From: Aplysia californica
Taxonomy: Eukaryota
Reading direction: 5' to 3'
NCBI RefSeq assembly: GCF_000002075.1
Contig: NW_004797650.1
Coordinates: 298,249 to 362,248, forward strand
DNA: 64,000 nt
Shown here: positions 1 to 64,000 of the stretch, piece by piece
How the letters are laid out: the number at the start of each line of letters is the position of its first letter
Numbering within the stretch: position 1 is the first letter of the stretch
Translations under genes and position numbers: made by a program
The notes under the pieces: generated by a model
Databases searched by the model: none
What the model saw: the letters and a program-made list of their open reading frames with translations, nothing else
Told to the model about the DNA's origin: nothing

Positions 1-20
1 TCCCCTTTTCTCATACGCAG

Positions 21-268
21 GCTCAAGCTGCTGAGAAAGTGAAGAACCAGGTGCAGAAGGTGAAGGACAAAGCTCAGAGCATTGTGGACAACATCGCCAC
101 AGACAAGGCCATCGCCATGGAAAAGCTGGAGGCGGCTCGCCCGGCCCTGGAGGAGGCTGAGGCTGCCCTGAACACCATCAAGCCGGCTCACATTGCCACT
201 GTCAGACGTCTGGGCAAACCTCCACATCTCATCATGAGGATCATGGACTGTGTGCTCATTTTGTTCAG
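21..268 (+). CDS. DNAH5: Dynein heavy chain exon (stalk)
   Basis: [19 protein letters not shown]...[17 protein letters not shown]; ag/gt flanks. Confidence 0.9.
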
Positions 269-3200
269 GTACAGGAAGATATTTAGTGCGTTCATCATTC
301 TGTATTTCTGTTTTTCCTGCCCGTATTTTTCCTTGTTTGCCTTTCATGTGGAGNNNNNNNNNNNNNNNNNNNNNNNNNNNNNNNNNNNNNNNNNNNNNNN
401 NNNNNNNNNNNNNNNNNNNNNNNNNNNNNNNNNNNNNNNNNNNNNNNNNNNNNNNNNNNNNNNNNNNNNNNNNNNNNNNNNNNNNNNNNNNNNNNNNNNG
501 TTGTTCAGAACTTTTTGTATCCATTCAGTTTTACTATTGTTCTTATGTCTGCTCCCACTAATATGTGGTGGCCATCTTGTCATGATCACTCAAGTTGGAC
601 CACTATTTAACATGAGCATATATGCATATGTGTGTGTTTCTGTGTGTTTATTTAGAATCAGAAGTAGACACAGACACTTGTAGTCTGGGTTTCATCTTTT
701 TAATTTTTTTTTTGTTGTTTCATGAAATCTTTATAATGACATAAATGTTCTTAATTCTTTTGCATCTCTTTCATTCAATGTAAGCAAAAAATCTTATTCA
801 TATTTTCCTGACCTGGCCAACAACTCAGTTTATGGGTAATGTTTGGGTTTGATTTGCCCTTTTGTCAAGTTTAAATGAACATTCTGTTTCTCTGTCTCTA
901 TTTTGGATGTATTTTTTGCATTGAGTACACAACTGTTGTTTTCTTGTAGGAGCAAGCTGAATCCAGTGACAGTTGACCCTGACAGACCAGAATTTGTCAA
1001 GCCATCTTGGAACCATTCTTTGAAGGTATTTTTGCCCATTATTCTTAAAGGGGACAAGGGGTTGGAAAAAGGGGAGTACACTTGTTTTTCTTTCTTCAAT
1101 GAAAGGCGGATAGCTTTCTCACCTTTTGAATTGTCATGTTAAGCAGTGCTTTGCTGGCCTGTGTACATATCTTTGTGCTCTACTGAAGATTCATTCTGGA
1201 AATAAAGAACATGGTCAAAAAGAGGCTGACTGTTGAAAAAAATATCTATCATTTTACGCTTTCTTTTTCTTTTTTTTTTTTCTTTTTTTCTTTTTTTTTT
1301 TTACTACATGCTGCTTATAAATACTCAGGTGCTGAAAATATTGGGGCAGCTATTATTTTCCTGTTAATGTGAAATTTATTGCTAAAGAATATGGGATACA
1401 GGAAAAGTAAATGTACTTGAATAAATTCTCCAAAGATTTTTAGTGCAGAATTACATCCTGAGAAAAAACAAAAGTGCTGTCCATTTAAGAACCTTGACCA
1501 TCCCAGGTGACTTTTCTTTTTCTTCCATCACCCCAACCCCCTTGCCCCCATAGTTTTTCAACACAGATTATCATTTCTTGTAATTTATTTTTACGTTACC
1601 TAAATATTTTTCAACGGAAATGACAGACACAGACTTCATGGTGAACTTTTCCAACTTCTTTTCTGAACTTTGACGTTTAAAAGAACTGTTCTTACTTTGT
1701 TTCTAAAAGTTGCTTTTTGTTTCCCCCAGCTCATGGCTGACACCAACTTCCTGAAGAACTTGGTGGAGTTTGACAAAGACAAAATCAATGATGAGATGTG
1801 TGAGTTTGTGGAGCCGTACCTGGCAGCGGAGGACTACACCCTGGAGATTGCCAAGAACGTCTGCGGTGACGTGGCTGGTCTGCTGTCCTGGACAAAGTCT
1901 ATGTACACTTTCTACTTCATCAACAAAGAGGTTTTGCCTCTCAAGGTAAACAATTTTTCCTTTCAACAAAGACTGTTTGCACCTTAAGTAACCGATTCTT
2001 TCCATTTGTATGCACTCGTTATATTTCGCTGACAAAGAGGTTTTGCCGCAGAAGGTAACAAATATATATATTGAAATAAAGGAATTCCACTTTATCTTTC
2101 ACCTTGGAAAATGTATTTTACAAAGGCGTATGTAAATACTCAAATACGCTATTACATAAATGCTTAAATAATACACAGTATCGCAAACATAGACAATCCA
2201 ATCACTATTGTTGGTTGTCTTTGCAAAATGTTCTGGGTTTTTTTTTGGGGGGGTTGTAAGTGTTTTACAGCGCTCGCAACTGCATTGTCATATGAGTGTG
2301 CGGAACACACCAAACATTTTCAGTTGGTAGGAAATTTTGAATTTCGCCCAGGTGGCGCCTGAAGCCTACTCTTATTGATTTTGGACCTCCAAAGGATCTT
2401 ATATGTGCGCAACTTGCTCACGGAATGTCCAAGACTTTTCGCCCTTGTCTGAGAAGGCTAGGTGTAGATCTTACCTACCATAAAACCATGGGTGTGGCTC
2501 AAAGATAGCAGTAAGAAGGAGCCAAAGAGTAGCAGTAGAAAGGCTACAGAAAGAGTCAGGAGCCCAGGGGAGGGTGCAAAGGAGGTTAGTGAGGGAGTGG
2601 GGGCAGAAAGTGGAGATGAAAGCAGACGACAGATCATTGTTAGAAACATTGTTAGAGAGCAGAAAAGGATGTGAAAGAACATTTTTAGAAAATAAAATTT
2701 TCCGTCGCTGTCCGGATTTGAACCTGGGACCTATTGAACGAGAGGCGAACACTTTAACCTCTAGGCCACAAGAGCCCCCTTCTGTTTTTTAATTTGGGTT
2801 ATCGGTTATTGTGTCTTGCTCAAGGACACACTTCAGTGGCCGCCCATCAGAGGCACACTCTTGACATTATTGTGAGGCTAAGCTCAGTAACCACTTAGCT
2901 GCTAGAGCCCACTAATGCATGCATTCTATGTTTTAAAGAGTTACATCTGACCATGTACCTGTTGACTACAAAGTCAGTCTTGGGTTGGAGGAAGAAGTTG
3001 ATCATTTTCTGGTTGTTATGCTGCTGCGACCTGCAATAGAGTTACTTCACTCGAGATGATTAAGGTTGTCACTGTGCTGTGTGAAGTTATACCTCTGAAT
3101 GCTTTTGTAAACAGTTTCTGTAAGAATAAATAAAAGTGAGTGGTCTTTTATTCTTTTAATGGCTTTTCACAGAGGAACTTTTTACTTCAGCGTTGGTGGC

Positions 3201-6200
3201 CTAGTGGTTAGGCTCTCGGACTCGCAACCGTAAGGTCGAGGGTTCGAATCCCGTCAGGGGCCCGACGTTGTGTCCTTGGGAAAGGCACTTTGCACAAATT
3301 TTCCTCACTTCAAACAGGTTGAAATGGGCACCCGGCTATAGACAGTGAACGATCTTGTCAGTTTGATAGTGTTTGAGCGCGTGAAATCCGCTGCTTGCAC
3401 TGTATGCTTCCGCGGAAGCCGAGAATGTTTCAGAGTGTTCTCAGAGGGTCTGCTGGGGTAATAATAGTTGTAAAGCGCATAGAGCATGCTCTTGAGCATG
3501 GATATGCGCTATATAAATGCAATTATTATTATTATTATTTATTTTTCTTCTCAGGCCAACTTGGCTGTGCAGGAGGGCAGGCTGAAGATTGCCATGGGTG
3601 ATCTAGAGACGGCTCAGGGTCAGTTGGATGCTAAGGAGGCAGAGCTGAGGGCTGTACAGGCTGAGTATGACAAGGCCATGGCAGAGAAGCAAGCTCTGAT
3701 GGATGATGCGGAGACTTGCAGGCGCAAAATGTCTGCGGCTTCGGCTCTCATCAATGGCCTGGGTAGTGAGAAAGAAAGATGGACAGAACAGAGCAAGGAG
3801 TTCAAGGCTCAGATTGGAAGGTACACTCTGCTTTTGTAATGACGACGACACAAGTTGGATTCTTTAGAAGGTGGTCTGTTTCAGTCATGCCTGTCTGGGG
3901 CCAGCCCAAGCTCAGTGGGATTTAATGTCTCAGAAAACAGAAGGGGATACTTGACAAAGTCTTCCTGAACTCATGTCTTCTACATGCCATAGCGAAAAGT
4001 GTAACCCTCACATCACAGATGTGGGTGGTTGACAGGTGCTCTGGTGTGGTTTGCTCCTTCTTTCCTATAAAAAATCTATCGTCCCTATCTCCCCTCCTTC
4101 TTTTTAATGTTTGTTACTCTCTTGTAACACCTCTAATCTTCGGCACTTATATGACCTTATTGTGTTGCAAATGCCGTAAAACTCTTACAAAAACATCACA
4201 TCACAGACACTGGTCCTCATTGAGCAGCCTACACTTTATTGAAAAAGATTTTATTGCTTTTTTAAATCTCAAAAGTATTTTTAAAATGTTTTAATTTTTG
4301 TCTATCATCAGCACTCTTATACATTGTTATTCCTTTTCTCACCTATATATTTCTTGTGTATTCTTTTGTAAATTTTGTTCAGAGAAGAATGATTCAATGT
4401 TCTTATGTCCACAGACTGGTGGGAGACATCTTGATCTGCACGGCCTTCTTGTCCTACTCCGGACCATTCAACCAGGACTTCCGTGCCCTGCTGAACAGAA
4501 ACTGGATGAAAGAGCTGAAGAACCGGAAGATTCCGTACTCAGCGAACCTGAATGTGGTGGAGCTGCTTGTCGACCCAACTCAGGTGTGTATATTTTTACT
4601 CACTTTGCAAAGTTTTTTGCTTTTCCGGCTTCATCAAGCCTGATCTTTTCATCAAGATCTTTGTTGTTCACTTCTAATTTTTTTCAGCATTCTCCTTTCG
4701 ATGACCAAATCTTTTCTATCTGTCCTGACTTGAAAGTAGGGTTTACCTTGTCACATGTATGAGAGCGAACTTTTGAATCATCAGATTCTGATGTTGAGAT
4801 CCTTGTTAATTGAGTAGTAAAGGACTTCTTCATTGGGTTGTTGTGTGTTGAGACGTTTGTTTTCATTTTAAAAAATGTCTTGTTACTTTGCCTGAAGTAA
4901 GATGTCCACTGCACTGTCTACCTATGCTTTTTTTATCTATCAGTTTGTTATACCCCTGCTTGATTTGGCTGGTTATGACACAAATGTACGATATGTTTAG
5001 TTAAAAAGTGTCATAATTTATTATGCCGTTATTACTCAAGAATTGCTTGCATTACATTTTTTATAAGTTACTCTTATTTCCCGAGGCTAATGAAAGTATA
5101 CCATTCCTCAAACTTAACTTTTGTTAATTGTCAGTTGTTGCTCCCCCAGTTCTGTATACTGGCTTATGTACTGTTGGTGAAAGAATAACCCTTATTTTGC
5201 ACGTTTCAAGAACCAGCGCCATGTTTTTTCAGATTGCAGAATGGAACTTGGAGGGTCTACCAAATGATGAACTGTCTACCCAGAACGGCATCATCGTGAC
5301 TCAAGCCTCACGCTATCCCCTGCTGATTGACCCACAGGGCCAGGGCAAGAGCTGGATTAAGAAGAAAGAAGAGAAGAGTGAGCTCCAGGTAGGTCAAATG
5401 CAGTGAGACACATATCAATGTCGGGCTATTCACTTAACATTTCCATATTTAGAAAAAAATGTTCTGAAAAGGAATGAAAAAAGAGACCTCCTTATTTCTT
5501 CTTTTTGAAAATGTATTTGAAATTGTCATGTAACTCTTAGATTTCTGACTTTTTTCAGCTCTAAATGACAGTTGTTGTGGTAGTCTGCTTTTCTTTTACT
5601 CAGATGTACCTACAATTCAAACTTCATTGCTTTTTTTCTAAAGGTGACATCGCTGAACCACAAGTACTTCCGACAGCATTTGGAGGACTCCATGTCCCTT
5701 GGCCGGCCTCTCATGCTGGAAGACATTGGTGAGGAGCTTGACCCTGCCCTGGACAATGTTTTGGAGAAAAATTTCATCAAGGTCAGTGACTTGTTCGAAC
5801 AAAAGAGAAGGGTCTAGCAGTTAAAGTTATGTTTCAGACTTTTAATGATGTGGATAATATACTTTGATAATCTTCTTTCTTAATGAAATAACAAGCTAAG
5901 CATTGAGTGACCCTGAGATATCTAGTACAGTATTGGTCATTGATCCTTCCTTGGCTCTCACTGCTATTAATATTTCCTTTCTCACTTTGACCTAGTTTCC
6001 ATATGTCATTGTTATTTATCATAAAACACAGAGTGGTACAAAACAGAAGCAACTGTCTATTAGGTGAAATTGTGCAAATTCCTTAAGAAAAATGTTAGGC
6101 AGCGTGGTGGAATCAGGCTCCTGTCAAAATAATCAAATTTAAAGAAACTTGCATTTTTTATTTTTGGCTCAACACCTTTCATACCCATTAAAGAACTCAT

Positions 6201-8543
6201 CTCTGTGTGGATTTCCCTGAAAAACGTTGATTAAAGGCACACAAAAATTTAATTTTCAGTTACCACGGACTCTAAAGCTAAGGAAATAACTAATCTTTGG
6301 CTTCCATTTTCTTACTTATTTTATCTCTGAAAACAGGTGACCACCACCTCCTTCATTCACAAATATCTCGACTTGTATTCAAGATAAATGGATACTATTT
6401 TCATTCAAATAAAGACAAGTGAACAAGCTTTAAGATGACACCAATAACTCTACATGCCCAAAAATTGACAAGAGCCTGATTCCACCACGCTGCCTCACAT
6501 TTCCTTCCTCACTTTGACCTAGTTTCCATAATATGTCATTGTTATTTATCATAAAACACAGAGTGGTACAAAACAGAAGCAACTGTCTATTAGGTGAAAT
6601 TATGCAAATTCCTTAAGAATAATGTATTTGATTTTGTTCTTTGTCTGCTTTCCCCTCAAAATCCTTGCTGTTAAGCTTTTGTAATGCTGCAGCATGCCAT
6701 ATTTTGTTAAACAAAGCTGTAGGGCTGAGTTGTGACCATCTTTGTTTCTTGCTGCAGGTGGGCTCCACTCTGAAGGTGAAGGTTGGCGACAAAGAATGTG
6801 ACCTGATGAAAGGCTTCACTTTGTACCTTACCACCAAAATGCCAAACCCATCCTACACACCCGAGATCTCGGCCCGAACTTCCATCATTGATTTCACCGT
6901 CACCATGAAAGGTCTGGAGGATCAGCTGCTAGGACGTGTGATCCTCACAGAGAAAGCTGTGAGTTGTTTGCTCATACTTGTCTCTATGTTGGTATATTTC
7001 TTCCGCACCCCTATTTACACTAGTGAGATCTTCTAGGAGTCAGGCTGCTTGAACCTTTCTTATCATGGCCTACCCGGGCTGTGTGAGTTTCTTGTAGAAG
7101 AAAAGTTGGAATACCTTCCCTATGAGGGTGGACCACATTTGCCTTGTGTGTTAGTCAAAGAGTTTAATCATTGCAGCATCTGAATGTGTGAAGTGGAACA
7201 TAGATAAGGGACTAAAAGTATCATTTCTTCAATTGGAAATCATTTATAACATCTAGAAAGAGGATGAACGAAGTCCTAGTTTTTTGTATTTTTACCAAGC
7301 ATGAGGTATTCCTTGTACATGAGTATTTTCTTGTAACTGGATCTAGATTAATTGAGTTGTATGGTGTACATTTATTACACGTGTACATTTATTACACGTG
7401 TCTCTTTCATGCAATCTTTATACTCTTTACTTTTTCATCTGCTCTCATGTCCCATATAAGGCACTACCACATGCGTCATTCTCAAACCCACTCAATTACC
7501 AAGTAGCTTATCTTTTGCCTGTGGCCATCTTCAAATGAAAAAAAATAAAGGCCCATACCTCTATCTGAGAATGGGAAACTTTATGTTCACTTGGAAGCAG
7601 AGAAACTTAAAGCTGACGTGTTAAACAATGCATGCTGGAGAAATGTTGAAAGAAAATGGGACGGGAGGAAAGCTTACTTAGAGGGGCAATGATTTTATTG
7701 TTTGAATTAGACCTTCAATATCTAATACACAATTCTCAATTCCTCAGGAACTGGAAAGTGAACGTTTGAAGCTGATGGAGGAAGTAACGGCCAACAAGAA
7801 GAAAATGAAGGACCTGGAAGACAGCCTGCTGCTCCGACTCACCACTACACAGGTAGAACAACAAGAAAACTTGTGTGCTGCTCATGCTCGCTGACGTGAC
7901 ACTTATTTTTTTATTTTTCAATGATCTTTTTTTTTTTTTTTTGGTGGAAAAACACACATACACTGTGGACAAACAATGCATATGTACATCATGTAAAAAT
8001 ATTAGTGAGGTAATTCTCTTTCATGATCTAGCAGGTTTAACAATGTGTTATGTAATTTTTGTTTAGAAAAATGTGAATGCTGAGATCTGCTTTTAACATA
8101 GATCTAGTAAGTTGCTGTAGAAATGAGTTTTGTCATCATATTCATATTATTTTTAAGTGTTTTGATGAATACCTCTCAACTGTCTTCTACTTTGTCAACC
8201 CACCTAGGGATCTCTGGTAGATGATGAGGACCTCATCAACGTGCTACATGTCACCAAGGCCACATCGGTGGATGTGACTCAGAAACTGGACATTGCGGCC
8301 GAGACAGAGATCAAGATCAACTCTGCTCGTGAGGAGTTCCGTCCTGTGGCCACACGAGGTTCCATCCTCTACTTCTTGATCACAGAGATGAGCCTGGTCA
8401 ATGTCATGTACCAGACGTCCCTACGGCAGTTCCTGCAGCTCTTTGACCTCTCCATGGCAAGGTCAGCTCACCCTCTTCCCTTTCTTTTAGCTGAGACTAC
8501 TGTTCAGATAAAAATTTAATGACTCCAAGTTTTTTTTAAATTG

Positions 8544-8580
<37 letters not shown>

Positions 8581-11500
8581 TGTTTCACTAGCAGGAGACT
8601 CAAACCCATAGTTGATTGGATGTCACTTTCGGCATTACTCCTTTCATGTGAAGGGGTAGCATCTTTTATTAGCTTGTGTTGTGTCTGCAGTCAAACTGGT
8701 AACAGAAGGGTAGGTCAGGGGTTCAAAACCTGCAGGGGTCCATGTTGTGTCCTTGAGTAAGGCATTTTACATGAATTTTCCTCACTTCACCCAGGTGGGA
8801 ATGGATACCTGGCTATAGCCAGGGAAAGATATTGTCAAAGATCACATGTTTGTTTTTGAATATTTCTATGTTTTCTTGACAATGAAAAGAATATGACAGT
8901 TGATTTATCCATTCATTATACCTATTTAGCATTGCATACTGTTGTCGTATACAGGTCGACCAAGTCTCCTATCACACAGAAGAGAATCCAGAACATTATT
9001 GAGTACATGACCTTTGAGGTGTTCAAGTACGCAGGCAGAGGGCTCTATGAGAGTGACAAGATGACCTTCACCCTGCTTCTGGCCTTGAAAATTGATCTTC
9101 AAGGCATGAAGATCAAACATGACGAGTTCATGACCCTTATCAAAGGTGAATCATCGTTCTGCTGTTATTCACCCTCATCTAAGGCATTGTGCAAATTTAC
9201 ATTGAGGTTCAAATCCATCTTGTATAAACAACAGTTAATCCTGCTTTATGTGTAGTATTCTTTTCTCCCTTAAAAAAAGCAATTTAAAAAAATATTATGT
9301 AGATCCATATTTGATGAGGGTTTTTTCCATTAAAGAGGAAAGAACAAATAATAGAAATTTCTTTTTCTGTCGCAATTTTTTTAAATATATGAAAGCTTTG
9401 AGAGTATTTGTGCTTAACACTGATTGTAAAAATTACAGGGACAGCATTTTATTATTTTTATCCTCCTTGCAGGTGGTGCCTCTGTGGACACATCGTCTGC
9501 TCCACCAAAACCGTCCCACTGCAAGTGGATCCCACAGATCACCTGGCTGAACCTGACGGAGCTGAGCAAACTGCACCAGTTCTCCGGTATCATGGAGCAG
9601 GTAGAGCGCAACGACAAGCAGTGGAGGCAGTGGTTTGACAAGGAGGCGCCCGAGGAGGAGATTATTCCTGACGGCTACAACAACTCTCTGGACGTGTTCA
9701 GACGGCTGTTGCTGGTGCGGTGCTGGTGTCCGGATCGTATTTTGCCCATGGTGAGACGTACATTTTTGCTGGCACTGCTATATTTTATTGGATAAAGACC
9801 AAGCTGTGAGGATTTTTACCATTTTTATTATTTGAAGATCTAGTAGTAAATAAAACACTCGCGTTACAATTGAATGCCATTTGTGTCAAATAATGGTTAT
9901 TTTCTCTCGGACAACTTTTAAACATAATTATGATTAAATTAATGTTTTTGCCTCATGCAACTTTTAAACATCATCTCAATTAAATAATTGTAATGTAAAT
10001 CAGCCTGAGGGTACTGATGGGATTAATTGTCCCTCCAGCAGGGACATAACTTTTTCACTGATGGATATTTTAATTTGTATTTGCCTGCAGAGATCAAACT
10101 CATTTGAATCAAACGATATTTATTTTTCAGACAATACTTAAACATCATTGCCTCCTAGTATTTATTTCTCTGACAACATATGAATTTTATTATAATAAAA
10201 ATATTTTTACTTGTCCAGGCAAAGAAATATATCGCAGACACAATGGGAGAGAAATACTCTGAGGGAATTATTCTGGACCTGGAGAAGATGTGGCAAGAGA
10301 GCAGCAACCGCTCCCCCCTTGTGTGCCTGCTCTCCATGGGCTCTGACCCCACGCCCCTTATTGAAGGACTGGCCAAGAAATTGAGGCTTGGTGAGCTTAC
10401 AGAGACTGCATTACTTTCACTTTTAGCGACCATCTGCATTGCATTTGAGAAAAGAATGTATCTACTTCTGTAAAGCCTACATTGTGAAAATAAAGTCGAA
10501 CCTGCTTTAACAGTAACAGCCACTTGTATAAGACAATCACCTGCACAAACAGTCACTTCCAATTTCCTTCCTTGCATAATTTGAACAATACGTAATTATT
10601 CTATGTCAGATGACCACCTGTCTTAGATGGAGGTCCACTTTTCTCCTCGACAATGGGCAATGGGTGGCTGTAGTCTCAGACAATTTCGACTGTGTTAGCT
10701 AAAAGTTGGACAGCTTTGTTCAAAGAAATACTTCAACTGGAGTAATCTTGTCTCTGGCCCTGATAAGAGCTTTGCTAGAAGATGGTTTTTCTCGTCATTG
10801 GACGCTTAGATGTTAACATCCCTTATCATCTATTCTCAGAGTGCAATGCCATCTCCATGGGTCAAGGTCAGGAGGTGCACGCTCGACGTCTGCTTCAGCA
10901 GGGTGTGGCCTCGGGAGGGTGGATGCTGCTCCAGAACTGCCATCTCAGTTTGGACTACGTCAACGAAATCATGGACGCTATCATTGAGACAGAGACCATT
11001 CATGATGAGTTCCGATTGTGGGTCACCACAGAAGTCCACCCGAAGTTCTCCATTAACTTCCTGCAGGTCAGTTGTCTATGTGGGTGTTCGAGTATGTGTG
11101 TTTGTGTGTGTGTATGTACATATGTATGTATGTATGTATGTATGTGTGCATGTGTGTGTGTCTTTGTATTGAATTTTCGCCCAAGCTATTGACTTTAGAG
11201 ACACCAACTTATAATCTTTTACTATAAAAGCTGGCTGCACAGCTGTCTTGACCTCTGATTAAACCTCTTGTGTAATATGTTGTTGATGCATGAAGTACCT
11301 TCTACTTCTAAAAGGCCAATTCAATGGGGGTCCTAGAGCTGGCAGTGTAAAGAGGGTTGATTGGATTTTTCATGTTTATGTTATTTAATCTTGGAACCCT
11401 TGTATTCAAGCCCTCTTCACCAATGATATAAATTTTGTTTTCCACTGCCAATATGTTGCTTGCATTTAGATAGTACTGACAAAATGTAAAAAATCAAGCT

Positions 11501-14500
11501 TGCACATCATTTTGACCCAGCCTAGAAGGGTTTATTCTATTTTGGAAGTGATTGTACATTTTGAATTTGTATGAATTCCGTTTTCTTCAAATTATCACTT
11601 CCTAAATTCAGAATTTGTGTGGACCTCTTATGTTATATTATCATGTATTTTCTTCCTTTAGATTTCCATCAAGTTCACCAATGAGCCCCCGCAGGGAGTC
11701 AAGGCGGGTCTAAAGAGGACGTACGCTGGTGTCACACAGGACTTCCTGGACATCTCCAACATGCCCCAGTGGAAACCAATGCTCTATGGAGTGGCCTTCT
11801 TGCACACTGTTGTTCAGGAGAGGAGAAAGTTTGGTCCTTTGGGCTGGAACATTCCTTATGAGTTCAACACATCTGACTTCAATGCTAGTATTCAGTTTGT
11901 GCAAAACCATCTGGATGACATGGACCCAAAGAAGGTTAGTATTGCAATGTGTTCAGTCTGAAGTTGGTTTTGTTCCATCTCAGCAGAGGATAGTGTTTGT
12001 GCTGTATTGATCTACATTAGTAATTTTCTATCTTATTTCAACCAGCACCCTTGTATCCGTCACAACCTAGGTGGTCCCCGCCAGGTCTTGGGAGAAAAAT
12101 CTTTAGAAGCTGCAGGAAGCAGAATCATTTATGAGCAAAAAAGGAGTGTGAAAGCTTTAATCATATTACAAACCAACAGCTGTTTCAGGATATAATTTTT
12201 AAAAGTTTGTCAATTTGTACTGTCTTCCAGACTACTCTGTTCACAGAAAATAGCTAAGACAGCTTCTTCCAACATGACTGACCGTCTCCGGACAATCGCC
12301 TTGTACTTCAAAGCATCAAGGGAAATGACTATTTCATTCATAGAAATGACAATAGAATTAAGATATTTGCCTCTCAGAAATAATCCGTATGTTTTCATTC
12401 ATTTTTTTAAAAGTTCAAGAACTGAGTTGCTGTTGGAACAGCCAAGCAACTGAACCGAGGTTTGATTTTCCTTGAGACTCACAAGTGTGCCGATTTATCA
12501 ATATTACTCTCTATTGTGCACTTTCGTATCTTCCTCCAGGGAGTGACGTGGGTCACAGTGCACTACATGTTTGGTGAGATCCAATATGGTGGCCGCGTCA
12601 CTGATGACTATGACAAGCGTCTGCTCAACACCTTCTGTTCAGTCTGGTTCGGAGAGAAGATGTTCGAGCCCAACTTCGTCTTCTACAAGGGCTACAACAT
12701 TCCCAAGTGTACAAAGATCAATGAGTACCATGAGTACATCAACGACCTGCCCTCTACCGACGCCCCTGAAGTGTTTGGACTTAATGCTAATGCAGATATC
12801 ACGTAAGGATTGGGTTTTGTCCTTTTTACAAATTGTGGGATGTATGAATACATTAACCCCCTTGTCGACCTGTTTTGATTTTTAGAAACAGTGGAACATT
12901 CTCCTAATCAATTAAAATCTTGAAGAAATTGTTTTGCCGTTATCTTTCTTTTCCTTATCTTCTCCTTCTTCCTCCTTCCTCACTAGCATTACATCAACAC
13001 TCATTGTAGAAGCTTTGATTCATTTTCTGTTAGAGCCAATAACTACCACATATATAAGATAAGATAAGATACATCTTTATTGTACACATATATGAACACA
13101 TACTCTCATTCCTCATTATTCTTTTTCTGTTGTGTTATCAGTATCCGATACTTCTTTTTAGATAAAAGGTCACCCTCTCTCTCAGATTCTCTGTACAATG
13201 TTAGTCTGTGCTAATTTGTAGCTTTCATCAGATAGGTGCATATCCTAAACAGTAATATTAATAACCTTTATATTTTTCTTCTTTGACATTCACATAACAG
13301 TTAAAACCAATACATTGCTGTGAGCTTTTGTTCTTGTCATGTTAACATACATTTTTTCCGTCGTTGTTCCCAGCAGAATTTTGGGTTTTATGAAGGCCAT
13401 TGGCCTTTATGGCAAATTGTAAAGTGAAACGATATTGTTAAAAAATTTATTATTTTTTTTATCGTTATTTATAAGAGTTGTTTTAAATCGCAAATATATT
13501 TACACTGAATTTTAGTATTTTAGCATTTTAAAGTCTAATTGTCGACAAACCGTGCAGTGAACTGTTGCGAATGCTACCAACTTGTGTTTCGCGCACTCAT
13601 ATGACCTTATGCAGTTGTGAGCGCCGTAAAACCCTGTACTACTACTACTAGGGCACCTTTATTTGAAGAGTCAGTATTTCATCTCATTGTTCTATGAAAG
13701 TTACAAAGAAAGAACTCAGCTCAAACCAAAACTTTGAAGTAATGTTCTTTGGACACAATAGTGTTTCTTTGTATACCCTGGACATATTAGAAAGAAGACA
13801 GGAATGGTAAGATGATTTTTGTTTTTAGATTTTGAATTGATGGAGGTCTTTTGGTTTCCCCTTGACTGTTTCCGTCATAATAACTTTTTCTATGACAGTG
13901 CTTTATTTAGTTTTCTGTGGAGGATATACATTTTGACCAATAGCTGTCACCGTCGTTTTATGCAAGAAAAATTGTGAAATTATGCAAACTGAGCCCAAAA
14001 ATGTGAAATTATGCGATTCTGTTAATTTTAACAAAGAATGATAAAGGAAAATAATCAGAATTTATGCCAAAATTGATAAAATTTTTCCAAATTATGCGGG
14101 GTGCATAAAACTACGGGGACAGCAATAGTTGTTTGTCTTCATGTCATAGGACGCACCAATAGCTCAGTGGGTATTGTGCTGTTATGGAATGTATGTAGGG
14201 GCCTATAACTGTAGTTTGAATCGTCAAAAGGGCATTCTTAAAATAAGGTTGTTTCTAGAGTTTTTTAAGTAGACTCATCACCTAAGCCTACTTGTTTCAG
14301 TCTTGTCAGAGACAGAGATTATAATTATTCCGAGGTCCTAACTTTTGAAGGATATAAGAGTGTTTAAAGTTAAAGGGTAAGATTCATAAAATTACAATTA
14401 TTTTTCATCATCTCACCTACTCTTTCTGCCTCCTTGACTTGAGCATTAATTTTGTACATTCATTCAAGATGCACCGGTTATTTCTCTCAATGAGATGATA

Positions 14501-17500
14501 GCTCACGTCTCCGCAAATGTGTCCCTTCTACAGTTATCAAAGTGTGACTGCCAAGACTATCTTGGATACCATTCTGAACATCCAACCAAAGGACAGCTCC
14601 TCAGGGGGTGGGGAGACCCGTGAGTCCATGGTCTACAAGTTCTGCGATGATGTCCTCAACAAACTGCCCCAGGACTATGACCCATTTGAGAAGAGGGCCT
14701 GCCTCACCAAACTGGGCAATCTGGAGCCACTGGTGATTTTCCTGAGACAGGTCAGTTTGTCAGGTTTTGAGTCAGCATCATGGAAATGTAGGACATTTAT
14801 TGTCGTTACAGAATAATACGTAAGTGAATTTTCTTTGATTTTTACATGAGAGCTACATTTTCTAAAGGCTTTGCTTCAATTTGTGAGTTAGAAAAAAAAT
14901 AGTTTCTTTTAAAAAAAATCAAATTCGTAGATCAATGGTACTCTTGGTGATAGGTAACGTGTATTTTTCTTTCTTTACAAATGACTCATTTTCTCTTGGT
15001 TACTCTCTTTGTGTGTCTGTAGAAATAAAGTGTTTTTTTGTTGCCACTGTTGCAGATCTGGTGTGTTCCGATCCTGTTTTTAATAGCTTTTCTCTCACTC
15101 TATTCAGTTCCACAACATACTGTTCATTGAATGATCATTTGAATTCTCTAAATGACATTTTAATGATACCACACATATTAAACCCTGTCTGTACGTCGTG
15201 TTTTACTATCGTATTCAAACCATGTGGGGAACTCTGTGCCACCATTTTCCAAAGAGGAAATTTACTTGTTATTCGATCTGTATGCTTTGCATAGCAGTCT
15301 GTCAAAATGATTTTTTGAGAAATGCTGAAAGTTTCGAAGAGATCTTCGTACTAGAAGTATTCTAAAATGTGAAGAATATAACCCCGGGGGTACAAAATAA
15401 CCCCAGGGCGTATGGATAGGGTTAACACTGGTATGTGGGAGTTTTTTGTTATGAGTATACTTGTCATTTATGGTTATGGACTGCAGCTATGAGAAAAATT
15501 TATCAGTAAAGGAATATAAAGTTCTGGCTTATTTGTTCCTTTCATCTCTACATAGATCTTATCTCATCTTGTCATATTCATGTATATATGCACATATTAT
15601 TAGGAGTAAAGATCTTTCTCATCTTATCTTGTCATATTCGTGTATATATGCTCATATTATTATGAGTAAAGATCTTTCTCATCTCATCTTGTCATGTTCA
15701 TGTATATATGCACATATTATTAGGAGTAAAGATCTTTCTCGTCTCTGCACATATTATTAGGAGTATAAAGATCTTTCTCATCTCATCTTGTCATGTGTTT
15801 TCTGCTGCCAGGAACTGGATCGGATGCAGATTGTGATCACAGCGGTCAGGAACACTGTTGTTGACCTCAAGCTGGCCATTGACGGTACCATCATCATGAG
15901 TGAAAATCTCCGAGATGCCCTGGACTGTATCTACGACGGTCGTATCCCAGCTGCTTGGAAGAAGGTAAGGAAGTCTTTGGTTTCTTTCAGGGATGTCAAT
16001 TCTCAAAATTTTCTCCTAGATTCAGGATTTTGCTTTTAGAAGTTGAGAAAATTAATCCCAACTTTTGTTTTATGTTTTGTTATTATTCAAATTCTTCTGT
16101 ACTTAAAACATAAAAGTCATGAAAATTTGTGTTGAAAAAGTGCAAAACATGTCGCAAATGGTGTTACGGTAACTTGCATAATTTTTGAATAATTTGGCAT
16201 TTTTTGGGCATAATTTGGCCATCTAAATTCGCATAATTCTACAGGGACAGTAAAGGAAAATAATCAGAAATTATGCCAAAAATTATCTAATTTTGCTAAA
16301 TTATGCAGGGTGCATAAAACCACAGGGACAGATTAATAATGTAAAAGTCAAATGGTTGTACTCCACCGACAACTTTCTAAACAAGTGTAGCATTGCTGGA
16401 AATCTGTCCCCGTGGTTTTATGCACACCGCATAATTTAGCAAAATTTGATCAATTTTTGCATAACTTCTGATTATTTTCCTTTATCATTCTTTGTTAAAA
16501 TTAACAGAATCGCATAATTTCACATTTTTGGGCTCAGTTTGCATAATTTCAGAATTTTTCTTGCATAAAACAACGGGGACAGGGAAGAAATGGTAGTGCT
16601 GTGACTGTTCACGAGTAAACGGTTCCCTATCTTGCTGAGGGACACACCCAATAACCACCACCCATTGAAATGCTGCCATCTTAATGTTGCTTGATATCTG
16701 TTGTGAGTCTTTATATTCCATGTCACGAATCACAGGGTGTATTTTGGCTTCTCATAGATTTCCTGGGACTCCAGTACCATCAGCTTTTGGCTGAATGAGC
16801 TTCAGGACAGGAACACCCAGTTCCGCTCTTGGCTCTACAACGGAGCTCCAAAGTCTTTCTGGATGACTGGCTTCTTCAATGCTCAAGGCTTCCTTACAGC
16901 AATGAGACAGGTAAGAAAAAGAAACCATGTATAGATATTGATTCTATCAAAGAAATTTATATTATTTTTAATTTCTTATTAATGGAATGTGTGTTATTAT
17001 TATTTTCTGAACTTCTTCTTCTTCTATCCCGTGGTTGGGGCAACCGTGGGGGCACCACTTCATTGGAAAACCAGCTCTCGCCATCTATTTTTGTCCTCTG
17101 CTCTCCTCAGATTGTCACCCATCGTCTTTCCTGTCCACTCTGTAATGTTGTCCTCCTATCTCCTTCTCAGCCTTCCTCTCTTTTTTCTGAACACATATAA
17201 ATCTAATCTTTCATAATACATGGCTCTAGGCCTCTGGCTGTTGGATTGTAAAATTGTAATGTTGTCTTGTAATTGTATGGGTATAGTGTCCATTTTAACA
17301 CGGTAAAGTCATTGGAGAGGCAAGACTTCTTTGTTGAGAATTTTTGAATAAAATATAGTACCTCATGTTTTTGTCATTCTACTATGTTGAAAAGATCAAA
17401 TAAAGTAATATTGCCCCTTGAAGTCTTTGCACATCCACTTTACATGAATCATATTAGAAGTCACTAATGTTAGTAGCAGTTGTTTGTTTGTTTTGTTTTT

Positions 17501-19134
17501 TTTTTTCGTCCTTTTGTTTGTGCTTTCTTTTACCAATATCTGACTGTGGGCGGTTGGCGGGTGCTCTGGTGTGGTTTGCTCCTTTCCTATCAAACGTCTA
17601 TCGTCATTTTCTCCCCTTCTTCTTTTTATGTTTGTTACTGTCTTGTAACACCCCTAATCTTCTGGCGCTCATATGACCTTATGCAGTTGCGAGCGCCGTA
17701 AAACCTCTACTAAAACTAAAAATATCTGACTCTCAGTCAATTAGGAAAGAGGAAGTGTGCACCACCTTATGCTTGCATTGCCTCTGTTGCTCTGCAGAAA
17801 GTGACCCGTAACCACAAAGGCTGGGCCCTGGACACTGTGGTCTTGTACAACGAAGTGACCAAATTTGAGAACATTGACGCCGTGCCTCAAGAGCCACAGG
17901 AGGGTGTCTATGTCCACGGCCTCTTCCTAGATGGCGCTGGCTGGGACAAACGGAACAGCAAACTAATTGAATCAAAACCCAAGGTGAGGCTGTTTTCCCT
18001 TTGCTGATAATATTTGCTGTTCCCTATTTTATACAGCAGAAGATATTCAGAGACGTCTCTCACAAGTTCCCAGGAACTATTCGCAGACGCAGTCCCGCAC
18101 ACAGATGCACTGCTTTGGGGGTCAAACTGCGTATTGTTTGCTGCAGATCACACATATAGTCACAAATACTGTCGCAAATGAAGTATTAAAAAAAAATTTT
18201 GAAACCTAGCAGTAAAATATCAAATTATGGGTTAAAACAGGAGGTGTGCCCCCCCTAGAACACCCCCCAATTTTTTAACTTGGTCTAGAGGCACAAAGCA
18301 TTTTGATTGGTCTATCTCCATCGGAGATGTCTCCGGATAGATACTGCTGTTTTATACATTCTCAAACTGCAACTGCAAGCCTTCTTTTCATTGCTTAATA
18401 TTTCCCCTTAGTGTTCCTACTGTTGCTAGCTGTGGTAAACCCCTAGTGTCTTTAAAACCATCACTATTTTACCTGCTTAACTCTATGGTTTTACAAATCA
18501 TTGACAATGGTCAAGCTTTGTTCTCTAACAAAATGCATCGTTTGGTAATGAATTCAGAAGTTACACGTCTGTGAGTGGTTTGTGGGTGCTCTGGTGTGGT
18601 TTGCTCCTTCTTTCCTATCAAACAACTATCGTCTTATATCTCCTCCTTCATTTTTTTTGTTTGTTACTCTCTTGTAACACCTCTTATCTTCGGCAATTGT
18701 AGTGCAAGTCATCATCATCATCATTGCCTTTCTCACCCTGCATCAGGGTATAGGCCACGGACAAACACCTTCCACCTTTCTCTATCCTGGGCTAGCCTCT
18801 TGATGTTATTCCATGTCTTCCCACTTTTCTGTACATAGTGCAAGTGCAACTGCCGTAAAACGCTTACTTAAAAAAAAAAAAGAAGCTTCGTTTCATTTTT
18901 TCAAAAATGTCTATCTCCCAGGTCCTGTTTGAGTCCATGCCAGTGATTCACATCACTGCAATAAACAGCACCAGCAATGCGGACAACCCCCGCTTGTACA
19001 AATGCCCAATCTACAAAAAGCCTCGTCGTACTGACCTCACCTACATCGCGGAGGTCATCCTTCGCACTGGTCAGAACGTTGTCGCTGATCATTGGGTCCT
19101 CCGAGGTGTTGCGCTGCTCTGTGATGTCAAATAA
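21..19134 (+). CDS. DNAH5: Axonemal outer-arm dynein heavy chain (DNAH5/DNAH8 type), 3' part: stalk, AAA5, AAA6 and C-terminal domain; 21 exons, 5' part upstream of window
   Basis: Phase-consistent AG/GT exons: 21-268, 950-1025, 1730-1945, 3555-3820, 4415-4583, 5233-5388, 5644-5781, 6758-6958, 7748-7852, 8208-8461, 8955-9145, 9473-9750, 10219-10390, 10840-11066, 11662-11934, 12540-12802, 14534-14750, 15812-15964, 16758-16910, 17798-17983, 18922-19134. Motifs [55 protein letters not shown] and C-terminus [15 protein letters not shown]...[18 protein letters not shown]5 versus DNAH8 orthology cannot be settled without a tree. Confidence 0.93.
950..1025 (+). CDS. DNAH5: Dynein heavy chain exon
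   Basis: [25 protein letters not shown]. Confidence 0.88.
1730..1945 (+). CDS. DNAH5: Dynein heavy chain exon
   Basis: [17 protein letters not shown]...[10 protein letters not shown]. Confidence 0.9.
2250..2779 (-). mobile_element. tRNA-derived SINE with Deu/Nin-like central domain and I/Nimb-like 3' tail (diverged copy)
   Basis: Colinear with the copies at 32168, 52990 and 55880. Confidence 0.85.
3190..3541 (+). mobile_element. tRNA-derived CORE-like SINE with L2-like tail
   Basis: A/B boxes (TGGCCTAGTGG, GGTTCGAATCC), core TGTGTCCTTGGGAAAGGCACTT, tail TGTAAAGCGCATAGAG...TAAATGC(ATT)n; second copy at 60945. Confidence 0.88.
3555..3820 (+). CDS. DNAH5: Dynein heavy chain exon
   Basis: [10 protein letters not shown]...[21 protein letters not shown]. 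Confidence 0.9.
4020..4195 (+). mobile_element. ~175-bp non-tRNA retroposon (GTGGGTGGTTGG family)
   Basis: 12-bp TSD tcacatcacaga; stem-loop tail. Confidence 0.85.
4415..4583 (+). CDS. DNAH5: Dynein heavy chain exon
   Basis: [23 protein letters not shown]. Confidence 0.9.
5233..5388 (+). CDS. DNAH5: Dynein heavy chain exon (AAA5)
   Basis: [19 protein letters not shown]...[17 protein letters not shown]. Confidence 0.92.
5644..5781 (+). CDS. DNAH5: Dynein heavy chain exon (not in ORF track)
   Basis: [46 protein letters not shown]. Confidence 0.9.
6098..6494. mobile_element. Harbinger-like MITE
   Basis: ~30-bp TIR GGCAGCGTGGTGGAATCAGGCTC(C/T)TGTCAA; tta/tca flanks. Confidence 0.8.
6758..6958 (+). 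CDS. DNAH5: Dynein heavy chain exon
   Basis: [13 protein letters not shown]...[16 protein letters not shown]. Confidence 0.92.
7748..7852 (+). CDS. DNAH5: Dynein heavy chain exon (not in ORF track)
   Basis: [35 protein letters not shown]. Confidence 0.9.
8208..8461 (+). CDS. DNAH5: Dynein heavy chain exon
   Basis: [10 protein letters not shown]...[18 protein letters not shown]. Confidence 0.92.
8690..8830 (+). mobile_element. Partial CORE-like SINE
   Basis: gttgtgtccttgagtaaggcatttt...ctcacttcacccaggtgggaatggatacctggctatag matches the 3190/60945 family. Confidence 0.75.
8955..9145 (+). CDS. DNAH5: Dynein heavy chain exon
   Basis: [17 protein letters not shown]...RGLYESDK. Confidence 0.9.
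9473..9750 (+). CDS. DNAH5: Dynein heavy chain exon
   Basis: [13 protein letters not shown]...[17 protein letters not shown]. Confidence 0.9.
10219..10390 (+). CDS. DNAH5: Dynein heavy chain exon
   Basis: [13 protein letters not shown]...[12 protein letters not shown]. Confidence 0.9.
10840..11066 (+). CDS. DNAH5: Dynein heavy chain exon (AAA6)
   Basis: [18 protein letters not shown]...[11 protein letters not shown]. Confidence 0.92.
11662..11934 (+). CDS. DNAH5: Dynein heavy chain exon
   Basis: [21 protein letters not shown]...[17 protein letters not shown]. Confidence 0.92.
12540..12802 (+). CDS. DNAH5: Dynein heavy chain exon
   Basis: [29 protein letters not shown]. Confidence 0.92.
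13351..13650 (+). mobile_element. 3' end of I-group (Nimb/I-like) LINE
   Basis: Encodes [22 protein letters not shown], resembling an I-group ORF2 C-terminus, then 3' UTR, stem-loop and (CTA)n tail. Confidence 0.7.
13944..14122. mobile_element. 179-bp MITE
   Basis: TIR CTGTC(A/C)CCGT.GTTTTATGCA; caatag on both sides; inverted copy at 16404-16582. Confidence 0.8.
14534..14750 (+). CDS. DNAH5: Dynein heavy chain exon
   Basis: [31 protein letters not shown]. Confidence 0.92.
15183..15421. mobile_element. piggyBac-like MITE
   Basis: TTAA(A)-CCCTGTCTGTACG ... CGTATGGATAGGG-TTAA. Confidence 0.5.
15560..15795. repeat. 60-bp minisatellite (about 3.5 units)
   Basis: Unit atctcatcttgtcatattcatgtatatatgcacatattattaggagtaaagatctttctc. 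Confidence 0.9.
15812..15964 (+). CDS. DNAH5: Dynein heavy chain exon
   Basis: ELDRMQIVI...[21 protein letters not shown]. Confidence 0.92.
16404..16582. mobile_element. 179-bp MITE (same family as 13944); related pieces at 16090-16331
   Basis: Reverse complement of 13944-14122. Confidence 0.8.
16758..16910 (+). CDS. DNAH5: Dynein heavy chain exon (not in ORF track)
   Basis: [15 protein letters not shown]...[18 protein letters not shown]. Confidence 0.92.
17013..17182 (-). mobile_element. RTE LINE 3' fragment
   Basis: Reverse translation [16 protein letters not shown]...[11 protein letters not shown]; (GAA)n tail; TSD ttttctgaac. Confidence 0.8.
17546..17720 (+). mobile_element. ~175-bp non-tRNA retroposon
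   Basis: TSD aatatctgact (17535-17545 and 17721-17731). Confidence 0.88.
17798..17983 (+). CDS. DNAH5: Dynein heavy chain exon
   Basis: [12 protein letters not shown]...[16 protein letters not shown]. Confidence 0.9.
18570..18880 (+). mobile_element. ~175-bp retroposon split by an RTE fragment
   Basis: Family body 18570-18709, tail 18846-18880. Confidence 0.75.
18710..18835 (-). mobile_element. RTE LINE 3' fragment
   Basis: Resembles the 3' end of the 46929 RTE; (TGA)n tail; TSD tagtgcaagt. Confidence 0.8.
18922..19134 (+). CDS. DNAH5: Dynein heavy chain last coding exon
   Basis: [11 protein letters not shown]...[14 protein letters not shown]. Confidence 0.93.
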
Positions 19135-21001
19135 GTGACTCAGATAACCGGTTTGTGTACTTCTTTAGACAGGACTAAAAACGTACATGTAGATCTATTC
19201 TTGTCGATACTTGCACATCTGTTTTATGAGGTAAGTTGTTTGAATAACCTGTTCTTGAACTTATTTGACAACACAGAAGGTGTACTCTTTATTTTATTTC
19301 AATTGTTCCATTATCAATATCAATTGTAGTAGGCTTTATTCTAGTAGGCTATGCATTTATTTGGTTACACAGGAAACATTATAATCATATGGCAATATGT
19401 GATTTTTTTTTTAATGACTTAAATTTTTCTATACTAATTGTGCATTTCAAATTTTGAACAATTGTTGCAAATTTTCCTCCTTTACATGCAAAGTGAATGA
19501 TGTGGTCTGTAGACCATTTTCTGTTTCTTTACCAATACGAATTTATGGCCAACATCCGTCCAACTATCACAGTGATATTGTTATTTCCTCTTGCATATTT
19601 GTATCTTTTCCTTCTACTCATATATTAACTCATTTTCTCAGCATATATATGTCCATGTTTTTGTTGTAATCCTGACTTACATATTAGTTCGGGATAAGTT
19701 TTACACCATTGCAAACTCAGCATTGATACCAAATTGTTTTGAGCAATTCATTTCTTTGTTTCTGACAGATGTTGACGAGTGGTCAGTTGATGAAAGTTTC
19801 GTTTTTCTTCGTGCCTTCCACTTATTTCTATTAGCCCACATGAAAAGTTTCTGTTCTACCACTGTATGGATAACAAATGTGTTGAATAGAAGTAAGTAAC
19901 ATGCCTGAAGAAAATCCCAGTACTTTTTCCCCAAACCCTGGAGAATTGTGGGTGTCACTCGACCGATTGCCTTTTACATGTATTTACTCTCATTATGTCA
20001 TCATTTTACTCTCTTGGGCACAGGTTCTTTTCTAGTCTCAATCCTTTCTCCATGTGCTTTCCCATTGCTGTTGGTTTTTTTCTCAGCCTTTATAAGATTT
20101 TTGTTTGGAGAAGTGTTTTGATTAAGCTCGCAAATGAAGGTGGCTTCTCAAAATTCATCGTGTCTTTTTCTTGAACCTTACTTTTGACCTTGCATGTCAA
20201 CTTGTCCTTCATTTATTTCAAAGAGAGAATCAAAATTTTTGTCTTTAAAATTTCGTCTCTTATCCACACTTTTTAAAATACTCTTTGAAACTCTGCTACC
20301 AGCATCAGATTCAGTTCTTGTCAATCATGCATCTCTGTCACTTTTCCAAGTTCACAGAAATTCATATTGATTTGTTCCTCATCTCTTGATTTTTTTTAGT
20401 TATCTGTTCATAATATAATGAACAATCTACGGATAAGTTCGAGATATTTTTGCGGAGCAAATACGATTCTAAATTATTTATGAATATCTTATACATTGCC
20501 CTATTCTTTTAATTTCATAGATTTTTTATCTGTAGCGTTTTATTGAATTTTAAAAAGATTCAGTGTAATAATAAATGATGTGGGATTGATTGATTTTTTA
20601 AGTTATAGATGGAACTCAAATTGTGACTGCAAGCAATCTGGAAAGTTGTTCTATTTATTCATCCCATTTTTGGAGATATTTTGATAATAATAATATATTT
20701 TTGCATATGTATTGTGATAAGGTGATTTTTTTGGTTGTCTTCTACACAGTGTAATTTTTTGTTTTTGAGATCTTTTATATGGAATTTTCTTTACTATTCA
20801 TATATCTTTTAAATGTATTTCTCTTTCACTCAGAGCAATGAAAACTGTGATAATGCTATTACTGATTGAGTAGGGCTATTTAGCTTCGACAGTTCTAAGG
20901 GTTCTGTTCGTAGATATTTTTAAAAATCCAATTTCTTGTAAGTTCCACATTAACTTTTGATATTCATGCCCTTGGTTTAGATACATATCTATATATTATA
21001 T

Positions 21002-21007
21002 AATAAA
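21002..21007 (+). terminator. Candidate polyadenylation signal of the dynein gene
   Basis: AATAAA followed about 30 nt later by a GT-rich tract (tctttgttgttgtttg); an alternative AATAAA lies near 20570. Confidence 0.4.
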
Positions 21008-21499
21008 GAATATTAAAAACTTTATGAATGAAGTCTTTGTTGTTGTTTGAATATGCTGCAAATTGGAGAGGGAGAGAGAGAGACAGAGTGATAGAGAGAC
21101 AGAGAGTGATAGAGAGACAGAGAGTGATAGAGAGACAGGGAGATTAGAGTAGGGGTAAGCTCACTAAATTAGCGTCTGCGAGGCACGAACGGACGGCTGG
21201 TAATACTCGCAAATGAATGGATGGGTTACGAATGGTCCACTTGTTAAGATTTGTTTGCTGCACTTCAGGCGCAGAGACAACTGTTCGTTCAGCGAGCAGA
21301 CGGACCGGGCGACTCCATGCATCTGAGTGGGTGGACGGCAAACGGAGTAACGCTTTGTATTGCATAATACTACTACCCCCCCCCCCCCCACAAACTACAG
21401 TACATTGCCATCTAAGTGGGACATGTAGCATATTGCAGCTGGGTGCCATTCATGGCGACCCGGGTATTCCCTCCTCCTCCTCCACAAAAGGTCTTTCAG

Positions 21500-22060
21500 T
21501 CAGTAGTATAGGGTTTTACGGCGCTCACAACTGCGTAAGGTCATATGAGCACGCGAAACACAAGTTGGTCTTGTTCACAACAGTTCGCTGTACGGCTGGC
21601 TCAGGTCAGTAGTTAAATCTTAAAATGTTTAAAAATCAGTGTAAATATACATATATTTTCAATCCAAAACAATTTTTTCTAGTTGACATAAAAATTTTAA
21701 ATAGTACAGTTTTACTTTACAATTTGCCATAAAGGCCAATGGCCTCCATAAAATTCAAAATTTTGCTGGGACCAACGACGGAAAAAATCAAAAGGTCTTT
21801 GGAAAGTTTTAGTTTTAGTAAGAGTTTTACGGCACTTGCAACAAAATAAGGTCATAATATAAGTGCCGAAGAATAGAGGTGTTACAAGAGAGTAACAAAC
21901 AAAAAAAAGAAGGAGGAGAGATCAGGACAATAGATGTTTGATAGGAAAGAAGGAGCAAACCACACCAGAGCACCCGCCAACCACCCACGGTCTTTGGAAA
22001 TTTGTTAAACTTTGGCCATCTCAATAAATTAGAACGCACACAGTGTGACCCACACACATA
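21500..22060 (-). mobile_element. 3' end of the same I-group LINE, interrupted by the 21806-21988 element
   Basis: [23 protein letters not shown] plus UTR and stem-loop. Confidence 0.7.
21806..21988 (-). mobile_element. ~175-bp non-tRNA retroposon inserted in a LINE fragment
   Basis: TSD ggtctttggaaa (21794-21805 and 21989-22000). Confidence 0.88.
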
Positions 22061-22944
22061 GGAAAAGGTTTCAGACTTGGTGCTGCGTCACCAGCTTCTC
22101 TCATCTACTGTGGCACCCCTAGTGGCCTGTAACATTATGCCCAATTAAACAACAGATGATAGGCGTTGATTATCTTTTCCGCTAAAATTCGTCTGTTTGC
22201 CCACCTGCTGAGTGAATAAAATCAGGTCGCAGACAGGCCCAAAATGAATGTCTTGAAGTTTGCAGTCCATTTGCACAGCCATCCATTTTTTGCTCACTCT
22301 GACTGCGTTTGCTACTTAAGAAACGAACTCGTTTATCTAGTTGGCCCTAAGAGGGAGGGGGGGGTGGAGCAGTTAATTATATTTGAAGTACGATATTCAA
22401 TTTGGTCATTTGAAATAACCTTGATCCAATCAATTATGCATTTGAATTTGACCTAACTGAGGAAAGAGACCAGATCCCCATTTAAGCATTTCACTTTGCT
22501 ATGCTGGCAAACATTTCAGCAGACTTTTTGGGGAGGATGCAGAAGAGAAATGAAGAGGAAGGATGTTCTCAAATGTTTGTACAGTACTTCACGGCTTTTA
22601 CCTGTGCATTCCGTCGGAATTTTCACAAGGTCGACAGAAATTGATAAATACAAAAACTGTGTAGAAATCTGAAGAGGACCACTGTAAGGTGACCAGCTTT
22701 TCCATCTTGTGAACGAGGAAGGGAAGAAAACCAAATCAGACTTTGCGTACATTCATACCTTCTAAAAGAGGGGTAAAAAACGTAACAATATATTATTAAA
22801 TCCAGATTTATCACTTCAGTTGGAAGAAAAGGGTGGGGGGTGTTAACAAATAGCTCCACACCAGAAAGAGGTGCAACACTTCTCGTGGTGGGATAAACAC
22901 ACAAAAACATGTGCCCTTTGACAAGTGTGTGCAGCAGTGATTGT

Positions 22945-23024
22945 TACTGCTGGGTCGCGAGTGCGAGAACGGAACTGAATCGCGAATCGCCACTCTCAAA
23001 TTTGGCGAGCAGGATCCAGCCCTA
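22945..23024. mobile_element. 80-bp hAT-like MITE remnant
   Basis: Right end GGATCCAGCCCTA, degenerate left end TACTGCTGGGTC; 8-bp TSD gtgattgt. Confidence 0.65.
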
Positions 23025-26000
23025 GTGATTGTGCTGCCTCTTCTCTGCCTTCTTTTCTCCCTTCCACTTCTGACTTTGCCTGCTGTTTCATTTTGAAAAG
23101 ACTGGACCAGTGTGCATTGTAGAATAGTACTGTTGATTCAACTGTGTGAAAAACCCCCCCTCAAAACAAAACAAATCTGACTTAAGAGGACCAATAACAT
23201 TTCCAGAAATCAGTTTCAGATCTTTCTTGGCTCCTTCCACAAAAAACAAATGCATTTCTTTTAAATTCTTTTCCAAATTTATTAAACAATTTCATAATTT
23301 GAGACAAAAACATAAATATTTCATTGATAAAAAAACCCAACACTTCCACACCACTTACATGTACGCCAGCTGACATATAACATATAATGACACAGGCACA
23401 TATCATACTGTTACAACAGCTTACTCCAACACCAGACACAGAGTGACATGATTGTTTGAAAAAATCTAGAAAATTTACAGGAAAAGTGATCTGTAAATGA
23501 AACTTGCCCACATCTGTTTGATGAGACTGATAAGTTGCCTTTGTCATGTATCAACTCCGTTTGATGAGACTGATAACTTGCCTTTGCCATGTATCAACTC
23601 CAAGTACACCTGCAAGTCCCCCAATAGCATGGCTCTGACCTGCTACATGTATCAAATATTGCCTTATTTTCACAGTCACATTTTCATCTTTATTCTAATG
23701 TTCAGGTGATGAAATGCCACGTTGCTGCAGAGATCAAGTTAGTTATCACTTTTGACCAGCACTAAGTACCTGTAGGAGAACTCCTTTTTAAACCCTGTTT
23801 TACAGATCAACAGAAAGACAAGCAGAATGGGGTAGGGTAACAGGGGCGAAGGGTGTCATAGGCCAAGTAATATTAACAGATGTGCATATGAAGATTATAT
23901 CAAATCCACAAAGTTTTAAAAAATTCAGCACAACACATTATGCCAAGGTCAAGTGTCATCTAATGCAGGAACATGCTGATAAAAATGAAGCTTTTAAAGT
24001 TTGAAAGATGAGAAGGAGTTAAGTTGTAACTAAAGACATGTCAAAATGATTATGGCCACATTTCACAAACTAACAGATAAGGACAGTAATGCCATTGACA
24101 AAAGCAAGGATAAACTACTCTTAGGGAACCCACCAACTTCCATTCTCTAAAGATATGATGAAATCTTTGTGTACACTAACATAGATAAAGCCATGAGACC
24201 TCCTAAATTATGACGCAAAACACTCAGCAGATTGGACAAAGTTGTTGGATGACACAAGACCAGGGCAGACAAACACTCACTTTTAAAAAATGAAATAAAA
24301 AAGTGTGCGCAACCCATACAGCAATGCTCAGCTTCGACTGAAATTCTATTGGGAGGTAATGATCTTGTGTTGCAAAAACAGAGGTGAGGTAGGCAATATA
24401 CATCTCTACTTTAAGAATGAAGTCATTTAAGCCAAGAGTTTTCCTAAATAAAATTTGTTGATGTAACAATCAGACAGCAGCCTTCAAAATTCCTTCCTAA
24501 ATTAACGCAAGTCAGTCTTTTACTCATCCAACTTGACATGATATTCTTTAAGAATTCGACAGCAACTAAACGCTACCAAAACAAAGCTGCGTTGCATTTG
24601 TATGAAGTATGCTTTTCTAGTCTGTTATGGCATATTTTATTTTATACTACATTCTGCCATACAGCCATAGAAATATAAAATTGAGCTGTCGCAGTTGTAT
24701 TGTGAACTGAGCGTCTCACAATACATTAGTTGGCAAGCTTTTTCAATGGATAGGAAAATCAATTTACTGTATAGACTGTTTTCAGCAAATTCACATAACA
24801 CACACATTCCATAACTATAGAAAATATTTGGACTTCAAATCATCAAGACAACATGGGTCAACTTTTATGTTTCTGACCAAAAGATACTCAGAACACACAA
24901 TAATCAAAAAGACTACAATGGCAAATATATTGTACAAAACATGAAGTAATAAATACATCTAAAAAAATCATGGTATTGTTCAACAGCTTGAAATGTTTAA
25001 ACGTCCACTGAAGAGTGATCAGAGTCTCCCTATGAGATATCACGGAACTGGTATAATGTCTCTAATGTAACTAAAAGAACGTTTAATAATAACTATCTCC
25101 TGTACGACTGCGCCAAGCGGCTAGAGAGGCATGAAAAACCCCTTTAACAAATAGAATTACAGAATGCTGCTTTCTGGATTCAAGAAACAGTTTGCCGCAC
25201 CACAGTCGAGAGATGTCTGAACCTTTCTTTAACAAATAAAACATAACATACTGAAAGACATGAGAAAAACATTGTCTGTATTCACTGAACACAGCGCAGA
25301 CATATAGGTTATTTCATTTAGACAACATCAAATATGAATACCTTAATGTTTTATCAACACAAGCTAATGGGTTTCTCAATACATGTGTTTGCACTGTACG
25401 GCAGTGCTTCTTAACTTAATGCACAGTTTACCTTTCCACAAATTAACTTAACCACAAGTCATTCATATTTTAAAAAGGGAGAAGATAGACCAATGAAATT
25501 CAAACAAGGCTTGAATCATAGTAGTTATAGCGAATCATAGTAGTTATAGTTGATAGGAAATGCCATGAGGAAAGCTTCACAAAATCAACAAAAAAAATTT
25601 AATAAACTCATGATACAATTCGATTGGGGTGAAAGATGTCTAGAGATAAAGATCGAGTTTTGAACAGCAGTACAAAAAAAAAAAGAAAGATCAAATAGCA
25701 CTAGAGTGAGGAATGTAATAAGAAACAGCTGGTTTGAATTGCATCACAAACACCCTGCTGTATGTCAATTATTTCACTTCACATCACACTACAAACTTGT
25801 ACAAAACACATTCTTGCCAGAAAAGAAAATTTTGTAGTAAAAGAAAAATGTTTCAAACTCAAATCAACTACTCAGTGTAAAACACCACCATATGCCACTG
25901 TGAAAAGTGACGTAGAACGAAGTCTTACATTGAGCAGTCAAAATGAACGTTTCAGCTAAATTAAATGATACACATTAACAAGGTGATCAGTAAATCAACA

Positions 26001-27679
26001 TTTATTTGACATTTTTTTCCCATTGCAAAAATGTGAGCCTTCATTCTTTGGAAAAACATTCATGGAGGCAAGCAAAAATCTGGCAAAAATACACCATAAC
26101 ATTATCTTCAGTTGAAGAATGGGTATTTGCAGACATAAATGCAGCTGCATCAAGAATGGTGGGCCATGGAGTAATGAGGCTGTACAGCACCACAGAGTTA
26201 TAACCCAAAAGCCTCAATATCGAAGACTGCATAGTCTTTGTAGAGAGAAGGCATAGAAACATGCATTCAGAAGCAATAGTAGCCTCCACCACAGTCCGCC
26301 ATATCTTCATCAACACGCTCTATTCAATGACTATAATTAAAATGCAAAATACAATAGTTGCACTATTCAATTGAATCATGAACAATCAATTCATTCAACT
26401 TTTTTTTACTCGGCTCTCATTCGAAAATCGCTACAAATGTAACGAATTCATTCAGGACTGAAAATAAAATAACATATCACAATCAATCATAACGAAACAG
26501 AAAGAGGGAGCTGACAAAAAAATATAAAAATTAGACAACAAGTACAAACAAAATTAGTCGGGCACAGGTAGATCGAACATGTCGGGGACTGACACATGTG
26601 TTCAACACACCCGTAATTCGAGTATACCATTCAACCATGATAACAAAAAATAAAAGAGATATTGAAGAAAATCAAGGAAAGTATCTGTGAAGGTACAATG
26701 GTCGGAAAATAAATTGTATCCGGTTTTGATAAAAGGATTGAAAGATGGATATTGTGCGTACCTTGTTCAGTGCAGAAGAAAGAAAAAGGAGGAAGGTGAT
26801 GCGGATGAGCCCCAGGACTAAGAAAAGAAAATGTCAAACGACAGATTATGATCATGACGATGTAACCAACAATGGTCAGAGCATGCAAACTACCCCTTTT
26901 GTGTAATCACTTCCCAATCATGATCAAACAACCACACACACATACACAGTTCACACACACATACACAGTTCACACACACATACACAGTTCACACAATGTA
27001 CAGCAGTTGCAAGCGGCATAAAACACTTACCAAACCAAACAAAAAAAGTGAAGAAATTTGTTTACACTACATCCATAGTTGGTAAAACAAAACAACAGTT
27101 GCTTACTGCAAACTGCTCACAGCATGACACTGATATGAAAAGCAAAGAATCTCTTCAGATAAAGGCGCTATGTAGCTCACTTTAAATACTGCTAGTCTCA
27201 TTCTTAAAGAAGAAAAAAATCCACCCAGAGAACCCCAAATTCTACATGGGCTACACTGGCTACCATTTAAAAGCAGTATCATGTCCAAATATTTATGTCT
27301 TTTATTATAAATGTTTAGATAATATTGCACTATTCTAACTCTCAAACACTCTTCAAAAGTATGCACAAGCAAGATGTCTGGGGTCGTCCAGAATGATATA
27401 ATTTTACTTAAACCATTAATGAAGTACAAATTCTATGGGCAGTATTTCTTTTCGCATTATGGTCTTCTGATGTGGAAGGNNNNNNNNNNNNNNNNNNNNN
27501 NNNNNNNNNNNNNNNNNNNNNNNNNNNNNNNNNNNNNNNNNNNNNNNNNNNNNNNNNNNNNNNNNNNNNNNNNNNNNNNNNNNNNNNNNNNNNNNNNNNN
27601 NNNNNNNNNNNNNNNNNNNNNNNNNNNNNNNNNNNNNNNNNNNNNNNNNNNNNNNNAGGGCTCACACCAGCACCGAGGA

Positions 27680-27860
27680 TCACGATGTCTCTTCCGTTGG
27701 GTCCGCTATATCCTCTTCCTTTTCTTGACAAGCTGCATCCTCAGCCGCTGCGGTTTTATTTGAGTCATCCGCCACCTCATCCTCTTTCTTGGACCTCTTG
27801 AAAAAACCTTTCACCTTACTCAACAAACCTTTTCGTTGGCTTGGATCAAGCTTGACAAAG
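27680..27860 (-). CDS. PIGT: PIGT last coding exon
   Basis: [28 protein letters not shown]...EETS*; phase matches the preceding exon. Confidence 0.8.
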
Positions 27861-30587
27861 CTGCAAAGGAATATAATAAAAATATGAGTGGCATTATGAA
27901 AATAAGAAAAAGAAAGAAGAGACGAAAAGTTGACAACGCAATCTAAATTTAAAGACTGAACAAAGTTTTTGGCAAAAGCCAGTTCCTCCGCAAGAGAAAC
28001 AGAATAGGCTGCACAAAGCAACAAATTTTTCTAGACAACAGGATAGTTTATTGTTACCTATAAGAGTTGTTTTAAATCACAAATATATTTACACTGAATT
28101 TTAATATTTTAACATTTTAGCATTTCAAAGTCAATTAGTTAACCAATCGTGCTGTAAACTTTTGCGAAAGTAAACAATTTGTGTTTCGCGCGCTCATATG
28201 ACCTTAGCAGTTGCGAGCGCCGTAAAACCCTGTACTACATACATGCATACAACAGGATAGGAGGTCAAAGGAGAACAATTTAGAGAAAAAAATATTTTTC
28301 TCCTTTGCAGGTTTCAATCCAAAGAACTTTAGACAGAGAGGTGAACACTGTACTTTTAGACTATAAGAGCCCCATATTCAATAGTCAATATGAGAATGAC
28401 ACTCTTGCAATAATACAGCAAATGCAGGTCTAAATACCTTCAAATACTTTGTATTTATATCAAGACCTCTGAGAGCAAAAAAAAGTTACATCCCAACACA
28501 AGAGAGAGCTTAGTCTTACCGACGGGTGGTGAGGTTGTGGATACTGCCAAAGGCAATAGCAACCACTGTGCAGGCCAAGCAGATGACGTTGTACGGCATG
28601 GAGAAGTCAGGGGTGGGCAGAGAGACCACCAAGCTCTCTGAGTGTACACGGACTAAGTAAGACGAAGAATTGTCATTCAGGCTGAGGAAAAATAAAGAGG
28701 GAGGCAGCTCAGAGCTAGATTACTTGAACACCTGGGCTTGTGACCGTGAATTTCTCAAGCTTGAGTATTTATTAACTCCTACAAATGAAAACCTGTGACC
28801 ATGAATTTCTCAAGCTTGAGTATTTCTTAACTCCTACAAATAAAAACCTGTGACCGTAAATTTCTCATGCTCAAATATCTCCCTCACAATTCCCACAGCT
28901 GCAACGACAAATTTTGGGATACAGAAAAGACTCAGAGTATTGCAAATTCCACAGTAGTCTATGTGTACAGTTTAATACAGCTTTACCTGAGCTTTCCTTA
29001 ACCCTTTAACAGATCCATGCCACAAGTACATAATACCTGACCTACATCATTTTGACTCCCTCAGAAATGGAAACATTACTGCCTGACTTTTGAAATTGCA
29101 GATGTTAGTCTTCAGAGTTAAAGACAGACCAGACAGGTATGTATATGTGGTCATCTTATATTATACATTAAAACTGAGTAAAAAAGGACACCAAACTGAC
29201 AAAGTTTGATATAACACAAAACCCTTACATGGTATCAAGCTTGGAGAAATAGAGAGGTGGGGCACTGTACTGTCGAGATGTTGGAAGCATGGAGGATATC
29301 ACGGCAGAGCCGATGTAAAATCCGTGATTCGCATCTGGAGGGTACTCGGTCCACTTGAGGAATGCGCGAGTGAAAGAGAAGCTGACACGAGTCACAGAGT
29401 GAGGCCACAGGTTGAACGAGAGCTCGAGATGGTAGGGGCGGACGCGGTCTTTGGCTGGTGTGAAGTGGACTTTGACTGAAAAGGAAAGCGCAGTCAGTTG
29501 TGTAAGGTTTACAACACTCGCTGTCAATTTTCCAAACATGATGCAGTCATGAGGGTGGATGACACATAGTCATTAAACGGCTTGAAAGAAATTGAAAAAT
29601 TGAGGAAAGAGAAATTATCCGCGATGTGAAGACCAAAATGCTGTAGAGTATTTGTAACTGCTGCTTCATCCACAAAAAGTCCCATTGGAAATTTATGGGG
29701 AATGAAAAAATATCTCAAAAAAGATTACACAATGATTTCAAAGAATCAAAAGTCATTTATGCGAATATTTTAAAAACATAATTTTTTTCAAAGTCTTCCT
29801 GTATTCTGTTGGCCTGAAACCACTCCAGTTTGGTTGCAGCTGTGAAGGGTTGAATCAACATGAATTAATTATCCTAAAAAAGCACTATTCTAGACAGTAA
29901 CAGTTCTCCATCAAGTTTCCAGGCAGTCAAGTATGACTTCATACATATTTTGCAAGGAACATATTAAGACCAAAAATCACCAACACAGAAGACAGAAGGA
30001 ACATGTAACACACCAGTACCAACCAACCACAAGCCTGTATCAGAAGGGCACCAAGAAAGCAAAACAACACTCTAACAAAATAAAAAGCGCAAACACTCAC
30101 AGGGCACATCTAGACCATTATTTTGAACCGTCAAGGAGTTGAAGAAAACTCGGGTGAACCAGGGTAGCACATCCATGTAGATCACAGTCTGATTCCTATC
30201 CAGAGTGTTGGTGATCAGACAGCTCACACCTCCGTCCTCTAGACCATACCCTGCAGAGCCAACAACAGAGGTGAGTCAAGTCATAAGGAAAATTGCCTCT
30301 CTGCCCAATGATTGTTCTCTATTACTTAATTAATTCTCTTCAAACAATAATTGGGCATAAAGCCTCCATCATAAATCATCATTTCTTTCTCAAACAACTG
30401 TAACCAGACCTGCCACTCTATGAAATCTCAAAATCAGGATCTCAGCAGGGAAAAAATCGGGATTTGGTCAAAAATAAAAAAACCCAACAGGATCAACAGC
30501 AAATCACCACGGTGACTACACAGACTTACACATTTTTCGGGGGTGTCCATAACTGTAAGCCCTTTGTGCGTGTTTGTTTGTTTGTTT

Positions 30588-30636
<49 letters not shown>

Positions 30637-33118
30637 ATTATTATTTTTTTTAAATCTTGAAGCATCACGTCAAGCACTCATAGTCCAAGTGTCTAACCCT
30701 CCCCCCACCCCCCACCAGTAACAAACAAATCTCCACAAGTCCCAAAAGACACTAGAACCAGCGTGCATGAACTTAAGTTGACCCCATCAACGGACGGTCC
30801 CCTACACACGTGGAACTCATACCCCAAAGTCATGTCACGTAATGCGAACGGGCCATTGAAAGTTTTATTGACCAGCTCGGTATACCGGGAGCCCATTGCG
30901 GGTCGGGCCGATCGCCCTACTCGTCGCCAGAAAACAAATGCGTTTGTTTTTGAGGCGTGATCGGCTTGTGCCACAATAGCCGCTTTGCGCCCTCAATCTG
31001 GCTAGCAAACCGACCCGACCCGATCCCCCGATGGGCACCCAACCACTCAGACAAGCGACAGTCGTTCTAGGCTAATGATAACGGCCGACTAACCGAATGT
31101 ACCAACAAATCCCTTTTCCCTCATAGGCATTCAGACCAAGGCGATGACAACGGCCAAGTTTTAGTTTAGCCAGCCCAGTCAGTTGTGTAAGGTTTAGAAT
31201 GACTTTCGCTCGTCTGAGTGTTTGGTGTGAACACACGGTCACTAGACCTCGGACGACGCTTGCTTTGAAAGTAACTGCAAAACTACCAATATTATCGATT
31301 ATTTGTATGTCGCAGTTGTCACAGTTATAAGGCTATCATCGGAGTATTCTGAGTGCGGGCAAAGTTCAAACACATCTTGGAACAAGTTAGCTACTAAATC
31401 CGGCATCGATATTTGGGAAAATAATGCTCCGAGTTCCTATCGACATAAAGTAAAATGGGTGCTTCCCAAAATAGAGAAGAAGGCAGAGTAAGTCTTTCGA
31501 AAAATCCGGCGCAACAGTAGACTGGAACAAAAATTCAGGACACATGTGATGAAAATTGGGATGCTTGAGATTAGGGGCAAAAAGTTGGGATATCCCCACT
31601 AAATTGGGATGAGTGGCAGGTCTGTGTAACTAAAAATAAGTACCAAATTTCACTAAAACTCAAATTTTAGCAACTCAGAATCTTAAAAAAAGACCTATAT
31701 TAGCATTTTCCACCTGTGATGTATCTGTGCGCATGGATGGGTGGTGGGTCCAACTCTTTCACTTTCGACGGGTCATTATATGTGCCTGCTATGTTCAAAC
31801 CACGGCCAACTTCAGTAAAAGAGCGTACATTATAGACTGAATATGTGTGCTGCCCAGTGCCTCTGGTCACTGTGTGAGTCCATGTTGGTGTGGGTGTCAG
31901 TCTATACGCTGGAGATGCCTGTGGAATAGAATCACACATAATAATCAAATATCGCACCAGACTGAAGAAAAAGAATGTTAATAGACAATACGAAAAGTTT
32001 TCTGTTTTAAGGAAATAAAATATTGGAAAAAACCGTACACATCAATAAAACAGAAACCAAAAGTCCTTTATTATTCACAGAACAATAGAAATATAATATC
32101 TTCATAATGTACTTTTAAAGCTTAAACTGAATTATTAGTTGAACATGTATTATCTGAACAGGGAAAAGGGGGCTCTTGTGGCCTAGAGGTTAAGGTGTTC
32201 GCCTCTTATTCAAAGGTCCCAGGTTCGAATCTGGGTAGCGACCAAAAAATTTTCTTCTCTAAATTTGTCTCCTTTCACATCCTTTCCTACTTTCTAGCAA
32301 TGTTCTTTCGTCTGCTTTCGTCTCCTCTTTCTGCCCCCCACCCCTTCACCTCCTTTGCCCCCTCCTGTGGGCTCCTGATTCTTTCTGCAGCCTTTCTACT
32401 GCTACTCATTGGCTTCTTCTTACTGCTGTCTTTCAGCCACACCCTGATCTTCTGGTAGGAAAGATCTACACCTAGCCTTCTCGGACAAGGGCGAAAAATC
32501 TCGGAGGTCCCGTGTGAAAGCTGTGCAAGTTAAAGATCCTTTGGTGGTCTAAAATCGATAAGAGTAGGCTTCGGCCGCCACCCGGGCAAAATTCAAAATT
32601 TCCTTCCAACTGAAAAAGTTTAGTGCGTCCCGCGCGCTCATACGACCTTATGCAGTTGCGAGCGCCGTAAAACACTTACAAAAACAAAAAAACAAGAACA
32701 GGGAAAAATTTTGACACCAAAATCAAAATCTCCAAAATTAGTTAATGTAATGGGTAGATATTTTTCAAATAATACTTTAGTTTATACCTATTCCATCTAG
32801 GAAAACAAAATGTACTTATTTTCACAATCACACTAAAAGAAGGTTGTATCTTGCTCAGTGGTAGCTTACCTCATTGTCAGTAGTTTCAACCATAATACTT
32901 GTCTTACTAGCAATTGGGCAAGCAGACGCCAGGTGGTTACCAAAAAGACTTCTGAGAGACCAATCTGAGCAACACGAAAAGCAAAACATTTGTAGACAAT
33001 GGTGGAAAAAAAAAGTCGTCGTCAAAAAAAGGCCGTACGGAGGTACATTGGATGGGGCTCAATAAACAAACACATACAAACATACATTGACGATCCTAAA
33101 TCAAGAGAGAGAGAGAGG

Positions 33119-33159
<41 letters not shown>

Positions 33160-36100
33160 CAAGCTATACAAAAGTGCACAAAACAAGTAGGACATAAAGG
33201 CAGAGTCACAGAGATCAAATTTAAGGATAATGGGAGTGCTTACTTTGGGTGTCAGCTCCAAGACAAAATAGATACACACAAAAAAAAACCCAAAACAAAA
33301 CAAAGCTGAAAGAATGTAGGCTAAAAAAAACGAAAGGAAAGAAAAGAAAACGAAACAAAAAATGAGATGAAACACATTAACGTGTACTTGAACCTTCGTA
33401 TTGATGGCAACAGAATCCGGCACAGCACGAAATCAATGCTTATTGAGGCGTCGTATAAAAGTAATCTGATCAGATATGATGTAAGATCTGACATTTAGAA
33501 TTCTTTNNNNNNNNNNNNNNNNNNNNNNNNNNNNNNNNNNNNNNNNNNNNNNNNNNNNNNNNNNNNNNNNNNNNNNNNNNNNNNNNNNNNNNNNNNNNNN
33601 NNNNNNNNNNNNNNNNNNNNNNNNNNNNNNNNNNNNNNNNNNNNNNNNNNNNNNNNNNNNNNNNNNNNNNNNNNNNNNNNNNNNNNNNNNNNNNNNNNNN
33701 NNNNNNNNNNNNNNNNNNNNNNNNNNNNNNNNNNNNNNNNNNNNNNNNNNNNNNNNNNNNNNNNNNNNNNNNNNNNNNNNNNNNNNNNNNNNNNNNNNNN
33801 NNNNNNNNNNNNNNNNNNNNNNNNNNNNNNNNNNNNNNNNNNNNNNNNNNNNNNNNNNNNNNNNNNNNNNNNNNNNNNNNNNNNNNNNNNNNNNNNNNNN
33901 NNNNNNNNNNNNNNNNNNNNNNNNNNNNNNNNNNNNNNNNNNNNNNNNNNNNNNNNNNNNNNNNNNNNNNNNNNNNNNNNNNNNNNNNNNNNNNNNNNNN
34001 NNNNNNNNNNNNNNNNNNNNNNNNNNNNNNNNNNNNNNNNNNNNNNNNNNNNNNNNNNNNNNNNNNNNNNNNNNNNNNNNNNNNNNNNNNNNNNNNNNNN
34101 NNNNNNNNNNNNNNNNNNNNNNNNNNNNNNNNNNNNNNNNNNNNNNNNNNNNNNNNNNNNNNNNNNNNNNNNNNNNNNNNNNNNNNNNNNNNNNNNNNNN
34201 NNNNNNNNNNNNNNNNNNNNNNNNNCCCCCCAACAGGGCAGTGCTTCTGACTGAAGTTGTCTTTAGGCATTCCTAAAGGGGGGATATAAACATTTCTTAT
34301 GCACAGCAGAATCGTAAATGGGTTGATTAATCAATGTCATGCTCATACTGTGCCTGAACAACATAGGGGGAACTGTTGCTTTTTCTTTCCTCATTCTTAC
34401 TATCGTCATTTTTCCTCTACTTCTTTTGTATGTTTGTCACTCTCTTGTGAACTGTTATTTCCAGGGTGCCTTGATAGTCGAAGCAGACTTTGTGCTGCTG
34501 AGGCTAGAGAGGTGAGCAGAGTAAGCCTGATTCCTCGTTTCGACTTCTCTGTTGGCATCCACCCCTCGGCACTCATATGACCGTATGCAGTTGCGAGCGC
34601 CGTAAAACCTTACTATATTAAACTAAACAAAAGACCTGAAACTAATTCTGATATGAAAATGTATGTACATTCCTAAAAACTCACAGCACAAATTGGCCGC
34701 ACATGAAGACCAAGAGAATGATAATTCGCATCATGGAAGTGAAAGGCGTTGAACAAAGTTGATAAACCAGCCTGAAAAAGAATGGTTAAGAATCACACTT
34801 TGAATAAACTCCTACAAATACAAATTCTCTCAACTTCAAATATTAACTCTTCAACCACTGTGTGTCTAAAAAAAATCTGAGAAAGTCAGTAAGCTCTGAC
34901 AAAAATTAAATATGGTTCTTTTCATATTACCTTGTGGTGCTATTTCTTCAAGATTTCTTTTATCATTAAATTCTTGATAAATCTTATTTACCGATAAAAT
35001 TTAAAGTAAATTACTGACAGTTGAAAATAATACAATAATGATCCAGAAATGGTATATCTTTAAACTTCATAGCAAAGAAAGTCATCCCCAAAAAGCAATG
35101 TACCTTGGAGTCACAAGGCAGCAATTTTTTCCACGGTGTCAAGTTCTCAGTACAGACAATCTCTCTGGGCAGAGTGCCATAGCGCACAAAATGAGAGGAC
35201 ACAGAATAACCCTGAGGGGCAAGTCCTGCTGGTCTAAAACTCCAGCGTGGGGCAATCGTGCTCCGTGAGTCCAGGAAGTTGAGAGAAGAACAAAACAGAC
35301 CCGAGACAGCATTAACCAGTTCAGTCCAGGCCTTGTCCACACTGAGAAGAAAATTAAAGCACACAGCAGAAATATAACAAATCGTTTGTGGAATCATAAG
35401 CATATAATAGTGGGAAAAATATCCTAAAATGTACGGTTTAATAGCATTTATGTCAGAATATTAAAAGAGCGTTTATTTAGCTTTTTCTTCCAAACATCCT
35501 GAGCCAAAACATGTAAGCTTGAGTGAAGACTGAGCACTGATCGTTGCAAAAAGAAAGAAAAGAGAGACATTGAGAAAGGTCACAGAGAAGACAAGTGTCC
35601 ATTTGGATGGAGGCAGGGAAGACAGCCCAGAACCGACACAGATTTATAAGACTGGTAAATGGTACACTATGTTAAGTAGGGAGCCACAGGTCAAAGTCAA
35701 GTAAGTAAACAGTTAAATAAAGTTTACCTATATACATATATGAGGGTGCGGTGGCAGAGCGGTTAGTGCGCTTGTCTCTGAAGCGGAAAGTCCGGGTTCG
35801 AGCCTCGGTTCAGACACTGATTTTTTTCGCCCCCTCCTGCCCACCCAGCAGTAATGGGTACCTGACTTCCAGTTGGGGAAGTAAAAGCGGCATGGAAAGG
35901 AACTGGCCACCCTACCACAATATGCCAAAGGCCCAGGAAGTTGTCTCACTAACAAGGCAATCCCCAATGTCCGGATCGGAAGCGGGAACAACTTTACTTT
36001 TACTTTATATACACATATATTTCAGTAATCAATATATGGCATTGATTAAATACAACACTAATATTCTGTACTGCTTACTCTTTCACACTTGGTCTGAACC

Positions 36101-39100
36101 ACACCCATAACTCAGCTCCTGGTGGGGCATCATGGACTGGATAACCCCATTGCTTGTGTCGCCAAAGACCTTGAGTCTGTGACAAGTGAAGCTCCTGCAC
36201 ATTGTACCGAGATAAAACTTCTCCCAAAGCTTTAGGAAACAGATGAAAGTGATGAACTGAAATAAAAATAAAGAGGTTGTAAAAGAAATATCCTATTATA
36301 ACGTATGTACTTTTCTGATATAACACAAATATCGTAGTAGTTTTCATGCTGTATTGGTCTACATATCATGTCTGTGACATTAGCAGACATTGTGCGTTTC
36401 AAGTAAAATTAGCTACAGTCGAGCAAAGATAATGCGAACTTTGAGTTCATGGATAGCTTGAACGATATGTTATTCCTCAACAGAGCCGCTATATTTTTTT
36501 GGTATTGTCAGCACTGTTTTCTTAAACACCTGCATCAGTGTGTTGAACAGCTCATCTCGAAAAGCCTGACCATTTCCTCAAAACTGTGTTGAATTCAAAT
36601 CACACTGGGTGCATGGTGGGAAAACAATCTCACCCATCATCATTCACACTATCAGGTTACATGAGCTCACCAGACTCGCTCCTGCATAGTGTGACACACA
36701 TACAGAATGTGTCAAGACATATCATTGCTCAATACCTGTAGTGTGTGTAAGGTATAAGAACTTCCTCTTAAAATCTAGTCATGTGAGGGTGGGTGCTAGG
36801 TGATGGGATTTGATCAAAGGAAGGCAGTGTGGTGCTGTACTGGGCCATATGATACGTGAATTGTACTTGTGTGCATGTGTGTATAGTGTATGTGTGGTTG
36901 TTTGAACATGAAGGCATGGATCCGGATGTGATTACACAAGAAGGGTGGGTGGTATGGCCATTAAAACCGTCGCAAATAAATCATTTTCGAGAAATTTTCA
37001 AACCTAATTGCAAAAATATCAAATTATTGGGAAATATAGGAGGGTGACTTGAACCCGCTGAAACCCCCCAGATTTCTTCAAAGTTACAGAATGACACATT
37101 GAGGAATGCAGTGGTCTGTCTCCACCTAAGATTCTATCACTTACAGATACCGGTTTGCTTAAAAGGTCCTGCTGTTTTAAGAAAACATAATTTTTAGTAC
37201 ACAAAAGTCAACACTAAGACCCCAATCTGAAGGATAATATTTGGTGAAGATTCCGCATTTAACATCATAATTTCCTGAACAAAAACTCGGGCAGGTGCAG
37301 TTGATTATGATCAGCCATGCAGTGAAAAAATTGTGATCGTTGTACTGCCCGTTGGTTGCACCACAGATCATCCACTCTCGTGAATGTGACTACAGCTCCG
37401 TAACAAATCTTGATGAAACGATAATGTTTGGAATGTTTGGCCAAAATGGGATCACACTGAGGTGAGAACTCGTTGAGACATTTGAATTCCCCACACATTA
37501 CACTCATATAGATCTGAGCTCTCCACCTGAACTTACATCACAAGGGGGATGGGTAGGCCTACAAGTCCACATCAAAAGGGATCACACCGAACTATTTTGG
37601 ACAGGTAAAGAGAAGTAGAAATGGGAACGGCGTAAATCTTGAGACTCATGATTGGATAAGTGAAAATTGCATGCCTATGCCTTTGTGATTGGTCATCAAG
37701 GTTGACAGCTCTTTGCTCGCCATAAGTCATAAACCCACCCAAGGGAAACGTCACTGGTACATTTCAGTTGATTTCAGAGCAAGGATAGACTATTATTTCA
37801 CCGATTGTGGGCATGATGAGCCACCATGGATTCCCCCCTTGGTGCATTGGATAAGATCCTATTTGCATAAGATTCCGCAGTTTCCTTGCTCCCAAGCACC
37901 GGGATCTCAGGCAGACCACTGTGTATATATACAGTTTGGCTTGATGATAGAGTTTTAATAGAAACCATCAAATATTTTTAAAACTAATAACACTTTGCAA
38001 CAAATATAAAGTCGAAAATCAAGTAAATTGGACAAAGGCGAACCAGAAAACTACAATTCAATACCTGGTCCTATAAATAAAAGTTTATTCAAAGTTAAGG
38101 GCCGTTGCCATTGGCCCACATCACATACACACATTTTATAGAAGAGACTTCCGTGATAATGGCAAAAATCACAAATGACATATATATGATACAACATTTC
38201 AAATTCATGTTGTGTTAAAAAGTAAGTCTTACTCCATAAAAAAATAATAAAACTGGAATGAAGGCTTTATAATTTAGGCCACAGGATACTCTCACCTCTG
38301 GTGAGAATAGTTCATGACCCGATATTCTCACCCACACCCCTGACCCCTCGCAGGCTGATAAAATCACCTAGGCCCAAGGTGGCTTACCGCATGTGGTTGG
38401 GAAATAACTCACGAGTGCTTGGCGCTTCAAGTTTCCTCATGTAGGCCAACTACTGATTAGGCTACCGTTGGCGTAGCCCCTCAATTTAAAAAAAAAAAAA
38501 ATCAAATAGCCTTCTAGATCTAGATTCTAGAGCAGTATCTATGATATGAATAGATGATCTAGAAAACATGTTTCCAGGCGCGCACTCTGTACACCAACAG
38601 TACACACTGAGTGAGAGTGACCCCGGAACGTCCGACGTAATCGGTTGCTGATAATCGCATCTCAGCACAGACGCAGGAAAAGAGTTAATATAATGGTATT
38701 TTTATAGAATCACAACTACTGCTAGATCTATAGATTCTAGGTCTTCTAATCCAGATATCTAGATCTAGATTAGATTTCTAAACTAGATTAGAATAGATTT
38801 CTTGTCTAGAATGGCCACCTCTATTCTCATCCGGAGTGAGAATAGTGCAGGCGAGTCTTGTGGCTATTCTCACCCGGTGCGCGTTCACCAAATTTTGCGT
38901 TCACCCTTAACCACAGAATTCTACACTGTGACAACAGAAAAATTGTAGAATTCTGTGCCGTGAACAAACGTTCCATTACAACTGTAGCCTACTAAAAGCG
39001 TACAATTTTTTCTGTGGGCAGTGGAGAGAGAGAGAGAAAGAGAGAGAGGAGTAGCGCGAGAATTTCCGGGCAAAACAAAATGGCGACCCGCGTAGTTCGG

Positions 39101-39819
39101 CTCGATTCGAAAAGTTAAATAGCCGTAGCATCTTTGTAGACAACCAAATTAATTTACTTTTGTGTTTTAACATCATTTTAAAACTTTGTTTTGGTCAATT
39201 TGATCGTCCACACCGATAGACAGTATTCAGAAAGAGACAGAGAGTGAGAGAAGAGGGGAGGAGTTGATCTTGCGAGAACTTCCGGGCGGGTGAGAATAGC
39301 CACTTTCGTCTAGAATAGACGATGATCTCTCGGCGCTTTTTCGGTAGTTCCCACCCCGCATTTGTTATTCGCCGGTTTTGGCCTCAAGAGTAGGGGGGTT
39401 TCAGGGGGGCTTGCCCCCCTGACCTAATAAAAACAAGGTGGGGGGTTTCACAATTTTACCACAATTTAATGTTTTGCAGTTGTTAGGTTTGACATCTTAG
39501 CTTGCCGCGAATCAAACGTATATAGATCTAGATGTAGGTCAGGCTCTATCAAATAAGGGGGGTGGGAACTACCGAAAAAGCGCCGATCTCTCTACTGACT
39601 CTACTCACAAGTTGTTGGATCGTGGAGAGATGCGTTCCATTTTGTGGTAAACTGAAAATGAGAATAAATATAGCCTCGGGAGAGCGGCTTGATTAAAAGT
39701 TCCTCCGTAAAGCTGTCCTTCTGTTTAGAAGAAACACTAGTCGACACCAGGAAGCAAAGGAAAACCTTGAAGTAAACAGAAACTGCCCGACACCGGGACC
39801 AGCCGCTGGTAGTCGCCAT
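27680..39819 (-). CDS. PIGT: GPI transamidase component PIG-T (Gpi16); 9 exons found, one inferred missing
   Basis: Minus-strand exons 39819-39609, 36256-36079, 35341-35104, 34771-34685, [missing phase 0 to 1 exon, probably in gap 33507-34225], 32964-32870, 31918-31714, 30250-30101, 29475-29229, 28681-28520, 27860-27680. Signal peptide, then [36 protein letters not shown]-like, [34 protein letters not shown] and [15 protein letters not shown]. Confidence 0.93.
28047..28248 (+). mobile_element. 3' UTR fragment of the same LINE
   Basis: Matches 13460-13640; 12-bp TSD acaacaggatag. Confidence 0.8.
28520..28681 (-). CDS. PIGT: PIGT exon (transmembrane segment)
   Basis: [40 protein letters not shown]. 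Confidence 0.93.
28738..28870. repeat. 55-bp tandem repeat (about 2.4 units)
   Basis: Unit tgtgaccgtgaatttctcaagcttgagtatt...aaacc. Confidence 0.85.
29229..29475 (-). CDS. PIGT: PIGT exon
   Basis: [18 protein letters not shown]...[16 protein letters not shown]. Confidence 0.92.
30101..30250 (-). CDS. PIGT: PIGT exon
   Basis: [15 protein letters not shown]...[16 protein letters not shown]. Confidence 0.9.
30405..31624. mobile_element. Non-autonomous hAT-like element
   Basis: Perfect 14-bp TIR CAGACCTGCCACTC; flanked by tgtaac on both sides (6 bp). Confidence 0.8.
30590..30633. repeat. (TG)n microsatellite
   Basis: Dinucleotide run. Confidence 0.9.
31714..31918 (-). CDS. PIGT: PIGT exon
   Basis: [11 protein letters not shown]...[11 protein letters not shown]. 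Confidence 0.88.
32168..32695 (+). mobile_element. tRNA-derived SINE (Deu/Nin-like domain), full length
   Basis: A box TGGCCTAGAGG, B box GGTTCGAATC; central CCTTCTCGGACAAGG...GTTAAAGATCC...AAGAGTAGG; stem-loop tail; 12-bp TSD gaacagggaaaa (32156-32167 and 32696-32707). Confidence 0.9.
32870..32964 (-). CDS. PIGT: PIGT exon
   Basis: [32 protein letters not shown]. Confidence 0.88.
33104..33156. repeat. (AG)n microsatellite
   Basis: Dinucleotide run. Confidence 0.9.
34370..34630 (+). mobile_element. Longer relative of the ~175-bp family with an internal long hairpin
   Basis: Shares the pyrimidine-rich body and the 3' stem-loop; extra 34460-34565 folds back on itself. Confidence 0.65.
34685..34771 (-). 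CDS. PIGT: PIGT exon 4
   Basis: [29 protein letters not shown]. Confidence 0.88.
35104..35341 (-). CDS. PIGT: PIGT exon 3
   Basis: [22 protein letters not shown]...[23 protein letters not shown]. Confidence 0.93.
35742..36007 (+). mobile_element. tRNA-derived SINE with Meta/MESC-like central domain
   Basis: A box TGGCAGAGCGG, B box GGTTCGAGCC, central CCACCCAGCAGTAATGGGTACCTGAC...AAAGCGGC...CTGGCCACCCTACC, (CTTTA)n tail. Confidence 0.8.
36079..36256 (-). CDS. PIGT: PIGT exon 2
   Basis: [13 protein letters not shown]...[11 protein letters not shown]. Confidence 0.92.
36400..37950 (-). mobile_element. Possible highly decayed LTR-retrotransposon pol remnant
   Basis: Weak fragments [16 protein letters not shown] (integrase-like) and [10 protein letters not shown] (RNase H-like); many stops and frameshifts. 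Confidence 0.3.
38912..38957. mobile_element. TIR-only hairpin (putative excision footprint)
   Basis: CACAGAATTCTACACT-16 nt-TGTAGAATTCTGTG; flanks cccttaac/ccgtgaac (6/8 match). Confidence 0.65.
39120..39312 (+). repeat. Interspersed repeat with CTATTCTCACCCGGGTGAGAATAG-type palindromes; second copy at 45390-45725
   Basis: Near-identical gccgtagcatctttgtagac...gatagacagtattcagaaagag blocks. Confidence 0.75.
39332..39584. mobile_element. Merlin-like MITE
   Basis: 26-bp TIR GGCGCTTTTTCGGTAGTTCCCACCCC; 8-bp TSD gatctctc. Confidence 0.85.
39609..39819 (-). CDS. PIGT: PIGT exon 1
   Basis: MATTSG...[27 protein letters not shown]; donor gtgagt. Confidence 0.9.
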
Positions 39820-40208
39820 TTTGTAAATTCAGCAGTGAAGAAAGACGCCGAGAAGGCTCGCAGAATTTGACCTTCGTTAACTACTTATTTCGCCACAATA
39901 ATGACTCGATGAGTCGACGTCTGTCATAGGCCTGTATTCCTGTATATTAGTAGTCCAAAAGAGAATGTCTGCACTTTAACTTTAAGCATGCATTTGGATA
40001 ACTGAAAGTCAGTCACAAAGTCAGGATAACAAAAACACGTAATCTTGGAACAAGAATGAAATGAAATTATGATTTAACACATCGGGTCAGTAGAACTATT
40101 GGCCAAACGGTCGGACGTCTGTTCACCTGCGCCTGACCCAAGGAGATTACTTACCTTGGCCTGGCCTGATCCCAAGCCTAGGCAAGCGATAATTATATTG
40201 CTCAGGTC

Positions 40209-40241
40209 CACAGAATTCTACACTTAGTATAGAATTATGTG
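40209..40241. mobile_element. TIR-only hairpin (putative excision footprint)
   Basis: 33 bp; perfect 8-bp TSD ctcaggtc. Confidence 0.8.
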
Positions 40242-40755
40242 CTCAGGTCACACATCATCATATCCAGACCTGAGAAAAAAAGACGGTTTCTTGCGTTTGC
40301 AGTAGCACATCCAGATCCATGCCCTAAACAAAAAATGGACAGAATTCCATGGTTTACAACAATTATTTATTTCTAAAGATTATTCTCTGTTTTAAAAAAA
40401 AATCCACCATTATCAGCAAAACAAAAAAACCCCAACTAAATTGAGTTCCGCTAGTATCTCTTAATCTACTCGGATCTGCTTATGAGGTAAAAATTAAGGT
40501 ACAGAGTAATGATCGGGGAGTAGGAGAAACAGTGGTGGGGTGCAATTGGTGCAAGCGCTCCACCTAACCTTCACCCCCCCCCCCCTCCTTCATAATTGTT
40601 CTAAGCCAGTCAGTGCTCTAGATCTACATTACTACATCCTTGCGATCCGCCACCCGCTGGCTGCGCCAGTGAAGAGACAGGCAGCGAGGACGTTTATGCT
40701 CGTCGCACCGCTTGCGGTAGTGTCTGCTGGGAGCAAGCAAAATCTTTGCACCAAA

Positions 40756-40785
40756 CACAGAATTCTACAAGTGTAGAATTCTGTG
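40756..40785. mobile_element. TIR-only hairpin (putative excision footprint)
   Basis: 30 bp; perfect 8-bp TSD gcaccaaa. Confidence 0.85.
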
Positions 40786-41833
40786 GCACCAAAGTAATTT
40801 TGTCACTGTAGATAGATAAATCAAGGGATCGTTCTTCCCGCACAAGAAGAAAGGTGCATGAAACTGCTCTTCGCAGCATCAGTTTGGTGCAAGCTAAGAA
40901 TTTGATCCACGTTTCCACTAGCCCATCTACTACACTAGTAGAATCTACGGTAACTCAATGAAGAATGGGTATCAAAAATTTTGTCTCCCTCTATTTTGTA
41001 GCAAGTCCTGGTGCTGCACGAAGTAATTAGAAATCTTTAAATCTTCTCAGGTTGTGAGCATAGTGAGTAGTTAGTATAGTTTCACTTTATTGCAACTTTT
41101 ATGCGGTTTCATATAGAAACAGTTGTAAATATCGATAGATGTAGATTACGGGATGTCCTGCAGATCCAAATTGACTTTCTCTAGAAATCTTAATAGCAGC
41201 TACTAAGCCTATTGCCCATTGAATCACTTTCCAATTATGCACCACCTTGTCTGCAACCCACGCGATGCCACTGAGGAGAAAATAATCTAGGAAGAATTAC
41301 GGGGATTATGATCAGCTGGTGGTCGACCTGCTTTATAGATCTAGATCCTCTAGTGTAGTTTGATCAGTATGGCATATGGCGCTTTAATAGTGAGCCCCTC
41401 AGCCTCTCTACAGTTTCAATTACCGCAGCAGATCTGAACACTTTCTAAAAGGTAGACAGGAAAAAAAAGTTCAGTTACTTAATGTACCAAACATTTTGTA
41501 AGGAGTCACATTATTTGTATTTGGTTGTTTGATCGAGTAAAGAGAAGCACATCGACACAATAATGGTCAGTTATAAGTGCTGGGGGAAAAGTTAGACAGA
41601 AGCAACAGAGGGAAAGTGTGAAGAACCAGGACCTATAGGCCTTAAGCCTAGACCAGGACCTAGTGGCACAGTCCCTCTAACCACTTGCACGTCATTGTTT
41701 TGCGCTGATCATCCATGGTGCTGATACATTAAATTATTATCTTAAAATTCTATTAAACTAGCCAATAACTAGGGACATTTTGTAACGAAGCACATTTAAA
41801 AAATAGGCAGAATAAAAAAAATAAATAATAAAA

Positions 41834-41840
<7 letters not shown>

Positions 41841-41903
<63 letters not shown>
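41841..41903. repeat. (TA)n microsatellite
   Basis: Pure dinucleotide run. Confidence 0.95.
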
Positions 41904-41906
<3 letters not shown>

Positions 41907-42484
41907 AATATTTAAATAACTACACACATAATACAAGTTAATGAAAAAACACAAACTTGATTTCCTCATCTTAAGTTTTGGGTAGCCTAATGTTCCAACA
42001 CAACGCCAATTTTACACAACCTGAAACACAAATACAAATATATGTATTTGTACAAAACATATAACGTCCCAACAGTGTCATATCTTGAATACTCAATTTC
42101 TTGGTAAGAGAAATGATTTTGATTCACAAATTCAGAGCAACGACCCTAATATGATAGCCGCTTTAGATAGCCGCGACATAGGCCTATTTGTAATGATTAT
42201 GTTTCACTACTCAATCAAGTTATAGAATTGTACAGGTTTTACTTCCTTACATTTCCAACCCCTTATTGCACGCCTTGCGATCGCTAGCAAAGTTAACTTC
42301 ATTTTAAAAAATCGTTTTATTTGTATTTTCGATGACGAGCATAGGGCTAATTCTAATTGAATATGTAGCCGCGTCCCAGAAGGATGCACGGAGCTTTACC
42401 CAACTAAACCAACTTGGCAAATGTACAAGGCAAGCAAAAAACGATAATTTAACCTTTATTTAACGAACAAAAACATGGCTTTGC

Positions 42485-42515
<31 letters not shown>

Positions 42516-43477
42516 GGTTGTCAGTTTGTTCTGTTTTGTTAATTTTTATAAATTACGTTATGTATATTTTTGAAAATCCGACATGAGTGCAACAAAAGTC
42601 AAAAGTAGCACTAAAGTATGGATAAGAAAAGTGACGAGAACATTTAACCCATTTGTACTCCAACTTTCCGATAAAATAGGGTTTAACAACCAAAGATTCT
42701 CTACGTACTATACTATACACACGTACAAAAATGTACTCGACCTTTCGCTTAACGTTTTGTTATTAAAATATATCCCTCTTGGACAAACACAGCTCCTGTA
42801 TAGGTCTAAGCTGTTAGAAGTATCAATGTTTTTAACCTTGAGCACTAGCACAGTAGACTCTAAAAAGGAAAACAAAAATAATTTCGGACAGTGTGCTTTG
42901 TTTTCACTACTCCAGTAAGCACTAAATAGGGCCTTTACATTATACACGTAACGGTCTATCTTTATGGGAAATTCTTCAATTCCCACTTATGTTTAAACTG
43001 TCTTAGTCTCAGATCGTTGGAGTAAAATGATAAAATTAATTGGAGGTTGACAAGAGCCAAAGACAGTACAAGACGATCTTAGCTGAGTGCCCTTTAAAAC
43101 TACCACAAATTATATATATTCTTCATTTACCTTCCATGAGTACATCCATGAGTACATGGGCAGACAGTTCTTAATTATTGTTATCGTTGTCATGTTCATT
43201 TTAATCACCACAATAATTATTAGGCCTACCATTTATACAATTTTATTAATGTTAGCAGATCATTATCATCATCCTTACCATTTTATCATCANNNNNNNNN
43301 NNNNNNNNNNNNNNNNNNNNNNNNNNNNNNNNNNNNNNNNNNNNNNNNNNNNNNNNNNNNNNNNNNNNNNNNNNNNNNNNNNNNNNNNNNNNNNNNNNNN
43401 NNNNNNNNNNNNNNNNNNNNNNNNNNNNNNNNNNNNNNNNNNNNNNNNNNNNNNNNNNNNNNNNNNNNNNNNNNNNN

Positions 43478-43670
43478 TTATTCGTTATCGTTATCATTCA
43501 TGATCATTATTACTATAGTTATCATTTTTTCATTAATATTAGTAGTAGTAGTATTTGTATTATTATTATTACTATATATTATTATTATTATCATCAATAT
43601 CATTATTATTACTATTATGATTATTATGATTATGGTTATGACTATGATTATGATTATGATTATGATTATG

Positions 43671-43711
<41 letters not shown>

Positions 43712-43722
43712 TATTATTATTT
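43478..43722. repeat. (ATT/ATG)n microsatellite next to an assembly gap
   Basis: Trinucleotide run. Confidence 0.9.
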
Positions 43723-43896
43723 GTCTTCATTTGTAGATCTAGCTGCTCTTTTAACTCACTTCGCTAGATCTACCTGGCTTCGGGTGCTTGCAGGACAGGA
43801 GGACTGAGTTCTCACTACTTCCGGTGTGTGTGCCAAATCCAGATTGTGGTGAAATAATTACCTTGTCACACAGCTGAATAAATCTTACTCTACGTG

Positions 43897-43968
43897 ATGC
43901 CTCCTAAAAAGAAATCGAATGAGCCCAGTAAAAAGACTGAACAGAAGAAGAAAGAGAAAACCATTGAG
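43897..43968 (+). CDS. ZC3H15: ZC3H15 exon 1
   Basis: [24 protein letters not shown]. Confidence 0.9.
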
Positions 43969-46900
43969 GTATTGTGACCACAGGTTCTTTAACAACAAAA
44001 AAGGGGGCAAAACTTGCACCAAGTCGACTACTAAACTAAACTAAGTCAAGACCTCCTAAGTAGATCGAATGCCTACCACCAAGTGTGTAGAGTGTAGAAA
44101 ATCTAGTGTAGCTCTTATGCCACAGTAGCAGTAGGCAGTAGGGTAGATGTAGATTCTAGTAGATCTAAGATCTAATGTAGATTGGGAAGATTGAACAATA
44201 CCGGACCACTTGTTACGACTTGTATTATTGCGCCTTGCGTGAGCCAGATTACTTCCATAACAACACCGCTCTGCCGCATGCGCTTCAATTCATGAGAGGA
44301 GGAAGGCTAGCATTGGATGGTCCGACATTCTTCATTCACACACATCTTGGAAGGGTGGGGTTCAAGGGGGGTCTCCCTCCTGACAATTCAAATCTTGGAG
44401 GGGTGGGGAGGGGGGGTCACCCCTGACAAACTACTTTATGAACAGATATATAGGCCTGCCGGTCCGAAATTCATCATTCCGGTTGTAAGAAGAGGGAAGT
44501 TGTTTGGGGGGTTCAGGGGGGTTTCCCCCCTGACAACGGTTGGGGATTTTTCATTGAGAGTTATAAAAATCGATGTTATCTCACAATGCTCTTCGAAGAA
44601 TGCCGGACCGCGCGGGGAAGGGAGAGGCGGTGGCTCGCGCGCTCGGTCTCGCGATGTTCCACACGCTGTGTTCTTTAGGCCCCGCCGTGCAGGCACATGA
44701 TCCGTGGTCTGGCATGCTTCGCTGTGGTCCGGAATGCTTCGCCGTGAATGCAGGCTCTTGGTTTAGCCTTAGGGCCTTAGGTGAAGTTTCCCGGACTAGG
44801 TAGGCCTACATTGTTGTCTAAATGAAGTATCCCGGACCACGGTACGGTTGAGAGAAGGATGCTGTACTACACAAATTAGTTCCTGCTAAATTCCATTAAA
44901 AATGATTTTGTAATTGTTTTTCATCTCAATTTCCCTTCCATACATTATAAAAATAGCATTACGATTTTTAAAAAGCCATTAACCGCTCTTTTAACTGTGC
45001 TGAACTCCTAAAATACCAGCGGTTGAGACATAGGCAAAAGTAGTCCCAGTCCGCTGGTCCGGTATTCTTCAATCTTACCTGTAGATTTCTAGATCTAGAA
45101 TCTAGCACCCTAAAATTTTATTCATTTTGTGTGTGTGATAGACTAGAGTGCCAACACTGACGGACACACAGATGACACAGTTCTAGATGTCTAGATCTAC
45201 ACTACACTACTACACTCTAGTGCGATTTTGTAGTTTCGTTCGTTAAAGTCAGGAGTGGGGGGGTTTCAGGGGGGCTTGTCCCCCTGACCGAATAAAAATA
45301 TGGAGGTGGGGGGGTTCAGGGGGGCATGCCCGACTGAATTTTATCCTAATTTGATGTTTTGCAGTTAGGTTGCATCCCTGCTCTTTGCCTGAGCCGTAGC
45401 ATCTTTGTAGACGACCAAATTAATTTACTTTTGTGTTTTAACATCATTTTTAAACTTTGTTTTGGTCAATTTGATCGTCCACACCGATAGACAGTATTCA
45501 GAAAGAGAAGAGGGGAGGAGTAGATCTTGCGAGAACTTCCGGGCAAATTTTTTCTTTGCTTTTATCCATTCGATCATACACACAGATAGAAAATATTCAG
45601 AAATTAGGAAAAGCAGGTCTTGTTTCACACCGGGTGAGAATAGCCTACGGTGGCAAGTCTCACCCGGGGTGAGAGGTCGATCGTATTTTTATTCTCACCC
45701 CGGGTGAGGATAGCCACTTCCTTCTAGATATCTAGGTCTAGTACTGTCTCGGCTGTCCGGACAAGTCGGCCAACCGCCTAAACAGTGTTGTTCCAACTCA
45801 AACAGTGTTGTTCCAACTCGTTTTGAAGCCAATTTTGAATGGATATAATCTTGTTAATTTATAAATCAATGTAATCTTTGCTGGGTAAATGCTAACAATT
45901 TAGTGTTTTGTTTCCCTTTCACCTGTTTTCATTGAATTTTTGCGACAGAGCCAGTTGAATCGAAAGTACGTCCCATCATTTTTCATGGTCTCCTTAACTT
46001 GAACTATGCATACTCCTAAGGTCATAGACATGCGCAGATGCTATAGGCCTCTTACTACGTCACATGACCTGTGACCGAAGGGAGAGGAGTTTTTGTGCCT
46101 TTTGTCTATTCTGGGAACAAGTTAAGGGGAAGCCCTTCTTGCATCTGGAGTGATGTGGTGGGAGGGCCGAGTCAACAGGACAAAAAATATTGCATGTCCA
46201 GGCTGTTCGGCCAGGGTTGGCCGAGCTTTGTGGATGCAGTTCGCGCATATCGGCCACGTGCACAATATTTTTGGCCAGCTCTATTTCTCCGAACATTCGG
46301 GAAAATAAACTAGAACTCTATTTTTCAGAACGGTTTCCATTCTCGAGATTTGTCTATAATAATTATGAGTGGGGTGGCCCATGTGAGTGTGTGCGTGTGT
46401 TTAGGCCTAACCTGTGAACGGGGGGGGGGGGGGATTTTTTTTTTTAACTTGAAGGACTTTTTTGGGGGGCTGGATGACTAAATGCAAAATAGGTTACTGC
46501 CAAGGTCGATCAGTCTTGTTTTCTCGCAGTACCTTTTGAAGGTATTTTCAAACAAAGTATAGTCCGGGAACGTTGCCCGAACCACAGCTGAAATATCTGA
46601 ATATTCAGACATTTAAAAATCTCTAGCTCTAGAAATTGAATTTGATGCATAAAATGGTTCTTCCCTGTCATCGCAGAATGAAAGATGACACTTAAATCTC
46701 GCAAATGAAAAAAAAACCTCGAGAACGGAAACCGTTCGGAGAAAGAGTTCAAGTTTATTTTCCCGAACGTTTTGAGAAATATTCACTTCGATGTGTTTTA
46801 AAAATATATTTTCAAGCTTATGGAGTTGCTTGAAGTTTCTTTTTATTTGACAGAAGGGTGTAAAATGGATTTCATAATTTGAATGAGTGGTTTTGAGGGT

Positions 46901-49900
46901 GATTGGGGTGAGACTTCGATGAGTGAATCATCATCAATGCCTTTCACCCCTGGCAGGGTACCTCTGTAGGCCACATATACAAACTCCTTCCATTTATCTC
47001 TGTCCTGGGCCATCGTTCCAAGTGAGCTTTATCTCTCTCAAGTCCCTTTCCACACGTGTCTCCTCCATGTTTCCCGTGGCCTACCCCTGCCTCGTGTTCC
47101 CTGCTGGTTCCGCACTGTGACTGTCTTTTGATGTTTCGGCTGGGCTTTCTTAAGGTGTGTCCGATCCATCGCTACTTTCTTTGTCCTATTTCTACTTCTC
47201 TTCTATCCTTTTGTCCCTGTCCTTTCCCACAGCTCTTCATTTCTTATTCTATCCTGCCACTTAATTCTTAGAATACTCCTCTTACATCTGTTGAAGAAAG
47301 TCTGGACTTTATTCAGTACTGTCTTTGTTGTCTTCCAAGTTTTGCTGCTGTAGAGGAGCACAGACTTGACGTTGGAGTTAAAGAGTTGAATCTTAATGCG
47401 CAGTGAGGTGTTGCTTGCTTTCCAGACTTTTGATAATTGATTGAATGCTGACCTTGCCTTTCAGTCCTTGCTTTAACATCTGCCTCGGTTCCACCTACTT
47501 TATTGTCGATGACACTTCCAAGGTAGGTAAACGAGTCCACTTTTTCCAGAGGTGTCTTCCATTGTCACAGCAGGGCTTGAAACTTTTACTAGTTTCACTA
47601 CTTTTGACTTGCCTAGATGTATTCGTAGGCCAACACTCCTTTATGGGCTGTTGAGTTCCTTGGTCTTTTCTTGAATCTGAGCATGTGTGTGAAAGAGCAG
47701 TACAAGGTCATCGGCAAAGTCCCAAGTCGTCCAGCTGCTGTCAAGGGATCCACTGTATTCCATTACGCTTGCCTCTGGTGGCTTCTTTCATGACCCAGTC
47801 TATTGCCAGTATGAAGAGAAAAGGTGAGAGCAAGCAACCTTGTCGCACTCATGTCTGTACCTGAAATGGTTCTGAGAGTTGTCCTTCGTGGAAGACTTGG
47901 CAGTTTGTTCCATCATAGGTGGCCTTCACAAGTTTGACGATTTTGTCAGATATTCTAGAATTCCGCATGAGTTTCCACAGAGTTTTCGGGTCCACTCTGT
48001 CAAACGCCTTTTCATAATCATTGAAGTGGTGAATTCCTTTCAAGCGATTGTTCAACAATGATGCGCAGAGTAGCGATCTGGTCCACACATGATCGCTTTT
48101 TGCAGAATCCTGCCTGGTTTCCTCAGAGCTTCTCATCTGTTGCCAGCTTGATTCTCTCCAGGAGTATCTCGTTGAAGACTTTCCCAGGTATGGACAGGAG
48201 TGTAATGCCTCTGTAGTTATTACAATCGCTGAGGTCTCCTTTCTTTGGCAGCTTGATTAGGTGGCCTTCCTTCCAGTCTGATGGTATTTCCTCCTTTTGC
48301 CAAACCTTTTCAAATAGAGCATAGAGAATTTCCACTAAGGTATCTTTATTAGCCTTAAGGGCTTCCGGTAGTATATGGTCAGGACCAGCTTCCTTGTGGG
48401 ACTTCAGTGATGTTATAGCTGCTGCAATTTCCTCTCTTGAAGGTGGTTCCATAACTATTGTGAGGTCGTTTCTGGCTGGAAGAATTTCTGGTTGGTTTTC
48501 TGAAGGTGGTCTGTTCAAGAGTTGATTAAAGTGTTCTCTCCATCGGTTAAGTTGGCCCTTTGGGTTGAAGATAGTCTTTCCCTCTTTGTCTTTCACTGGT
48601 AGAGTGGGCTTGCTGAACCTACCTGAAAGAGTTTTTGTTGTCTGGTGTACAATCCGCAAGTGTCAGTCTGTTGCTGCTTTCTCTGCCTTTTCAGCCAGGC
48701 CATTGAGGTAGGTATTCTTGTCCTTCTTGATGGAATTCTTTACCTCCCGGTTTACTTCGGTGTACTCTTGTTGGGCAGCGAGTTTCTCAGTTCGGGTACG
48801 GCTGTTGTCGACTTTGGCTTTCAGCTCTCTTCTTCTTTTGACTTTGTCTAGAGAGTCCTGTGAAGTCCATTCATTTATTGTCTTTGGGTTCTAGGGTGCT
48901 CTGGCAAGTTGCATTTACTGCCTCTTTTATCTTGTCCCAATGTTCGTTTACTTCACATTCATCCAGACCTTGAAGCGCTTGAAATCTGTGCTTCAGTTTC
49001 AACTTGGAACTCATTCTTCTTCACTGGGTCTTTCAGACGGCTCACTTCGTACTTTTGACGACTTCCAGTTGTGACTTGTGCATACTCTTCTCAGTTTCAG
49101 TTTCATCTTTCCAAGGATCAAATGGTGGTCTGATGTGACGTGTGCTCCTCGTTAGACTGCGACGTCCTCCAGTGAGCCAGAGGAGTGAATGTGGGCTGGG
49201 AAATTTTTTAGAATTAACTTTTATAATGCCATTTTCTTCTTCATCTCAGCTGAGTGCCCTCCTTCCTCTTCTTTTTCTTCACCTCAACCTTCCACCTCTT
49301 GTAAGGACATACATTCTTTGACCTCTTCAGCTGAGCCAAACTGTCGACCCTGTGTCTGCTGCCATTTCTGTCTAATCTCTTAATATAATAGATGTTTTCC
49401 AGATTTCACAAACGCCTTGTGTGCTGGTGTGGAAAGGACGAGTTTTACGAAAGGTGCCAAATATGGCTTTAACCAGTGAAGAAACAATGACAATTTTAAA
49501 GAAATGGAAGAAGCAGAACTGAGTGAGGAGAGGAAGAAGGGAGAAAAGCAGCCAATGAAGAGAAGAAGAGAAGGTGGAGAAGAAAAGCAGAGAAAGACTG
49601 AGGAAAGAAGGATGAAATGAGAAAAAAGAGAGGTAAAGAGATGGAGAAGGCTGCAAAACGTTTGAGGTTTTAGGTAATTAGTAGCAGTGAGGGTGAAGCA
49701 ACTACATGCATTTGAGTGATGAGTGATGTGATGCTTACAGCCACATGCATTTAATATAAATGAACAGTTAGACATATACAACAATAATAATCTTAAGCTA
49801 AATTCAGTATTCTTTACAATGTAGCCCCCAGAACCCCGGCTGAATTTTCCTTACTTTTCAACTTCAGCTGTTGGAAGCACTGCATTTTGTATAACTTTCT

Positions 49901-52900
49901 TAAACTAAACTTTCTAATCTAGTCTGGACTGAAGTTAGTCTAAAAAATGGAAACAATTTGCCGCCTGAGAATTACAAAGTTTTATCTGATATTTTTATTT
50001 GTTTTGGGGTACTAAGACCATGATTTCGAGAAAGCCTATTTTGGCACCCTGCCTTCGTTCCGGTCCCGTATCAGTCCCACCCTGGCTCAGCGCGTGCGCG
50101 CAGAGCATCATCCCCGTGATGGCCGGGTTCCGTATTCCCGCAGCTCAGGTGTGTGTGTGTCAGTCTGTTTGAGTTTCTGGCCTACTTCTAGAACCGCCTG
50201 CGTTGGTTTGTAACTGAGACATATGACTGATTCAAAACACGCAAAGTTGGTAGCTGTAGTTCGTCCAATGAAATTAGAACAAATTGACCCACTTAGACAT
50301 GAGGAGCTCGAAAGGATAGTCCGCAAACAAGACTTCCATTTTTCTACACAAAATCTTTCAAATGAACTTGATTTTGTATGAAATTATATAACCGTATAAA
50401 AATAAGCTTATTTGATAGTTTTGAATTCCTTTATACAGGTAAAAAGAATGATTTGAAAGCAAAACATTAGTTGGAAATTGATCTATATTATCCCCTTTTG
50501 AACCCCAGATCATTCGTAACAACAAAAGCGTCTAAAAATGTTATTCGAATGGGTGTAACTACTCGTAATCTCCTATCAGCTTACGAGAGGGAGTTATTTA
50601 TGTGTTGGTAACACTTTATAAATAGAAAGCTATAAAAGATAAAGCATTATTTTCATCATCAATTAACATACTCCTGCGGTATTCACGTTGAAAACACACA
50701 CGGCGTTTCCAGTGCCGCTGGCTGTACACCCAACAGTACACGCTGAGTGACCCGGGTTCCCCTCCTGGAACGTCTGACGTGATAGGTTGCTGATAAGGTT
50801 CGCATCGCGGCACAAGACGCAGGACAATAGTTAAGGAAATATGGTGCTGATATTTCTATCTTGAAATGAGGACCGTTCATACTTGGCTTAACATTGAAAT
50901 TACATATTTTGTGGTATAGAGATGGAAAAAATAGATTCAAAACTCACATTTTTTAGTCCTCAGCCGACATATGCAAATAATGGTCACAAAATGACGAAAA
51001 TTCACCAATTGAGAAGTTTATTGCTTAATTAATTGTACACCAATCTCCTTCAAATTTTGTAAAGATATAAAAGATATAAATTCCTACAAATAGATTGTCA
51101 ATTAGAGCAATTTCAAAGATTTTACAGCTTCTACACTTTAATGTACCCACAGTAATGACAATTTAAGGGGGTAGGGCTGTTAATAAACAATTTTCTTAAA
51201 AAGTATGTTACAAGTCAAATTCTCTTCTTTATTGTGTTCGTTGGTGTAGTTGCTCGTTACAGAAGTCCTTCCCTCACTTAACCTCGAACCCTTTTCCCTT
51301 CTGTACTTTTTTTTTTTTTCAAATCATTAGCCTTCATTAGGAAATTGACACATAATGTTTTTTTCTTTCGAACACTAGTTTGTAACAGCAACAGCGTCTA
51401 TAAGGGTTATTTGAATGGGGGTAACCACTCGTTATGGATTATCAACTTATGAGAGGGGGTTATTTATACATTCGTAACAGTTGTATCTAAAGCTTGGCTT
51501 TTTTTATGTACATTTTCATGCAAAACGAAAATCGGAAATAGATTCCTCGTACAATTCCCCATCAGAATTGATTTTTTAAAAATGTATGATATTTCTTCAC
51601 CAGACCAGTAAATATTTCTGGTGTGTTTCTATGGGTTGCCTCAATCGACTCAATACCAAAGAAAATAGTGTTTAATTACTTTCATTTTTCTCCATTTTAT
51701 CGTTTCAGGACAAAACATTTGGCTTGAAAAACAAAAAAGGTGCAAAGCAGCAGAAGTTCATCAAGAACGTTACCACCCAAGTGCAACATGGAAATGTTAA
51801 ATCTAGCCGTGTAAGTTACCTCATGTCATTGTGCTCTATTTTGTTGTGTTCTGTTTATTGATCTATTTCCTCAAGCTTAGCTTACTCTCTCCCTTTTCCT
51901 GCTCTTTTTCTTGTTTTTTCTGATGTCTCCTCCCTTCCTACAAGTTGGTCCATTGTTGGACTACACACCTGCTGCTCCTGTATAGTCTGTTGGGAGTGCC
52001 TGTTTCTCTTACCCTGTGTGATTATATGAGCCATAGAGGTGTTTCTGCTACTCTAGTGCTAATGTAGTTGACCTATAACATTGACATGGCCTTTCTTCCC
52101 CATTGCCCTGTCTTTGTTTTTCTTTGCTTTCCCCCCTGTAGGATGCAGAACACGAGAAATGTCTGTGGAGATGTCTCTCAAAATTTTGTCCCCTGTCTCA
52201 TCCTTATGGACATTGAATATAGAAATTGTTGCTTTCAATCGTTGCGCTACTGCATGTATTTGCTTTTAGAAGTAAGTGTTGTAGTTTGTAATGTATAAAA
52301 ACTAATAGCTGATCAGCCTTGCTAATATTGAAATTTAAAATGAGTGCCTGGAGAGTGGTTTAGACAAAAACAATTTTTTTAAATATTGGAAGCTGCCTCC
52401 ACTAACTTGTTTTCTCATCACCAGCTACAGGCATCCCAAGAACAGGACAAGGCCCTAAAGAAGGATGAGAAGAAAAAGCTGCAGGAAGAAATCAACTCTC
52501 TGTTCAGACCAGTAGCTCAGACTGTCCAGAAAGGTGTGTCTTTGGAATAGGAGAAGGTTTTTATGGTCCACCTGTTCATTCCAGTGCATTTCTCGTTAGA
52601 ACAGCAAAAGGCATTTGAGGTCTTATTGTTTATATTCATTAATGATTTTCTTTTGAGTTTTGAGGGTTTTTTTTTAGTTCTGAAGAAAGGCTCATGCATT
52701 GAACAACTTTTGGAAGGCAAGTATTAATATGGGTATTTGGAAGGTGGGGTGTTATTTTGTTACATGAGTAAATGTACATTGACTCTGGAATTGAGAACAT
52801 ATCTCCCTTTGTGGCAGTATAGCATGTCTGAGGCTCTTTTAGGATTTGAGAGGTGGTTGGGTGTTGCTGAATATTGTCCTCCACAAAGGAAATAAGTAGT

Positions 52901-55900
52901 TGGTGGAACTTCAAGTGTGGTCTGTTGGTTTTCAATTTTTTCCATTTTATTTTTGGTTTAATCTGTATCTCGGGAAATATTTGTTGGGTTTTTTTTTGTT
53001 TTTGTAAAGTGTTTTACGGCGCTCGCAACTGCATAAGGTCATATGAGCGCGCGGGACACACCTAATATTTTCAGTTGGTAGGAAATTTTGAATTTTGCCC
53101 GGGTGGCGGCCGAAGCCTACTCTTATCGATTTTAGATCACCAAGGGATCTTTAACATGCGCAACTTGCACACGGGCCCTCCGAGATTTTTCGCCCTTGTC
53201 CGAGAAGGCTAGGTGTAGATCTTTCCTACCAGAATATCAGGGGTGTGGCAGAAAGACAGCAGTAAGGAGGAGCCAAGGAGTAACAGTAGAAAGGCTGCAG
53301 AAAGAGTCAGGAGCCCAGAGGAGGGGGCAAAGGAGGTGAGGGGGTGGGGGGCAGAAAGTGGAAATGAAAGCAGACAACAGAACATTGCTAGAGAGCAGGA
53401 AAGGAGGTGAAAGGAGACAATTTTAGAGAAGAAAATTTTTTGGTCGCTACCCGGATTCGAACCCGGGACCTTTTGAATGAGAGGCCAACACCTTAACCTC
53501 TAGGCCACGAGAGCCCCCTCAGGAAATTTGGCCAATGGCGCTGACTCTGTAAGCTTAACACTTTGCCGTCACATCTCGCCGATCGGCGATATTTACCATC
53601 CAGTTTCTTTGGATTTTCCCTAAACTGCCTTTGCCTTTGATGGAAAGGGTTTTAACTTTATGAGCCTTGTGATGGCATAGTGTTAAAGGCTACAGGGCGA
53701 CTGAGGTAAAAGTATTTACCATAACCTTTTTATTTTTACATTTGTCAATTATTGTTGTGATACATAGTGTAGCAATGCCAATCGCCCGCTGCGCCTTGTG
53801 CCGGAAATCGGCCTCCGCGCGAGGGGTATTTTTTGGGCCGCTCGGAATCAGAAGTGACTCTCTTCTAAGTTTAGTTACGGGAAAACTCCTGGACGAAAAT
53901 CAATGAAACTCGGCAACCAACCAGAGGAAAGGTTAAACTAACGACATGCCAGCGTACAATCCCGAACGATTACTAGAACCGGAGATATTGCCGTGTTTGT
54001 GAGAATTTCCTCTGCGGTTCGAAAACTAAGCGGAGCAGCGGGTTGATCGCCGACCACACAAGCGCCCCACATGTCTTCTTTATTGCTGTAAAATTTCAGA
54101 TCTCTGCGTTTAGTAGATTTTCCGTACCAACTTAAAATTACCACCCACCCATTGATAAAACACTAGATCTAGAAACTTAATCGCGCATTCAAAACGCGAG
54201 GTGCCGGCATGCAAGAGGCGCGTGATCGCTAGGCGGCATGTGATTGGCTGCCTATAACCAAATGGGTCACCGATGACTACATCGCGGGTTTTCCCGATAG
54301 CGCTTTACTGAGTTTTAGAAGCGGTGATCGCGTCGCGGTAAAAACGATGTCACGCAATTCAACAAATTTCACGCAAATATCAGTGTTTAAGATCCAAAGT
54401 AATAAAGACAACGAAAAAGTGATAGCAGAACTAGATTTGGCACTAAAAATCACATGGAGATGCCAAGTTTCATTCATATGCTCCAATTCATTACTGACTT
54501 ATGAACAGTTTTTCCTCAAAATACATCAAAACATGTCCCACATTTTGGCGATTTTTTCCTATATGAAGGTCCTCCAACATTTTGCAAACAAAAATCCCAA
54601 TAACTTTTTTATTTATCAATGGATTTTTAAAATTTAAAAACCACAGTTCTTAGAATTTACTCTAGTTTCATTTAAGCCCATTTTTAAGCAATTCGGATGA
54701 AAATTTAATTTTTCATTGTCATTGCTACATAGTGACTTTTTTGGGTGATGGAAATACTCCTCTACCCTCTCAGATGTTGTTAATTAATTCATTTTCCTGT
54801 TTGTCTACTCTTTCCAGGTGTGGACCCCAAGTCTGTTCTGTGTGCATTCTTCAAGCAGGGCCAGTGTACTAAGGGAGACAAGTGCAAATTTTCCCACGAC
54901 CTTACCATTGAGAGGAAGGGCGAGAAGAGAAATATCTATGAAGATAAAAAAAGTAAGAGCTCAAGTAAATGGATGAAATGTCGATGAGCATTTTTCAAGT
55001 AGAGTCGCCTGGGAAGATGAAAAATGTATTAGTGAAAATACATCCGTTAGAAGTCTGTGAAGATTTCAGAAAGTTAGGTCAAGTATGAACCTTGTGTCGT
55101 GTAAAAAGAAATGTAAGCTTCTTGTTTTGAGAGTTGGGTTAAATTTATTTTGGAAAAACGACAGATTTGCACATACGCTTTTTTTTTGCCAATAACTTTT
55201 TTATTTGTACAAATTTCTTATGAAAGTAAGAATAAAAGTTTTAGAATATTTATGAATATGTGAAGCAAAAAGTATTTTGTGAAGTTGTTGTAGTAGTGGT
55301 GTTGGGAATGACTGAATAAAAACTGCTGGTTCATTAGATCTCTAGATCTAGACCAGAGTCTAGACGCTTCGTAGGTCTACGTTATATTCCACAAAGTGTT
55401 AGCTCTAGCATCAAAACCCTCGAAATCATCTTCCGATTCAAGGAAAACACGCGGAACATCTTCATCTGAATCTGATGCGACACTATTTTCATGTTTGTCG
55501 CGGGTCGCAATAGCGAAATTTCCAACTTCACTGTCACTCGACTTCAAAGTGAAACAAAAAACTCCTCGCGCCTCGATCGAAATTTCGTGACAAGAAAAAT
55601 GGCGGGCGAAATCAATTCTGTGTAGCCTACTAGCCAGCAGTATAAAAATTAGTACTTCTTTCTTTTCGTATATCGCGTTATACTATGCCAATGTCTATCT
55701 CGACCAGGCCGGTCGCGATGAGCACTTTGCGGAAGTGGTCGCAATCAGCACTCTAAGTGGGTTAAAAAATACTTTCAGGTGTAGGTTCTTCTTTGAATGC
55801 TTTGGAGGCACTTGGAAACAAAAATGTCCTAGCTTCACCTCTGTTGTCCATGTGGCTCTTGTGTGAGTCAATAAAACTTTTGTTTGTTTTTTTTGGTTAG

Positions 55901-58900
55901 TGTTTTACGGCGCTTGCAACTGCTTATGGTCGTATGAGCACGCAGGACGCACTAAACAATTTGAGTCGGTAGAAAATTTTTGAATTTTTGCATGGGTGGC
56001 GGCCAAAGCCTACTCTTAGTCTTATCAATTTTAGACCGCCAAGGGATCTTTAACGTGCGCAACTTGCACACGAAACCTCTGAAATTTATCACCCTTGTCC
56101 GAGAAGGCTAGGTTCTTTCCTACCAGAAGATCAGGGGTGTGGCTGAAAGACGGCAGTAAGAAGGGGTCAAGGAGTAGCATTAGAAAAGCTGCAGAAAGAC
56201 TCGCGATCCCAGAGGGGGAAAAGGAGGTGAGGGGGTGGGGGGTAGAAAGTGGAGATGGAAGCAGAAAACAGAACATTGCTAGAGGGCAGGAAAGGAGGAT
56301 AAAGGAGACAATTTTAGAACAGAAAATTTTTCCGTCACTACCCAGATTCGAACCCAGGACCTTTGAATGAGAGGCGGACACCTTAATCTCAAGGCCACGA
56401 GAGCCCCCAATACAAGTTGTGTATTTCCTGTTTTGTTTACAGTGTTTTGAAACACTTGCGCATGGGATGTGAAATTGTATATATATGTGTTTTTGTTTTT
56501 TCTGATGCAGGTACAATGGAAGACTGGGATGAAGCCACTTTGGAAGATGTCATCAATAAAAAGCATGGGGAAAGTGAGAAAACCAAACCTAAAACAGGAA
56601 TTGTGAGTGCTTTGTTTGGTGTGTGGGGTAGGAAAACTAGGACAAGTTTTGATGGTGGACAATCTTTGGAGGCTTGTCTGGAGCAACTTCTTTCCATGCT
56701 GTCTTTGTAAATCGTTGTGCCATATTTCCTTTGACTATTTTCAGTATAATCTTCGAGAAAGAAGCTTCAGCTTGGTGGGTGGTTGGCGGGTGCTCTGGTG
56801 TGGTTTGCTCCTTCTTTCCTATCAAGCATCTATCGACCTTATCTCCCCTCCTTCTTTTTTATGTTTGTTACTCTCTTGTAACACCTCTAATCTTCTGGCG
56901 CTCATATGACCTTATGCAGTTGCGAGCGCCGTAAAATCTCTACTAAAACTAAACTAAACTAAAGCTTCAGCTTTGCGAATCAAATGATTATACCGTATTT
57001 TCAGATTGCAGAGGCTTGGCGTTATCATTTGTTTCGTTTGTGATCTTTTTGAAATAGAAATTCTCATTATGAGTTCAGCTTAATGGCTAGGGCTCTTTTG
57101 AAAAGGTTGTTGTTCTTACTCCCTATATGATTAATTGTGGTGTTACTGTTGGGTTGGCAGGTGCTCTGGTGTGGTTTGCTTCTTCTTTCCTATCAAACAT
57201 CTATTGTCCTTATCTCTCCTCCTTCTTTTTTGGGTTTGTTACTGTCTTGTAACACCTCTAATCTTCGGCACTTATATGACCTTATTCAACTTATTGTGTT
57301 GCAGGTTCCTACTAAAAAAATGTTGAGTTGTCTTGTTACAGGTAAAAAAAATTTTTTGGCAAAAAAGAAATACTTGAATGTGAGATTTCTGTTTTTGTAA
57401 TTAATGTAATCGCTGATTGGAAGGGCATGTTTGGTCCTCACATGTAGTGCTCGAAGCAAGCGCTGATTATGACTTTTTTTTTCTCTCTCAGATTTGCAAA
57501 TTTTTCCTTGATGCGGTGGAGAACAGCAAATACGGCTGGTTCTGGGAGTGTCCAAACGGGCCTAAATGTATTTACAGGCACGCACTTCCTCCTGGTGAGT
57601 TGGCTCTTGCAGACACTGTCACTCTCTCAGTCTCTTGTCTTAACAATTTTGTGACAACCTATGTCTACTTGTGTATCTATACATGAGATGTTTGGGTTAC
57701 AAAACAACCATATCACACAAGCTGCTGGCTTGATCACTCCCACTGAGGTCATAGTTGATTAAGAGAAAATGGAATTTTTTTAGTTGTGAAGTAACTTTAA
57801 AAATTATTAGTATGAAATTGTCTGTTGCCTCTATTGTTTACCAACAATTGACTTTGTTAAAGTTTAGGTTCATTGTGACCAGAAAGTCATAAATTGATAT
57901 TTCTGATCTGATTTGTGATTTCCACATTCATAAGTGTTTGAGGAAATTTACATTATGACAAAAAAGTTATAAATTGATTGCAGCTATCATTAGGGTTAAA
58001 GAAATGTTTGTGGACATTTTGGAAAGGATATGTTTTTATGCTTGGCCTTGCTTCAAAGAGTAAAATGCTGGTGTGAGGGCAGATGTTTCAATTTGTGGCA
58101 ACAGGGAGGGATGAGACGAAGATCGTACCAGAAATAACCATGAGAATTTATGAATAATAGAAATTGAAACTTTTTCCCCCTTTTAAAAAAAAATTCAGGG
58201 TTTGTTCTGAAGAAGGATCAGAAGAAGGAAGACAAGGAAGAAAAGATTTCTATAGAAGACTTGGTGGAGACAGAGGTACGTAACTAGAGAAGTGTTTCTT
58301 CAGATTTGTTTGTTTGTTTTTTAAAAAGTTTTCTGGAGAACTGCACAACCTGTTTGCACGCTGTGTTGTTGTTGTTGTTGTTATCAATCCAGCAACAGCT
58401 GGGCTCTCACCCTTCTGTCCAATGCCATGTAGTGATAAGTGCAGGTCTGCTGCAGTTGCTGTAATTGCATGCTGTGTATCATCATGGATTTGTGCAAAAA
58501 AAAATTTTCCTTTGGGCCATATTAAGCGATTGTTTTTATTCTTTACATTTGTTATCTTTAATTAATTTTTTAAAATTTTTATTATTTTCTTGAAGCGATT
58601 GTTCTTATTCTTTACAAATGTTATTTTTATTACTTATAAAGGCTGCATGTTGAAATGGGTTTATTAAACTTGTGAAACCCTCTACTATAAAAAAAACCCC
58701 CCAAAAACATTGTAAATCTTTGTCAGCACCAAGTAATTCCTGTAGGGACATGACATCATGATGACCTCTGTGACTTGTTGGAGCACAGAAGTAACGTATT
58801 GTCAGTGCCTGTCATGACAGCTGGCTCTATTATCATTTTATGTGAATGTCTGCTATTCTTTTTGATTTTGGGGAGGGGGGTGGGGGTTGTTAACAGTATA

Positions 58901-61900
58901 GTGGGACCTATTGTTCTTTTATTCTTGGAGTGAATGCCATGGACACCCTTTTGAAAAACTCCTATGTGAGGAAGTGTGGTCAAATCAGGCACTCGTCAAA
59001 ATAAGGAAATCAGAGAAACTGGCATTTTCCCACCAGTTTGGAAATTTTTGTTGAATTTTTGTTTTTTGGCTCGTCCCATTTATGTCCTTATAAATGCAGA
59101 TTTCCAGGTGAATTTTACGGAAAAACATTGATCAAAGGCTCAAAATATGTCTTTTTCACTTTTCAAGGTTTCTTTAGCTATTGGAGTTATTAAACTTCGG
59201 CTGTCATTTTCTCGCTAATTTCACCTCTGAAACCAGGTGACTTCACCTCCTTCAATCACATTTATCTTGACTTTTCTTCAAGATAATTTGGATATATATT
59301 TCCCTGGAAGCAAGGCTCGTGAATCAGCTTTCAGACTATACCTTTACTTGAGATGCCCAAAAATTGACGGGCGCCTGATTCCATCGCGTCGTGAGGCATA
59401 TGTTTCTGTGTATTACGTGTGTTGTCTGATTGTATACTGTTTAAAATAATGTAAGACGTTTTACTTCAGCCATGTGAAGCATCTTAAAATTAGTTTCTAC
59501 CTTCTAAATACTTTTCAATTCTGATATGTTGTAGAGAAATGGATGTCTACAGCTGTGTTGTCATTATGCTTTGCCTTAACTGATTATTATCATTTTCTGT
59601 GTCTTTGTCTTTCAGAGAGCTGCTTTGGGATTTAATGTAACCAAGGTGACACTGGAAACCTTTCTTAAGTGGAAAGAGAGAAAGGTTTGCATTTGTTATT
59701 CTTTGCTTGTTTTTAATCCTTTTTTCTCCCCTTTTGTCTCTCAGCAAACATGGGAGACTACCAGTCTAGACTTGAAGATTCAGTGGTGTCTACTTGTCAG
59801 CGCCCCAAATATGAGCCACATCTGACTAACACCAACCTAAACTTGTGTAACGGAATTTTGTTATATAGATAACCTCTTTTTATAGTATCTTTTGCCTCTA
59901 ATGGCAACCTTTCTTGCCATATTTTGATCATTCAAAATTTCTGGGAACACCACGACTTGCCCCTTTTCTCTTGTTTATCTCCTCACAACTCCTACTTGGG
60001 CCAAAAATACACTGCACTGAGTACCAGGTGCTCTGGTATGGTTTGCTCCTTCTTTCCTATCAAACATCTATCGTCCTTATCTCCCCTTCTTCTTTTTTAT
60101 ATTTGTTACTCTCTTGTAATACCTCTATTCTTCTGGCGCTCATATGACCTTATGCAGTTGCGAGTGCCGTAAAACCTCTACTAAAACTAAAAAACTGAGT
60201 ACCAGAACTCTGTTTACTCCCCATCACCAAGAGCTGTCTGTAAGGCAGACACCACTGTAATTTCAAAAGTATTTCAATCTCTGTTTAGAAGACTTATCCA
60301 GAATTGACAAGATTGTTTCAGAAATGTGTAAGGAAATATTGTGTTGTGGTGGGTAAATATTAAGGCATCATAGTGGAGCATGCAGTTATAATACTGTTCT
60401 GATGAAAAGATCTTCTAATTTTCTGAACATTTTCACTCTGTTGAAATCAGATCATGCAGTTAGAATAGTTACATGGTGATGATCTTTTCTCATCCTAGCT
60501 GCATTCTCAGATTGTGGGTGGTTGGCGGGTGCTCTGGTGTGGTTTGCTACTTCTTTCCTATGAAACATCTATCGTCCTTATCTCCCCTTCTTCTTTTTTA
60601 TGTTTGTTACTCTCTTGTAACACCTGTAATCTTCTGGCGCTCATATGCAGTTGGGAGCGCCGTAAAACCTCAACTAAAACTAAACTAAAACTAATTCTCA
60701 GATTTCCATGATTTTTCTACTGTTACATATAGCTGGAGATGGACAATTGCATGTGATGTTCACAAGAATGACATTTTTACATAAATTTTTACTCTTTTTT
60801 TAATGTCACCACAGAAAAGAGAAAAGTTGGAGCAGCACTATGAAGAACAGGAAAAGAAGAAAGCTGACTACAAGGCTGGACGCACTGTTGGGGTATGTAG
60901 TCACTCTATGTGCCGGTATGCTGTTTACTTGGTGGGAAAATGTTCGGTGGCCTAGTGGTTAGTCTCTCGGACTCGCAACCGTAAGGTTGTGGGTTCGAAT
61001 CCCGTCAGGGGCCCGACGTTGTGTCCTTGGGAAAGACACTTTACACAAATTTCCCTCACTTCACCCAGGTGGGAATGGGTACCCGGCTATAGATAGCGAA
61101 AGATCTTGTCAGTTTGTTAGTGTTTGAGCGCTTAATCAGCTGCTTGCACTGTATGCTTCCCGGGAAGCTGAGAATGTTTCGGAGTGTTCTGTGGTCTGCT
61201 GGGGTAATAATAGTTGTAAAGCGCATAGAGCCTGCAGTTGAGCGGGGATATGCGCTATACAAATGCTATTTATTATTATTATTCTTCACTCTTTGCTTGT
61301 CACAGCGTACTGATAGCTAGGTCTTGGTCTATTTCCAGTTACATCTTATTTGATAAAGTTTTTCTATTGTTTGTTTGTATCCTGATGTGAGACCTGTTCA
61401 TTTTCTTACTGTTCTCTTTGTATTTCTATTGTTAAATGGTTGGCAGGTGCTCAAGAAGAGTCTGCTCATTTTTGTTGGTAATACAAATCGTGACCCCAGT
61501 GCTTTTTTTGTCATATTTCCATTTTTAAGAACAGTGAAAACAGTACATCACAAAGAGTGAGTTTAAGAAGATGTCACATTTTTACTGTTAAAATAAATGA
61601 AGATACGACAAGGAAGCACTGAGGTCACGAAATAGTGCAGTCTGCTTTTAGGTGCTGTATCAACTCATTGCAAATTACAACTTGCCAACAGAAAGATTGT
61701 CCTGTTGTCTCATATATTTTGTACCTGAATGTGGAAGTTATTGTCATTTATGTGTTTATTGGCATGTGTAGGAATATTAAAGTATCATGCAAATTTCACC
61801 TGCATTCTACTTGTAGATTGGACCTCTTGCTGGATGCCAGAATTTCAAAGTTTGTTTCCTTTCATAACAGATCAGTGGTCGTCAAATGTTTGAGTTCAAT

Positions 61901-61966
61901 CCTGACCTTATCAAGGATGATGATGATGAAGCCCAAGATGGAGCAGTTGCCATAGAACGGGAAGAG
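43897..61966 (+). CDS. ZC3H15: Zinc finger CCCH domain-containing protein 15 (DFRP1/LEREPO4); 10 exons found, 3' end beyond window
   Basis: Exons 43897-43968, 51709-51810, 52425-52533, 54818-54952, 56511-56602, 57492-57594, 58199-58275, 59616-59684, 60815-60892, 61871-61966. MPPKK...KKKEKTIE|[91 protein letters not shown] and [13 protein letters not shown]. Confidence 0.94.
44184..45079. mobile_element. Merlin-like non-autonomous element
   Basis: ~25-bp TIR GG(G/T)AAGATTGAA(C/G)AATACCGGACCA; 8-bp TSD tgtagatt. Confidence 0.85.
45390..45725 (+). repeat. Second copy of the 39120 repeat
   Basis: Direct similarity to 39120-39312. Confidence 0.75.
46282..46781. mobile_element. Foldback/MITE-like element with ~68-bp inverted arms
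   Basis: 46282-46350 is the approximate reverse complement of 46715-46781. Confidence 0.6.
46929..49180 (-). mobile_element. 5'-truncated, degenerate RTE-clade LINE (endonuclease end plus reverse transcriptase)
   Basis: ORF pieces [56 protein letters not shown]; (TGA)n 3' tail; TSD gagtgaat (46921-46928 and 49183-49190). Confidence 0.92.
51709..51810 (+). CDS. ZC3H15: ZC3H15 exon 2
   Basis: [28 protein letters not shown]. Confidence 0.93.
52425..52533 (+). CDS. ZC3H15: ZC3H15 exon 3
   Basis: [36 protein letters not shown]. Confidence 0.88.
52990..53519 (-). mobile_element. tRNA-derived SINE (Deu/Nin-like domain), full length
   Basis: Reverse complement of the 32168 family; B box GGTTCGAATCC. 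Confidence 0.9.
53770..54727. mobile_element. 958-bp non-autonomous TIR DNA transposon, copy 1
   Basis: TIR TAGCAATG(C/A)CAAT; flanked by catagtg on both sides; near-identical to 62839-63796. Confidence 0.9.
54818..54952 (+). CDS. ZC3H15: ZC3H15 exon 4 (CCCH finger 1)
   Basis: [27 protein letters not shown]. Confidence 0.93.
55880..56408 (-). mobile_element. tRNA-derived SINE (Deu/Nin-like domain), full length
   Basis: Same family as 32168. Confidence 0.88.
56511..56602 (+). CDS. ZC3H15: ZC3H15 exon 5
   Basis: [20 protein letters not shown]. Confidence 0.9.
56774..56961 (+). mobile_element. ~175-bp non-tRNA retroposon
   Basis: TSD aagcttcagctt. Confidence 0.9.
57148..57317 (+). mobile_element. 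~175-bp retroposon, diverged copy
   Basis: Colinear with the family; tail degraded. Confidence 0.75.
57492..57594 (+). CDS. ZC3H15: ZC3H15 exon 6 (CCCH finger 2)
   Basis: [34 protein letters not shown]. Confidence 0.93.
58199..58275 (+). CDS. ZC3H15: ZC3H15 exon 7
   Basis: [25 protein letters not shown]. Confidence 0.9.
59616..59684 (+). CDS. ZC3H15: ZC3H15 exon 8
   Basis: [23 protein letters not shown]. Confidence 0.9.
60028..60193 (+). mobile_element. ~175-bp retroposon, slightly 5'-truncated
   Basis: TSD actgagtaccag. Confidence 0.88.
60514..60693 (+). mobile_element. ~175-bp non-tRNA retroposon
   Basis: TSD attctcagatt. Confidence 0.88.
60815..60892 (+). CDS. ZC3H15: ZC3H15 exon 9
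   Basis: [26 protein letters not shown]. Confidence 0.85.
60945..61283 (+). mobile_element. tRNA-derived CORE-like SINE with L2-like tail
   Basis: Near-identical to 3190-3541. Confidence 0.88.
61871..61966 (+). CDS. ZC3H15: ZC3H15 exon 10
   Basis: [21 protein letters not shown]. Confidence 0.9.
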
Positions 61967-62147
61967 GTTTGTGTGTTTCTTTTGACGATTATGTTCTTCA
62001 GATTTACTCCACAACATTATCATCTTTCATTAGCTGTGAAATGTTTTGGGTTTTCTTGGTCTGCTTTATATTCTGCGTCTTCCCTCCTTCTAAAACCCTG
62101 CATTTATACATTTCTTTACATCTACTAGAGGGTTAAGTGCTCAACTG

Positions 62148-62746
62148 TAGGGGCGGGCACGAGACGAGCCGAGTACTCGTTTATCACGAGAAACGCCCTG
62201 CCCGTCGCTTCTCGGGCACTAAACTACTGCTCGGTACCAAGACTTGATACTGCTCGTTGGCTTGACATAACGAGTAACAGTAACGAGAGTGAGAGGCGAG
62301 AAATGACAACGCAGACAGTGCCACCCATCACCGTGTCGTCCTGTGTGTGAAACTGAAAGGGAGGGGAGAGGGTGGCGAGACGAGGCGGGTGGGGAGTTGA
62401 TTGGGGCCTAGGCCTTGATCTCCCTACCTTCCTTCACCGCCTGCGCCTGCGCAACAGGGCAAGCCTAGTTTCTAAGTTTAGATCCCCGCCACGATCGGCC
62501 TTCCCGCTAAACGAGTTGCTCGTTTTGTGGGGCGAGAAGAGAAATCTCGGCCACGGCCGTCCTTCTCTGCTGAACGAGTGGCTCGAACTGCGGGGCGAGA
62601 AGAGAAATTGGTCCCGAAATGAGAAGTATTGCTCGAGGCACGAGACGCGAAGTATTTCTCGTTCCCGGGACCGGTCTCGGCGAGAAGTAGGTCAGCTTCT
62701 CGGTCTTCTCGCTCGTGAAGGAAAAAGCGCTTCCTGCCCGTCTCTA
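62148..62746. mobile_element. hAT-like MITE
   Basis: TIR TAG(G/A)G(G/A)CGGGCA; 8-bp TSD ctcaactg; many internal CGAG repeats. Confidence 0.85.
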
Positions 62747-62838
62747 CTCAACTGCCACTGGATTCAGTACAATAATTGTTTCTTTATACCAGACAGAATT
62801 AAAGATAATTCGACCTTCTGATGCCACAACTCATAATG

Positions 62839-63796
62839 TAGCAATGCCAATCCCCCGCTGCGCCTTGTGCTGGAAATCGGCCTCCGCGCGAGGGGTATTT
62901 TTTGGGCCGCTCGGAATCAGAAGTGACTCTCTTCTAAGTTTAGTTACGGGAAAACTCCTGGACGAAAATAAATGAAACTCGGCAACCAACCAGAGGAAAG
63001 TTTAAACTAACGACATGCCAGCGTACAATCCCGAACGATTACTAGAACCAGAGATATTGCCGTGTTTGTGAGAATTTCCTCTGCGGTTCGAAAACTAAGC
63101 GGAGCTGCGGGTTGATCGCCGACCACACAAGCGCCCCACATGTCTTCTTTATTGCTGTAAAATTTCAGATCTCTGCGTTTAGTAGATTTTCCGTACCAAC
63201 TTAAAATTACCACCCACCCATTGATAAAACACTAGATCTAGAAACTTAATCGCGCATTCCAAACGCGAGGTGCCGGCATGCAAGAGGCGCGTGATCGCTA
63301 GGCGGCATGTGATTGGCTGCCTATAACCAAATGGGTCACCGATGACTACATCGCGGGTTTTCCCGATAGCGCTTTACTGAGTTTTAGAAGGGGTGATCGC
63401 GTCGCGGTAAAAACGATGTCACGCAATTCAACAAATTTCACGCAAATATCAGTCTTTAAGATCCAAAGTAATGAAGACAACGAAAAAGTGATAGCAGAAC
63501 TAGAATTGGCACTAAAAATCACATGGAGATGCCAAGTTTCATTCATATGCTCCAATTCATTACTGGCTTATGAACAGTTTTTCCTCAAAATACATCAAAA
63601 CATGTCCCACATTTTGGCGATTTTTTCCTATATGAAGGTCCTCCAACATTTTGCAAACAAAAATCCCAATAACTTTTTTATTTATCAATGGATTTTTAAA
63701 ATTTAAAAACCACAGTTCTTAGAATTTACTCTAGTTTCATTTAAGCCCATTTTTAAGCAATTCGGATGAAAATTTAATTTTTCATTGTCATTGCTA
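62839..63796. mobile_element. 958-bp non-autonomous TIR DNA transposon, copy 2
   Basis: Flanked by cataatg on both sides. Confidence 0.9.
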
Positions 63797-64000
63797 CATA
63801 ATGTTAATTTTAAAGTGCTCGTTAGGTTGTGTTTTGAAAGTATTCATGATACCATGAATGTATGCAAGATTTTTGAATGATAGAAGTAGGTCAGTGTGCC
63901 CAGGCTGCAGTGCTATATGTGCTCCCCACTACTAGGCGACTAAAATAGTAGATCTGAATGAACAGGCTGGTCAAATGAATAAGTGTGGGGGGGGGGGGGT

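What the first reader, a model, noticed from the sequence alone, without database searches (positions are those of the whole stretch)
2250..60693. One 3' stem-loop shared by a LINE and three passenger element types
Seen: the motif GCGCTC-ATATGACCTTATG-CAGTTGC-GAGCGC-CGTAAAAC (outer stem GCGCTC/GAGCGC, inner CATA/TATG around loop TGACCT) ends about 16 insertions. These are (a) LINE tails encoding ...[11 protein letters not shown] (13351, 21500) plus a UTR-only piece (28047); (b) four tRNA/Deu-Nin SINEs (2250, 32168, 52990, 55880); (c) eight ~175-bp non-tRNA elements; and (d) a longer hairpin variant at 34370. Groups a, b and c differ completely upstream of the motif, and several have 11-12 bp TSDs. 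Established: stringent-type LINE reverse transcriptases recognise a 3' stem-loop that SINEs borrow. Inference: one I/Nimb-like LINE mobilises a whole set of parasites, and the ~40-nt motif is the minimal recognition signal.
Basis: partly seen in the sequence, partly recalled or inferred. Interest (0 to 1): 0.7.

Follow-up and report, generated by a model that had tools for sequence, protein, structure and literature searches.

The report
Short retroelements sharing a LINE hairpin
Three families of short mobile DNA end in the same predicted RNA hairpin as a full-length LINE retrotransposon that likely copies them, a kind of hitch-hiking already described in molluscs, although here about half of the sampled ends of the youngest LINE group are the hairpin inserted on its own.

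Summary
A covariance model finds 15 motif copies in the window (3 LINE tails, 4 tRNA/Deu-type SINEs, 7 c, 1 d), and one exact 36-mer has 8,768 genomic hits. I recovered the full-length LINE (about 6 kb, TSD-flanked, APE-RT-RNase H). The same tail is printed for bivalve I/Nimb LINEs and V-SINEs, so the system is a known kind; this scan also noted it elsewhere in this genome.

Corrections: (1) the better-supported inner stem is UGAC/GUYG, not CATA/TATG, while the outer stem covaries; (2) c and d share about 77 nt; (3) a second LINE family (58% ORF2 identity) carries a homologous hairpin with 0 of 30 passengers, and subfamily c2 matches no LINE seen, so 'one LINE' fits b, c1 and d only.

Less ordinary: 38 of 70 sampled ends of the youngest LINE subfamily are hairpin-only insertions of about 57 bp (26 with exact TSDs). 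They end where the c and d bodies join the motif, and some land at the base of a c stem, a possible route to tail swaps. Recognition by ORF2p is inferred, not tested.

The parts
2229..2781 (-). b: tRNA-headed Deu/Nin-type SINE, older copy; motif 2262-2298 with a loop deletion
   Evidence: no TSD found
4021..4195 (+). c2: non-tRNA element with the compensated outer stem; motif 4142-4182
   Evidence: TSD found
13349..13650 (+). a: 5'-truncated LINE-A 3' end (last ORF2 codons, 3' UTR, 8-nt-loop hairpin 13592-13632, ACT repeats)
   Evidence: no TSD found
17546..17722 (+). c1: non-tRNA element; motif 17664-17704
   Evidence: TSD found
18572..18864 (+). c copy with a damaged motif, split by an unrelated insert
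   Evidence: E 0.59
21502..21788 (-). a: 5'-truncated LINE-A 3' end of a diverged subfamily; motif 21513-21553
   Evidence: 12-bp TSD that overlaps the TSD of the neighbouring c2
21807..21988 (-). c2 element; motif 21824-21867
   Evidence: TSD found
27003..27049 (+). 3'-half remnant of the motif with a b-type terminal repeat
   Evidence: (E 0.003); no TSD found
28043..28250 (+). a: UTR-only LINE-A piece with the 7-nt loop of the youngest subfamily; motif 28189-28228
   Evidence: TSD found
32166..32700 (+). b: tRNA/Deu-Nin SINE; motif 32633-32673
   Evidence: TSD found
34226..34633 (+). d: 400-bp non-tRNA family with a C-run/G-run head like the LINE 5' end, a CT-rich segment shared with c and an internal hairpin; motif 34568-34608; 5' side abuts an N run
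52985..53519 (-). b: tRNA/Deu-Nin SINE; motif 53011-53051
   Evidence: no TSD found
55874..56408 (-). b: older tRNA/Deu-Nin SINE; motif 55902-55942
   Evidence: no TSD found
56775..56962 (+). c1 element; motif 56897-56937
   Evidence: TSD found
57152..57318 (+). c2 element with a broken 3' arm
   Evidence: E 0.0008
60025..60196 (+). c1 element, slightly 5'-truncated; motif 60135-60175
   Evidence: TSD found
60514..60694 (+). c1 element with the inner stem-loop deleted; motif 60636-60668
   Evidence: TSD found

Best explanation
The motif is the 3' end of an RNase H-bearing, likely Nimb-clade LINE lineage (LINE-A), whose ORF2 protein likely binds this predicted two-stem hairpin and so copies a tRNA/Deu-type SINE (b) and two non-tRNA elements (c, d) that end in it. 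Shown: the full-length LINE, the shared 41-nt end, TSDs around whole passengers, family-specific terminal repeats, and two compensated outer pairs. Predicted: a 6-7 bp outer stem, an internal loop, a UGAC/GUYG inner stem and a 7-9 nt loop. Inferred from L2-clade assays: the stem is read generally, the loop specifically, and the terminal repeat primes TPRT. Inferred: reverse transcription often ends at or within the hairpin, giving hairpin-only insertions of about 57 bp; that stop point is likely also where passengers gained the tail, by template switch or by a hairpin-only insertion landing in a transcribed repeat. Successive LINE-A subfamilies, not one master, would have driven the waves: c2 oldest, then c1 and old b, then young b.
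For: Full-length LINE-A: 9 of 16 loci fetched downstream of a head match show head, tail and a TSD (about 5.9-6.1 kb, one 7.3 kb with a duplicated tail), and one has an open 1,226-aa ORF2 with APE, RT and RNase H. Among the first 90 of 8,768 exact hits of the 8-nt-loop motif: 42 b, 27 c, 11 d, 9 hairpin-only, 1 LINE. Whole-element TSDs exceed controls. Terminal repeats track LINE subfamilies: old LINE-A copies end like c2 and d, and young b ends like younger LINE-A. Structure: outer pairs G-C>A-U and C-G>U-A in c2, inner stem 100% paired with one G-U>G-C change in LINE-B. Published bivalve V-SINE1/3 tails keep the same two stems with different letters, read by eye. The same tail is aligned to an I/Nimb LINE in PMC11481361 suppl. 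file 4 panel C. Loop-specific recognition is shown for ZfL2-1/2-2 in PMC4176376 sect. 13. Hairpin-only copies: 38 of 70, 26 of 38 with an exact TSD of >=9 bp (control 24 of 1,406), inserts 51-61 bp.
Against: No binding or mobilisation data exist here, and the stringent model comes from L2-clade LINEs, not I/Nimb. Folding is weak on its own: z -0.4 to -2.7 for 6 copies. Covariation rests on 8 distinct rows and essentially one event (c2); 25 of 500 shuffles reach it. c2 (3,011 exact hits) matched no LINE in 30 sampled. The youngest LINE-A has a 7-nt loop that only 1 of 70 hits shares with a passenger, yet young b with the 8-nt loop is about as recent (median pairwise 2.1% vs 3.7%), so the loop cannot be an absolute key, or an 8-nt-loop LINE persisted. 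PolyA RNA shows patchy LINE cover and no discrete passenger transcript. No promoter was found for c.
Confidence: 0.8

Rival explanations
1. Several Nimb-type LINE families share the passengers: the hairpin fold is a general key, so LINE-B or an extinct third family mobilised c2, and perhaps the others too.
For: LINE-B (58% ORF2 identity) has the same fold. The c2 loop end and 3' arm resemble LINE-B more than LINE-A. No LINE carrying the c2 version was seen in 30 sampled. Multiple partners per SINE superfamily are reported in PMC11481361.
Against: 0 of 30 LINE-B motif hits are passengers. b, c1 and d match LINE-A letter for letter over the motif. The c2 terminal repeat equals that of old LINE-A copies.
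Confidence: 0.3
2. The hairpin plus tail is a self-propagating micro-element that inserted independently at the ends of unrelated repeats, so the shared end says nothing about a shared motor.
For: Hairpin-only insertions with TSDs are common, and some sit at the base of a c stem (L174; L435).
Against: Hairpin-only copies carry the loop and terminal repeat of each source family, their 5' ends are ragged (1-10 nt in LINE-A; 12-38 nt from the stem end in LINE-B), and full passengers have TSDs around the whole element.
Confidence: 0.07
3. Recognition is relaxed: only the A-rich terminal repeat matters, and the hairpin is kept for RNA stability or simply inherited.
For: The loop differs between the youngest LINE and its putative passengers. 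Folding energies are modest.
Against: The two-stem fold, the UGAC and the GUAAAAC end are kept between LINEs 58% identical and in published bivalve elements, while the terminal repeats vary freely.
Confidence: 0.08

Closest known systems
Mollusc SINEs with the shared I/Nimb tail: BivaV-SINE1, BivaV-SINE3, BivaMeta-SINE1, BivaMD-SINE1, HalSINE1, LitSINE1 (PMC4824008); partner named I/Nimb in PMC11481361
   Same: Same tail motif (ATGACC core, GTAAAAC end) on unrelated bodies; 35-61 bp LINE-SINE homology; one LINE matching several SINE superfamilies is reported there for a CR1-Zenon element.
   Different: Here LINE and passengers are seen in one genome with subfamily-level loop variants, and two passengers lack a tRNA head. 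I saw no hairpin structure or hairpin-only insertions for this tail in the passages read; the figures were not visible.
LP-SINEs (LINE-promoter SINEs; Lsa_2, Hdi/Hmi_LP, Oco/Oed_LP, Sgl_LP; PMC4758252 sect. 10)
   Same: Short TSD-flanked retroposons whose head comes from a Nimb 5' UTR, with a tail shared with tRNA SINEs; different LINE families share only the 5' extremity, as LINE-A and LINE-B do here (about 190 nt).
   Different: d matches the LINE head only in the C-run start and a 12-nt G-run motif, plus a weak CT-rich match; c has no LINE-like or tRNA-like head. The published consensus sequences could not be compared.
Nin-DC/Deu SINEs, including the Aca-Nin-DC-SINE named in PMC4758252
   Same: tRNA head with A and B boxes and a Deu/Nin-like central block.
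Stringent LINE/SINE pairs UnaL2/UnaSINE and ZfL2-1/2-2 (PMC4176376; PMC1636434 seen as listing only)
   Same: 3' stem-loop plus short terminal repeat shared by LINE and passenger; stems covary while loops differ between LINE families.
   Different: Those are L2-clade elements tested in cells; this is an RNase H-bearing I-group LINE with no assay.

Membership tests
I-group LINE (I/Nimb) | ORF2 with APE endonuclease, RT and C-terminal RNase H | tested here: met
   PF14529/PF03372, PF00078 and PF00075 above cut-off in L088
I-group LINE (I/Nimb) | ORF1 with CCHC zinc knuckles | tested here: inconclusive
   zf-CCHC E 0.016, below the curated cut-off; knuckle-like Cys/His pattern visible in LINE-B
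I-group LINE (I/Nimb) | Variable-length TSDs and a 3' short tandem repeat, no LTRs | tested here: met
   9 of 16 loci with head, tail and TSD; LINE-B L307 with a 12-bp TSD
Nimb clade specifically | RT groups with reference Nimb elements rather than I, Ingi or Vingi | not testable with these tools
   Homolog hits carry no clade names, so the tree has no named references; the Nimbus paper is not held
Nimb clade specifically | 3' tail like that of published I/Nimb elements | tested here: met
   S.constricta_0 I/Nimb tail in PMC11481361 suppl. file 4 shares the core and the end motif, compared by eye
tRNA-derived SINE (b) | [quoted passage not shown] | tested here: met
   A-box pattern in 13 of 18 and B-box pattern in 9 of 18 full-length copies; ARAGORN and Rfam call nothing
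Deu/Nin-DC SINE superfamily (b) | Central Deu/Nin domain | tested here: inconclusive
   Two short blocks match a BivaMD-SINE1 row by eye and occur in 12 of 18 and 11 of 18 copies; no full-domain alignment was possible
LP-SINE (d) | Head homologous to the first 70 nt of a Nimb 5' UTR | tested here: inconclusive
   Shared C-run start and 11 of 12 nt G-run motif by eye; best local match to the LINE-B 5' UTR is 34 nt, CT-rich, 0 of 100 shuffles as high; no significant match to LINE-A
LP-SINE (c) | Head homologous to a LINE 5' UTR | tested here: not met
   c vs LINE-A and LINE-B: 23-59 of 100 shuffles score as high; an unseen third LINE is not excluded
Classical SINE (c) | Head derived from a small RNA with an internal Pol III promoter | tested here: not met
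   No Rfam match at gathering score in the window and none on the element at E<=5 in L036; no clear A/B box pair by eye
Stringent-type LINE/SINE system | ORF2p needs the cognate stem-loop for mobilisation | not testable with these tools
   Needs a cell or in vitro assay
Stringent-type LINE/SINE system | Shared 3' stem-loop with compensatory changes | tested here: met
   Two double-sided changes in the outer stem, inner stem 100% paired; few independent events

The most novel reading that the evidence does not exclude
Nimb-type ORF2p releases a hairpin-sized unit: about half of its insertions are just the 57-bp hairpin plus tail, with a sharp 5' edge at the base of the stem. These micro-insertions are portable mobilisation tags. 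Dropped into a transcribed repeat they create or re-tail passengers at the DNA level, which would explain the promoterless c family and its two tails, while a one-base loop change lets the youngest LINE shed most of its parasites.
Probability: 0.22. Interest if true: 0.72.

Novelty: new member of a known kind. Interest (0 to 1): 0.38.

Why it matters
The core claim, one LINE tail on several SINE bodies, is textbook and is already in print for this mollusc tail. What this genome adds is a ready test set for an untested clade: two LINE families and at least four hairpin versions with natural stem compensations and loop changes, which make the recognition rules of I/Nimb ORF2p directly testable. 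The hairpin-only insertions mark where reverse transcription ends and offer a concrete route for SINE tail acquisition, usually attributed to template switching without observed intermediates. How the c family is transcribed remains unexplained.

Tried and rejected
(1) Inner stem CATA/TATG: 86.7% paired, 3 of 4 pairs depart only by mismatches, and a base is missing in the youngest LINE-A; rejected for UGAC/GUYG. One search used a misregistered structure string and is void. (2) A truncation hot spot only at the stem base: true for young LINE-A, where the search pattern needed the whole hairpin, but with a shorter pattern LINE-B ends spread through the loop and 5' arm (13 of 30 at 12-38 nt), so 'within or at the base of the hairpin' is the fair statement. 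(3) Full escape of the youngest LINE from its passengers: weakened, because young b is about as recent. (4) c derived from a LINE 5' UTR, or from b: not significant. (5) Rfam and ARAGORN: nothing at threshold. (6) HDV-like ribozyme at the LINE 5' end: considered by eye; the expected L3 and P1.1 letters were not seen and no model was run. (7) Expression: no RNA holder listed in the index. Three polyA raw-read runs of one study were laid: LINE cover is patchy, from near 0 to about 990x; c reads lie on both strands with mixed flanks and no common start. PolyA libraries cannot show short non-polyadenylated RNA. (8) A search with a distant ORF2 end returned 150 matches; the 29 of 30 loci whose tails I printed were all LINE-A. 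LINE-B was found through the shared head. (9) The ORF2 tree (40 unnamed homologs) only shows that LINE-A and LINE-B each have closer relatives than one another. (10) One search's automatic labels gave 5 passengers among 70; four of them (L401, L421, L435, L470) are hairpin-only inserts on inspection and.
Full report
Observation. The motif is real. Its 13-nt core has 10 window matches at one mismatch, against 0.12 expected. A covariance model built from 10 copies finds 15 window copies at E<0.001: 3 LINE tails, 4 SINEs, 7 c and 1 d. An eighth c copy has a damaged, interrupted motif, and a half motif lies at 27003. TSDs were found for 9 of 17 window elements. The window is G000:C380:298249-362248 in a 927-Mb genome. 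The elements lie among exons of a DFRP_C-domain gene (weak Pfam hit).

The LINE. Walking up from the window tails and searching with the 5' region gave full-length LINE-A. Of 16 loci fetched, 9 show head, tail and a TSD; most are 5.9-6.1 kb, and one has an open 1,226-aa ORF2 with APE, RT and RNase H domains; ORF1 has a sub-threshold zinc knuckle. This architecture is that of the I group (established knowledge). Nimb assignment rests on the tail, which matches an I/Nimb tail in PMC11481361 suppl. file 4 by eye; no named RT references were available. A second family, LINE-B, shares the first 190 nt or so, is 5.6 kb with a 12-bp TSD, has an ORF2 58% identical to LINE-A with one internal stop in the copy read, and ends in a homologous hairpin.

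The passengers. The 8-nt-loop 36-mer has 8,768 exact genomic hits and 0 for the reversed control. The first 90 of the 100 listed sort into 42 b, 27 c, 11 d, 9 hairpin-only and 1 LINE (BLAST sorting gave 38 b, 28 c, 9 d, 1 LINE and 14 unassigned; L127 is by its TSD a further hairpin-only copy that one search did not list as such). b is about 530 bp with A and B boxes and Deu/Nin-like blocks. c is about 175 bp with a fixed 5' end and no recognisable small-RNA or LINE head. d is about 400 bp, starts with a C-run and a G-run motif like the LINE head, and shares 77 nt with c (score 67, 0 of 200 shuffles). Full-length copies carry TSDs around the whole element: b 11 of 18, c 20 of 40, d 2 of 4, against 5 of 306, 12 of 1,560 and 0 of 12 cross-pairs. 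So the motif travels as part of each element. Subfamily c2 has its own version of the motif, with 3,011 exact hits; 26 of 30 sampled were c by BLAST, 3 more were c-like by eye, 1 was a c2 with a d inserted, and none was a LINE.

Structure. Between c1 and c2 the outer stem changes on both sides at two pairs. The inner pairing UGAC/GUYG is kept in all 8 distinct rows, with one G-U to G-C change in LINE-B, and RNAalifold picks it unprompted. Against: single-copy folding is weak, and 25 of 500 shuffles reach the observed covariation.

One LINE or several. b, c1 and d match 8-nt-loop LINE-A over the motif, and terminal repeats track LINE-A subfamilies. Median pairwise divergence orders the waves: c2 14.4%, c1 9.2%, old b 8.7%, 8-nt-loop LINE-A 6.6% (top-hit biased), 7-nt-loop LINE-A 3.7%, young b 2.1% (6-28 copies each). 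LINE-B has 211 exact motif hits and 0 passengers in 30. The 7-nt-loop version has 1,167 exact hits and 1 passenger in 70 (70 of the first 73 listed; three loci already held were skipped). This fits loop-specific recognition as shown for zebrafish L2 elements (PMC4176376), but young b with the 8-nt loop was still active, so the specificity is not absolute or an 8-nt-loop LINE persisted.

Hairpin-only insertions. Of the 70 hits of the 7-nt-loop version, 38 match the LINE for only 1-10 nt beyond the pattern (mode 3-5, the base of the outer stem), 7 run into assembly gaps, and 25 are longer. Of the 38, 26 have an exact TSD of 9 bp or more (control 24 of 1,406) and the inserts measure 51-61 bp. With a pattern covering only the last 24 nt of LINE-B (259 hits), 13 of 30 end 12-38 nt upstream, inside the loop or 5' arm; none ends at 0-11 nt; one at 46 nt is gap-bound; the rest reach 115 nt or more. 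Gaps near long copies and exact-match sampling may inflate these fractions. The c and d bodies join the motif at the same few bases, while b shares about a dozen more with the LINE. One LINE-B hairpin sits with a TSD at the base of a c2 stem (L174), one young LINE-A hairpin likewise (L435), and three other motif-ending elements were seen at that site, with a fourth a little further upstream (no expectation computed). I read these as abortive TPRT products that can re-tail a passenger; that step is inference.

Comparison with the literature. PMC4824008 (passages, rows of suppl. file 2; file 1 unavailable) reports one tail shared by V, Meta and MD SINEs and two gastropod SINEs. PMC11481361 (passages, sect. 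13, suppl. file 4) names I/Nimb as partner and shows one LINE matching four SINE superfamilies. PMC4758252 (part 2 of 7, sect. 10, passages; supplement search with 5 terms found nothing, file 1 unavailable) describes LP-SINEs with Nimb-derived heads and mentions an Aplysia Nin-DC SINE. PMC5786205 (passages) lists only RTE, Ingi, Vingi and R2 as sources of bipartite non-autonomous LINEs. PMC11203168 (passages) notes Nimbus elements in gastropods. PMC4176376 was read as abstract and sect. 13. Searches for hairpin-bounded short insertions and for LINE escape from SINEs (listings only; scan notes) showed nothing on point, which is weak evidence given the library's gaps and the unseen figures and files. 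I recall, from no call, that Repbase lists Nimb-clade elements from a sea hare; LINE-A and LINE-B may already be catalogued.

Verdict. Real and mostly ordinary: a new local member of the known Nimb-tail SINE/LINE system, with a corrected hairpin, a second LINE that carries no passengers in the sample, a promoterless passenger family and a marked excess of hairpin-only insertions. Interest 0.38.

Noticed in passing
window 53763-54734 and 62832-63803: Two 972-bp copies, 98.6% identical, with short terminal inverted repeats; they look like a young non-autonomous DNA transposon.
   Followed up: partly
window 21490-22000 (- strand): A c2 element and a LINE-A tail sit 5 nt apart with overlapping TSDs, so two insertions hit almost the same site.
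   Followed up: partly
window 13349 and 21788: Two LINE-A fragments about 77% alike are 5'-truncated within 2 nt of the same position, just before a T run.
   Followed up: no
L088, L307 and L276-L305, first 190 nt of the LINE: LINE-A and LINE-B share their 5' end; it shows a 9-bp stem, a possible pseudoknot with the G-run and a small hairpin with a double-sided change between the families, read by eye.
   Followed up: partly
c (window 56870-56890) and d (window 34430-34450): The segment shared by c and d holds a small hairpin with one apparent double-sided change, and in c it is followed by letters that resemble an older terminus.
   Followed up: partly
L175: A tandem array of at least five units of a variant of the hairpin-plus-tail.
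   Followed up: no
L036, L038, L049, L057, L060, L063, L064, L382, L399: Family members often sit inside one another, mostly in or near A-rich tails, which suggests priming by tail-target complementarity.
   Followed up: no
window 56513-56602, 59646-59690, 61874-61966: Exons of a host gene with a weak DFRP_C hit (E 0.0005); ZC3H15-like is a recalled label.
   Followed up: partly
window 3195-3539, 8712-8837, 60946-61286: Another repeat family with a tRNA-like B box and no motif.
   Followed up: no
L031:187-2600: A decayed LTR-retrotransposon-like gag/pol stretch upstream of a LINE-A copy, seen in the translations only.
   Followed up: no

What the first reader, a model, noticed from the sequence alone, without database searches (positions are those of the whole stretch)
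38904..40793. Three TIR-only hairpins with 8-bp TSDs around the PIGT start: apparent P-element-type excision footprints
Seen: 40756-40785 is CACAGAATTCTACA+AGTGTAGAATTCTGTG between perfect gcaccaaa repeats. 40209-40241 is CACAGAATTCTACACTT+AGTATAGAATTATGTG between perfect ctcaggtc repeats. 38912-38957 has the same two ends with a 16-nt filler between cccttaac and ccgtgaac. Each keeps only 14-17 nt of one terminal repeat (CACAGAATTCTACACT) per side, each joint differs, and all three lie within about 1 kb of the PIGT ATG; I saw none elsewhere in the window. Established: P transposase makes 8-bp TSDs, P ends start with CA, it cuts with a 17-nt stagger so end-joining leaves about 15-17 bp of each end, and Drosophila P prefers promoters. 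Inference: this housekeeping promoter was hit at least three independent times by a P/THAP9-like transposon that then excised. That would be a fossil record of promoter targeting and staggered cleavage outside insects.
Basis: partly seen in the sequence, partly recalled or inferred. Interest (0 to 1): 0.85.

Follow-up and report, generated by a model that had tools for sequence, protein, structure and literature searches.

The report
P-transposon excision scars beside PIGT
Two of the three little hairpins beside this gene are repair scars left where a P-type jumping gene cut itself out, and the third only rode in inside another mobile element; several hundred such scars across this gastropod-like genome record how a P transposase cuts DNA outside insects, probably leaving 18-base rather than the fly's 17-base tails.

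Summary
All three hairpins are real. The parent exists: a 4,955-bp element on contig C986 with these exact ends encodes an open THAP + P-type transposase, and 1.3-3-kb non-coding copies carry perfect 8-bp duplications. Genome-wide there are about 700 stand-alone hairpins of up to 42 nt plus about 85 14-nt microhomology joins. Nearly all sampled ones sit in their own 8-bp duplication, and they show the same junction classes as repaired Drosophila P excision sites. Arms stop at 18 nt (19 or more in about 1%), so an 18-nt tail is favoured over 17. The 33-nt (40209) and 30-nt (40756) hairpins are independent scars; paralogous empty sites confirm the second. The 46-nt one (38912) is not an independent hit: it is a fixed passenger inside a 495-bp MITE with a 9-bp duplication (about 1,300 copies) in PIGT intron 1. 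'Each joint differs' is misleading, since the 33-mer is the stereotyped main product. Promoter targeting is not established: scars cluster at hot spots shared with that MITE and have slightly CpG-richer flanks, but 12 unselected scars showed no recognisable first exon. The scan found this family before on other DNA (s1-700934).

The parts
40201..40249 (.). Independent P excision scar: 33-nt join (17+16 arms, the genome's main class) inside the 8-bp duplication ctcaggtc, in single-copy DNA 390 bp upstream of the PIGT ATG
   Evidence: spanned without a gap of its size by single contigs of three other samples, so probably old and fixed
40748..40793 (.). Independent P excision scar: 30-nt join (17- and 14-nt arms sharing one T) inside the 8-bp duplication gcaccaaa
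   Evidence: this flank-plus-arm junction is unique in the genome; three paralogues of the host repeat lack it, with a gap of 38 bp = 30 + 8 in the closest and a single target copy
38904..38965 (.). 46-nt ancient P scar with filler and decayed 8-bp duplication; a passenger copied as part of the MITE below, not a hit at this locus
   Evidence: same flanks and filler in the carrier copies examined; about 74% of 1,814 exact hairpins are of this type
38813..39307 (.). 495-bp multicopy MITE (Mutator-like by G-ended imperfect terminal repeats and 9-bp duplication GTCTAGAAT at 38804-38812 and 39308-39316) in PIGT intron 1
40530..41273 (.). 744-bp hAT-like MITE (CAGTGG...CCACTG ends, 8-bp duplication aggagaaa) into which the 30-nt scar's parent inserted
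39609..39819 (-). PIGT (Gpi16) first coding exon
   Evidence: Pfam Gpi16 E 1.2e-5; downstream exons with conserved motifs
39330..39586 (.). Unrelated 257-bp element with 39-nt terminal inverted repeats just inside intron 1 (context only)

Best explanation
A P-superfamily transposon (23-bp terminal repeats; autonomous copy G000:C986:103647-108601, minus strand; many 1.3-3-kb non-coding derivatives) inserted with an 8-bp duplication and later excised. SHOWN: the parent, its P-type transposase, 8-bp duplications around long copies and scars alike, empty paralogous sites, and the arm-length ceiling. INFERRED, by analogy to Drosophila P: the transposase cut one strand at the element's tip and the other about 18 nt inside, so both flanks kept 3' single-stranded tails of terminal repeat; end joining of the two tails gave the hairpins. 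With an 18-nt tail ending in TA, the main 33-mer is a 3-nt tip overlap with a central mismatch, the 34-mer is the TA:TA join, the 14-mer is the 6-nt GAATTC microhomology join, and the longer ones carry short templated fillers. The scars are inert end products. At PIGT two such events happened independently; the third hairpin is an older scar that formed once inside a Mutator-like MITE and was then amplified about 1,300-fold with it.
For: Parent with identical ends and an open 855-codon second exon; Pfam THAP, Tnp_P_element, RNaseH_N, GBD, RNaseH_C; Drosophila P transposase best PDB match, E 7e-28, catalytic motifs aligned. Five long copies all with perfect 8-bp duplications. 34 of 34 sampled 30-39-nt scars have distinct 8-bp duplications, 30 perfect; 19 of 21 filler scars and 15 of 20 14-mers too. 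Class counts: 326 perfect 32-34-mers (39:10:1 for 33:34:32 among the first 50), 92 with 3-16-nt centres, 113 14-mers against 0 in the control, only 17 arms of 19 nt or more. Same junction classes as Drosophila P repair products (PMC2895639 Table 1). Hand tally of the 100 arms: base 17 kept 77, base 18 kept 50 of 77, base 19 kept 6 of 50; leaving out the two templated classes, base 18 kept 18 of 24, p 7e-6 at 30%.
Against: No site was seen in both states (full element in one haplotype, scar in another). The dominance of the 33-mer over the perfectly paired 34-mer is not what simple pairing predicts. An A at position 18 could be added by repair polymerases onto a 17-nt tail (at 50% A bias the tally gives only p about 0.01), and the 30-nt join in this window is most simply a 17-nt arm pairing at its last T. 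The autonomous copy's own flanks do not form a duplication.
Confidence: 0.88

Rival explanations
1. The stand-alone hairpins are a mobile 33-bp micro-MITE (terminal repeats only) moved in trans by the P transposase, with length variants arising afterwards.
For: One junction dominates (about 78% of perfect 32-34-mers); each copy has its own 8-bp duplication.
Against: A continuous spectrum from 14 to 48 nt with many one-off fillers, all in 8-bp duplications; a sharp arm ceiling at 18 although the terminal repeat is 23 nt; the 33-mer lacks the sub-terminal repeat found 44-90 nt inside both parent ends; two cuts staggered by 17-18 nt would leave no duplex in a 33-bp unit (inference from the P mechanism); mutated 33-mers are all different.
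Confidence: 0.05
2. Same scar origin, but the tail is 17 nt as in Drosophila; the extra A is added during repair (templated from the partner tail or untemplated).
For: 34-mer equals 17+17; 33-mer equals 17+16; 30-mer equals 17+14 with 1-nt overlap; 32 of 50 arms with base 18 continue AG, which is copyable from the partner tail; Drosophila fillers often start with A or T.
Against: Base 18 is kept in 18 of 24 arms outside the templated classes and on both sides in 11 of 50 filler scars; with a 17-nt tail ending TT the commonest product would have no tip pairing at all.
Confidence: 0.25
3. The hairpins are extreme internal deletions made by aborted gap repair (SDSA) from a sister or ectopic template, not direct joins of the cut tails.
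For: A few scars keep 21-32 nt of one end, and 1.3-2.7-kb internally deleted copies exist.
Against: Aborted synthesis should give a broad range of arm lengths beyond the cut; only 17 arms of about 1,450 exceed 18 nt.
Confidence: 0.05
4. One reading: this P family targets promoters, as in Drosophila, and the PIGT promoter is such a hot spot.
For: Two independent scars within 940 bp upstream of the PIGT ATG and none elsewhere in 64 kb; scars cluster (2 pairs within 3 kb among 50, p about 0.001) and lie near the carrier MITE (5 of 20 within 12 kb against 0.57 expected, p 0.0004); flank CpG o/e 0.74 against 0.64 in controls, p 0.013.
Against: The CpG shift is small and not promoter-specific; ETS and YY1 motifs not enriched; within 1.3 kb of 12 unselected scars only one plausible first-exon start and no Pfam match to a host gene in the 20 long frames scanned (a low-power test); no TSS could be placed. 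Local hopping or open, unmethylated DNA explains clustering equally well.
Confidence: 0.4

Closest known systems
Drosophila melanogaster P element and its excision-site repair products (PMC7776569; PMC2895639 Table 1)
   Same: THAP + RNase H with GTP-binding insertion transposase, 8-bp duplication, CA-starting terminal repeats, long 3' tails of terminal repeat left at the donor site and joined by long microhomology, short tip microhomology or templated fillers; tail ends in TA if it is 18 nt here.
   Different: Terminal repeat 23 bp with unrelated sequence; arm ceiling 18 against 17; here the products are several hundred natural germline scars in an assembly, not laboratory events; one short join dominates; target motif has T at -3 and A at +3 (52 of 68) where Drosophila has A and T (ATRGTCCGGACWAT, PMC2577343), with the G..C core shared.
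THAP9 / Pdre-type P transposons of other animals (zebrafish Pdre2, PMC10983969; THAP9-like protein of Elysia marginata, 41% identical)
   Same: Same domain set and 8-bp duplication; closest relatives are invertebrate THAP9-like transposases.
   Different: The zebrafish paper reports excision with flanking deletions in cell assays and does not map a stagger for the fish enzyme in the passages read; no paper found describing natural tail-to-tail scars outside flies.
Mutator-like (MULE) MITEs
   Same: Carrier of the 46-nt unit has G-ended terminal repeats and mostly 9-bp duplications.
   Different: Its transposase partner was not sought; terminal repeats are short and imperfect.

Membership tests
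P superfamily | Transposase with THAP domain, HTH, and RNase H fold split by a GTP-binding insertion | tested here: met
   Pfam PF05485, PF12017, PF21787, PF21788, PF21789 on the parent's second exon; PDB 6p5a E 7e-28
P superfamily | Catalytic D, D, E and the GTP-contacting D | tested here: met
   Motifs FDAM, VCDG and SQDHLE align with the Drosophila catalytic motifs
P superfamily | The transposase gene lies between the same ends as the hairpin arms | tested here: met
   C986 element, 4,955 bp, both ends start with the 23-bp repeat
P superfamily | 8-bp target duplication and 5'-CA termini | tested here: met
   5 of 5 long copies, 34 of 34 short scars; 7- and 9-bp registers fail
P superfamily | Sub-terminal inverted sites for transposase binding | tested here: inconclusive
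   A shared sub-terminal repeat is present inside both ends; binding not tested
P superfamily | 17-nt staggered cleavage | tested here: inconclusive
   A long stagger is supported by the arm cliff; the data favour 18 over 17 but cannot map the cut
P superfamily | GTP needed as cofactor | not testable with these tools
   Domain present only
P superfamily | 14-bp palindromic target motif | tested here: met
   Strongest positions -3/+3 and duplication positions 1/8, outer bases differ from Drosophila
P superfamily | Preference for promoters | tested here: inconclusive
Mobile micro-MITE | One fixed length and junction in all copies | tested here: not met
   14-48-nt spectrum with private fillers
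hAT superfamily (for the hairpins' parent) | hAT transposase between the ends | tested here: not met
   The parent encodes a P-type enzyme
MULE MITE (carrier) | 9-bp target duplication, G-ended terminal repeats | tested here: met
   9 bp in the window copy and four other copies, 8 bp apparent in two
MULE MITE (carrier) | MuDR-type transposase partner with matching ends | not tested
   not sought

The most novel reading that the evidence does not exclude
A molluscan P transposase cuts with an 18-nt stagger and reads a target motif with reversed outer bases, so the long stagger is a superfamily trait of variable length; its roughly 800 germline scars form a natural dataset of end joining of one defined substrate and a map of past P hot spots that are in fact promoters.
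Probability: 0.35. Interest if true: 0.65.

Novelty: new variant of a known kind. Interest (0 to 1): 0.5.

Why it matters
The long staggered cut is the oddest feature of P transposition and, in the papers read here, is documented only for the Drosophila enzyme. Natural scars give sequence evidence that a distant P family in a gastropod-like animal cuts the same way, probably one base longer, which a structure model or an excision assay on the open-frame C986 copy can test directly. The scars also give hundreds of germline repair outcomes from one identical pair of tails, and they mark former insertion sites that repeat annotators miss. The passenger case is a warning: scar-like hairpins can be multiplied by other elements and must not be counted as independent hits.

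Tried and rejected
Comparing the non-coding long copies with 3-kb loci around P transposase hits found no link at first; the link appeared only after fetching the flanks. A protein search with the THAP-like remnant returned non-coding copies only. The one RNA run laid had no reads on PIGT exon 1, so no TSS. A first CpG comparison against the window itself (0.83 against 0.51) overstated the effect; genome-wide controls gave 0.74 against 0.64. First-exon search near 12 scars was blank. Rejected: chance palindromes, hAT parent, mobile 33-mer, three independent hits.

Full report
Observation. The three hairpins are present exactly as described and far above chance: six arm matches against 0.73 expected. 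A relaxed scan finds no other hairpin of this shape inside an 8-bp duplication in the 64 kb. The gene is PIGT (Gpi16 match; conserved later exons), ATG at 39819 on the minus strand, exon 1 ending at 39609. The 33-nt and 30-nt hairpins are 390 and 937 bp upstream of the ATG; the 46-nt one is in intron 1. The host is a 927-Mb animal assembly in 4,332 pieces. From memory that size matches the Aplysia californica assembly; this was not tested, but the nearest named relative of the transposase is from the gastropod Elysia marginata.

The family. The 14-nt arm occurs 5,689 times in the genome against 3 for the control. Some pairs bound elements of 1.3-3 kb; five examined have a 23-bp terminal repeat, distinct left and right sub-terminal regions and perfect 8-bp duplications, but no long frame. 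Examining the ends of three P-transposase loci gave an autonomous-type parent on C986 (103647-108601, minus, 4,955 bp) with the same two ends. It has a short THAP-start exon and an open 855-codon second exon that carries THAP, P-element HTH, RNase H N, GTP-binding insertion and RNase H C domains and matches Drosophila P transposase (E 7e-28) with the catalytic motifs in register. The parent's own flanks are not a duplication, which is unexplained.

The short forms. There are 727 hairpins of up to 42 nt with exact 10-nt arms (about 8% of the listed ones are carrier variants). Of 326 perfect 32-34-mers, the first 50 split 39:10:1 into 33, 34 and 32 nt. Ninety-two have both arms of at least 16 nt and a 3-16-nt centre, mostly one-off fillers, with one recurrent 36-mer. 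I predicted from the excision model a long-microhomology class joined through the internal GAATTC; the 14-mer occurs 113 times against 0 for the control, and 15 of 20 sampled lie in an 8-bp duplication with at most one mismatch. All 34 sampled 30-39-mers have their own 8-bp duplication, as do 19 of 21 filler scars. These are the classes reported for repair of Drosophila P excision sites: long microhomology, short tip microhomology, and templated insertions between full-length tails (PMC2895639 Table 1). A mobile 33-mer does not predict this spectrum, lacks the sub-terminal repeat of the parent, and could not survive two long-stagger cuts as a duplex (inference).

Tail length. Although the terminal repeat runs 23 nt, only 17 arms genome-wide reach 19 nt or more in a short hairpin, about 1%. 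In my hand tally of the 100 arms listed, base 17 is kept in 77, base 18 in 50 of those, base 19 in 6 of those. Many base-18 cases continue in a way that could be copied from the partner tail; leaving out the two templated classes, base 18 is kept in 18 of 24 (p 7e-6 at a 30% chance rate), and 11 of 50 scars keep it on both sides. An 18-nt tail ending in TA also gives tip pairing for both main products. A 17-nt tail with A added in repair is not excluded; I put 18 at about 70-75%. An earlier follow-up in this scan (s1-700934) reached 18 on another window; that is not independent support, and the tally here is my own.

The three sites. 40209-40241 is a main-class scar with two decay changes in single-copy DNA; contigs of three other samples span it without a matching gap, so it is probably old and fixed. 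40756-40785 lies inside a 744-bp hAT-like MITE (40530-41273, 8-bp duplication); the junction is unique in the genome and paralogous MITE copies have a single target copy and lack the 30 + 8 bp, which directly shows insertion with an 8-bp duplication. 38912-38957 is different: every carrier copy examined has the same flanks and nearly the same filler, because it is part of a 495-bp MITE (38813-39307) with a 9-bp duplication. About 74% of the 1,814 exact hairpins are of this kind, roughly 1,300 copies. Its imperfect 8-mers are the family's decayed ancestral duplication plus one private change. So PIGT received two P hits, not three.

Promoter targeting. Scars are clustered: 2 pairs within 3 kb among 50 (p about 0.001), and 5 of 20 within 12 kb of a carrier MITE against 0.57 expected (p 0.0004). 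Their flanks are slightly CpG-richer than control sites (0.74 against 0.64, p 0.013) but not richer in ETS or YY1 motifs. Within 1.3 kb of 12 unselected scars I found one plausible first-exon start and no Pfam match to a host gene; this test is weak. The RNA run gave no TSS. Shared hot spots are shown; that they are promoters is open. The target motif shares the G..C core of Drosophila P but has T at -3 and A at +3 (52 of 68 symmetrised sites) where the fly motif has A and T (PMC2577343).

Comparison and verdict. The element is a member of the P superfamily by transposase, ends and duplication; the scars work like Drosophila P donor-site repair products (PMC7776569). Paper searches found no description of natural tail-to-tail P scars outside flies, though most subscription papers are not covered. 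The mechanism is known; the natural archive, the probable 18-nt tail and the altered target motif are new variants. The scan has already recorded the family on other windows, and this locus adds the passenger case, an empty-site proof and the 14-nt class.

Noticed in passing
window 38813-41273: The PIGT 5' region is a stack of DNA transposons: Mutator-like MITE, a 257-bp TIR element, a P scar, and an hAT-like MITE holding a second P scar; fragments of the first two recur at 45249-45544.
   Followed up: partly
G000:C986:103647-108601 (L069/L054/L068): The autonomous P copy carries a 22-nt scar of its own family (duplication gtcacgag) in its 5' leader, and its outer flanks do not form a duplication.
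   Followed up: partly
G000:C820:93000-100200 (L066/L055/L067): A second full-length P-family element (892-codon frame, 40% identical transposase) with different, long terminal repeats starting CATAGACC between TA runs, nested in an element with an 8-bp duplication; its excision scars were not sought.
   Followed up: no
L121 and L122 (G000:C12:2779341-2780146): Two 14-mers 792 bp apart share one 8-bp duplication on their outer sides only, as if a segment bounded by 14-mers had been inserted or inverted as a unit.
   Followed up: no
L120 and L134: Two 14-mer scars with the same duplication and flanks: a second case of a scar carried as passenger in another repeat.
   Followed up: no
window 39060-39090 and P element ends: Both the carrier MITE and the P ends contain promoter-like words (AAAATGGCG, CGGAAG), which may confound promoter-motif tests and might affect neighbouring genes.
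   Followed up: no
scar flanks L040-L050, L072-L091: AGATCT is enriched near scars (1.08 against 0.18 per kb, p about 0.02), matching other notes of TA-GATC-TA units at the same hot spots.
   Followed up: partly

What the first reader, a model, noticed from the sequence alone, without database searches (positions are those of the whole stretch)
56762..56973. ~175-bp retroposon with a fixed 5' end but no Pol III promoter
Seen: TSD-defined copies at 4020, 17546, 21988(-), 56774 and 60514 start within 1 nt of the same GTGGG(T/C)GGTTG(G/A)C(G/A)GGTGCTCTGG. There is no GTTCGA B box and no tRNA/5S/7SL-like head that I can recognise, and an internal run of 5-6 T would stop Pol III. Random 5' truncation of a LINE would give ragged ends. 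Inference: the 5' end is set by an upstream-promoter master gene, by RNA processing or self-cleavage, or by a defined RT stop near the GG-rich head. Eight copies in 64 kb suggest a very abundant, possibly undescribed SINE class.
Basis: partly seen in the sequence, partly recalled or inferred. Interest (0 to 1): 0.7.

Follow-up and report, generated by a model that had tools for sequence, protein, structure and literature searches.

The report
Abundant retroposon lacking a tRNA head
A 175-base jumping element with tens of thousands of copies in this gastropod genome ends in the same RNA hairpin as a resident LINE and starts at one exact base without any tRNA-type promoter, so it is likely a minimal, polymerase II-driven passenger of that LINE, a variant of a loosely known kind whose start signal is still untested.

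Summary
Eight copies lie in the window, six start at the same G, and 10,972 exact 29-base heads occur genome-wide. Of 40 copies with an exact target-site duplication, 32 start at +1, and no shared upstream sequence was seen. About half of the 3'-intact copies are 5'-truncated, as in the genome's tRNA SINE. There is no A or B box, tRNA or Rfam match, and a T6 run is fixed. New here: the last ~41 nt are the 3' stem-loop of a resident I/Nimb-type LINE with intact ORF2 copies. The element is a mosaic: a 26-nt G-rich head shared with an older family B, a pyrimidine body shared with family C, and a tail present in two versions. All four combinations of two markers occur, which points to several source copies rather than one master gene. 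The head matches no LINE 5' terminus; B's head resembles an internal Nimb 5'UTR stretch only weakly. Best reading (0.55): an LP-SINE-like or bipartite-like Nimb passenger started by an internal Pol II signal. That step is untested, and Repbase and Dfam could not be searched.

The parts
56762..56773 (+). Left target-site duplication (12 nt)
   Evidence: exact repeat of 56962-56973
56774..56774 (+). One extra G between the TSD and the family's +1
   Evidence: seen in 1 of 40 TSD-defined copies; G is not enriched at -1 in 133 copies (13% vs 20% background)
56775..56800 (+). G-rich head (~26 nt), shared with older family B; candidate internal start signal (inferred)
   Evidence: 22 of 26 columns identical to the B head, 0 of 500 shuffles as good; 10,972 exact 29-mers genome-wide, control 0
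56803..56890 (+). Pyrimidine-rich body, homologous to the middle of family C
   Evidence: score 85 vs shuffle maximum 57 of 500
56855..56860 (+). T6 run, a would-be Pol III terminator upstream of the tail
   Evidence: sequence; T5-T8 in 52 of 52 young copies, while the two tRNA SINE majority sequences have at most T4
56897..56936 (+). 3' stem-loop (stem 56897-56903 with 56924-56930) plus GTAAAA, shared with the 3' end of an I/Nimb-type LINE
   Evidence: 93% over 42 columns to L116/L117; folds as a hairpin; two stem pairs switch on both sides between subfamilies A1 and A2
56937..56961 (+). A-rich end with short ACTAA(A) repeats
   Evidence: sequence
56962..56973 (+). Right target-site duplication
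4021..4194 (+). Full-length copy, subfamily A2, with TSD
17546..17720 (+). Full-length copy, subfamily A1, with TSD
18571..18701 (+). Copy starting at +1, tail disrupted
21807..21988 (-). Full-length A2 copy with TSD, abutting a truncated LINE copy
57152..57286 (+). Older A2 copy, aligning from +7, tail disrupted
60027..60195 (+). 5'-truncated A1 copy (from about +15) with its own 11-nt TSD
60514..60693 (+). Full-length A1 copy, TSD 60503-60513 / 60694-60704, 8-nt deletion in the tail loop
41525..41635 (-). Family B copy (older sister family sharing the head; this copy aligns from B position 28)
34226..34630 (+). Family C copy (~400 bp, oligo-C start, no tRNA head, shares body and tail with A)
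13351..13650 (+). 5'-truncated copy of the tail-donor LINE
   Evidence: 79% to the L115 3' end
21502..21788 (-). 5'-truncated copy of the tail-donor LINE
   Evidence: 77% to the L115 3' end
28047..28238 (+). 5'-truncated copy of the tail-donor LINE
   Evidence: 88% to the L115 3' end
32168..32689 (+). tRNA-headed SINE with the same tail (further copies 2256-2779-, 52995-53518-, 55887-56408-); serves as the Pol III comparison
   Evidence: A and B boxes present

Best explanation
This is a non-autonomous retroposon that ends in the 3' stem-loop of a resident I/Nimb-type LINE and is likely copied by that LINE's reverse transcriptase from a short RNA that would be started by RNA polymerase II at a signal inside the 26-nt head. 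Shown: TSD-flanked insertion, the LINE-matching tail, LINE copies with an intact ORF2, a 5' end exact to the base, no A/B box, a fixed T6, and a mosaic of head (shared with family B), body (shared with family C) and two tail versions. Inferred: the LINE protein binds the stem-loop and primes at the A-rich end (the general SINE-LINE model); Pol II rather than Pol III makes the RNA; the head is the start signal, so many copies can become sources; head and body are remnants of older Nimb 5'UTR modules joined by template switching.
For: Tail: 93% over 42 columns to the LINE 3' end, 0 of 500 shuffles. The LINE ORF2 (1226 aa) has APE, RT and RNase H domains. TSDs are 9-15 nt. 5' end: 32 of 40 at +1. 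Base composition falls to background at -1 in 133 copies. 61% of 17,958 exact +7..+29 matches also carry +1..+6 exactly, about what ~8% decay per site predicts if nearly all reach +1. In one contig set, 1,096 loose ends at +1 agree only 0.37. Against Pol III: the three non-tRNA families carry T5-T6 runs, the two tRNA SINEs at most T4. For several sources: among copies not selected by the query, position 36 C/T and tail A1/A2 occur as 10, 12, 36 and 16 copies, and A1 (1.9-11.9% divergence) overlaps A2 (2.5-18.4%). The head is the only part A and B share. B's tail matches the second Nimb family L111 (0 of 500 shuffles), and B's head aligns best with that same family's 5'UTR (p 0.001-0.02 in four copies). 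Nimb 5'UTRs here stack and swap leaders. LP-SINEs with LINE-derived heads are described in molluscs (PMC4758252, section 10).
Against: No promoter activity or discrete RNA is shown. In three poly(A) runs the element is ~0.1% of reads, on both strands, and runs on into unlike flanks, with no place where many molecules begin; such libraries would probably miss a 180-nt RNA. A's own head matches none of the 10 LINE 5'UTRs from 6 families tested (p 0.25-0.99), nor the upstream DNA of 13 foreign Nimb relatives. The B-head match was first spotted by eye, is about p 0.05 after correction for 18 comparisons, and is not significant by nhmmer (E 0.2; family C vs the L111 5'UTR E 0.64). A's body vs the LINE 5'UTRs is not significant (p 0.31, 0.65). 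There is no excess cap-type G at -1 (the LINE itself shows none either). No LINE with the exact A2 tail was found (18 of 18 pattern hits were A copies or tail-only insertions). The 5' ends of two RNase H-bearing LINE families were not reached.
Confidence: 0.55

Rival explanations
1. The RNA is cut or trimmed out of host Pol II transcripts that read through intronic or UTR copies; the G-rich head marks an endonuclease site or stalls a 5'-3' exonuclease.
For: Read-through RNA is plentiful (15,000-20,000 reads per run, both strands). This needs no promoter, tolerates T6 and allows many sources. The head has four GG tracts, and ViennaRNA with quadruplexes allowed folds one in the B head.
Against: With quadruplexes allowed, A's first 70 nt fold as a hairpin, not a quadruplex. 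Start precision equals that of the Pol III tRNA SINE. A and B share no common fold beyond 26 nt.
Confidence: 0.17
2. A few master genes sit behind external promoters (snRNA-type or an ordinary Pol II promoter), and all dispersed copies are dead on arrival.
For: It explains an exact +1 with no internal box. A could have arisen when a truncated C-like copy replaced B's 3' part at such a locus. A single-copy upstream promoter would be invisible in majority-based tests.
Against: Four marker combinations are all common and of overlapping age, which one linear master lineage cannot give without recurrent change or conversion. B, A2 and A1 all start at the same base.
Confidence: 0.14
3. The head is a degenerate tRNA or other small-RNA head still read by Pol III, which in this animal reads through T6.
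For: By eye, positions 14-26 resemble the start of the resident tRNA SINE. The +1 is a G, as in that SINE.
Against: That similarity is not significant (p 0.19; CORE-type SINE p 0.61), there is no A or B box, there is no Rfam or ARAGORN hit, and the genome's tRNA SINEs avoid T5 or longer.
Confidence: 0.07
4. A self-cleaving ribozyme or a fixed RT stop sets the 5' end of a longer template.
For: HDV-like ribozymes define the 5' ends of several LINE clades (PMC5786205 section 23), and +1 is a G.
Against: No Rfam ribozyme hit, no hammerhead core, and the one loose HDV-descriptor hit rests largely on G-U pairs and is absent from B (the descriptor had no positive control). No upstream-extended copies: 164 of 173 head matches continue into A or B bodies and none of the other 9 into a recognisable LINE.
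Confidence: 0.07

Closest known systems
LP-SINEs ('LINE promoter' SINEs) of Littorina, Haliotis, Ostrea, Saccostrea and pectinid MESC SINEs (Matetovici et al. 2016, PMC4758252; read: section 10, passages, supplement 4 part 1 of 5; main Fig. 3 alignment not visible)
   Same: Mollusc host group, TSDs, short 3' repeats, no small-RNA head, proposed Pol II transcription, a pyrimidine tract after the head, and an ACTAAA hexamer near the 3' end.
   Different: Their ~70-bp head is the Nimb-17_LMi-type 5' terminus. By eye, the pectinid head in supplementary Fig. S2 is unrelated to this 26-nt G-rich head. Here the tail donor LINE is identified in the same genome, and the head matches no LINE terminus.
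Bipartite non-autonomous LINEs (RIME, NARTc, Bov-A, Vingi and R2 SIDE derivatives; Kojima 2018, PMC5786205; read: parts 1-2 of 5, passages, section 23)
   Same: Short, ORF-less, LINE 3' end, fixed 5' end, thought to be Pol II-transcribed.
   Different: They usually keep the LINE's extreme 5' end and were reported only for RTE, Ingi, Vingi and R2. This element has a Nimb-type tail, lacks the LINE's oligo-C 5' terminus, and is a three-part mosaic.
tRNA SINEs with Nimb tails in molluscs (BivaV, BivaMeta; PMC11481361 passages and supplement search, PMC4824008 passages)
   Same: The same tail layout; the S. constricta I/Nimb 3' end shown in the supplement shares the TATGACCT...GCCGTAAAAC pattern (compared by eye). 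Tail swapping between families.
   Different: They have tRNA heads with A and B boxes.
Bird SINEs with GC-rich heads of unknown origin (as cited in PMC7245038, passage, and PMC5786205)
   Same: Uniform head of unknown origin and unknown transcription mode on a LINE-derived 3' part.
   Different: RTE-dependent, with bipartite RTE sequence.

Membership tests
Non-LTR retroposon (TPRT insertion) | Variable-length TSD and A-rich or microsatellite 3' end | tested here: met
   40 of 98 head-plus-tail copies have exact TSDs of 9-15 nt
Classical SINE (Pol III, small-RNA head) | tRNA, 5S, 7SL or snRNA-derived head | tested here: not met
   ARAGORN 0, Rfam 0 at gathering score, no significant alignment to two resident tRNA SINE heads
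Classical SINE (Pol III, small-RNA head) | A and B boxes, and no internal T-run terminator | tested here: not met
   no boxes, T6 fixed; positive controls show both boxes and at most T4
Classical SINE (Pol III, small-RNA head) | 3' tail shared with a partner LINE | tested here: met
LP-SINE | Head homologous to the Nimb-17_LMi / I-3_DR / RTE-9_CPB 5' domain | tested here: not met
   compared by eye with the pectinid head in supplementary Fig. S2; no shared motif; the Lsa_2 and Haliotis heads (main Fig. 3) were not visible
LP-SINE | Head derived from some LINE 5'UTR | tested here: inconclusive
   B head vs L111 internal 5'UTR p 0.001-0.02 uncorrected, nhmmer E 0.2; A head not significant
LP-SINE | Pol II promoter activity of the head | not testable with these tools
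   poly(A) reads are uninformative about starts
Bipartite non-autonomous LINE | Retains the extreme 5' end of the partner LINE | tested here: not met
   both Nimb families start with an oligo-C leader; A head vs first 120 nt p 0.63 and 0.77
Bipartite non-autonomous LINE | Retains the extreme 3' end of the partner LINE | tested here: met
Ribozyme-headed element (HDV-like or hammerhead retrozyme) | Ribozyme core and fold at the 5' end | tested here: not met
   (descriptor lacked a positive control)
Partner LINE: Nimb clade of the I superfamily | ORF1 plus ORF2 with APE, RT and RNase H; Nimb-type tail | tested here: met
   tail layout as in the I/Nimb row of PMC11481361 supplement
Partner LINE: Nimb clade of the I superfamily | RT phylogeny grouping with named Nimb references | not tested
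   no homologue carried a clade name; the label rests on domains and tail
A catalogued Repbase/Dfam/SINEBase family | Sequence match to a deposited consensus | not testable with these tools
   these libraries are not held; the head 12-mer and tail 13-mer are absent from the PMC11481361 supplements and the tail 8-mer from three of four PMC4758252 files

The most novel reading that the evidence does not exclude
The 26-nt G-rich head is a portable, self-contained RNA start signal unrelated to any small RNA or LINE terminus. It has founded two successive families (B, then A), multimerises in tandem, and drives one of the genome's most abundant repeats: a minimal promoter or processing module defining a new head class of SINE-like elements, and with families B and C the first ORF-less Nimb-dependent elements without tRNA heads traced to their LINE.
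Probability: 0.3. Interest if true: 0.65.

Novelty: new variant of a known kind. Interest (0 to 1): 0.42.

Why it matters
How SINE-like elements without small-RNA heads are transcribed is stated as open in PMC4758252 and PMC5786205. This family narrows the candidate signal to about 26 nt shared by two otherwise different families, has an identified partner LINE with intact ORF2 copies, and has a tRNA SINE with the same tail as a built-in Pol III control, so the question can be tested directly. With roughly 45,000 full-length copies (extrapolated from 20 in 345 kb of larger contigs) and ~0.1% of poly(A) reads, any promoter or poly(A) activity would affect many host genes. If the head proves inert, this is an ordinary mosaic repeat.

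Tried and rejected
RNase H family search: the top 30 loci were other LINE families without the tail; the partner came from the endonuclease search. ORF1 protein search returned only close relatives (60-100% identity) and no new family. A pattern for heads followed by neither A nor B sequence gave 288 hits vs 901 for the reversed control, with no third family evident in the 100 listed. A hybrid B/LINE pattern gave 24 hits, all B-type matches as listed. The B head pattern found nothing in metagenome contigs. Run search: no RNA holder listed. The lay on family B showed no LINE-like continuation among the 18 of 452 loose-end rows shown. Rfam on the LINE 5'UTR gave only sub-threshold matches. The haplotype tail labels had an indexing error and were redone; the lower mismatch rate in the head is biased by requiring alignments to reach the head and is not used. 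The long head hairpin of the focal copy (z -3.05) is weaker in the A1 majority sequence (z -1.67) and absent in B, so it is not treated as functional. The TSD finder was noisy; alignment starts are quoted from it instead. The host exon at 56513-56602 had no PDB match. Paper searches listed no description of this family; closed-access papers, Repbase reports and figure images were not searched.

Full report
Observation. The focal element runs from 56775 to 56961 between exact 12-nt duplications, with one extra G at 56774. BLAST of it against the window gave 17 hits: 8 body-containing copies, 8 tail-only hits and one partial body hit. Six of the eight copies begin at +1; the copy at 60027 is 5'-truncated with its own TSD, and two lack an intact tail. 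The window lies in G000, a 927-Mb animal assembly, across dynein heavy chain and Gpi16 exons. The host is likely a gastropod, probably a sea hare. This rests on a resident CORE-type SINE carrying the CCTTGGGAAAG motif that PMC5786205 reports for mollusc CORE-SINEs, on two unchecked notes of this scan and on my recall; it was not tested further.

Abundance and 5' end. Exact genome-wide counts are 10,972 for head positions 1-29 (control 0) and 17,958 for positions 7-29. In 40 unselected 10-kb stretches (344,595 non-N bases, all from larger contigs) there were 59 family A pieces. Of the 38 that are 3'-intact, 20 start at +1 to +5 and 18 between +28 and +138; 10 of those 18 are little more than the tail and could belong to other families. 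The tRNA SINE behaves alike (10 of 21 at its start), so truncation is ordinary and the full-length end is discrete. Extrapolated, that is about 45,000 full-length copies. Among 98 copies selected for head and tail, many of them top hits of the query, 40 had an exact TSD of 9-15 nt; 32 start at the +1 G and 8 carry 1-6 extra bases. In 133 copies anchored at +5, positions +1 to +4 are 77-88% conserved and -1 onward is background. In one contig set, 1,096 loose ends at +1 agree only 0.37, so no shared upstream sequence appears among the 24 of 967 rows shown.

No Pol III signature. There is no tRNA, Rfam family, A box or B box. A carries T6, B T5 and C two T5 runs, while the two tRNA SINEs, which show both boxes, carry at most T4. 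That T5-T6 stops Pol III is established knowledge for other animals and was not tested for this one.

The tail and its donor. An endonuclease-family search and 20 fetched loci yielded two related LINE families with 1226-aa ORF2s carrying APE, RT and RNase H domains. Family L114-L117 ends in the element's last 41 nt (93%); family L111-L113 ends in a related stem-loop that matches family B's tail. The same tail closes a tRNA SINE, family C and three truncated LINE copies in the window. In 121 full-length A copies the tail is bimodal (A1 56, A2 58, mixed 7), and two of seven stem pairs change on both sides (G-C 44 vs A-T 51; C-G 55 vs T-A 53). That is one subfamily switch, not many independent events. 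The layout resembles the I/Nimb 3' end in the supplement of PMC11481361 and the tails of metagenomic relatives. The clade name was not tested by a tree.

Mosaic structure. The first 26 nt are shared with family B, an older ~140-bp element (71-93% to its majority sequence) with a different body and tail, which starts at the same base and often carries tandem repeats of its 5' 67-nt unit. Positions 29-116 are homologous to the middle of family C, a ~400-bp element that starts with an oligo-C run like the LINEs. Of 173 head matches in the loci held at that point, 108 continue as A, 56 as B, and none of the other 9 as a recognisable LINE.

Origin of the head. Both Nimb families start with the same oligo-C leader, which A's head does not match. 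B's first 45 nt align to an internal stretch (about 246-277) of the L111 5'UTR just after a second oligo-C run (p 0.001-0.02 in four copies, not significant in the five other families), the same family its tail points to. I noticed this by eye first, it is borderline after correction, and nhmmer does not support it (E 0.2). Family C vs that 5'UTR is similar (no shuffle of 200 as good; nhmmer E 0.64). Nimb leaders are modular here: 4 of 30 loci carry a 387-nt L111 leader in front of a second, diverged LINE start, and 2 carry leader duplications. Four of 13 foreign relatives share the L115 5'UTR core, and one of them has, by eye, the LP-type motif of PMC4758252 directly upstream of it; none matches the A or B head. 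LINE origin of the head is therefore plausible but unproven.

Number of sources. Excluding query-selected top hits, position 36 and tail type occur in all four combinations (10, 12, 36, 16), and the divergence ranges of A1 and A2 overlap. This favours several source copies, though conversion or recurrent change could mimic it.

RNA. No listed holder is on record as RNA. Three poly(A) raw-read runs from one study laid 16,346, 14,997 and 19,785 reads (0.10-0.15%), on both strands; reads crossing +1 run on into unlike flanks, and no start site holds a fifth of the depth. These are passengers in host transcripts. The pile-ups at A-rich ends suggest oligo-dT-primed libraries, which cannot show a short RNA's 5' end.

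Mechanism and comparison. Most likely (0.55) a short Pol II transcript starts at +1 under a signal in the head, is bound at the stem-loop by the Nimb ORF2 and is inserted by target-primed reverse transcription; template switches exchanged body and tail. Processing from read-through RNA (0.17), external-promoter masters (0.14), cryptic Pol III (0.07) and ribozyme or RT stop (0.07) remain. It works like LP-SINEs (PMC4758252) and bipartite non-autonomous LINEs (PMC5786205) but fails a defining test of each: it has neither the LP head nor the LINE's extreme 5' end. Kojima lists only RTE, Ingi, Vingi and R2 as donors of ORF-less bipartite elements. Eight paper searches listed no description of this family, but Repbase, Dfam, SINEBase, figure images, one supplementary file and four fifths of supplement 4 of PMC4758252 (searched by term only) were not read, and so abundant a repeat may well be catalogued. 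Verdict: real, a new variant of a known kind, interest 0.42.

Noticed in passing
L115 (G000:C5, LINE 5' end) and L111:1021-1060: The first ~37 nt of both Nimb families can form an H-type pseudoknot (oligo-C with a G run, crossed by an 8-9-bp stem). By eye the pectinid LP head in supplementary Fig. S2 of PMC4758252 has the same layout with different stem letters.
   Followed up: partly
L242, L248, L267, L268 (also L243, L253): LINE copies in which a 387-nt L111 leader sits in front of a second, 73-77% similar LINE start, and others with duplicated leaders: 5' module stacking between Nimb families.
   Followed up: partly
L157, L159, L160, L167: Family B copies with 2-7 tandem repeats of the 5' 67-nt unit, joined at TCTG/TGTG; such joints also occur in contigs and RNA reads.
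   Followed up: partly
window 34226-34630: Family C: ~400-bp non-tRNA element with an oligo-C start and Nimb tail, 18 pieces in 345 kb; possibly a true bipartite Nimb derivative. Its 3' half aligned to the 5'UTR of another LINE family (U127; 0 of 500 shuffles, heavily gapped).
   Followed up: partly
window 56855 (element position ~81): 1,300-1,500 reads per RNA run carry a 32-37-nt T run before this place, i.e. poly(A) on the antisense strand at the A6 run: either a poly(A) site donated to host genes or internal oligo-dT priming.
   Followed up: no
L295:1-140: A metagenomic Nimb relative carries the LP-type motif directly upstream of the 5'UTR core shared with L115. From recall, this motif resembles the 3' half of RTE-type HDV-like ribozymes, so LP heads may be ribozyme remnants rather than promoters.
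   Followed up: no
window 21502-21988 (-): An A2 copy sits in what appears to be the left target duplication of a truncated Nimb LINE copy; A copies nested in other A or tRNA SINE copies also occur (L006, L008).
   Followed up: partly
window 56511-56602: Exon just upstream of the focal copy; its peptide recalls ZC3H15/Tma46 (recalled; no PDB match). The focal copy lies in the following intron in sense orientation.
   Followed up: partly
window 47849-48662 (-): Fragmented reverse-transcriptase-like frames that look like an RTE-type LINE remnant (no Pfam hit for the piece scanned).
   Followed up: no
window 54233-54637 and 63302-63706: Two nearly identical 134-aa open frames about 9 kb apart: a local duplication or assembly repeat.
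   Followed up: no
run X12 (organism B code): Families A and B are held by runs under a second organism code; in X12 the B head unit is about ten times deeper than the B tail.
   Followed up: no
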